Assembly: GCA_048213135.1 (NCBI GenBank) | Contig: PS015082.1 | Coordinates: forward strand, 292,344 to 324,964 | Reading direction: 5' to 3' | Source: Reclinomonas americana ATCC 50394 | Lineage: Eukaryota | DNA length: 32,621 nt | Part shown: piece by piece, positions 1-32,621 of the stretch | Layout of the letters: each line of letters begins with the position of its first letter | Numbering within the stretch: the first letter of the stretch is position 1 | Translations under genes and position numbers: made by a program | The notes under the pieces: model-generated | Seen by the model: the letters and a program-made list of their open reading frames with translations, nothing else | Told to the model about the DNA's origin: nothing | The model's database searches: none

Positions 1-3000
1 GCTGGCCGGTTCCACGCTGCTCACCATTCGCGGCGTCTCCTTCAGCGACAACCGATTCTCCACCGCCAATGAAGTGTGGATTGGCGGCGTGCCGTGCATT
101 CTGCAACAGCAGTACACCTCGAGCACCATGCTGGTGTGCTCGACGCCGGCCTTTGCCGACTCGGTCGACAGCAAACCCCAAGCGGTCACTGTGCGCGTCA
201 ACAAGCAGACGTACGCCACATGCGACGTGACGGGCGGCAGTGCAGCCTGCCTCTTCACCCCACGCTTCCGCGTCACCCCGATCGTGTACGAGATCTATCC
301 GTCGGCGGCGGTGCCTGGCGACACGGTGCAGTTCCGCGCACGCACCTTCACCGACTCACTTGCCGACATTCAGCTGCTGACGCTCGGCGGCGAGCGGTGC
401 CTGCCGGTCAGCGAAACCTCGACGCAATCGTTCCCGCTGCGCTGGGGCTTCAACAGTCGCGACTACTCCTACACGCCACTGTCGGCGCTGCCCGACAACC
501 TCCTGCAGTATGCCGACGCCTCTCCCATGTGCATGACTCCCGATCAGGCGGGTGGCCGTGTGGATGTGGCGCTCGCCATTGCTGGTCGCGGTATGGCGTC
601 GCTGGCCTCCTCGGCCATTCGTTACGGCTCCGGCAATGTCGCCTTTTCGTTTGCATCGGGTTTGTGCACCACCACCTCAGTTACTGTTGATTTCTCTGGC
701 CTCCTGACTTGTTGTGTGTCTCTCTCTCAGTTCCCGAAGTCCGCTCGGTGACACCGGCGACCGGCGGCGACCTCGGCGGCACTCTGCTCACCGTGCAGGG
801 CGTCGGGTTCACGCCGACGGGCGCCAATATGGCCGTCGATGTGTCGGGCTCGCCTTGCGATATTGTCAGCGTCAGTGACACGACGCTGGTGTGCCGCACT
901 GGCGCCGCCTCGCAGATGATCACGTCGATCGAGGGTCGCTACATGTCGGGTCGCGGCTTCCTGCGCGAGGTGTGGACCAACATCCCCGGCAAGTCGGTGG
1001 CCGACTTGCGCGCAGCAGCCTCCTTCGTTGCCGGCACTCCCAACGCTGTCGAATACGTTCTCGATCAGCTGCGCGCGGAGCCGCGTATCGATGCCACCGA
1101 CAACAAGAATTACGGCCAGCGTATGACAGGGTTCTTCACGAGCCAGGCCACCGGCTTGCACCAGTTCATTCTCACCGGCGACGACAGTGCCGAGTTGTGG
1201 ATGAATGTGCAGGGTGCGTCGCCGTCGGGTGCCACGCTGGTGGCCTCGTTGACGGCGCCGGCCATCAGTCCGTGGGATCGTACCGACCAGGCATCGCAGC
1301 CGATTCAGCTCGTTGCCGGGCAGCGGTACTGGATGCAGGTGTTGCACAAGCAGGATGCCAATGGCGACGGTTTCGTCCGCGTGCTTGTGCGCACGCCGTC
1401 TAGCGTGCAGCTGCCGCGCAGTATCGCTGCCGTGCAGGAGGTCGCGCTCACCACGACGGTGGTGCGCGAGGTGCAGACGGTGACTGCCACGGGCGCGTCT
1501 GGCGGCACCTTCCAGCTGGCTCAGAACGACAANNNNNNNNNNNNNNNNNNNNNNNNNNNNNNNNNNNNNNNNNNNNNNNNNNNNNNNNNNNNNNNNNNNN
1601 NNNNNNNNNNNNNNNNNNNNNNNNNNNNNNNNNNNNNNNNNNNNNNNNNNNNNNNNNNNNNNNNNNNNNNNNNNNNNNNNNNNNNNNNNNNNNNNGCCAC
1701 TGGCATTGAATGCAATCGGTCCCGACTCTGCATCAAGGCACGCGCACGTGAGATAGGCGGTCTCTCTTTCCTGTGGCATGCACAACAGCTAGCTCGCAAC
1801 TCNNNNNNNNNNNNNNNNNNNNNNNNNNNNNNNNNNNNNNNNNNNNNNNNNNNNNNNNNNNNNNNNNNNNNNNNNNNNNNNNNNNNNNNNNNNNNNNNNN
1901 NNNNNNNNNNNNNNNNNNNNNNNNNNNNNNNNNNNNNNNNNNNNNNNNNNNNNNNNNNNNNNNNNNNNNNNNNNNNNNNNNNNNNNNNNNNNNACCGACG
2001 TGAAGACTGTGCTGGAGCGCGACTTCCCCGAGCTCGGCACGGTGTCGGTCGACAAGGACACCACCTCCACACCCGGTTCCACCCTGTGGACCATCACTTT
2101 CGAGGATCCACTGCCGCTGAACCTGCAAGAGCGAGCCATCTTCTCTCCCGTCACTGCCTCCCTCCTGCCGGCGCAAGCCACGGTGGGCGTGGTGCGCAAC
2201 CGCCCGCCCTCCGCCCCCCTCGGTGGCACCTGGTCACTGACGTTTGCCGGACGCACGCTGTCGGGACTGGCGCCAGGCGTCTCGGCCGCCATGCTCGAGG
2301 TGCAACTGGAACAATTCTACGCCGCCGATGTTGCATACAACGTGTCGGTGTCGCGCATCGGAAACGGTCTCGACAGTGCCACCTTCCGCATCACCTTCAA
2401 CAACCTCACCGGCACCGTGCCACTCGTTGCCGTCACAAGCTCCCGTCTGACTGGTACCGACGCGGTGGGCGTGTCGCGCCCTGTCGTGTCGGCGTCGACC
2501 GACACGCTGACCACAATCAACGGTGATTTCATGGAGCTGGCGTACCAGGTGCCCAGTGTGCGTGTCCGCGTCAATGGCGTTCTCGGCGCCTGCCGCGGCT
2601 CCGCCAACTGCGCCTTCACGTACGACGCTGCTTTGACTCCACGAGTGGATCTCGTCCTCGGCAGCGATTCGGGAGCTGGTCAGGTCAGTCGGGAGAGAGA
2701 GAGAGAGAGCGCGCAAGTACTCGCTTTCGCACAAAATCTCATCGTCGTCCCCCTTCACACAGTTGCTTGTTATTCGTGGCAACTTCAGTGCCCGACCCGC
2801 CGACAACCGCGTGGTCATTGATGGTGTCGACTGCGCCATGTCGTCGTCGACAGCCACCGAGCTGCAGTGCACCACGGTGCAGTCGGGCGGTGGTCGGCAT
2901 CTGATCAAGGTCTACGTGGCTCCATTCGGCCTCGCCTCTGGCCAGTTCTACTTCTCGTTCGCCCCCAGTATCACCTCGGTCAGTCCGTCCGTTGGCGGTA

Positions 3001-6000
3001 TGCTGGGCGGCACCGATGTGGTTATCCGCGGCAACGGGTTTGCTCGTTTGGCCGCGAACAATCTGGTCACCATTGGCCAGATTCCGTGCCAGGTGCTCGA
3101 GGCGCAGCCCGATCGCCTCTTCTGCCGCACCGGTGCGTCGTCGACGGCCGGTGACGCCATTGTGAGTGCGGCAATCGCCGGTGTGACCACTGCCACCGCT
3201 CCTGCCGGCACATTCGCCTATGCGGCAAATGCCACTCCGACTGTCACCGACGTGTCGCCACAGTCGGGCTCGGCGGCCAGCACATCGGTGGTGCTGACGG
3301 TCACCGGTACTGGCTTCGATTCGAGTGTGCTGGCCAACAATGTGTTGACTGTGGGCACGGGCGCCAGCACACAGCAATGCACTGTGCTCACCGCGACACC
3401 CTCGCGCTTCACCTGCTCACTGCCGGCTCTCGGCGTGGGACAGTACGCCCTGTCAGTGCGGGTCGCCGGACGTGGTTCGGCCGACGTGCAGAATCGACAG
3501 TACACGGCCAGCTTCGCCATCGGCGCCATTTCGCCGCGCACGGGTAGCGTGAACGGTGGGCAGACCATCACCATCGACGGCGGCGTGTTCTCCAACGCCG
3601 GTACCAATATCACCGGCGTGCCGGAGGTCGTGTCACTCGGCGGAGTGCTCTGCAACCTCGTGTCGGTCTCGGCCAATCGCATCCTGTGCCAGACGCCGGC
3701 GCAAGCAGAGTCGACGGGACCGTTGAGCTTGAGCGCCAACGGCATCAGTGCCCAGTGCGCTGACGTGCCGGCCGACACTGGCGTACAGCCGTGCGCCTAC
3801 ACCTTCAGCCTCGCGTCCACTCCACGTGTGACAGCCATCAGCTCGACACTGGTGCGCACCAACGATGTGGTCACCCTCACAGGCTCCCTGTTCGCCACCG
3901 ACCCTACGTCCAACACTGTTCTCATCGGCACGTCGCCCTGTGCGGTACTGACGGCCTCGGCAACCAGCCTCACCTGCCGTGTGTCCAGCGGCAGCGCCAC
4001 GGCACGCCGCCTGTCGGTCAGTGTTCTTGTCGCCGGCCTCGGCTACGCCTCCACTTCGGCTTCTGCGCAGTACGCTGTCGTCGGTATGTGTGCATACATG
4101 CGCATGGTGTCGACTATTTCTTTCTTCTAAGCTGGTCGCCCACAGTCACTGGCGTGTCGCCGTCGTCGGGCGCCTCCTCCGGCGGCAACATTGTCACCAT
4201 TGTCGGCGAAGGCTTCTCGACAACCCTCTTGAAGAACACGGTCATGTTTGGCGCCACTGCCTGCACGGTGACACAGGCGGCCACCGATCGCTTGGTTTGC
4301 CGCACATCGGCTGGCTCCACCTCCGACGCTGGCAACACGGTGGTGACAGTGGACGGCGTGCAGGCGCTGTGTGGCAAGCCCGAGTGCTTGTACACGCCGC
4401 TGGCCGACTCGGCTCCGGTGGTCACCTCGGTGACGCCGGCCTCGGGTGGTCCAGGCACGCAGTTGTTGATCGACGGCGAGAATTTTGGCACCAACAAGTC
4501 GAGTTTGCACGTGTATCTGGGCGACACCGAGTGCACGATCGGCGACGCTGATTCGACGCACATTGAGTGCACAGTTGGACAGGTGTCGCAAGGAAGCCTG
4601 CCGGTGCGCGTCCTCATTGACGGTGTCGGCGAGGCCAGCTCCACCACCACCTTCCTCGTCCAGTTCTCCATTGGTTCTGTCACTGGCACACTCACTGGCA
4701 GCTACGCCGGCGGAACCGCCATCACCATTGCCGGCTCGGGTTTCAGCGGGAGTGCGACCGCCGTGCGCATCTGCGGCTGGCCATGCCGCAACATGCAGGC
4801 CACATTCTCCACCATTGTCTGCGACACGCCGCGCTTGATCAATGCCTTTTCCGTCACACAGTACGGGTTTGGCACGCCGGGTGCAGTGCTTGCTGGTACG
4901 CCTATTCGGTCGTCGGGCGGCGACCAGACCTCGTCGGCGTTGGCGGCATTTGACAGTGACATTTCTGGCGTGTTCACCGCCTCCGGCTCCAACTCGTTTG
5001 TCGGTCTCGACGTGGGCCAAGATTTGGAGGCCGTGCTCACCTCCATTCGCTTCCACCCGGCGGTGACTGCCGACTCGACGGGCGTCGACTCCATGCTCAA
5101 CGGCGTGTTCGAGTCGTCAGCCGACGGCCTCTCCTGGTCCACCATGGCGGTGCGCGTCTCCGAGACATTCTCTCTCTCTGTATTTTCTCTTGTCACTCAC
5201 ATCGCCATTCTGTGTGTTTGTTGTTAGACCATCACTGTCACACCATTCACCAACTGGAACACGATCCGCATGGCTTCGTCGACGCCGGTGACGGCTCGCT
5301 ACTTCCGCTACCGTGGAGCGCAGAAGACCATGGTGGCCGAGATCGAGTTCCGTGGCCTGCTGCGCAGCTCGCGGAACGACGGTCGCTGCCCGATTCGCAT
5401 CTCGGCCGGCTCGCAGTCGGCGCTGACGGCCTCCCAGACGTTTGTGTACTCAGCGGCACAGACACCAGTAATCACGCAAATGACACCCAACCGTGGCTTG
5501 GCGATCGGCGGCACACGTTTGACGCTCACTGGCACCAACTTGTCGACAGCCTCCAACGGCATCGCAGTCACCATTGGTGGCGTAGCGTGCCAAGTGGCTC
5601 AATCGACCAGCACGCAAATTGTGTGTCTGACGGCAGCTCGTAACAACAGTGCGCCGAATCAGCGCTTGGTGGTGCTCTCGGACGGCCGTCGTGCAGCACT
5701 TGCCGCGGGCGTCTCGTTCGCATACATGGATTTGTGGTCGTCGCCTGCGACGTGGCCGTCGGGCGCGGTACCAGTGGCCGGCCAGTCGGTGACCATTCCG
5801 GCCGGGCAGTCGATTCTGCTCGACCAGTCCACGGGCCTTCTCGGTACCGTCACAGTGGCGGGTGAATTGGTGTTCGACCGCAAGGATCTCAACATGGATG
5901 CGATCCTCATCCTGGTTCCTGCCGGTGGCCGCTTGGAGATCGGCACGGAGGCGGAGCCGTTTGTGCAGCGTGTCACCATCACTCTGTACGGGCAGCGTCA

Positions 6001-9000
6001 GGCCAGTGATCGTGGCGTGGCTCCCTTTGGCAACAAGGCGATTGGCGTGGACTCGGGCATTCTCGAGCTGCACGGCGCAGTTCCACTCATCACCTGGGCG
6101 CCACTCGGATCCTCGGTCGCCGTCGGTGCCACCAGCATCACTCTGGCGAATTCTGTCACGTGGTCGGCCGGCCAGTCCATCGTCATTGCGCCGAGCGGAT
6201 TCGCTAGCACCGAGGCCGAGCAGCGCACCATCACGGCCGTGTCGGCCGACGGGCGCGTCCTCACCTTGGATACGCCGCTGACGTACGCGCATTACGGAGC
6301 CATTGAGGATGTGACTGGCGACGGCAACGCCGCCGGCCAGTTGGACATGCGTGCGGAAGTGGGCTTGCTGTCGCGCAACATTGTCATTCAGGGCGATGTT
6401 GACTCTTCGGAGGCCGACCAGTACGGCGCACATGTCATGTTCATCTCGACGGCCGGCGACAATGGTGCGATTGGTCGCATTGAGGGTGTGGAGCTGCGAC
6501 GAGTGGGTCAGTCGAACGGTACCGGCCGCCATCCGATCTACTTTAACCAGATCGGCGACGTCAGCCAGTCCTACGTGCGCAACTGCTCGATCTACAACAG
6601 CTACAGCCGCGGTCTGGTGATGCAAGCGGTCAACAATCTCTCTGTCGTGAACAATGTGGCCTACAGTTGCGCACTCCTTTTCTCCTTCCCCCCTCCTGTT
6701 CGTCTCCCTCCTCTCACAGCACTCATTGACGCCTCGCACAGACATTCGTGGTCATGCATTCTGTCTGCATGACGGCGCCGAAAGGGGGAACGTCCTCACC
6801 GGCAACTTGGCCATTCGCGTGCGCTCGTCGACCTCGCTGGAGGAGAGCGACTTGCTGGCTTCCGGTTTCTACGTGACCAGCCCGACAAATACGCTCAATT
6901 TCAACGCGGTCGGCGGTGCGGGTGGATTCGGCTTCTGGTACAACCCGCCGGAGAGTCCTCTCGGCCCGTCGTACGTGCCCAACGCCTGCCCCGTCAACGA
7001 TCCGCTTCTGGTTTTCAGCAACAACTCGGCACACTCGTGCGCATGGTCTGGCTTGCGCATCTCGGATCGTTACGATCCGCGCCAGCAACCGTGCATCGGC
7101 GGCAGCTACACCGACAACCCCGCAGTGCCGGCCACCTTCACCTCGTTCACGGCCTACAAGAACCAGCGCAACGGCCTGATGGCCTTCAGCGTCGGCGCCG
7201 CCACCTTTGTGGACTTCCGTGTCGCAGAGAACCGCCTGGCTGGCTTGGAGGTTATTCGCGCCACGGGTCCGGCCGGCTCCACTCGCTTTGTGAACGCCAT
7301 CTCCGTCGGTCTTACCAAGAACGACGTCGGCGGTCACAACGCAGACTTCAACCCGGTGGGCATCCGCACTGCGCAGAGTGAGGGATTCCGTGTTGACGGA
7401 GTGACGTTGGTGAACTGGAGTGCCAGCAATGTGGTGGCGCTTCAGTCGTGTGCGCAGTGCGCCTCCACCGATTTCCGCAGCAACGGCGCCTTCACCACGA
7501 TTTTCACCGGTGTGCGCTGGATCAACACCTCTCGTCGCATCCAGTGGGGTCCACTGCGCAAGGACATCTACAAGAGCGAGGACAACACTCTCATCCCGTC
7601 GGTGCCGCAGGCCACCGTGACGCCCAACTGGCCGCACTTGCGGGTGACGAACTGCACGGTGAATGCCGATCTCGACGACTCCCTGGTGTGCGCCAGCTCG
7701 GTGACGATTCGTCGCATGAGCATGTGGAATCTGCAGCCGTTTGCGGCGCTCAACGGCCAGCCGTTGCTCATCTCACGCAATGGCGACGTGTCAAGCGTTC
7801 CGTTCCAGTCGCAGTCCAACCCCTCCAATGGCTACGCCATTGGCATGGCCATGGGCGAGTCGTACACGGTGGGCTTTGACGGCGCCCTGGACTGGACGTT
7901 CTTCAACATGCGGTTCGACTCGCTGGCCGCCGCCGACACGCTCAAGCTGCGATTGCCTTACAGTGGCTTCCGCACCAACTTGCTGGTCGACACGGACAAC
8001 ATTTTGCGCTCTTCCAGCTCGCAGACCGACGTCGACAAGTCCACGGCCAAGCACGGCGTCTTCTTCCACAACACCGATCAGCGTTACATTGATGTGCGCA
8101 TTTCGGGCACGGGCCCCGGCACGCCGCTTCTCACCATGTACTCGGACCTGTGCCCGACAAGTGTGTGCTCGACGGCGCCGGAGGATGGCTCGCAGGCGGT
8201 GACGCGCCGCTGGAGCAATGTCGGCACGTGGCCCACGGGCACACTGCCGGACACGGAGGACTACGTGCTCATCCCAAGCGGTGAGACCGTTCTGTACGAC
8301 CTGCTGTCATCGCCAGTGTTCGCCACGGTCGAAGTGCGCGGCACGCTCACATTCGACTCGACGTTTGCCACGCTCAACACCAAGCGCATGTGGATCAATG
8401 GCGGCACGGTGAATGTGGGCACGGCGACGGAGCCGTGGCCGTTCCGCGGTGGCATTATGCTGTACGGCACCGAGCAGGGCAATGCCTCGCCGGCCTCGGT
8501 GAATGCCAGCGAAGCTCCAATTCCAGCAAAGACCATTCTCAACGCAGGCACCCTGGCCATTTACGCTCTTCCGCCGAGGTGTGTAATTGCTTCATTTGTT
8601 CACTCGATGTGGTCTCGTCTCCTCAAGCTGCCTCTCTCTCTCTCGCAGCCACTCGTTCTCCAAGTTGGCTCTGGATGCATCGCCAAAGGACAGCGTCATC
8701 CAAGTCGTCGATGCTGTGCAGTGGTTGCCTGGCGACACCATCATTATTGCGTCGTCTGAGCAGGCAGCCGACCAGGCCGAGCGTCGCATGATCATGTCGG
8801 TGGCTAAGGGTGCGGGTGGCGTTACGTCTTTGGCCCTCGATCAACCGTTGCAGTACCGACACCAGGTACGACCCTTCTCTATGAAGCAGGCAAACATTTC
8901 TGCGAGTGACACTCATGATCCATTGTGTATGCAGGGATCGCTTGTGCGCGCAGGCACGGCCAGCATGGATACGCGGGCCGAGGTTGCACTGCTGAAGCGC

Positions 9001-12000
9001 TCGTTCACCATCCAGAACGGTGACAATGCCGACACGGTCCGCTGCAATGTCATCACTCTCGGCGCGGCCACCACCACCCTGTCCAATGTGGCATTGACCG
9101 GCTGCGGCGGTGATCAGCGTCCGGCGTTGCGCTTCCTCGGTGTGTCATCGGCGTCGCAAGTCGTCGGTTCGCTGGTCAATCTGAGCGGCGGCATCGCCCT
9201 GGACATTGAGTCGAGTGCCGGCGTTGTTGTGCGCTCGAGTGTCTTTGCCGGCAGTGTTGGCAGCACGGTGCGCGTCACCGGCCTCGCCAACATTCTCACC
9301 AACAACCTGTCGCTGGGCGCCACGGCACCCACGCCGGCTGCCAACTCGCCTGCGGCTGTGGTGGCTTCGTACGAGATTCTGTCGCCCACCACATTCGCCG
9401 ACAACATTGCCGCCGGTTCCACTGGCATCGGCTACCTGGGTGTCTTCGACTCGTGCACGTCACCGACACCACTGATGGGTGCGGTGACGGTCCATTCGTC
9501 GGCACACGGCGTGTTCGTGTTGCCGACTGATGAGCAGCAGAGCTGCATCGCCGTGCGCAGCGTCAATGCCTTCTCCAACCGCGTGGCTGGCGTGTACGCC
9601 AACGTGCGTGCCAATGTGATTGTCACCGACAGTCGCCTCGTCGGCAACCAGAATGGCGTCGTCCTCATGCACGCCGATCTCGGCGACTCGCGCAACAACA
9701 TGCAAGTGTTGAACACGATTGTGCTCGGCAGGTGAGTGTGTCGTTTGCGCTTGCTTTTCCCTGCCAGACGAAAATCTCCTTGTTTCTAAATCACGGGTTC
9801 TCGCCTTTGCTGCAGTCGCGGACCGACCGAGTGCAACAGCAATGTGGGCATTCGATCGGCGTCGTTCACCAATGGCCTCAAGGTGTGTGTCTCCGTCTCC
9901 GCAAGGTGACTTTGTTTCTCCGTCTCACTCCCTCACTTTGTTTTGCGTGCCCCAAATGAACAGGGTCTTCCGTCGGCCATGCCCGCGCAGACTGAAACAT
10001 GGCTGATGCCGGCCGGCACGGCGGCGATTGACGGCCAGTTCAACCTGAAGGCAGTGACATTTGGCAACTTTTTCGACAGCTCCACGGCCTGCGCCAGCAC
10101 CAGCCGTGCGTTTGCCAACAACAAGTGGGCGCGCGATTCGTTCCACAAGCACACATTTGAGGGCATCACGTGGCTCCCTACTGTTGATGAGGCCGCCAAG
10201 TTCCTGCTGCAGTCCAGTGGCTCGACGTTGCGTGCGACATGACACGACAGGTCTCCGTATGCTGACTCTGCTCACTCGCTGCTTTCCCCGCACTCAGTGG
10301 CGATGCCACGACGGGAGTCGTGTTGTGGGATCTCGATGGCTCGTTGGTGGGCTCTGCCATGTCTACACCCGCCACCAAGGCATTCGTGGTCTCCAACAAC
10401 CCCACGCTGGCGGATGGCCAGCGATGCCAATCAGTTTCGAGTTGGAACGCATTCAAGGTCAGTACCTACCTGATGACGCACAGCGCGTGTTGGCTGACCT
10501 GACCACCTCGATGCAGTGCGCGAATTTGAGCTACGTGCGTGTGCTGTTGCACAACCTGGACTCGGATGGCGAGAGCCNNNNNNNNNNNNNNNNNNNNNNN
10601 NNNNNNNNNNNNNNNNNNNNNNNNNNNNNNNNNNNNNNNNNNNNNNNNNNNNNNNNNNNNNNNNNNNNNNNNNNNNNNNNNNNNNNNNNNNNNNNNNNNN
10701 NNNNNNNNNNNNNNNNNNNNNNNNNNNNNNNNNNNNNNNNNNNNNNNNNNNNNNNNNNNNNNNNNNNNNNNNNNNNNNNNNNNNNNNNNNNNNNNNNNNN
10801 NNNNNNNNNNNNNNNNNNNNNNNNNNNNNNNNNNNNNNNNNNNNNNNNNNNNNNNNNNNNNNNNNNNNNNNNNNNNNNNNNNNNNNNNNNNNNNNNNNNN
10901 NNNNNNNNNNNNNNNNNNNNNNNNNNNNNNNNNNNNNNNNNNNNNNNNNNGAGACGTGCGGCCGCGTCCAAGGACGACGACGCCACTCCAATGTTCATGT
11001 CGATGACAACAGACGGTAGCGCCTGCAGAGCCGTCACCGGTGCGCTGAATGTGGTGACAAATGTGCTCTTCCACGTCGTGGCGTCAAAGCTGTTGGTGCC
11101 ACCGACATCCACCACTGTAGGGCGCGTGCTCTTCCACGGCTGCGCCTTGCCTCCGCTAAACACTCGCACGACCGTCGGCGACGAGTACTGCACAGTGGTC
11201 AGCAGCAGATCGCCCTGCTGCGCATCGCGGAGCGCCAGGCGAAGGTTGGCCGGTGTGGCGCCCGCCAGCGAGAGCTGCAGGTCGCTGCCAGACGGCACCG
11301 TGAACGTGAACATGGGTGCCACAGAGCCGTCGCTCTGCGCCGTGGGACCGGTGACAATGAGCGGCTTCGGATCGCCGCCCGACGGCAGCACCACGGCCAG
11401 CGTGAGCGGTCCAACGACACGNNNNNNNNNNNNNNNNNNNNNNNNNNNNNNNNNNNNNNNNNNNNNNNNNNNNNNNNNNNNNNNNNNNNNNNNNNNNNNN
11501 NNNNNNNNNNNNNNNNNNNNNNNNNNNNNNNNNNNNNNNNNNNNNNNNNNNNNNNNNNNNNNNNNNNNNNNNNNNNNNNNNNNNNNNNNNNNNNNNNNNN
11601 NNNNNNNNNNNNNNNNNNNNNNNNNNNNNNNNNNNNNNNNNNNNNNNNNNNNNNNNNNNNNNNNNNNNNNNNNNNNNNNNNNNNNNNNNNNNNNNNNNNN
11701 NNNNNNNNNNNNNNNNNNNNNNNNNNNNNNNNNNNNNNNNNNNNNNNNNNNNNNNNNNNNNNNNNNNNNNNNNNNNNNNNNNNNNNNNNNNNNNNNNNNN
11801 NNNNNNNNNNNNNNNNNNNNNNNNNNNNNNNNNNNNNNNNNNNNNNNNNNNNNNNNNNNNNNNNNNNNNNNNNNNNNNNNNNNNNNNNNNNNNNNNNNNN
11901 NNNNNNNNNNNNNNNNNNNNNNNNNNNNNNNNNNNNNNNNNNNNNNNNNNNNNNNNNNNNNNNNNNNNNNNNNNNNNNNNNNNNNNNNNNNNNNNNNNNN

Positions 12001-14740
12001 NNNNNNNNNNNNNNNNNNNNNNNNNNNNNNNNNNNNNNNNNNNNNNNNNNNNNNNNNNNNNNNNNNNNNNNNNNNNNNNNNNNNNNNNNNNNNNNNNNNN
12101 NNNNNNNNNNNNNNNNNNNNNNNNNNNNNNNNNNNNNNNNNNNNNNNNNNNNNNNNNNNNNTGTAGGTGTCGGCGTTGGTGTCGGCGTCGGTGTTGGTGT
12201 CGACTGCAAGAGAAAACGCGCGAATGAGTGAATTGAGTGGGGCACTGCAATGTCGCAGCGAGAAAATGCGTACCGGATTCGACGGCGTCACAACGTCGGA
12301 CTGCACCGACGACGGCGACTGTGAGCGCGTTACGGTCGTCGTGTTGACGGTGACGTTGGGCACCAGGGTGCCGTCAAGCAGGGACGTTCGAATCTGGTTG
12401 GCGATGGCGGTGAGATCCATGGCCGCCAGTGGTGTAAAGTCGGCCGAGAGCGTGCCGAGGTTGGCCGCCGCTGCACTCGTATCAATCACCGCCCACATGA
12501 AACGTGTGCTGGCTGCCGCCTTGTAAATCGACTGTGAAGCAACACGCAGCAACCGAGGTAAGTTGCTCTTTCTTGCTTCATGCATTCCGGCAGGAAAAAC
12601 GCAACGTCGGCCTTCAGCAAGTGCACCAGGTCGGTCTTGCTGTTCAGACCCAGCTTGCCAGCAATGTACTCNNNNNNNNNNNNNNNNNNNNNNNNNNNNN
12701 NNNNNNNNNNNNNNNNNNNNNNNNNNNNNNNNNNNNNNNNNNNNNNNNNNNNNNNNNNNNNNNNNNNNNNNNNNNNNNNNNNNNNNNNNNNNNNNNNNNN
12801 NNNNNNNNNNNNNNNNNNNNNNNNNNNNNNNNNNNNNNNNNNNNNNNNNNNNNNNNNNNNNNNNNNNNNNNNNNNNNNNNNNNNNNNNNNNNNNNNNNNN
12901 NNNNNNNNNNNNNNNNNNNNNNNNNNNNNNNNNNNNNNNNNNNNNNNNNNNNNNNNNNNNNNNNNNNNNNNNNNNNNNNNNNNNNNNNNNNNNNNNNNNN
13001 NNNNNNNNNNNNNNNNNNNNNNNNNNNNNNNNNNNNNNNNNNNNNNNNNNNNNNNNNNNNNNNNNNNNNNNNNNNNNNNNNNNNNNNNNNNCCGACACCC
13101 ACACCGACGCCGACACCCACGCCAACGCCGACGCCGACGCCAACACCGACACCCACACCAACACCCACACCAACACCAACACCGACGCCGACGCCGACAC
13201 CGACACCAACGCCGACGCCAACGCCAACGCCGACACCGACACCGACGCCTACGCCGACGCCGACACCCACAAACCCGTCGACGGACGAGGACAAGTCGAC
13301 ACCGGCCGATGGCGGCAGTCAGACGGCAGTCATTNNNNNNNNNNNNNNNNNNNNNNNNNNNNNNNNNNNNNNNNNNNNNNNNNNNNNNNNNNNNNNNNNN
13401 NNNNNNNNNNNNNNNNNNNNNNNNNNNNNNNNNNNNNNNNNNNNNNNNNNNNNNNNNNNNNNNNNNNNNNNNNNNNNNNNNNNNNNNNNNNNNNNNNNNN
13501 NNNNNNNNNNNNNNNNNNNNNNNNNNNNNNNNNNNNNNNNNNNNNNNNNNNNNNNNNNNNNNNNNNNNNNNNNNNNNNNNNNNNNNNNNNNNNNNNNNNN
13601 NNNNNNNNNNNNNNNNNNNNNNNNNNNNNNNNNNNNNNNNNNNNNNNNNNNNNNNNNNNNGTTGGTGCCGTTGTTGGTGGTGTCATTGGCTTGCCGCTGG
13701 TCATTTTGATTGTGTGGCTGACGGCTCGCTGGTTCCGCAACCGCAAGAGCGGCCCGTTGGGTCCGCGTAATGCGGCCGCCAACTACGGCGCGGCAGCGTC
13801 GGAGGCCTCCACGCACCCGCACCAGCGCGAGCAGCCGTCGTGGTTCAACGACGACGATACGGCCACCGAGCAGACTGCCGTCGATCCGACGCCACGCACT
13901 GCGCGTGGGCACAAGGGTGGCGTCGCGCTGCCGCCGGCTCCACCGGTGCCACCGCGTGCCGTCAACTCATCTGCGCCACTGTCGCCACGCTCCGGCAACG
14001 TCTCACCGCGCCGTGGGTCGGCCGGCACACCGCGCTTGCCGCAGCTCACTCCGCGCCAGCACCAACAGCAGCAGCAACAGCAACAGCAGCAGCAGGTGGC
14101 AGCACACATGGGTCGCAGCGATCGTGGCATGATCAACTCGCCATTCGCGCCGCAGATGGAGGACGGCACCGACACTGCGCCGACCGTCACCGAGACAACA
14201 CACACATCACGCAGTGGCCGTCCCCTCCTGCCGGGCACCGGCAGTGGTGGTGTGGGTGGGGAGATTGCGCCGCGGCGCACACCGCGCACACGCGAGGCGG
14301 ATGCTGCACCGCCAAACTCGGCACGCAGCGTGTCTGGCGTGACTCTGACCACGGAGACTCCTCGTTCGGCGCGCGCACAGGCGGCGGCGACGGAGGCCGA
14401 GCGCAAGGCCGTGGCCGACGCGCTGTTTGACGAATCGAGCTCGGCGAGTGCGATTGGCAACACGACCGCCCGCCGTCGCAGCGAGACAAGCGCACTCGAT
14501 TTGCTGGATCAGGCACTGGCCAGTGAGCTGTCGCGTATGAACGGCGCGCAGAACTTTGTGCGCGTGCGCCACGGCGAGTACATTTGCAACGGCGATCACA
14601 TTACGGTGTGGGCGGCCGACGGTCGCATCTTTGTGCGCTCCCGCGGTCGCGTGATGCCACTGGCGTCGTACATCACCGACAGATCACTGTCGTCGATGCA
14701 AGGCAGCTCGACGAGCATTGACTTTGAGGATGTGTTTTGA
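1..14740 (+). CDS. Fibrocystin-L/PKHD1L1-like giant type I membrane protein (5' partial, multi-exon)
   Basis: Inferred exons: <1-659, 731-1532, [part of inverted 1696-1802], 1994-2683, 2763-4083, 4146-5149, 5228-6665, 6742-8578, 8649-8865, 8935-9731, 9816-9882, 9964-10226, 10298-10457, 10517-10577, [inverted 10951-11421 and 12162-12671], 13092-13334, 13661-14740. The GT-AG introns keep the frame. It has many IPT/TIG repeats (e.g. PSITSVSPSVGGMLGGTDVVIRGNGF), PA14, two G8 domains, parallel beta-helix segments (HPIYFNQIGD...SYVRNCSIYNSYSRG) and PKHD1L1-like C-terminal motifs (LDSDGES, GATPANLRLAL), then a PT stalk, TM and tail. Orthology is not established. Confidence 0.88.
946..1400 (+). other. 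PA14 domain within gene 1
   Basis: GRGFLREVW...NYGQRMTGFFTSQATGLHQFILTGDDSAELW...IQLVAGQRYWMQVLHKQ, with the typical DD motif. Confidence 0.8.
1696..1802 (-). other. Gap-flanked fragment of gene 1 in reverse orientation (one intron plus short coding piece)
   Basis: The reverse complement reads GA|gttgcg...gatgcag|AG TCG GGA CCG ATT GCA TTC AAT GCC AGT GGC. It joins 1532 and 1994 in frame to give QNDKKSGPIAFNASGTDVKTVLE. Confidence 0.8.
4880..5360 (+). other. F5/8 type C (discoidin/CBM32-like) galactose-binding-fold domain within gene 1, split by intron 5150-5227
   Basis: AAFDSD...FVGLDVG...IRFHP...FESSADGLSW...ARYFRY...VAEIEFRG. Confidence 0.7.
5730..6080 (+). other. G8 domain 1 within gene 1
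   Basis: WSSPATWPSGAVPVAGQSVTIPAGQSILLD...GRLEIGTEAEPF...ITLYG...GILELHG. Confidence 0.85.
8205..8578 (+). other. G8 domain 2 within gene 1
   Basis: WSNVGTWPTGTLPDTEDYVLIPSG...VRGTLTF...INGGTVNVGTATEPW...IMLYG. Confidence 0.8.
10951..11421 (-). other. Gap-flanked coding fragment of gene 1 in reverse orientation
   Basis: The minus-strand frame RVVGPLTL...LAGATPANLRLAL...GTNSFD...AARL continues the PKHD1L1-like sequence after LDSDGES (10577). Confidence 0.85.
12162..12671 (-). other. Gap-flanked fragment of gene 1 in reverse orientation (3 exon pieces, 2 introns)
   Basis: The minus strand reads EYIAGKLGLNSKTDLVHLLKAD|SIYKAAAS...VTPSNP|STPTPTPT and runs into the plus-strand PT repeat at 13092. 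Confidence 0.8.
13092..13271 (+). repeat. Coding (Pro-Thr)n stalk repeat (CCN ACN hexamers)
   Basis: About 30 PT dipeptides before the TM segment of gene 1. More copies lie in the inverted piece at 12162-12203. Confidence 0.95.
13661..13733 (+). other. Transmembrane helix of gene 1
   Basis: (AVI)VGAVVGGVIGLPLVILIVWLTARW followed by basic RNRK. Confidence 0.85.
14063..14095 (+). repeat. Coding polyglutamine (CAG/CAA) tract
   Basis: QQQQQQQQQQQ in the cytoplasmic tail of gene 1. Confidence 0.9.
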
Positions 14741-14871
14741 GGCGGGCGAGGAGTGTGGAACAGAGAAAAATATATAGAGAAACCATGTAACGAAAAACAA
14801 ATGAACGCCATGTTACCGATTGATGTGAAGAAACGATCGATATCAAGCAGGCAAGGGTCGTCGATGCTCTC

Positions 14872-16074
14872 TCAGTGGAGGACCAGTTCCTCCAACTGCA
14901 CGTCAGGGGAGAGTCGAGTGAGAAAGCAAATACATCAGCACACACAAGGAGAGAGAGGAGTAAAGCTTGTACGCACCGAGTACTCCTTCTCGCGAATGTT
15001 GCGGAAGGGTCGGTCGCCGTCAACGTAGAAATCTGGAGCGAGATGAGGAGGTGGCATGCAGGGGACATAGATTGCAGTCGCCGTCTCACCGTCGTACTTG
15101 AGGGCCACGGCACTGCGGAAGCCGAGCGTCAACAGACCACGCTGAGAGAACTCGCCGGTCGACTGGCCCACCACGCGACCAAAGTGCAACTGGCGCGCCC
15201 GCTGAACGCTGAGTTCCTCGAGAGTCGACATGATGCCCTACACGTGTGTGTGTCAGCCGCATGCAAGAAAAGTCAAGTCTGGTGGGAGCCGCGATCAGCA
15301 GACAGACCTTGTTGCGATATCGAGGACCGGCCTTGACGCCACCAATGAGCAACTGGAGCGTGTCGTCGAGGACGGTGCCGGGTTGGAAGCCGCGCTTACG
15401 GGCATACTCGTCATCCACGTACTTACTGGCGGCCAGCAGAGCGTCGGCAGCCGGGTGCGCCGCCAGCCACTCCTTCCAGCCCGGAGGACGTGGCGATCCG
15501 AACACCTGATTCAGCAGCACACCGACCATCGAGTTGTCGGTCTTGGAGAAGGCGCCAAACGACAGCCCGTTGCCCTGCGCATGGAAGAAGAGGTGTGTTG
15601 ATCAGAGATCCAGAGTGTGTGTGTGAAATGGAGACAGCCACTGACCGCGCAGTAGGGAGCGTACAACGCAGCGTATCCGGCCCACCACTCGTCGCCAATG
15701 CCTGCGTCGAGCGTGTGTGTATGAGAGAGTGTACGATCAAAGAGAGAGAGAGAGAGACTCACCGATGGCCATCGAGATCGGCTCATGCAAAAAGCTGCGC
15801 GACAAGACCACTGCCGCCTCATCGGCATCCGCCGGCCGCAGCTCACGAAACGTGACAAAGAACGACTCACGCTCCGGTGCCTTGGCACTGCGCAGAAGCC
15901 ATCAGTCGCAAAAGCAGCGCTGAACAAGCAACAGCAGAGACAAGAAAGATCGCACCTGTGAGCATCCAACGGCTTGCGCACTGCTGCAGTCGTCGACATG
16001 CAAGCAACAGAGGCGATCGTCATCGCTCTTCTGCAGAGAGCAGCACGAGGCAACGAGAGCGCCATTGTCATCAT
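14872..16074 (-). CDS. GNAT-family N-acetyltransferase (insect AANAT/dopamine N-acetyltransferase-like), about 264 aa
   Basis: Exons 16074-15956, 15887-15763, 15701-15646, 15574-15308, 15237-15090, 15032-14977, 14895-14872 splice in frame. Motifs: FRELRPADADEAAVVLSRSFLHEPI, motif A GVKAGPRYRNKGIMSTL, and STGEFSQRGLLTLGF...KYDDFYVDGDRPF. Confidence 0.8.
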
Positions 16075-16172
16075 CGCGTTGTCAGCGCTGAGATACCAAG
16101 GAGGATGCGAGGGCGATTCCCAGCAGATCGTCGATCAAACGACTAGTGGACACCAGTGCGATTGTATCATCG
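16075..16172. promoter_or_regulatory. Putative bidirectional promoter/5'UTR region between the GNAT gene and MIA40
   Basis: Divergent start codons only 98 bp apart; position-based inference only. Confidence 0.5.
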
Positions 16173-17167
16173 ATGGATCGCGATAGTGAATCGCTTGTGC
16201 CTCCACGCGGCAGTGCAGAGAGCGCAACGTGGCCATCGCCAACGCCTTCGCATGACACGTCAGCGGCCACAGCGCAGGCGCCTGCAGGAGCTGACATGTC
16301 CCACGCAGAGGCGGGAGACGATGTTGGTGAGCAGCTGTTTGGCGCAGCGGTGGCAGGTGGCGATGATGACGATGATGGGGAGTGCCCGTGCATCAAGGGC
16401 GTGAAGGTTGGTTTGTGTGTAGAGAGAGAGAGAGTGCAGAATGTGTGCATTGTGTGTCGGAGTGTGCGGAGTGNNNNNNNNNNNNNNNNNNNNNNNNNNN
16501 NNNNNNNNNNNNNNNNNNNNNNNNNNNNNNNNNNNNNNNNNNNNNNNNNNNNNNNNNNNNNNNNNNNNNNNNNNNNNNNNNNNNNNNNNNNNNNNNNNNN
16601 NNNNNNNNNNNNNNNNNNNNNNNNNNNNNNNNNNNNNNNNNNNNNNNNNNNNNNNNNNNNNNNNNNNNNNNNNNNNNNNNNNNNNNNNNNNNNNNNNNNN
16701 NNNNNNNNNNNNNNNNNNNNNNNNNNNNNNNNNNNNNNNNNNNNNNNNNNNNNNNNNNNNNNNNNNNNNNNNNNNNNNNNNNNNNNNNNNNNNNNNNNNN
16801 NNNNNNNNNNNNNNNNNNNNNNNNNNNNNNNNNNNNNNNNNNNNNNNNNNNNNNNNNNNNNNNNNNNNNNNNNNNNNNNNNNNNNNNNNNNNNNNNNNNN
16901 NNNNNNNNNNNNNNNNNNNNNNNNNNNNNNNNNNNNNNNNNNNNNNNNNNNNNNNNNNNNNNNNNNNNNNNNNNNNNNNNNNNNNNNNNNNNNNNNNNNN
17001 NNNNNNNNNNNNNNNNNNNNNNNNNNNNNNNNNNNNNNNNNNNNNNNNNNNNNNNNNNNNNNNNNNNNNNNNNNNNNNNNNNNNNNNNNNNNNNNNNNNN
17101 NNNNNNNNNNNNNNNNNNNNNNNNNNNNNNNNNNNNNNNNNNNNNNNNNNNNNNNNNNNNGTGTGTG

Positions 17168-17228
<61 letters not shown>

Positions 17229-17577
17229 AGTGAGGATCAATCTTCACATGCGCCTTGTGTGTGTCTGTGACTCACTACTTGCATGCTCACAGGAGGGACC
17301 GTGCGGCGAGGTGTTCATGGACGCCTTCAACTGCTACCGCAACAGCACAGCAGAGGAGAAGGGCAGTGACTGTGGCGAGTTCTTTGGCAAGCTGCGAGTT
17401 GCGTGCACACAGAGACGGAGATCACACGCGCGCGCGGAGTCACTGAGTGTGTGTGTGCGCGCGTAGGTGTGCATGGAGGAGCATCCAGATGCGTTTGCCA
17501 GCTTGCGAGGAGGCGATGAGGAGGAGGAGTATGACGATAGTGATGTGGACGACGCAGTGACGGCGTTGTCACCTTGA
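16173..17577 (+). CDS. MIA40: Mitochondrial intermembrane-space oxidoreductase Mia40/CHCHD4
   Basis: Exons 16173-16406, 17293-17397, 17467-17577 give CPC-IKGVKEGP-CGEVFMDAFNC-YRNSTAEEKGSD-CGEFFGKLRVC-MEEHPD. This is CPC plus twin CX9C with canonical spacing and an acidic tail. Confidence 0.93.
17161..17227. repeat. (GT)n microsatellite in MIA40 intron 1, abutting an assembly gap
   Basis: Near-perfect GT dinucleotide run after the N gap. Confidence 0.95.
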
Positions 17578-17682
17578 TGCATGCTTGTTTGCTATTTGGT
17601 TTTTGTGATCCACACCCGCGTATAGAGGGCGAGTGAGTGAGTGGGGAATACACTACTGTTTGCTTGCTTTTACTCATCGCTA

Positions 17683-18018
17683 TCATCGTGGTCGCTTTGC
17701 CTGTGTGCGCATGCGTCAGCAAAAGGAGTGTGTCGAGTGACAATGAGCGACGCAACGTGCTGTTGAATGCACGTCCATAGTTGCATAAACTCCGCCTCGC
17801 ACGTGTTCTGCTGCAGCTGCTTCATGTTGCTGGTCACACAGGCACCGTATGCACGAGCCTTGCATGCAGTCGCACAGTCAGTCACTCATCTCTCACACAC
17901 TCACAGGCACACATCGCACCTGCACGTGGCACTGTGCAAGTGCGCTGGCCAGTCGATGCGGTTGTCGCACAGACGCAGACTCTGTGGAGAAGAGGCGGGC
18001 CTGCGCGCTGCGACTCAT
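17683..18018 (-). CDS. NDUFAF8: NDUFAF8-like (C17orf89-like) twin-CX9C protein, about 72 aa
   Basis: Exons 18018-17920, 17858-17757, 17700-17683 give MSRSAQ...RLASALAQCHVQARAYGACVTSNMKQLQQNTCEAEFMQLWTCIQQHAKRPR. The C...A.AYG.CV and C..EF..L..C patterns match NDUFAF8. The last exon is less certain; read-through would stop at 17670. Confidence 0.75.
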
Positions 18019-18083
18019 GCGGAAATAGCAAACAGAGTGTGTCCTGCAAGCCCTCTCTCTTTGTTGTTTGTCTGTGTAGTGCA
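18019..18083. promoter_or_regulatory. Putative bidirectional promoter/5'UTR region between the NDUFAF8-like gene and PGGT1B
   Basis: Divergent ATGs only 65 bp apart; inference. Confidence 0.45.
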
Positions 18084-19791
18084 ATGGAGCACGTGCGTGT
18101 GGGCGAAGGAGTCGACTTTGGTGCGTGGTTCGACAAGCCACGCCACCAAAAGTACTTTAGTGGCATCTTGTCGCAGTTGCCCTTCCCGTTCCAGGTGAGC
18201 AATGCACTCACACACAGCACACACAGAGCATGCCAGTGAGGGTGTCCATTGAGAGAGAGAGAGAGAGAACGAGCATGGGGGAGACAGCGAGTGAAATGCT
18301 CAGTGATAGAGCATGCATTCATCATCATCATCATCAATCTCTATCTTTGACGCAGACTCTCGATCCGAATCGACTAATGTTGGTGTACTTTGCGGTGTCG
18401 GGCTTGGATCTGCTGGATGGTCTGCACTTGTGTGATCGGGCGGCGATCACTGAGTGGGTAATGTCGGCATTCGCGGCCGATCCAGTCGTGTTTGAGGGCG
18501 CAGGTGGTTTCCGACCGGGCCCTTTCCTCGGCTTGCCCTTTGCTCCGGTAACTACTGCTGCTGCTGCAGCTGTTGTCGCGTGGGAGAGACGGTTGATTGT
18601 CGATCTCGTGCAGGAGGAGCGACGGAGAGCGGTGCACGACAACTTGCCGCTGGCGCAGTTTGACTCGCCCCACCTGGCCATGACGTACACGGCGTGCTGC
18701 ATTCTGCGCATTCTGCATCAGGGCGCGACGCCGTATGTGCCGCAGTTTGAGCTGGAGCCAGTGCGACGGCTGTTGCGTGCCACGCAGACGGAGAGTGGGA
18801 GGTGAGTGGTTGGTTCGGCGGCGGTATCGGCGATGCGGTGAACTCACTTGCGACGTAGCTTCCGTGGCTACATGGGCTCGACGGAGACGGACATGCGGTT
18901 TTTGTTCTGCGGCAGTGCCATTGCCGCGATGCTCAATCTGTGGGATGCCTACGACAAGGACACAGCAGTGCAGTATGTGCGGAGCAGTCAGGTGCGATTG
19001 CACGCGTGTGACTCGCTTGCTGCGTTCTTTCCTAAATCCCACATCGCAGTCATGGGATCACGGTCTCGGGCAGTCGCCGGGACAGGAGTCACAAGGTGTG
19101 ACGCGATGTGGCGTCTGCTCCTTCCTCTCTTCGCTTTCCTCACGCGCGACATGCACAGGCGGTTCAACGTTTTGCGGCGTGTCATCTCTGGCTCTGATGG
19201 GTCGCCTGGACGACTTCCACAGCCGCGACGAGCTGGTCGACTGGTGCGCGAAGCGGCAAGTGGGCGGCTTCCAGGGTCGTCCCAACAAGGATCCCGGTTG
19301 CGTCCTTGCTTTTTCTGCAACGTGCGCTGCCGAGTTCCCTCGATTGACCGCGGTTGTGCAGACACGTGCTACTCGTTTTGGATCGGGAGCTCGCTGTCGA
19401 TTCTCGATGCCTACGAGTACGTGGATGTGTCGAGTGCAGTGGACTTTGCACGGCAGTGCCAGGACGCTCGGTGAGTGTGCCGACGTCGTTCTCTCTGCTT
19501 TTTTGTCGCTCACAGTGAACCGCCTTTGCGACAGTGGCGGCTTTTCAAAATTCCCCGGCATTCGCGCCGACCCCATGCATGCGTACCTCGGTCTGGCTGG
19601 TCTGTCGTTGATGGGTCATCCAGTTGCGTTGGCTTTCTTGCCTGAGTGCCATTCCCCTCCCCACTCCACGCTCACTCACGTTGCTCAACAACGCGCAGGA
19701 CGTGGCGCGGCTGGATCCGTGCCTCAACATTTCCGTTCGTGCATCGGGTGAGCTGTACACGGCACGCGCAGGCGCTGACGCAGCCGAGTGA
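18084..19791 (+). CDS. PGGT1B: Protein geranylgeranyltransferase type I beta subunit
   Basis: Exons 18084-18194, 18356-18547, 18614-18801, 18859-18991, 19050-19095, 19159-19296, 19362-19470, 19535-19622, 19699-19791. Motifs: HQKYF...LP, LDPNRLMLVYFAVSGLDLL, HLAMTY, ETDMRF, GGSTFC, GFQGRPNKDPDTCYSFW (Zn ligands D and C), GGFSKFP...DPMHAYLGL. Confidence 0.92.
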
Positions 19792-19903
19792 GATCCCACG
19801 CCCCTTGTGTGTGTGTGTGTGATGCCAGTGCGTCCCCGTTCAATACAATGTGTAACGCGGTAGTGGTTGTAGGTAGCAACAAAACAAGTTTTCTTTGTAC
19901 ACT

Positions 19904-22900
19904 TCACTGAGAGTCGTCATCAGCCTGGAAGAGATTGAACAGCAAGTCCACTTGCTGTACGGATGTGGGCGCGGGTGGCGGAGACGTGCCATTCTGGCGG
20001 CTTCCAGAGCGCGCCGTCGTGGGCGACGACATGGTGCGGACCTGCTGCAACATGTGCGACGGTGGTGGTGACGCCGGTGGCAGCGGCGGTACCAGCTGCT
20101 GCTGCTGCGCCAGGCGCCCACCAGCCGGAACTGGTGGCGGTGGCAGCGGTGAGAGAGGCGGGAGCGAGCTGGCTGGGCTGCCAAACATGCGTGGTGTGCC
20201 AGTGGCACTCTCCGCCTCCATCATCACTCGCGGAGTCGAGAGCGGCTCCCACACTGGCGAAGCAATGGAGCGCGACGGTGGCAAGTACGGCAGTGGTGGC
20301 GGCGGCGGCGACTGCATGTCGGCGTGCGACGACAGATCCAGCAGCACGGTCGAAGCCTGCTTGGCGGCTTGTCCGGCTGGCTGCTGCGGCTTCGCCGACG
20401 ACGAGGGCGTGGAGGCGCGAGGTGGTCGGGTGCTCACCAGGCCGCGTTCCGATCCCGTCGTCGTCTCCGTGCAGAGCGAGTCGTTGCAGTTGTCGCTGGC
20501 CAGCGGACCGCGGCGGAACGAGCTGTTGGCCGCTGCAAAGGCCGACTTCTTGTGCAGGGCAGGTGGTGAGCGCGCACGTGCGTCGAGAGGCGACTGCGGT
20601 GGCACCGGAGGTGGGGCCAGCGGAGGCAGTCGGGCGGCGCTGTCGGCGCGACCTGTGCTGCGCACTTGCCACTGGCCCGTATTGTTGTCGTCGTCCGTTT
20701 GCACATTGTCGTGGTCCGTGTCCAGACCATTCTCCGACTCGTCGTGCTGATGGCGCTTCGCGGCCGACTTGGGGTCCGTGGCAATATCCAGCCACGTGTG
20801 GTACGGCTGTGCGTCTCTGAATGCCGGCTGCGCGGCGCTCTCGTCGGGCGCCTCAACGGTGGCGGCGAATTCGTCGTCAGTGTAGGCGTTTGAAGACAGC
20901 TCTCTGTAGCGCTTCTGACGTTGCTGTGCCGGCTGCTTGCGGCGCACCAGGTAGCAAATGACAAACACTGCGATACCTGCATGCACGCACACAAAAATGA
21001 GTTGGATGGACACAGTAGTGGCGGATGTTGCGGTAACGCACCTCCCACAAGGACGCCAACAACGGAGCCGACCACGGCGCCGATAATGGTCGACGAGGAC
21101 GACGGTGTGGTCGGCTGCGCAGCGGAAGAGCCGGCGACTTGTGTCACCGAGTACACGCCGCTGCGGCACACGGTGGCGACCAGCATGCGCGAGGATGCGT
21201 CGAACGCGTTGCGCTGCATGTCGCCAGGGCAGAAGGATTCCGACGCCGTCATGGTCGAGCGTTGGCCCGACAAGCGCGGCGATCCCCAGGCCAGCTTGAA
21301 ATCGGCCTGCAGAGTGGGTGGTCAGCAACTGCGTTGGAGAACAAGTGGTGCATGCTGCCGTGAGTACGCAACGTCGGCCGCAATGCTCTGGTTCTCCAGC
21401 AGCTTCGACACATCCATGGTCAATGTGAGCAGCGGAACAGAGGCGGCAGAGTCGCCGAGCACCACCAACGACTTGTCCGCCAAGATGCCGATCGTCACAT
21501 TCCTAAGGCACACACACAAACAAGCGCATGGGAACACAGAAGTAATGTGAGAATGTCGTTCGAGGAGATTCTCGTACCCGCACGCCACAGAGTCGGCATC
21601 GCGGCATTGCAGACCCGACACATCTGTGCACGCACTGGTTTAGGCGCACAAAACTGTGAGGTACGCATCGAAACCTCTGCCGCCACTCACATTGCAGATC
21701 CACAGGCAGCGGGGACTCATCGGCGTTGCCGACAGTGAGCTCGGTGACTTGCGTGACCACGAAATCGCTCGACGAGACGCCGATCGGAACGATATCGGTC
21801 AGGGTCGAGTCATTGTTGCCGACCATCACTGGCAGGTTGCGCAGCGTCGACGTCACACGATGCCGCGCCGAATCACGAGAGGCTGTGCGCAAGACGACGT
21901 GAGTGTGTGTCGGTTCATCGAGCTTCAACATGCAGCAGAGCACGAACCCGTGACGGCCATGGTGAGACGGCTCCAGGCTGCCGAGCTGGCGAGATCCGCA
22001 GCTGGCATGCGCAACGTGACGTGCTGCGTGGACGATCCACCAGTGAAGGTGCTGGTGGCGTGTGCCGTTGTGTCGTCATCGCTGCACGCATTCACGGTGA
22101 GCAGCTGCAGAGAACTGGTGTTGGGAATGGGTGGAGGGAGAAGGCTCACATGTACAGCTCGTATCGGTAGTCCGTGTCATGTGCGGGTGGAACGAGGAAC
22201 GACACGGTGACATCGCCGCTGTGGTCGGCGCGCACCGACAGCATGTGCGGCTGTGCCGGAACTGTAAAGCACGCAAGCTGTGGATCAGCGACACCGTTGC
22301 TAGCCGGAGAGAAACATGGTGCAAGACATCAAACCAGTCGACTGCAGTGTGCCGGTCAATTCCATCGGGGCGGCTGTGGATCCAGTGGGGATGACGCGCA
22401 GCACGTACGTCACGTCGTCGTCGGAGCCGAGGTAAGGCTCCAGCTGCGCCGATGTCGCAGTGGCCGAGACGACGGCGCGACGAGTGATGCGCCGACCACG
22501 GCTTGTCATCACCAGTTCGACTGTGTATGCCGAAGGAGCTGGCGTAACAGCAGGCCACGAGACCGCCACTCGCGGCACCGAGTCTCCAGACTGATGAGAA
22601 GGAGAGGGTAGCAGCAGTGTTGTTTAGATTTGGATTAACATCGGTGATGGAACAGTCTACGCCAGACGCACCACCACTGAAGCCGACAGCTCTGTCGGCG
22701 TTGGCGTTGGTGTCGGTGTCGGTGTCGGTGTTGGGGTAGGAGTAGGAGTGGGAGTGGGAGTGGGGGTGGGAGTGGGCGTTGGTGTCGGCGTAGGCGTGGG
22801 AGTTGGGTCGCTCGGTGGCACCGGAGCTGCACAGAAAAAAAGGTTAGAACAAGAGCGGCAACAATCGACGGCGGTGCTGTGCAAGTGAAGCGCACCAGGC

Positions 22901-25900
22901 TCGACGGTGATTGCGTGGAACTGCGTCCATGCGACCTTGTTCTCGCTCTTGAAGCACATGGTGTAGGAACCGGCGGTAAGATCGCCAATGGCCAGAGTGA
23001 GATCGTTGACGTTGTTGTCGATGCGACTGGCGGTCAGCAGCTGCGAGTTGGTCGCCGTCGTGCAATCCGTCTCACCCTGAGGCAGGAGGCGGAAAGCAAA
23101 GAATGCACCGAGTGGAGTGCCCAGCCAATTGCCGCGCACAGTAATCGTGTGCACCGGCTTGTTGGCCACCCACGACGACGGAGTTGCCGACACGACAGAC
23201 GGAACTGTGCAAGAATGGCAATGAGTGAGCAAACACCGAATGAGCACAGAAAGCGAGTGTTGTCCGTGGGCGCACCCTTGGAGTCAGTCGATCCCAGGTT
23301 GCGCCACGTGCTGCCAGGTTGCGACTGGTAGCACACCAGGTACTGCGTCTCTCGTGCACTTTCGTCCATCGTTAGTGGCGTGGTCATGGTGACAACGCCA
23401 CTGCCGTCGGTGGCGAAAGACGGAGTCAACAGCGTGGCGCCTGCAGAACTCGCGCCGGTGCACACGGGTGCAATGGCAGCGTCTTGCACCGCCAATAGCG
23501 AGGTGGACGGGATCGACAGTCCGGAGACGGTCAGCGTAAAGTTGAATCCCGGAGCTGTGCGCAGGTGGATTTCAGCACTTTTCGTCACTCACTCACAGCA
23601 AAGTACTCTTGTACACGAACCGAGCAGGGGCGGCGACAAGAGGCAAGGCGAGGCGTCTACCGATCGTGGGCCATCGGGGTCCACAGAGACCACCACTCGT
23701 GAGACAGCGTCGACGAGCAGCACGCTGCCGTCAGGCATGATTGTGAACGACACTGGTTCCACCACTCGGGCCGTGTCGCGCAATCCAGGCACAAACTGAA
23801 TCGCTGACGACGGCACCGATGCGTCGCACACGCCGAGCATCGGCAGCGCAATACCACCATACTGCGGCATCTGCGGGCGGGAGACAAGGGTTGAGTAATT
23901 CCACACAAGAGACACTACACGCTGGTGTGCGACACTCACCTCCAACAGGCAGTGACTGGCAGAGTCGGCCACCAATACTCCACCTGTGCACGCATGCATG
24001 CATGTGGTCAGTCACACAAAACAAGACGTTTGTTTTGCAAGGGGCGTGTGTACCGTTGGCGAGCACGGCGATTGCCGAGAGTTGACCAAAGCCGTCGTTG
24101 GCGTCGCTCTGCGCGTGAAGAGAGGCCTCTATGAGACACAGCCATGCAAAGACAAGCACAATAAACACCCTCATACCGAGTGCGTGCCGTCGGCAAACAC
24201 TGCCACATCGGCGTACGGGGTGCCAGTCGCATCGGTCGAGAAGACTGCTCGAAGCACGCGGTTCGACTCCGCGATAAACAGGGTGGGAGCAAAGCCACCC
24301 TTGAGTGCCACTACAAGCCCCACACAGGTCAGAGTTGTGCTAGAAGCATCAGCACGATGAGATGCAGAGACGCAACATGCTCGGGGTGCGTTGAATGGCG
24401 ACGGTTGTGGGTCGTCGATCTGGGTCAGCGTGCGAACCAGGGCCAGCGGATCTGTCACACTGCCCACGGCGCCGGCAAGCACGTGCACACTGCAACATGC
24501 GCGTGAGAAAATCAACGCATAGCGTACTCGGCTGCATGCTTTCCCCCAAACCTGTTGTTGGCCTGGTCGGCAATCACGAGGCAGTCAGACTGACCCAACA
24601 GACGAGCACCGCCAGACAGCAGCATGTCACTTGGAGACTGCAGGCTGACCAGTGCCGGCAGCGAGACAACCGACGCCTGTGGTGCGTTACTGCCAGTAAC
24701 CGAGATACGCATCACTCGACCGAGGCCCGAATCGAGAACCAGCAGCGCGTCGCCGGCGGGTGTCAGCAGCACACGAGTGGGGCTGTTGAGGTGAAGGAGA
24801 TCGTCGGCAGCCTGCACGCAAGGAAAAGAGGAGTCAAGGTCATTAGTGAGTCTGGCATGCGGGGGGAGCTGCGGAAAGAGGAACAGTCGCACCACAGCTG
24901 CCGTGTTCAGTTGACCGAAAAATACGCGAGGCTGCGCATCTGCCGCCGCCTCCTGAACCCACACGACGTGTCGCGTGCTGTCGGTAATGTACTTGCGGTT
25001 TGCCGAATCCACAGCCACCGAGCTGCACGAAACAGGTCAGAACGCAGTGTGCGAAGACACTGCGCACAGGAAGGAGTGTGACGCAACTGCGGACGACCCA
25101 TGGTCGCAGAGTCGGTGCGGCCGTCGACCAAGGTCTCCATGCGACCGCCGCGTTGCATCATGAATGCCGCACGGACGACACTGCCATCGCTGGGATCGGT
25201 GGACGAAATCGCGACGTGGAAGGCCTTGGCCGCCTGCACATCGGCGGGCATGGAGCACGAGAGCGACAGCTCTTGTGTCGCCTGATCAAAGTCAACATAC
25301 GCCGGCTTGGTGTCGGCGCTGAACTGGAACACGCGATTGTTCTTGTCGGTGGTCGTGACACGCGCAAACACGGCACCGGGAACTGCCGGAAAGCGGCGCT
25401 GGCTCAGCTGCAACAGGTACGGCTCCGAAACTACACACAACGAGCGGGTGAGACAACGCTGACAACGGTGCGAGTCTTCACGCGCGCGCAACTGCCAATG
25501 CTGATCGAGCCGGCGTTGTCGGCCGGCCAGTCGCTCCCGCTGTCTGCCAAACACATGTAGAAACGGCGGCCGACGAGCGAGGAGCCCTCCCACTCGGTTC
25601 CAATCAGAGCATCGTCCGACGGCTGCGGCGAAACGAGAACACATGAGATTGCTGGTCGAAAGCAATCGGATGCGCAAGCAAAAAGAAGACACACCACCGA
25701 CAAAGCGACTGTCAATGACGACATGGCGGCGTCGGTTGTCGCCGGTGTGACAGACGTGACTTGCAGGCTAAAATCCGACTTGTCCGACTGGCAGGCGGCG
25801 TCGCTCTGCATCGTCACGCTCATGGTGCCGGAGGTGAGGCCGAGACCCACCACCGTCAGCTGTACCGTAGTGTTACGGTAGAGCACAGACGGACGGGCCG

Positions 25901-28150
25901 CCAGGCAACCGGCACGTGCCACCAGCGTCGGCCCTGCATTTCTCCGGTGGTGAGTGCACAACATCACCAACGACATATCGACAAGCGCACGCGATGCTAC
26001 CGTCGGGATCAAAAGCAACGACCCTGCGCGCCACTCGATCGACGACGTACACCATGGTGTCGTCGCCGGGGATGACGTATGCACCCGCCGGCTCGCTGAG
26101 AAGGGCGGCATCACTGCAGAGATAATAAATGAGAATCGAGTGCGCACACACAGCGGGTCGCAAACAACTCACCGAGTTCCCTCGGCGAATCCAGCAGTAC
26201 CACACGTGCCCGCAACTGGCCACGGAGAGCCGCCACCGGCTGAGACCTGCAGGCAACGCACGGTGTCAAAAACAAGCACCGAACCCTCGGGACACAGAGA
26301 GGCGTGAGACAAGCACAAACCATGAGGACGCAGTGACTGCCGGCGTCGCTCACTACCACGGCACCTGAACACGGAAACCAGCGCGTCATGTAAGCAAGAG
26401 AAAGAGAGAGAGGGAGGAATCTCGTCCCCCGCATTAAGAATACGAACCAGAGGCCATGATGGCAATGCCAGTGGGATCTGCAATAAAAAATAGAATGATG
26501 AGAATTGAGAAGAGAGCATGAACACGGGGAGAGCGCGCTGCTGGTGTGCACGCACTGTTGAACCCCGAGGCAAACACGTCCGTCTTGGCGTACGCCACAT
26601 CGCCACTGGCCGCAGAGAACACGGTGAAGTACAGACGGTCGCCTTGCGCAAAGTACAGTGTCGGCGACGGTCCTTGGCGCAAAGCCACTGCACACAGCCA
26701 CCCTGGTGTGAGTCACATAGGTAGACACACAGAAAGTCGTGCCAGAAAACGCAACATGAATGCGGTGCCTGCAGCGGCACACTCGGCGTCGAGTCGACCG
26801 TGTTGACCGTACGAATCACGGTCAGCACGCCCGGAATCATCTCACTCATCACATGAATGCTGATCACACGCTCAGTGAGCCGCACCGAGACGAAAACAGA
26901 GAGACAAGGAAAGAGAAGGAATGCTCACCAGTTGGCCCCGTGGTCGGCCACAATGACACAGTGCTGCGCACCAAAGGGACGCGATGTCTCGTCGCACAGC
27001 ACGAGATCGGAGGGATCCACCAGCACCACCGGCTTGCGATCGTTGCCCTCGATAGACAAGACGGTCCACGAGGTGGCCCGCACGTCGTTGACACGAACAC
27101 GAATGATGCGCTTGTTGCCGTTCTCCAACACGTACAGATCGCTAGTGGCCGCAGCGTACGCCACACTCACAGGAGCGCGCAGCGGAATCATCTGCCCGCC
27201 ACTCAGCTGCGAGTCCACACCAACGCCCGGCGTGTCGGGAATGCCAAGCAGCGAAGTGAACGAAATGGCATTGGTGTTGCTCGCCGAGCGCGCCCACACC
27301 ACATGCCGTCCCGCATCGGCCACAAACATGCGATGATCGCTTGCCCCCGCCATCACAATGCTGCGCGGATCACTAAACAACGAGTATCCGTGCGTGTCCA
27401 CCACACCAGCCACCTGTGCGACACGCAAAGAGTGAGCGATTGAGTGACTCGCCAGGCACATAAGAAAAGCACAAGAGGATCACCGTCGTCAGCATGCCAC
27501 CTGGTGAACGACAAACAGTGAGCACGTGATCATCACAGAAATCTGCACTCGACATGCATGACGCACCTCGCGACATGGAAAACGTGCCAATAGCCGCCTC
27601 GCCGCCACTGTTGGTGGCGTGAATCTCCACCAGAAGCGGATCCGGCACTGTGTAGGTGTCGCCACTGCTGCCGACAATCTTCTCATCGACCGCGGAATCA
27701 CACCGAAGCTGCAGCAGCGCTTGACCTGCGCTGACATGCGGATCGTCTGCGCGTAGCTCGAAACGCTTCGCATCACGACCGCCCAGCTACAATGCACACA
27801 TGTGAGAGGGAGAGTGGAAAGAGAGAGTGCGTGTGTGCGTTCGCAGAGAGGCAGACCTCAATAGAGGTCACTGGTGTCTCAGAGGCCACAGTGACGCGAG
27901 CCACCACTGCACCGGGCACCGGTGCATACGAAGAGACACCCTCAGTGTCGCTGGCCGAGCGCAGAATCACGCTGAGTGGGGCGGCCTCTGCGCGGAAGAC
28001 AGGACAAAATTCATCGGACTGTCGGCTTACGTTCGTGCACCGCACGAGCTTGGTCTCACCGGCAATCACTAGTGCGCACAAGAGCCACACTGACAGCACC
28101 GAGCAGCACACCAGTCGGAGCGACGCTTGGTGGTGGGAGTGGCGTCGCAT
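19904..28150 (-). CDS. Large type I membrane protein: signal peptide, 2x (cadherin-like + NHL-repeat propeller + Ig-like), PT repeat, further beta-sandwich domains, TM, Pro-rich tail
   Basis: Signal peptide MRRH...LVCCSVLSVWLLCALVIAEA. NHL repeats include RMFVADAGRHVVW, PVSVAY...LYVLENGNKRI, PHSVAVDSANRKYITDSTRHVVW, SPTRVLLTPAGDALLVLDSGLGRV and PAGAYVIPGDDTMVYVVDRVARRV. TM is IIGAVVGSVVGVLVG|GIAVFVICYLV followed by RRK. The stop is at 19904. There are more than 20 introns and not every internal boundary was resolved. Confidence 0.78.
22693..22807 (-). repeat. Coding (Pro-Thr)n linker repeat in the NHL membrane protein
   Basis: PTPTPT... about 19 dipeptides on the minus strand. Confidence 0.93.
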
Positions 28151-28469
28151 TCCGTCCCGAATTTCCTTGATTTGTCCGAACTGCAATCACTGCCACAAAG
28201 CGCGTGGGGCTGTCGGATGCGCTGAGGCTGTGCGGAATCCGATGCCGGAGAGTCGGCGAGTAACGATAGAGGTTAAAAAAGGATGAAGAAAAGGAAAAGA
28301 GCAAAACAATGAACGCGGTGCGCTCGCACAAAATCTCTCGCTGTTCGATCGAAAAATGGCGGGACGAAATTGATTGATCTTCGACCGTTGAACGAGCAAA
28401 GAAAGAAAGATAGAAAAAGTTTTTCTTGTCTCGTGACGGGGAGAGAGTGCGCGACGAAACAGGTGGCAG
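28151..28469. promoter_or_regulatory. AT/purine-rich divergent intergenic region (putative bidirectional promoter)
   Basis: Lower GC with A-tracts (aaaaaaggatgaagaaaaggaaaaga; aaagaaagaaagatagaaaaag) between divergent ATGs at 28150 and 28470. Confidence 0.5.
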
Positions 28470-31400
28470 ATGGCCGACGCCACTGAACTTGATGCCTCCT
28501 CCGCAGTGAGACCACAACCTTTGTCACAACAGCCGCAGCGGTTTCAGAGACCTCTCGCTTGGGCAGTGAGCATCTCGGCTGCTGCGTGTTCGGCCCTCGG
28601 TGCCTTTGCACTCGCCACCAATCACTGGCTGTTGCGTGTCTCGTGCAGTGCTACAGAGAGAGAGGGGGGTGGTGCTGACTGACTGTTGACCGCGGGTGTG
28701 TTGTCGCAACGCAGCACAATTAATTGTTCTGTTGACGACCCGGCATTCGCCACATCGTCGGGCTTGTCTACCGGGTGTGTACGCGCGCGCGTGTGTGTGT
28801 ATGTCCGCTTAACCTGTTTCGCCTGCGTGTGTACTCATGATGTGAGTCGGGTGAGTGCAGCTCAACGTGCATTGCCAGTCGACCGTGCACATCATTTTCG
28901 GTAACCACCGATGCAGCTAAACTGGTGAGCGGCGGCGCCTTCTCTTTGGCGTCTGTTGACCGCGACTGATCATGTGCATGTGTGTGTGTGTGTGCTCTGA
29001 CAGTGTCTGGCTCTGGGGGCTGCGGGAACTGGGCTGATGGGAGCCCTGGCAATTCTGGCAACCATTCACGCCGTATCTGCACGTCGCTGGACCAAAGCGT
29101 GTGGCGTGGTGCGTGTGTGTGTCACGCTGACGCGACCTGACTTGCTGCACTCACGTTGTGCTTGTGTCGGCAGGTGGCGGGCTCGGTGAGTGCCATTCTC
29201 TGGCTGGTGGCGGTGGCCTACTTTACGGCAAAGACGAACCGCGCCTCGACGTGTTCATCCGGTGCCAAGATGGCGTGGGGATACTCGTACATTGTAGCAT
29301 GGTGAGTGGGGGTTGCTTGTCCTCGGTGGTGTGCGGTCACCGGCATCATTATATTCAACGAGGAGTGTACTGTTACATCCGCGCAGGTTGTTTGGCCCCT
29401 TGCTCGGTACATTACCAGCCGTTGGCTCGTGGTGGCTTTTCATGCCAGCCCCCTCGCCTCGCACCTCCAAGGCCAAGTACGCCGTGCAGCCGGCGGCAGC
29501 ACCACGCGATGTCACGCAAGGCTGGGAGGCGACGAATGTAGAGGTGAACGTGGCGCCCGTGTCACCGGACGACGCCAGTCGCAAGAAGAGGAGGCGGAAG
29601 CGCAGCGCCAACGGGACAAGCATTGCTATCGAGAACGACGGCACTGCCTTGGTGCTGTCACCCTCGGGGAAAACAGCACTCACGCCACGACGGCAGGAGC
29701 AAGACGGTGCCTCCACGAAGACCGACTTGGTGAATTTCGTGGCCTCACCCGAGTCGCACAAGTCGTTTGAGGAGGTGCGTCTGCCAAAGACGCACAGCTC
29801 CGCCGGCGTGGAAGATGCTTTTGCAGAGCATCGAGCGCGGTTTGGTCCGAGCGAACTGGCAGCCGAGGCGCCTCGTGTGCCACGGCGTCTGCATTCCCCG
29901 CCACCGCCGAAGCGCGAGGCATCAGAGGGAGGCGATAGCACTGCACGCTCGTCGGCCTCGTCGACGGGCGAGTTGCCCCCGCCTGCACAACTCGACAGCG
30001 ATCCGGCCGATGCCGACGACGATGCGGTGGGTCGACAAGGAGAAGAGGAGCAGGAGAATGTGGAGCAGCAGGAGGAGGAGGGCGGCGTCCAGTTGCAGCA
30101 GCGCATCGACCAGCCACGTTCGTCGCCGTCGTCCATTGCCCCGTCGTCCTTTATGTCACCAACAGGGGGTGCGTCGTCAGTGGCCTCAAGAGCGCAAGCG
30201 GACGGGCGTGCGAGATTCGACGATTCCGTCGCCAAGCCTGCCGGTGGCGCACGGTTACATTCGCCACCGCCACCTCCAAGAGACGCGAGCGACGAAGAGG
30301 ACGAAGACGAAGAAGAAAATGTGGAGAAGCCGGCAGCAGCAGAGGGTCATGCTCGTTTCGGCGGCGACGTAGCCGGTCACGAGAGCCGACATCACCTGAA
30401 ATCACCGCCACCACCACCTGCAGACCAGGCACTGGAGGAGGAGGAGGAGGAGAAGGAAGGAGAGGACGGCGAAGAGGATGCACCGGGTACAGGCGATGCA
30501 GTGGAGGTCGAGTCGCGCGCGGCTTCGCACGCTCACTTTGGCGGTGACATTGTCGGCCACGAGAGCAGGCATCGACTGAAATCCCCACCGCCACCACCCG
30601 CACCGACAGATGAAGAGGAGGAGGAGGAGGAGGACGAAGAGGAACGTGGCGATGTGGAGGAGGATCATGGTGCAGGCGATACAGCATCACATGCGGCTTC
30701 GCACGCTCACTTTGGCGGTGACATTGTCGGCCACGAGAGCAGGCATCGACTGAAATCACCGCCACCACCAGCACCGACAGATGTGGAGGAGGACGACGAC
30801 GCCGAAGAGGAACGTGATGATATGGAGGAGGCACAGGGCACAGGCGATACAGTGGAGGTCACGTCGAATGCGGCTTCGCACGCTCACTTTGGCGGTGACG
30901 TTGCCGGCCACGAGAGCGGGCATCGACTGAAATCTCCACCGCCACCCGCACCGACAGATGCGTCGATGGATGACGAGGAGGAAGGAGCGGGCGAAGAGGA
31001 GGCACAGGGCACAGGCGATGCAGTGGAGGTCGCGTCGCATGCGGCCTCTCACGCTCACTTTGGCGGCGACATTGTCGGCCACGAAAGCAGGCATCGACTG
31101 AAATCACCGCCACCACCAGCACCGACCGAGGACGAGGAGGAGGAGGACGAAAAGGAACGTGGCGGTGTGGAGGAGGATCATGGTGCAGGCGACGCAGCAT
31201 CACATGCGGCTTCACATGCTCACTTTGGCGGCGACATTGTCGGCCATGAGAGCAGGCATCGACTGAAATCACCGCCACCACCAGCACCGACCGAGGACGA
31301 GGAGGAGAAGGAAGAAGACGACAGGGGAACAGGTGACGCTCACCAGGCTCACCAGCCACTTGTGGATGAAGCCGTGCCACTACCAGTCGAGCAGTCGGAG

Positions 31401-32621
31401 AAGGCTGTCACGACTCCAGTGGCTGCAGAAAGATCTTCCACTCCACCTCGCCGCCGCTCTGTACCACAACAACCTGCAGCTGTTCCAATGTCGCCAGCCG
31501 CAACCGTGGAGAACCGTGCCGTCTTCAGCACAATCGGCAACCAAGAGCCCCACCAGCAGCAACCGTCATCGCAATCAGCGTTGCCAGCGGAGCAGTCCCC
31601 GGTGAACGAGCGATCGGTTGCGAATGTGCAATGCACCGAGGAGGCATCGCCTGTATTCGTGGAGCCAGTACCGCTTCCACCGTCGGCACTGGTATCACCT
31701 TGCACGGAACGAGACGAGCAGACGCACGTGGAGGCAAGTGCTGAACCGCTCCCTGCCAGCGCTGAACAGTCGGAACCCTCGGTCACAGACATTTTGTCGT
31801 CGACCGCCGCCTCAGCAGCTCCAGTGCCACCGCCACCTGTGGTACGATCAGGCACCACTCGCGGCAGCGTGGAGGGAGTGCAAGTGGAGCGTCAGCCACC
31901 GACTTCCGCGGCGCCCAAGGAGGACAGCCCTCGAGCACAGCCGCAGCAGCAGCAATCGAGAAGCTCCAACCCGGCAATCCCTGCAACGGCCGTCTTGTCG
32001 GCTGCCGCTCTGGCCGAGGACGTAGTGTCTGCCACACCGACCGAGACGGAGCCACCAACGAGTCAGCTGGCCACTCCCACGAGTGCGACGGAGTGGAGCG
32101 CGCCACAGTCACCCACAGCACCAGCAGTGCTCATTCACGACAAGCCCTCTGCGGCAGCGGCTGTGATCGACGCAGACAGCGACACCGACAGTGCGAGCAT
32201 GGCGCCGTCACTGGTGAGTGCCGAGCTTGTGGCCTCGGAGGTGCCATCGAGCCAGGTCACGCCATCGCAGCCGACATCCAGTGTGTCGGTGCAATTTATG
32301 ACGCCTGCTGTGGAGACGCCGGCAGCAGAAACAACGAGTCAGCAACACCCTGTGGCACCGCCGGCGAGCCCGGCAGTGGCGGAACCTGCAGTTGAGCGCA
32401 ATGTCCCCAACACGCAGCCTTTACAGAGAGTGGCCAGTGTGGAAGGCCTGGCTGGCGTACCTGTGATGCCGCCAGTGTCTTCTGCATTGCAGCAGCAGCC
32501 GCCGCCACCGCCAACAGAGTCACCGCCGGTCTCACCTGCGCCGAAACTGCCACCTGCAACACCGCCACCAGCCGAGTCTTCGGCGGTCGCCGCACCCGGC
32601 ACCGACGTCACTGACTTGTTC
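28470..32621 (+). CDS. Claudin/PMP22-superfamily-like tetraspan membrane protein with very long disordered C-terminal tail (3' partial)
   Basis: Exons 28470-28630, 28715-28774, 28861-28924, 29004-29108, 29174-29301, 29387->32621. There are four hydrophobic segments, a first loop ATNHW...GLSTGSTCIASRPC (W-GL-C-C-like) and GYSYIVAW at TM4. The last exon is open to the window end, so the ORF track omits it. Confidence 0.72.
30348..31290 (+). repeat. Coding tandem repeat, 6 units of 165-180 nt (core HAHFGGDIVGHESRHRLKSPPPPAPT + acidic linker)
   Basis: Cores start at 30348, 30528, 30702, 30879, 31050 and 31215. The spacings (180/174/177/171/165) are all multiples of 3. Confidence 0.93.

Follow-up and report, generated by a model that had tools for sequence, protein, structure and literature searches.

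Introns in a stretch of the genome of Reclinomonas americana ATCC 50394 (32,621 nt of contig PS015082.1, assembly GCA_048213135.1; hereafter, the window) raise the question of whether donors that begin with GTTGCG form a class of their own and how such donors would be read. The normal reader of donors is the 5′ end of U1 snRNA, and how one U1 snRNP copes with thousands of differing donors has yet to be explained. Pairing in shifted or bulged registers has so far been documented only in humans, as a rare exception.

Genes were modelled with a gene finder blind to the donor motif, which knew only GT..AG, codon bias and 3′ signals. Curation that followed these donor-agnostic models gave 64 complete GT-AG introns, distributed over 8 genes with introns. 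Of these introns, 29 were positioned by eye once the automatic run had finished; the gene models are our own, and all junctions given here are DNA-based, read from the sequence alone. The spliced models are all open, including an open reading frame (ORF) of 2037 amino acids (aa) that runs from ATG to stop through 31 introns. This stretch of the genome is GC-rich.

A sequence-only reading of the same DNA had estimated about 60 introns, in good agreement with the curated set, and had taken GTGCG as the common local donor. GTGCG indeed begins 13 of the 64 introns, next to GTGAG (14) and GTGTG (5); no GTAAG donor was found among them. The 51 donors that do not begin with GTTGCG have the consensus G/GTGNGT (the slash marks the splice site), with −1G in 43, +3G in 34, +5G in 45 and +6T in 29. 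At +4, G is nearly absent (1 of 51). The donor consensus of the curated introns is loose at +3 and +4.

GTTGCG begins 13 of the 64 introns (20%), 11 of them with the heptamer GTTGCGT, and 7 of the 8 genes with visible introns have at least one such donor (Table 1). The sequence-only reading had listed 13 GTTGCG donors, spread over six of seven genes. Eight of those listed are solid and four probable, the donor at 25492 was added, and one was rejected. The rejected candidate, GTTGCGA at 1795..1800 (−), sits on an island of 107 nt that is bounded by N runs at 1533-1695 and 1803-1993. One + strand gene supplies high-scoring coding sequence on both flanks, and on the + strand of the island a GTGAGATAG donor at 1746 precedes a pyrimidine-rich tract. 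A single GTTGCGT copy in the window, at 18772, is not a main donor. Homologs of its gene, that for geranylgeranyltransferase-I beta (PGGT1B), align straight through it; joined to the acceptor at 18858 it would remove 10 codons in frame, so it might serve as an alternative donor.

Table 1. Introns of the window that begin with GTTGCG, and the exonic copy of the heptamer
Coordinates	Strand	Motif	Length (nt)	Phase	Gene or position	Grade
6666..6741	+	GTTGCGC	76	1	TIG/G8/CEMIP-beta-helix (fibrocystin-like) gene	solid
10227..10297	+	GTTGCGT	71	2	TIG/G8/CEMIP-beta-helix gene	solid
12532..12605	−	GTTGCGT	74	0	gene cut by N runs	solid
17398..17466	+	GTTGCGT	69	0	Mia40 gene	solid
17701..17756	−	GTTGCGT	56		small Cys-rich gene	probable, unproven
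18772..18778	+	GTTGCGT			PGGT1B gene, exonic, 30 nt upstream of GTGAGT donor 18802	sole copy not a main donor
19297..19361	+	GTTGCGT	65	1	PGGT1B gene	solid
19623..19698	+	GTTGCGT	76	0	PGGT1B gene	solid
21307..21372	−	GTTGCGT	66	0	2037-aa NHL-like/TM gene	solid
24311..24376	−	GTTGCGT	66	1	2037-aa NHL-like/TM gene	probable
25023..25087	−	GTTGCGT	65	2	2037-aa NHL-like/TM gene	solid
25431..25492	−	GTTGCGC	62	1		added, absent from earlier list
26688..26755	−	GTTGCGT	68	1	2037-aa NHL-like/TM gene	probable
28631..28714	+	GTTGCGT	84	2	membrane-protein gene, after exon 1	probable

All 13 introns of this class run from GT to AG, their removal keeps the spliced models open, and for 12 of the 13 removal is needed for an open reading frame. 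Protein homology pins four of the donors. Around the intron at 6666, the Pfam CEMIP beta-helix profile halts at profile position 82 before the donor and restarts at 82 after 6741; the gap left by this splice matches the homolog gap in 60 of 80 HSP pairs, and no HSP reads through. At 17398, the preceding exon, which ends at 17397, matches PDB MIA40 chains (E=7e-7) and positions 1-30 of 35 of the CHCH profile, and splicing puts the last Cys two codons past the junction, resulting in C-x9-C; retention leads to a stop, and there is no in-frame alternative donor. Alignments of PGGT1B homologs end with ...GRPNK(D)P in one frame and restart with DTCYSFW in another, and the Asp codon is restored only if the splice uses the GT at 19297 and the AG at 19360-19361. 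The Mia40 CX9C spacing and the PGGT1B PDTCY motif had been read earlier as pinning these last two donors, and homology fixes both. Across the junction at 19623, a homolog (P0003) aligned without a gap, and again no in-frame alternative donor is present.

The donors at 6666, 10227, 21372 and 25087 were picked in every donor-agnostic run, the one at 25492 was picked by agnostic runs, and those at 12605, 19297 and 24376 were picked by agnostic run v4. Retention of the introns at 10227 and 25492 leads to stops 13 and 59 nt past the donor, and an in-frame stop lies 48 nt past the donor at 21372. For 10227, the homologs are indecisive (2 HSP pairs, which differ by 6 and 11 residues). Retention at 12605, where the visible upstream exon is only 66 nt, or at 25087, which has no in-frame alternative donor, causes a frameshift.

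For four members of the class (24376, 26755, 28631 and 17756), either in-frame alternatives exist or the gene model is unconfirmed. The intron at 24376 is in frame and stop-free, so the ORF does not demand its removal; its branch is CTCTGACC, and in our own reading its removal would restore the spacing of the NHL-like repeat motif. At 26755, splicing is required for the frame and the agnostic runs favoured the in-frame donor 26782 with the same acceptor, so the choice of donor rests on the motif and the normal intron length. The donor at 28631 is followed by an in-frame stop after 49 nt and has in-frame alternatives at 28586 and 28643; the spliced model of its gene is open up to the window end. 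The intron at 17756 has a CTGAC branch and a CACAG end, in a gene whose exons gave no family match and in which two frames are open, leaving the model unconfirmed.

The donor-agnostic gene finder placed GTTGCG at 8 of its 48 chosen introns, compared with 35 of 4085 GT sites (0.9%; p=8e-9). The hexamer is not enriched in the window, with 37 matches on both strands against 36.3 expected. All 12 copies of GTTGCGT, however, are in sense orientation to the local gene (two-sided p=0.0005), and 9 of the 12 are followed, 45-100 nt downstream, by a branch-like CT[CGA]A[CT] and YAG, a signal found at 15% of all positions (p=5.6e-6). After GTTGCG[ACG] the same signal is at background (3 of 23). The signal sits in GTTGCGT. 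From independent position frequencies in the 64 introns, 0.23 class donors would be expected where 13 were observed, and 0.07 heptamer donors where 11 were observed, which bears out the earlier proposal of a discrete cluster. The description of the class as having +3T without +5G also held: at +5 every one of the 13 donors has C, which the canonical +4 frequencies make unlikely (p=5e-6). So did the match to the local GTGCG donor with one extra T, GTTGCGT being GTGCGT plus one T. A T at +3 is by itself insufficient to define the class, since six other +3T donors (GTT[CT]G.) keep −1G and +5G in all cases.

Apart from the donor, the class introns resemble their neighbours. Their lengths (56-84 nt) do not differ from those of the other introns (Mann-Whitney p=0.69), 10 of 13 class introns and 37 of 51 others have CT[CGA]A[CT] 14-36 nt before the 3′ end, and the AG is preceded by C in 10 class introns and by T in 3, compared with 46 and 5 of the others. 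The CTSAC branch and CAG/TAG ends are thus shared. These sites are donors, and they cluster separately, without a −1G preference. Literature searches returned no donor class of this kind.

The exon side of the class bears on the register in which it is read. G precedes the donor in 1 of 13 class members and in 43 of 51 others (p=4e-7); set against base composition, this is a lost preference, and avoidance of G is not significant. The class −1 position (A5 C4 T3 G1) resembles the canonical −2 position (A20 C13 T11 G7), and T at +7 in 11 of 13 parallels canonical +6T, so that /GTTGCGT corresponds to the local G/GTGNGT moved one base downstream, with a mismatch at +2. Exon flanks had a log-likelihood of −48.9 under a shifted model, −70.5 under a canonical or bulged one and −53.0 under background, placing the shifted model 21.6 nats ahead of the canonical and just 4.1 nats ahead of background. 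The loss of −1G and the fit of the exon flank to a consensus moved by one base favour a +1-shifted register over a bulged U; of the two registers considered earlier, it is the shifted one that the −1 and +7 positions fit.

In such a register, the usual reader of G/GUGCGU, the U1 5′ end, would bind the class one nucleotide out of step. The intron +1G would fill the place of the usual exon −1G, the +2U would be the single mismatch, and UGCGU (+3 to +7) would fill the usual +2 to +6. The cut would stay before the only available GU, fixed later by U6, U5 and Prp8. With moderate confidence we regard these donors as a genuine, discrete U2-type GT-AG 5′ splice-site class, comprising about 1 in 5 introns and read in a +1-shifted register. 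We infer that the register is shifted, not bulged, and that the reader is U1.

The predicted energies bear on what kind of U1 this might be. With the standard U1 5′ end, the class duplexes range from −2.8 to +0.5 kcal/mol, with a mean of −0.85, compared with −2.68 for random GT sites and −6.58 for the other donors. For 9 of 13 class donors the most stable predicted duplex lies at the shifted offset, though it has only 2-4 pairs and −1.6 to +0.5 kcal/mol. Since the class is predicted to pair more weakly than random GT sites, a plain shift on standard U1 is energetically unconvincing. In addition, a generic shift would also yield GTTGAG and GTTGTG, and neither occurs among the 64 donors (p about 8e-6), though GTGAG and GTGTG are common. 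The invariant +5C, taken with the weak predicted pairing to standard U1, hints at a changed U1 or another reader.

For example, U1 or a second paralogue might carry another 5′ end, such as G-C replacing pseudouridines 5-6. Opposite such an end UGCGU would form a perfect core, and the extra mismatch of the shift would be tolerated in the GCG version alone. The rarity of canonical +4G and the lack of GTAAG donors among the 64 introns also point in this direction. When U1 positions 5-6 were scanned, GC gave the best mean duplex for both classes among the 16 dinucleotides (−7.74 kcal/mol for class donors, read in the shifted register, and −8.76 for the remaining donors), but this GC-richer test U1 also lowers the energies of random sites, from −2.68 to −5.34. 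Against a changed reader, few RNA sequences are as conserved in eukaryotes as the U1 5′ end, and GC-rich algae with standard U1 also prefer GTGCG and GTGAG donors. Expressed U1 variants do exist in humans, according to the excerpted texts of two reports (PMC3561869, PMC10870369). The window was searched for snRNA genes, and none lies inside its 32,621 nt. That U1 or a second paralogue pairs perfectly with UGCGU, a fifth of introns being bound off the cut-site register as a genome-wide routine, seems to us rather unlikely.

We consider a bulged register improbable. In it, U1 would pair at −1, +1 and +2, one U of +2/+3 would bulge, and GCGU would pair as +3 to +6. This would suit a GTTGCGT that is exactly GTGCGT plus one T, and the excerpted text of a human study describes the +2/+3 register as validated in cells (PMC4856993). 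The bulge leaves U1 C9 facing exon −1, so that weak sites should retain the 84% preference for −1G or show it more strongly; the class keeps G at only one site, and its exon flanks are 21.6 nats less likely under this register than under the shift. In the same excerpt, the human +2/+3 bulge accounts for only 54-68 of 201,541 sites (0.03%), and all non-canonical registers combined for about 2% (PMC4856993).

About equally improbable is reading that is independent of U1 or assisted by protein, with U6/U5, another snRNA or a LUC7- or U1C-like protein associated with U1 recognising the heptamer in place of U1 base pairing. The negligible predicted pairing to standard U1 agrees with this, and so does the placement of all class information on the intron side, as in an extreme form of the 'right-handed' sites of the LUC7 work, as these are described in its excerpted text (PMC11842720). 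However, such a reader leaves the one-base-moved local consensus, and the parallel between +7T and canonical +6T, without account.

It is very improbable that the class is an artefact, either of chance GTs chosen by motif-biased modelling or of the tail of a loose consensus, in spite of the unenriched hexamer, the looseness at +3 and +4 and the in-frame alternatives of some donors. A degenerate motif with base composition, named in the sequence-only reading as the competing explanation, is contradicted by the motif-blind selection (8 of 48), the four homology pins, the sense-strand bias of the heptamers and the 13 donors observed where 0.23 were expected. Mobile, introner-like copies with a shared 5′ end are hardly credible: the common 7-nt start and similar lengths would fit, but phases and 3′ ends differ among members, and within the window the intron interiors show no excess similarity, class pairs and other pairs both having a mean local alignment score of 13.9 (p=0.85). 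U12-type introns, which likewise present a second sharply defined donor motif next to the major one, were rejected because branch, CAG end and length are all as in the neighbouring introns, and the class presumably matches neither the U12-type donor nor its branch consensus.

Roca and Krainer reportedly described human +1 shifted-register 5′ splice sites in 2009. As in the class, the pairs of such human sites are moved by one, the +1G takes the −1 place with a mismatch at +2, and the remaining consensus comes one base late while the cut stays at GU. The human sites are rare and atypical with an AAGU core, whereas the class has a GCGU core, makes up 13 of 64 introns and has negligible predicted pairing to standard U1. 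A shifted register has been shown experimentally in human cells, as stated in the excerpted study (PMC4856993). Human bulge +2/+3 sites also have an extra U right after GU relative to the consensus; they predict a kept −1G preference, which the class lacks. Human variant U1 snRNAs, as presented in excerpt (PMC3561869, PMC10870369), embody a similar idea of another U1 5′ end for other donors, which is here a lead only. The excerpted LUC7 work (PMC11842720) resembles the present case in having two classes, 'right-handed' and 'left-handed', split by exon- versus intron-side information, but those classes intergrade in one common register, whereas here one heptamer, displaced by a single base, makes up the class.

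The class is relevant to annotation: in such a genome, about a fifth of introns would be overlooked or wrongly placed by gene finders trained on +5G donors. If the shifted reading is true, a single out-of-register heptamer as the commonest donor would be a natural experiment in which the bound site stands apart from the cut site, and the U1 5′ end would be predicted to have a defined state that can be checked. If the reader has changed, the U1 register would be uncoupled from the cut site routinely and genome-wide.

The whole analysis was based on the sequence of the window (32,621 nt, about 60% G+C outside its seven N runs) and on distant protein homologs. The best PGGT1B match in large protein collections, among animals and fungi, showed 37% identity, and no close relatives were found there for intron comparison. 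When the 611-aa exon was used as query in an extended homolog search, a single weak match resulted. Gene models were built with a dynamic-programming exon chainer that scored codons against off-frame triplets. Any GT..AG intron of 40-170 nt was permitted and the donor motif was not used; a bonus was given only for signals on the 3′ side of the intron (YAG plus a branch motif). We used the versions with this bonus; earlier ones joined genes and gave spurious long introns. The final run selected 48 introns, 8 of which started with GTTGCG, versus 35 of the 4085 scorable GT sites (binomial p = 8e-9). This enrichment is independent both of the sites chosen in the sequence-only reading and of later curation.

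After the gene regions were read in three frames, 64 complete GT-AG introns were accepted into the curated set, from 8 genes of this one window. The automatic run had placed 35 of them (the 8 with GTTGCG and 27 of the 51 others) and 29 were placed by eye, mainly introns next to short exons or in-frame, stop-free introns invisible to the chainer. All spliced models were open, and a ninth gene had no visible intron. Five candidate introns have good splice signals, a length that is a multiple of 3 and no in-frame stop; sequence alone cannot decide between their removal and retention.

Genes, donors, candidate introns and repeats in the window
Feature	Position (strand)	GTTGCG donors/introns
Fibrocystin-like gene	1-10576 (+)	2/10
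Minus-strand gene	12671 (-)	1/2
Ninth gene	13092-14740 (+)	
Minus-strand gene	16023 (-)	0/6
Mia40 gene		1/1
Small Cys-rich gene	17680-18018 (-)	1/2
PGGT1B gene	(+)	2/7
NHL-like gene	19906-28150 (-)	5/31
Membrane-protein gene	28470	1/5
GTTGCG donors in the donor-agnostic final run	6666, 10227, 12605, 19297, 25492, 25087, 24376, 21372	
Stop-free candidate intron	15033-15089 (-)	
Stop-free candidate intron	23871-23939 (-)	
Stop-free candidate intron	24311-24376 (-)	
Stop-free candidate intron	24812-24892 (-)	
Stop-free candidate intron	27988-28059 (-)	
Pro-Thr repeat	12163-12204 (-)	
Pro-Thr repeat	13092-13270 (+)	
Pro-Thr repeat	22690-22800 (-)	

GTTGCG was the most frequent donor hexamer among the 64 (13 introns), followed by GTGAGT (8) and GTGCGT (6); by pentamer, GTGAG was found 14 times and GTGCG and GTTGC 13 times each. 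No donor was GTAAG. The 51 other donors had the consensus G|GTGNGT, with -1G in 43, +3G in 34, +5G in 45 and +6T in 29, and with C (20), A (17), T (13) or G (1) at +4. From the position frequencies in the full set of 64 donors, 0.23 GTTGCG and 0.07 GTTGCGT would be expected, whereas 13 and 11 were observed. This result bears out the discrete cluster suspected in the sequence-only reading, and the explanation by a generally degenerate donor motif was rejected.

In the window as a whole, the hexamer was not in excess (37 copies on both strands versus 36.3 expected); the enrichment signal resides in the heptamer GTTGCGT. Of its 12 copies, 11 were among the sites listed in the sequence-only reading, and only 1 of the 24 GTTGCG sites outside that list had T at +7. 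All 12 were in sense orientation with respect to the gene around them, while GTTGCG[ACG] was sense in 6 cases, antisense in 18 and intergenic in one. A branch-like CT[CGA]A[CT] and a YAG 45-100 nt downstream followed 9 of the 12 heptamers (p = 5.6e-6) but only 3 of 23 GTTGCG[ACG] sites; as background, 8680 of the 57,700 positions in total (15%) had this 3′ context.

Several donors of the class were supported by homologs. The intron at 6666 interrupts the Pfam CEMIP beta-helix profile at position 82. With 116 fibrocystin-like homologs from an exhaustive search, 60 of 80 flanking HSP pairs showed exactly the gap predicted by the splice, and no HSP read through the junction. At 17398, the upstream Mia40 exon matches solved MIA40 chains to six residues beyond the third Cys and covers positions 1-30 of the 35 in the CHCH profile. 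The downstream exon begins with Val-Cys, forming the second C-x9-C; retention leads to a stop and there is no further in-frame donor. The spacing of this second CX9C had been named as a pin in the sequence-only reading. A comparison of the second exon itself with PDB gave nothing useful. PGGT1B homologs align up to the donors at 19297 and 19623 and resume at the acceptor in a different frame. The first junction restores the Asp of the D-T-C-Y motif, a motif also cited in the sequence-only reading, and the alignment across the second is gapless.

The donor at 10227 was not pinned by homologs (two HSP pairs only, 6 and 11 residues off), and family searches with the exons flanking 10227 and 12605 gave nothing useful. 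The intron at 17756(-) has the full set of intron signals in a gene model that is a candidate only; a search with the exons of this small Cys-rich gene found no family. Retention of the 13 introns would place a stop inside five, shift the frame in seven and do neither in one (24376), and three have no in-frame alternative donor. Overall, 12 of the 13 donors claimed earlier were retained, at varying strength. The claimed donor at 1800(-) was rejected on reading of its sequence island, and 25492(-) is an additional member. One GTTGCGT, at 18772, is exonic in PGGT1B, 30 nt upstream of the donor at 18802; its use with the same acceptor (18858) would delete 10 conserved codons and keep the frame. 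This copy is either a candidate alternative donor or a sign that the heptamer does not suffice by itself.

The sequence-only reading, noting rare mammalian donors that U1 reads in a shifted or bulged register, had suggested that shifted-register donors may be a major intron class in this lineage. If one U were looped out, the canonical exon positions would be kept, so the likelihood at canonical positions stands for the bulge. G at -1 was found in only 1 of the 13 class donors versus 43 of the 51 others (Fisher p = 4e-7), and the composition of the class at -1 resembles that of the canonical -2 position. At the other end, the frequent +7T (11 of 13) has its counterpart in the canonical +6T. 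The log-likelihood of the class exon flanks was -48.9 with a shift of one base and -70.5 at canonical positions; base composition gave -53.0. Both -1G and +5G are retained in the other six donors that have +3T. From the sequence, the shifted register appears best supported and the bulged U is disfavoured. With a shift, a reader of G-G-U-G-C-G-U would see the class as G-U-U-G-C-G-U, which departs from that string by a single mismatch, and would bind one base downstream of its usual position relative to the cut. The two members lacking +7T, 6666 and 25492, are both preceded by CA, versus 2 of the other 11 (p = 0.08), which is only suggestive of a flank that might extend the shifted helix.

By length (p = 0.69), by branch site and by acceptor, the class was indistinguishable from the other introns, and its intron interiors were no more similar to each other than those of other introns. 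Therefore, the class does not consist of mobile-element copies, and the introner explanation was rejected. The shared branch site and acceptor also mean that, as far as the 3′ side goes, it is no separate intron type, and a U12-type assignment was likewise rejected. Introns of the window have uniform 3′ ends, with a CT[CG]AC-like branch about 14-28 nt before CAG (56 of 64) or TAG (8 of 64), and are 46-90 nt long with a single exception of 161 nt.

A simple shift leaves some features unexplained. All 13 class donors have C at +5, in agreement with the earlier claim that they lack +5G. GTTGAG and GTTGTG donors were absent from the 64, though canonical donors often read GTGAG or GTGTG (p about 5e-6 to 8e-6). 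When duplexes with the standard U1 5′ end were computed without pseudouridines, the class gave -2.8 to +0.5 kcal/mol (mean -0.85), weaker than 600 random GT sites (mean -2.68) and far weaker than the other donors (mean -6.58). Among all 16 dinucleotides scanned at U1 positions 5-6, G-C gave the best mean in both groups, -7.74 for the class (shifted register) and -8.76 for the others; it also lowered the random-site level to -5.34. A reader complementary to UGCGU would, in this model, account for the existence of the class as well as for its limitation to GCG. No RNA gene, snRNA genes included, was matched within the window by Rfam profiles, at the gathering score or at E<=1.

The minus-strand region that appeared to hold two genes is one 2037-aa ORF (ATG at 28150, stop at 19906). 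The predicted protein combines a signal-peptide-like start with NHL-like repeats (Pfam hits below threshold), a Pro-Thr repeat linker, another extracellular portion, a single transmembrane helix and a long tail. What looked like a stop behind the Pro-Thr repeat falls within an 81-nt intron (22591-22671) that begins with GTGCGT. Three different surface-protein genes have long Pro-Thr repeats, for which (ACMCCR)n is the coding sequence. Such repeats, or a (GT)n tract (17161-17225), mark the exact start of several N runs, which therefore look like assembly gaps at repeats, with lengths that may not be real. At 10577-10960, a 373-nt N run lies between the fibrocystin-like gene and a minus-strand gene, and the coding sequence of each is still open where it meets the run. 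Unless both genes finish within the run, its true length must exceed the written one. The fibrocystin-like gene has just about 10 introns for a very large protein of TIG/IPT, G8 and CEMIP-beta-helix type (>3100 codons visible), while neighbouring genes have about one per 250-300 nt. The small Cys-rich gene, whose second exon is open in two reading frames, stands head to head with PGGT1B (18121-18194 (+)) with hardly any spacer.

Searches of mainly open-access main texts found no description of GTTGCG or GUUGCG donors, only primers and unrelated sequences, and no lineage with a shifted register as a major class. Among the matches listed, papers on shifted base-pairing are, judged by title and opening of the abstract, almost all on human or mammalian splicing, with two on budding yeast, and none reports such a donor class. 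A human study (PMC4856993) projects non-canonical registers of every kind, taken together, for 2.1% of 201,541 donors, and a bulge at +2/+3 for 54-68 sites. The rare human shifted-register sites described there use the same register as that proposed here. Out-of-register 5′ splice sites are thus a known kind. What would be new in R. americana, judged from this window, is an out-of-register class that is a single heptamer, the commonest donor and a poor match to standard U1.

What the first reader, a model, noticed from the sequence alone, without database searches (positions are those of the whole stretch)
14501..14683. Fibrocystin-L-like receptor ends in a cytoplasmic GAR (Gas2-related) microtubule-binding-like domain
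Seen: after a long disordered tail there is a compact segment, LDQALASELSRMNGAQNFVRVRHGEYICNGDHITVWAADGRIFVRSRGRVMPLASYITDR. By eye it follows the GAR pattern: helix LD..V/L, F.+...G.Y..G..I.V, then ...VRVGGGW..L..YL. It lacks the Zn-binding Cys pair and has SRGRV in place of VGGGW. Established: GAR domains of GAS2 proteins and spectraplakins bind microtubules, and animal PKHD1 and PKHD1L1 have no such domain. Inference: this is a giant surface-coat or ciliary protein tethered directly to cortical or axonemal microtubules, an architecture I do not recognise as described.
Basis: partly seen in the sequence, partly recalled or inferred. Interest (0 to 1): 0.78.

Follow-up and report, generated by a model that had tools for sequence, protein, structure and literature searches.

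The report
Membrane receptor tail with GAR-like domain
A giant fibrocystin-like surface protein of a single-celled eukaryote seems to end, inside the cell, in a small domain predicted to fold like the microtubule-binding GAR domain of animal GAS2 and spectraplakin proteins, although it lacks that domain's zinc site and several tubulin-contact residues.

Summary
It lies in an uninterrupted 359-codon frame, 13661-14737, made of a TM helix, about 250 disordered residues, a compact domain and an 18-residue acidic end.

Two separate single-sequence AlphaFold2 runs give the same helix, five strands, helix topology. In Foldseek against 350,542 PDB chains the four GAR entries (1v5r, 5x57, 5ve9, 9kbw) take ranks 1, 2, 3, 5 and then 1-4. 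ESM-Atlas features point only to PF02187 GAS2.

Against membership:
- The Pfam GAS2 profile gives no hit at E<=10.
- phmmer finds no GAS2 protein and no orthologue among 1.84 billion representatives.
- The Cys-Cys-Asp-Cys zinc site is absent, with one Cys in the whole tail.
- The GGG-Trp hairpin is replaced.

The upstream TIG/G8/beta-helix ectodomain is real. Its link to the tail crosses four N gaps and two contigs that code on the opposite strand, probably mis-oriented.

Microtubule tethering is unproven. A degenerate trypanosome GAR did not bind microtubules (PMC10656233). I rate this a new variant of a known kind, of moderate interest.

The parts
2..10577 (+). Exons of a fibrocystin-L/PKHD1L1-like ectodomain, open at the 5' end of the window. 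It carries IPT/TIG arrays, G8 #1 with a CEMIP-type beta-helix, G8 #2 with a beta-helix, then short exons separated by GT..AG introns of about 80 nt.
   Evidence: Pfam hits: TIG 1.1e-13, 1.5e-50 (5 stretches), 1.6e-39 (3 stretches) and 4e-16; G8 3.8e-31 and 4.1e-16; CEMIP_beta-hel 2.6e-18 and 1.4e-19. Best database relatives are animal fibrocystin-L at 36-37% identity. Exon and intron reading.
10951..11421 (-). A 471-nt contig between two N gaps that codes on the minus strand for a 157-aa open, beta-rich, ectodomain-like piece. It is probably a mis-oriented contig of the same gene.
   Evidence: Codon score is minus frame +0.417 against best plus frame +0.098. Weak PPC beta-sandwich matches: Pfam E 0.0058 and PDB 5dyn E 0.019.
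12162..12671 (-). A 510-nt contig between N gaps that codes on the minus strand. It holds two exon pieces and introns, and its low-coordinate end is the start of a (Pro-Thr)n repeat. It is probably mis-oriented: once flipped, it runs into the PT repeat at 13092.
   Evidence: Translations. Codon scores are +0.559 and +0.483 on minus against about 0 on plus. Inverted repeat 12162-12202 against 13092-13271 is 82-90% complementary.
13092..13334 (+). A (Pro-Thr)n stalk of about 60 residues, then NPSTDEDKSTPADGGSQTAVI, running into the gap that precedes the TM helix.
   Evidence: Translation, + frame 2. Direct repeat family D1.
13661..13747 (+). A transmembrane helix (VGAVVGGVIGLPLVILIVWLTA) plus the basic juxtamembrane stretch RWFRNRK.
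   Evidence: AF2 helix 2-29 with pLDDT 89-94.
13748..14452 (+). A disordered cytoplasmic linker rich in P/S/T/A/Q. It has 8 S/T-P sites (7 of them S/T-P-R), one PxxPxR motif (PPVPPR), a poly-Gln run and no SxIP motif.
   Evidence: pLDDT mostly below 50.
14453..14680 (+). The GAR-like domain. Helix 1 spans tail residues 265/278-293. The strands are beta1 FVRVR (299-303), beta2 EYIC (306-309), beta3 DHITVWAA (312-319), beta4 RIFVRS (322-327), an RG hairpin, and beta5 RVMP (330-333). Helix 2 is LASYITD (334-340).
   Evidence: AF2 models. Foldseek puts the GAR structures on top twice. ESM Atlas finds GAS2 clusters only. There is no Pfam GAS2 hit.
14681..14740 (+). An 18-residue Ser-rich and acidic C-terminal end (RSLSSMQGSSTSIDFEDVF) and the stop codon. 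An A/T-richer 3' flank follows.
   Evidence: pLDDT below 50.

Best explanation
Window 14453-14680 encodes a divergent, zinc-free GAR-like (Gas2-related) alpha/beta domain. It sits at the far end of a cytoplasmic tail of about 340 residues belonging to a single-pass membrane protein. The TM helix and the domain lie in one uninterrupted frame, and that is shown directly.

Most probably (about 0.8, inferred) this membrane anchor and tail are the C-terminus of the fibrocystin-L-like TIG/G8/beta-helix ectodomain encoded upstream. The two would be joined through a membrane-adjacent module and a Pro-Thr stalk that the assembly has broken into gapped, partly mis-oriented contigs.

Proposed mechanism (inferred). 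The long disordered linker is rich in S/T-P-R sites and acts as a flexible, probably phospho-regulated tether. The terminal domain uses its Arg-rich sheet (R301, R303, R322, R326, R328, R330) to dock the receptor on the acidic surface of microtubules, or on a microtubule-associated partner. This would couple a very large surface or ciliary coat protein to the cytoskeleton.

I put the GAR-like fold at about 0.7. I put direct microtubule binding at about 0.35; it is the single likeliest ligand but not the majority outcome.
For: Fold:
- AF2 single-sequence model: mean pLDDT 75.8, pTM 0.60, core blocks 81-88, topology helix, five strands, helix. The same elements appear in the full-tail run. PMC10656233 (passages read) describes the GAR domain as an alpha/beta sandwich of five antiparallel strands flanked by two helices.
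- Foldseek against 350,542 PDB chains: 1v5r (prob 0.99), 5x57 (prob 1.00, TMt 0.62, rmsd 3.1 over 70 columns), 5ve9 (0.96) and 9kbw (0.93) rank 1, 2, 3 and 5. With the second model they rank 1-4 (prob 0.94, 0.91, 0.90, 0.75), and the next hit has prob 0.06.
- ESM Atlas: the top three clusters are all PF02187 (0.90, 0.89, 0.88; 203, 198, 197 of 256 features shared), and all ten of the ten best family-bearing hits share a family or clan. With PF02187 clusters left out there is no usable named hit.

Real coding sequence and topology:
- Codon score.
- One stop-free frame from the TM helix to the stop.

Link to the ectodomain:
- Same strand.
- Every visible piece between 10577 and 13661 is coding.
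- The minus-strand contig at 12162-12671 ends in the reverse complement of the PT repeat that opens the contig at 13092.

Plausibility of a cytoskeletal role:
- One Arg sits where R252 lies in GAS2 beta4 (the ..VR.. motif).
- GAS2 binds tubulin through beta3, beta4, beta5 and helix 2, with complementary charge (PMC12084551, section 10 and passages read).
- C-terminal GAR domains are also reported on protist proteins: T. gondii CGAR (PMC10105704) and T. brucei SNAP1 (PMC10656233), passages read.
Against: - The Pfam GAS2 profile gives no hit at E<=10 for any of six cuts of the tail.
- phmmer against the PDB gives 0 hits at E<=10.
- phmmer against 1.84 billion representatives gives 6 hits at E<=1e-3, all repeat proteins matched through summed weak beta-hairpin repeats: WD40/PQQ-like, CHU_C Ig, LamG, DUF7151 and one 5014-aa repeat protein. 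There is no GAS2 protein and no orthologue among them.
- No Foldseek hit reaches E<=0.001; the best is 0.043.
- The models were made without an alignment.
- The zinc ligands (Cys-Cys-Asp-Cys, per PMC10656233) are absent, with one Cys in 359 residues. Zinc is described as pivotal for the fold, and MACF1 Zn-site mutations disrupt microtubule binding (PMC12084551, introduction passage).
- The GGG hairpin is an RG turn. No Trp follows it, and no Lys/His sits in helix 2. In GAS2, G255E, W257E and K266E weakened binding about 14-, 40- and 15-fold (PMC12084551, section 10).
- SNAP1's similarly degenerate GAR did not bind microtubules in vitro and was dispensable for localisation (PMC10656233).
- Mapping of residues onto GAS2 is by secondary-structure element only.
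- Four N gaps (10578-10950, 11422-12161, 12672-13091, 13335-13660) separate the ectodomain from the tail.
Confidence: 0.6

Rival explanations
1. The domain has a GAR-like fold but is not a microtubule binder. It is a degenerate, zinc-free GAR that serves as a protein-protein interaction module, for example recruiting an adaptor or a microtubule-associated partner, as proposed for GAS2L3 and T. brucei SNAP1.
For: - The fold evidence is the same as above.
- The Zn site, the GGG hairpin, the Trp and the helix-2 basic residues are missing (PMC12084551, section 10).
- SNAP1's GAR lacks 3 of 4 Zn ligands and 4 of 5 basic residues, did not bind microtubules in vitro, and was dispensable for localisation. 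The GAS2L3 GAR binds Survivin/Borealin (PMC10656233, passages read).
- The tail also carries other docking motifs: PPVPPR, and a C-terminal -EDVF.
Against: Unlike SNAP1, this domain keeps an Arg-rich sheet, with six Arg in beta1, beta4, the hairpin and beta5. It also keeps an Arg at the beta4 position that matters most in GAS2: R252E gave the largest loss (PMC12084551). No partner is known or predicted.
Confidence: 0.3
2. The domain is not related to GAR at all. It is an unrelated or lineage-specific small alpha/beta domain, and the GAR resemblance comes from deep-learning models fitting a common helix, beta-meander, helix pattern.
For: - There is no profile or pairwise sequence match to any GAS2 protein.
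- Foldseek E-values are only 0.04-0.5 and identity is 14-19%.
- The models were built without an alignment.
- Frataxin/CyaY-type sandwiches also appear lower in the list.
- The ESM tool notes that shuffled proteins reach a first hit of 0.9 or more 4-10 times in 100.
- No orthologue exists to test conservation.
Against: - Two different methods converge on the same rare family: ESM features, and AF2 plus Foldseek.
- The four GAR entries listed outrank about 350,000 other chains in two separate models, with probabilities of 0.75-1.00 against 0.41 or less for every other hit in both lists.
- 203 of 256 ESM features are shared, well above the tool's 170 mark.
- Nothing else turns up when GAS2 is excluded.
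Confidence: 0.2
3. The tail belongs to a different gene. On this reading the PT stalk, TM helix and tail (13092-14740) form a separate small mucin-like membrane protein whose start is hidden in an N gap. The fibrocystin-like gene would then end elsewhere, or the minus-strand pieces would be a real third gene.
For: - Four N gaps totalling 1,859 nt lie between 10577 and 13661.
- Two intervening contigs code on the opposite strand.
- No transcript evidence could be obtained.
- No fibrocystin homologue with such a tail was found: 0 of the 73 listed G8/TIG proteins carry PF02187.
Against: - No visible piece looks intergenic. All are coding by codon usage, whereas the real 3' flank after 14740 is A/T-richer.
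- The contig at 12162-12671 reads ectodomain piece, intron, PT repeat, and its PT end is the inverse of the PT run at 13092. This is as expected if the assembler broke in the repeat and flipped a small contig.
- A TM anchor is expected for this family.
- Even if this rival were true, the TM helix and the GAR-like domain remain in one frame.
Confidence: 0.2

Closest known systems
GAR (Gas2-related) domain, Pfam PF02187, of GAS2 / GAS2-like proteins and spectraplakins (MACF1/ACF7, dystonin); structures 1v5r, 5x57, 5ve9, 9kbw
   Same: - The predicted topology is the same: helix, five antiparallel strands, helix, about 70 residues.
- These are the best structural matches in the PDB, and PF02187 is the only family found by ESM features.
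- The position is the same, at or near the C-terminus after a long flexible region.
- An Arg is retained in beta4 and the sheet is basic.
   Different: - It is below detection by the Pfam profile.
- It has no Cys-Cys-Asp-Cys zinc site.
- The GGG-Trp hairpin is replaced by R-G-R-V.
- There are no Lys/His in helix 2.
- No CH domain, EF-hands, spectrin repeats or SxIP motif accompany it.
- It is attached to a transmembrane protein rather than a soluble cytolinker.
Degenerate protist GAR domains: T. brucei SNAP1 (PMC10656233) and T. gondii CGAR (PMC10105704)
   Same: Both are C-terminal GAR or GAR-like domains in unicellular eukaryotes. SNAP1 likewise lacks most Zn ligands and was recognised by modelling on 5x57 rather than by strong sequence similarity.
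   Different: Those are soluble coiled-coil proteins, whereas this one lies behind a TM helix. SNAP1 has lost 4 of 5 basic residues and does not bind microtubules, whereas this domain keeps six Arg on the sheet.
Fibrocystin-L (PKHD1L1) and fibrocystin (PKHD1) of animals
   Same: The ectodomain grammar matches: IPT/TIG arrays and two G8 + PbH1/CEMIP beta-helix units. Identity to animal fibrocystin-L over a G8 region is 36-37%. Both have a single TM helix near the C-terminus.
   Different: - Animal FPC-L has a 9-aa tail. FPC has a 192-aa vertebrate-specific tail with a ciliary targeting sequence (PMC13424714, passages read; PMC2812845, search listing and start of abstract only).
- Here the tail is about 340 aa with a folded terminal domain.
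- A Pro-Thr stalk precedes the membrane.
- The linkage of ectodomain and tail is inferred across gaps.

Membership tests
GAR / GAS2 domain (PF02187) | Scores above the Pfam gathering threshold of the GAS2 profile | tested here: not met
   There is no GAS2 hit at E<=10 for six different cuts of the tail. HMMER filters drop most matches above about E 0.1, so the score is clearly sub-threshold.
GAR / GAS2 domain (PF02187) | Alpha/beta sandwich of five antiparallel strands flanked by two helices (as described in PMC10656233) | tested here: met
   This is a prediction only. AF2 gives H, E, E, E, E, E, H in two runs. Foldseek places the GAR structures 1v5r, 5x57, 5ve9 and 9kbw at ranks 1, 2, 3, 5 and then 1-4 of 350,542 chains.
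GAR / GAS2 domain (PF02187) | Tetrahedral zinc site formed by Cys-Cys-Asp-Cys in the helix1-beta1 loop and the loop after helix 2 | tested here: not met
   There is only one Cys in the 359-residue tail, at residue 309 in beta2. The helix1-beta1 loop reads RMNGAQN, and after helix 2 comes TDRSLSS. At most the Asp could be retained.
GAR / GAS2 domain (PF02187) | Conserved Gly-Gly-Gly hairpin between beta4 and beta5 followed by Trp, which inserts into the tubulin intradimer groove (PMC12084551) | tested here: not met
   The predicted beta4-beta5 turn is R328-G329 and beta5 starts R-V-M-P. The only Trp is in beta3. The mapping is by secondary-structure element, not by alignment to a GAR sequence.
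GAR / GAS2 domain (PF02187) | Basic residues on the central sheet and helix 2 (K237, R242, R252, K266, H267 in GAS2) | tested here: inconclusive
   Six Arg lie in beta1, beta4, the hairpin and beta5, including one in the ..VR.. position of beta4. There is none in beta3 apart from His313, and none in helix 2.
GAR / GAS2 domain (PF02187) | Binds the microtubule lattice | not testable with these tools
   This needs co-sedimentation or imaging. No tubulin sequence was available for a complex prediction.
Fibrocystin / fibrocystin-L (PKHD1/PKHD1L1) family | Arrays of IPT/TIG domains | tested here: met
   TIG hits occur in four ORFs, with 10 matched stretches and E down to 1.5e-50.
Fibrocystin / fibrocystin-L (PKHD1/PKHD1L1) family | Two G8 domains, each followed by a PbH1/CEMIP-type beta-helix | tested here: met
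   G8 at 3.8e-31 and 4.1e-16; CEMIP_beta-hel at 2.6e-18 and 1.4e-19.
Fibrocystin / fibrocystin-L (PKHD1/PKHD1L1) family | Single C-terminal TM helix on the same polypeptide | tested here: inconclusive
   A TM helix is present at 13661-13726. It is separated from the ectodomain exons by four N gaps and two oppositely oriented contigs. No transcript data were available.
Fibrocystin / fibrocystin-L (PKHD1/PKHD1L1) family | Short (FPC-L, 9 aa) or FPC-type (192 aa, ciliary targeting sequence) cytoplasmic tail | tested here: not met
   The tail here is about 340 aa with a different make-up and a folded end. Animal tail lengths are taken from PMC13424714.

The most novel reading that the evidence does not exclude
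A unicellular relative of animals and fungi carries a fibrocystin-L homologue whose cytoplasmic tail ends in a zinc-independent GAR domain that binds microtubules directly. A giant surface or ciliary coat receptor would then be wired mechanically to cortical or axonemal microtubules. This would be the first transmembrane GAR protein. It would also hint that coupling to microtubules was an early function of the fibrocystin family, later lost or replaced in animals.
Probability: 0.2. Interest if true: 0.75.

Novelty: new variant of a known kind. Interest (0 to 1): 0.55.

Why it matters
In the papers I read, GAR domains appear on soluble cytolinkers (CH-GAR proteins, spectraplakins) and on coiled-coil proteins of parasites. 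A GAR-like module behind a transmembrane helix would be a new way to connect the cell surface to microtubules. A version that folds without zinc would widen the definition of the domain.

Fibrocystin and fibrocystin-L are disease genes, for ARPKD and hearing loss, and their molecular function is poorly understood. A protist homologue with an interpretable cytoplasmic effector domain would give a testable hypothesis about what the family's ectodomain signals to.

The weight of the finding is limited. It rests on one gapped assembly, on predicted structures made without an alignment, and on no orthologue and no expression data.

Tried and rejected
- **Whole-genome search.** No genome is held for this window.
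- **Sequencing runs.** None was listed for 13661-14900 and no RNA holder was listed. Transcript continuity could therefore not be examined, and read laying was not used.
- **phmmer of the 89-aa end against 1.84 billion representatives.**
  - It gave 6 hits at E<=1e-3.
  - Five of the six were scanned with Pfam. P0007 is over the 5000-residue limit and was only aligned locally.
  - All six aligned locally as repeat proteins matched by summed weak repeats. I rejected them as spurious.
- **phmmer against PDB sequences.** 0 hits at E<=10.
- **Metagenome contig scan with the domain.** 599 pattern matches, none confirmed by tblastn.
- **tblastn of the domain against the window.** There was no second copy.
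- **Earlier findings of this scan.** Nothing was found near the site or by words. One unrelated actinobacterial note came up by sequence.
- **Homology of the minus-strand pieces to fibrocystin relatives.**
  - BLASTP against the 79 fetched proteins (P0003-P0081) gave nothing significant; the best was E 0.012 to a bacterial protein.
  - Pfam and PDB gave only weak PPC-type beta-sandwich hints and nothing for the second piece.
- **Taxon.** A geranylgeranyltransferase-I beta ORF in the window finds animals and Mucoromycota at 28-37% identity, with no close relative. I infer only an Amorphea or opisthokont-like protist.
- **Literature.**
  - 0 papers hold both 'GAR domain' and 'fibrocystin'.
  - In the search for 'GAS2 domain', 'transmembrane' and 'G8 domain', 12 of 53 papers were listed, and none of the 12 holds 'GAS2 domain'.
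  - Supplements were not consulted. GAR alignments in Appendix Fig. S2A of PMC12084551 and Fig. 1B of PMC10656233 could not be seen.
- **Other.** I considered a complex prediction with tubulin, but no tubulin sequence was available. The third homologous-protein search was not used.


Full report
**What is there**

The window is a eukaryotic scaffold of about 60% GC, with GT..AG introns of about 80 nt and seven runs of N.

The segment lies in a stop-free frame from 13661, the first base after an N gap, to the stop at 14738-14740. That frame reads as follows:
- a 22-residue hydrophobic helix, VGAVVGGVIGLPLVILIVWLTA
- the basic stretch RWFRNRK
- about 250 residues rich in P/S/T/A/Q, with 8 S/T-P sites (7 of them S/T-P-R), one PxxPxR motif, a poly-Gln run and no SxIP motif
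- the compact segment
- an 18-residue Ser-rich and acidic end, ...SIDFEDVF

A codon-usage score trained on the upstream exons favours this frame. It gives +0.46 bits/codon over the domain and +0.23 over the tail, and all five other frames are negative.

**The upstream gene**

ORFs on the + strand from position 2 to 9735 give strong Pfam hits:
- IPT/TIG, 10 matched stretches, E down to 1.5e-50
- two G8 domains, 3.8e-31 and 4.1e-16
- CEMIP-type beta-helix, 2.6e-18 and 1.4e-19

The best database relatives of the first G8 region are animal fibrocystin-L fragments at 36-37% identity. 'Fibrocystin-L-like' is therefore correct. The gene is open at the 5' end of the window. Short + strand exons continue to 10577, where the first of four gaps begins.

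**Is the tail the same gene?**

Between 10577 and 13661 only three short contigs are visible.
- Two of them, 10951-11421 and 12162-12671, code on the minus strand by codon usage (+0.42, +0.56 and +0.48 against about 0 for the best plus frame).
- The first is a 157-aa open beta-rich piece with weak PPC beta-sandwich matches (Pfam E 0.0058; PDB 5dyn E 0.019).
- The second reads, on the minus strand, exon, intron, exon, intron and then the start of a (Pro-Thr)n repeat.
- Its PT end is 82-90% complementary to the PT repeat that opens the next contig, 13092-13334, on the + strand. That contig continues ...NPSTDEDKSTPADGGSQTAVI into the gap before the TM helix.

The simplest reading is that the assembler broke in the PT repeat and placed small contigs in the wrong orientation. 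Flipped, everything reads as one gene: ectodomain, membrane-adjacent piece, PT stalk, TM helix, tail.

No visible piece looks intergenic, unlike the A/T-richer flank after 14740. I put this reading at about 0.8. It is inference, because no RNA or DNA run could be listed and no genome is held. Whatever the upstream link, the TM helix and the terminal domain are in one frame without any gap.

**Is the terminal segment GAR-like?**

By sequence, no.
- The Pfam GAS2 profile (PF02187) gives no hit at E<=10 for six different cuts.
- phmmer against PDB sequences gives nothing at E<=10.
- phmmer against 1.84 billion cluster representatives gives six hits at E<=1e-3.
  - All are repeat proteins matched through many weak beta-hairpin-like repeats: WD40/PQQ-type propellers, CHU_C Ig repeats, LamG, DUF7151 and a 5014-aa repeat protein.
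  - Five of the six were scanned with Pfam, and all six were aligned locally.
  - I treat all six as spurious. There is no GAS2 protein and no orthologue.
- A metagenome scan confirmed no relative.

By predicted structure, yes.
- AlphaFold2 on the 89 C-terminal residues, without an alignment, gives mean pLDDT 75.8, pTM 0.60 and core blocks of 81-88. The elements are H8-22, E29-33, E36-39, E42-49, E52-57, E60-63, H64-69.
- Folding the whole 359-residue tail reproduces the same elements at pLDDT 57-70. It shows only the TM helix and this domain as ordered.
- This is the GAR description in PMC10656233: an alpha/beta sandwich of five antiparallel strands flanked by two helices.
- Foldseek against 350,542 PDB chains ranks as follows:

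| Rank | Entry | Structure | E-value | Prob | Other |
|---|---|---|---|---|---|
| 1 | 1v5r | Gas2 domain | 0.043 | 0.99 | |
| 2 | 5x57 | ACF7 GAR | 0.075 | 1.00 | TMt 0.62, rmsd 3.1 Å over 70 columns |
| 3 | 5ve9 | ACF7 EF-GAR | 0.31 | 0.96 | |
| 5 | 9kbw | GAS2-GAR on microtubule | | 0.93 | |

- With the second model the same four entries take ranks 1-4 (prob 0.94, 0.91, 0.90, 0.75), and the next hit has prob 0.06.
- No hit reaches E<=0.001 in either search.

A separate language-model comparison agrees. The three best ESM Atlas clusters are all PF02187 (scores 0.90, 0.89, 0.88; 203, 198, 197 of 256 features shared), and all ten of the ten best family-bearing hits share a family or clan. With PF02187 clusters excluded there is no usable named hit. 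The tool's own caveats apply: shuffled proteins reach 0.9 or more in 4-10 of 100 cases. Even so, two different methods converging on one rare family is hard to ascribe to chance. I put a GAR-like fold at about 0.7.

**What is not GAR-like**
- PMC10656233 (passages read) states that GAR coordinates zinc through Cys-Cys-Asp-Cys in the helix1-beta1 loop and the loop after helix 2. The whole tail has one Cys, in beta2, so the site is absent.
- PMC12084551 (section 10 read) maps GAS2-tubulin contacts to K237 and R242 (beta3), R252 (beta4), the G254-G256 hairpin, W257 (beta5), and K266 and H267 (helix 2).
- In that paper R252E, W257E, K266E and G255E all weaken binding.
- Mapping by secondary-structure element gives beta3 DHITVWAA, beta4 RIFVRS, turn RG, beta5 RVMP and helix 2 LASYITD.
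- Only the beta4 Arg and one Gly of the hairpin look retained.
- On the other hand the sheet is Arg-rich (R301, R303, R322, R326, R328, R330).

**Precedents**

GAS2 domains occur in unicellular opisthokonts, fungi, Amoebozoa and a ciliate (PMC9145010, passages read). T. gondii CGAR has a C-terminal GAR predicted to bind subpellicular microtubules (PMC10105704, passages read).

T. brucei SNAP1 has a C-terminal GAR-like domain lacking 3 of 4 Zn ligands and 4 of 5 basic residues. The recombinant protein did not bind microtubules, and the domain was dispensable for localisation (PMC10656233, passages read). This is a direct warning against reading microtubule binding from the fold alone.

**Mechanism**

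Shown:
- a TM helix and a folded C-terminal domain in one frame
- the predicted GAR-type topology
- the absence of the zinc site

Inferred:
- that the protein is the fibrocystin-L-like receptor
- that the disordered S/T-P-R-rich linker acts as a flexible, probably phospho-regulated tether
- that the Arg-rich sheet docks on microtubules (about 0.35) or on a microtubule-associated or other partner (about 0.3)

The remaining probability lies with an unrelated small domain.

**Comparison and novelty**

Animal FPC-L has a 9-aa tail. FPC has a 192-aa vertebrate-specific tail (PMC13424714, passages read). No paper in the library holds both 'GAR domain' and 'fibrocystin'. None of the 73 G8/TIG proteins listed carries PF02187, although that search was limited to proteins of 901-2570 residues.

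A GAR-like module behind a TM helix, and one without zinc, is a new variant of a known kind. The evidence is predictive and comes from a single gapped assembly, so I score interest as moderate.

**Organism**

A geranylgeranyltransferase-I beta ORF (18684-19748) finds animals and Mucoromycota at 28-37% identity, with no close relative. This is consistent with a deep-branching Amorphea or opisthokont-like protist. I did not pursue this further.

Noticed in passing
window 10951-11421 and 12162-12671: Two small contigs between N gaps code on the minus strand inside a + strand gene. The second ends in the reverse complement of the PT repeat that begins at 13092. This is probably a scaffold orientation error that would break any automatic gene model here.
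   Followed up: yes
window 29298-32621 (+), open at the 3' end: A 1108-codon open frame with no Pfam hit, rich in Ala, Pro, Glu and Ser. It carries about seven tandem repeats of roughly 65 residues: ASHAHFGGD[IV][VA]GHESRHRLKSPPPP..., each followed by an acidic run. It looks like a disordered repeat protein.
   Followed up: partly
window 14684-14737 (+): The protein ends in ...SIDFEDVF. An acidic stretch with a hydrophobic C-terminal residue resembles a class III PDZ ligand or an ER-export signal. That motif class is recalled, not tested.
   Followed up: no
window 13940-13957 and 13889-14360 (+): The tail holds one PxxPxR motif (PPVPPR), which is like a class II SH3 ligand (recalled), and 7 S/T-P-R sites that look like proline-directed kinase targets. 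It has no SxIP EB1-binding motif.
   Followed up: partly
window 18684-19748 (+): An ORF with a prenyltransferase alpha-alpha toroid domain (Pfam 3.9e-24). The best relatives are geranylgeranyltransferase type-1 beta subunits of animals and Mucoromycota at only 28-37% identity.
   Followed up: partly
window 14741-16134 (-): Minus-strand ORFs (14676-15128, 15514-16134) converge on the 3' end of the tail gene, about 140 nt beyond its stop. They have no Pfam hit.
   Followed up: partly
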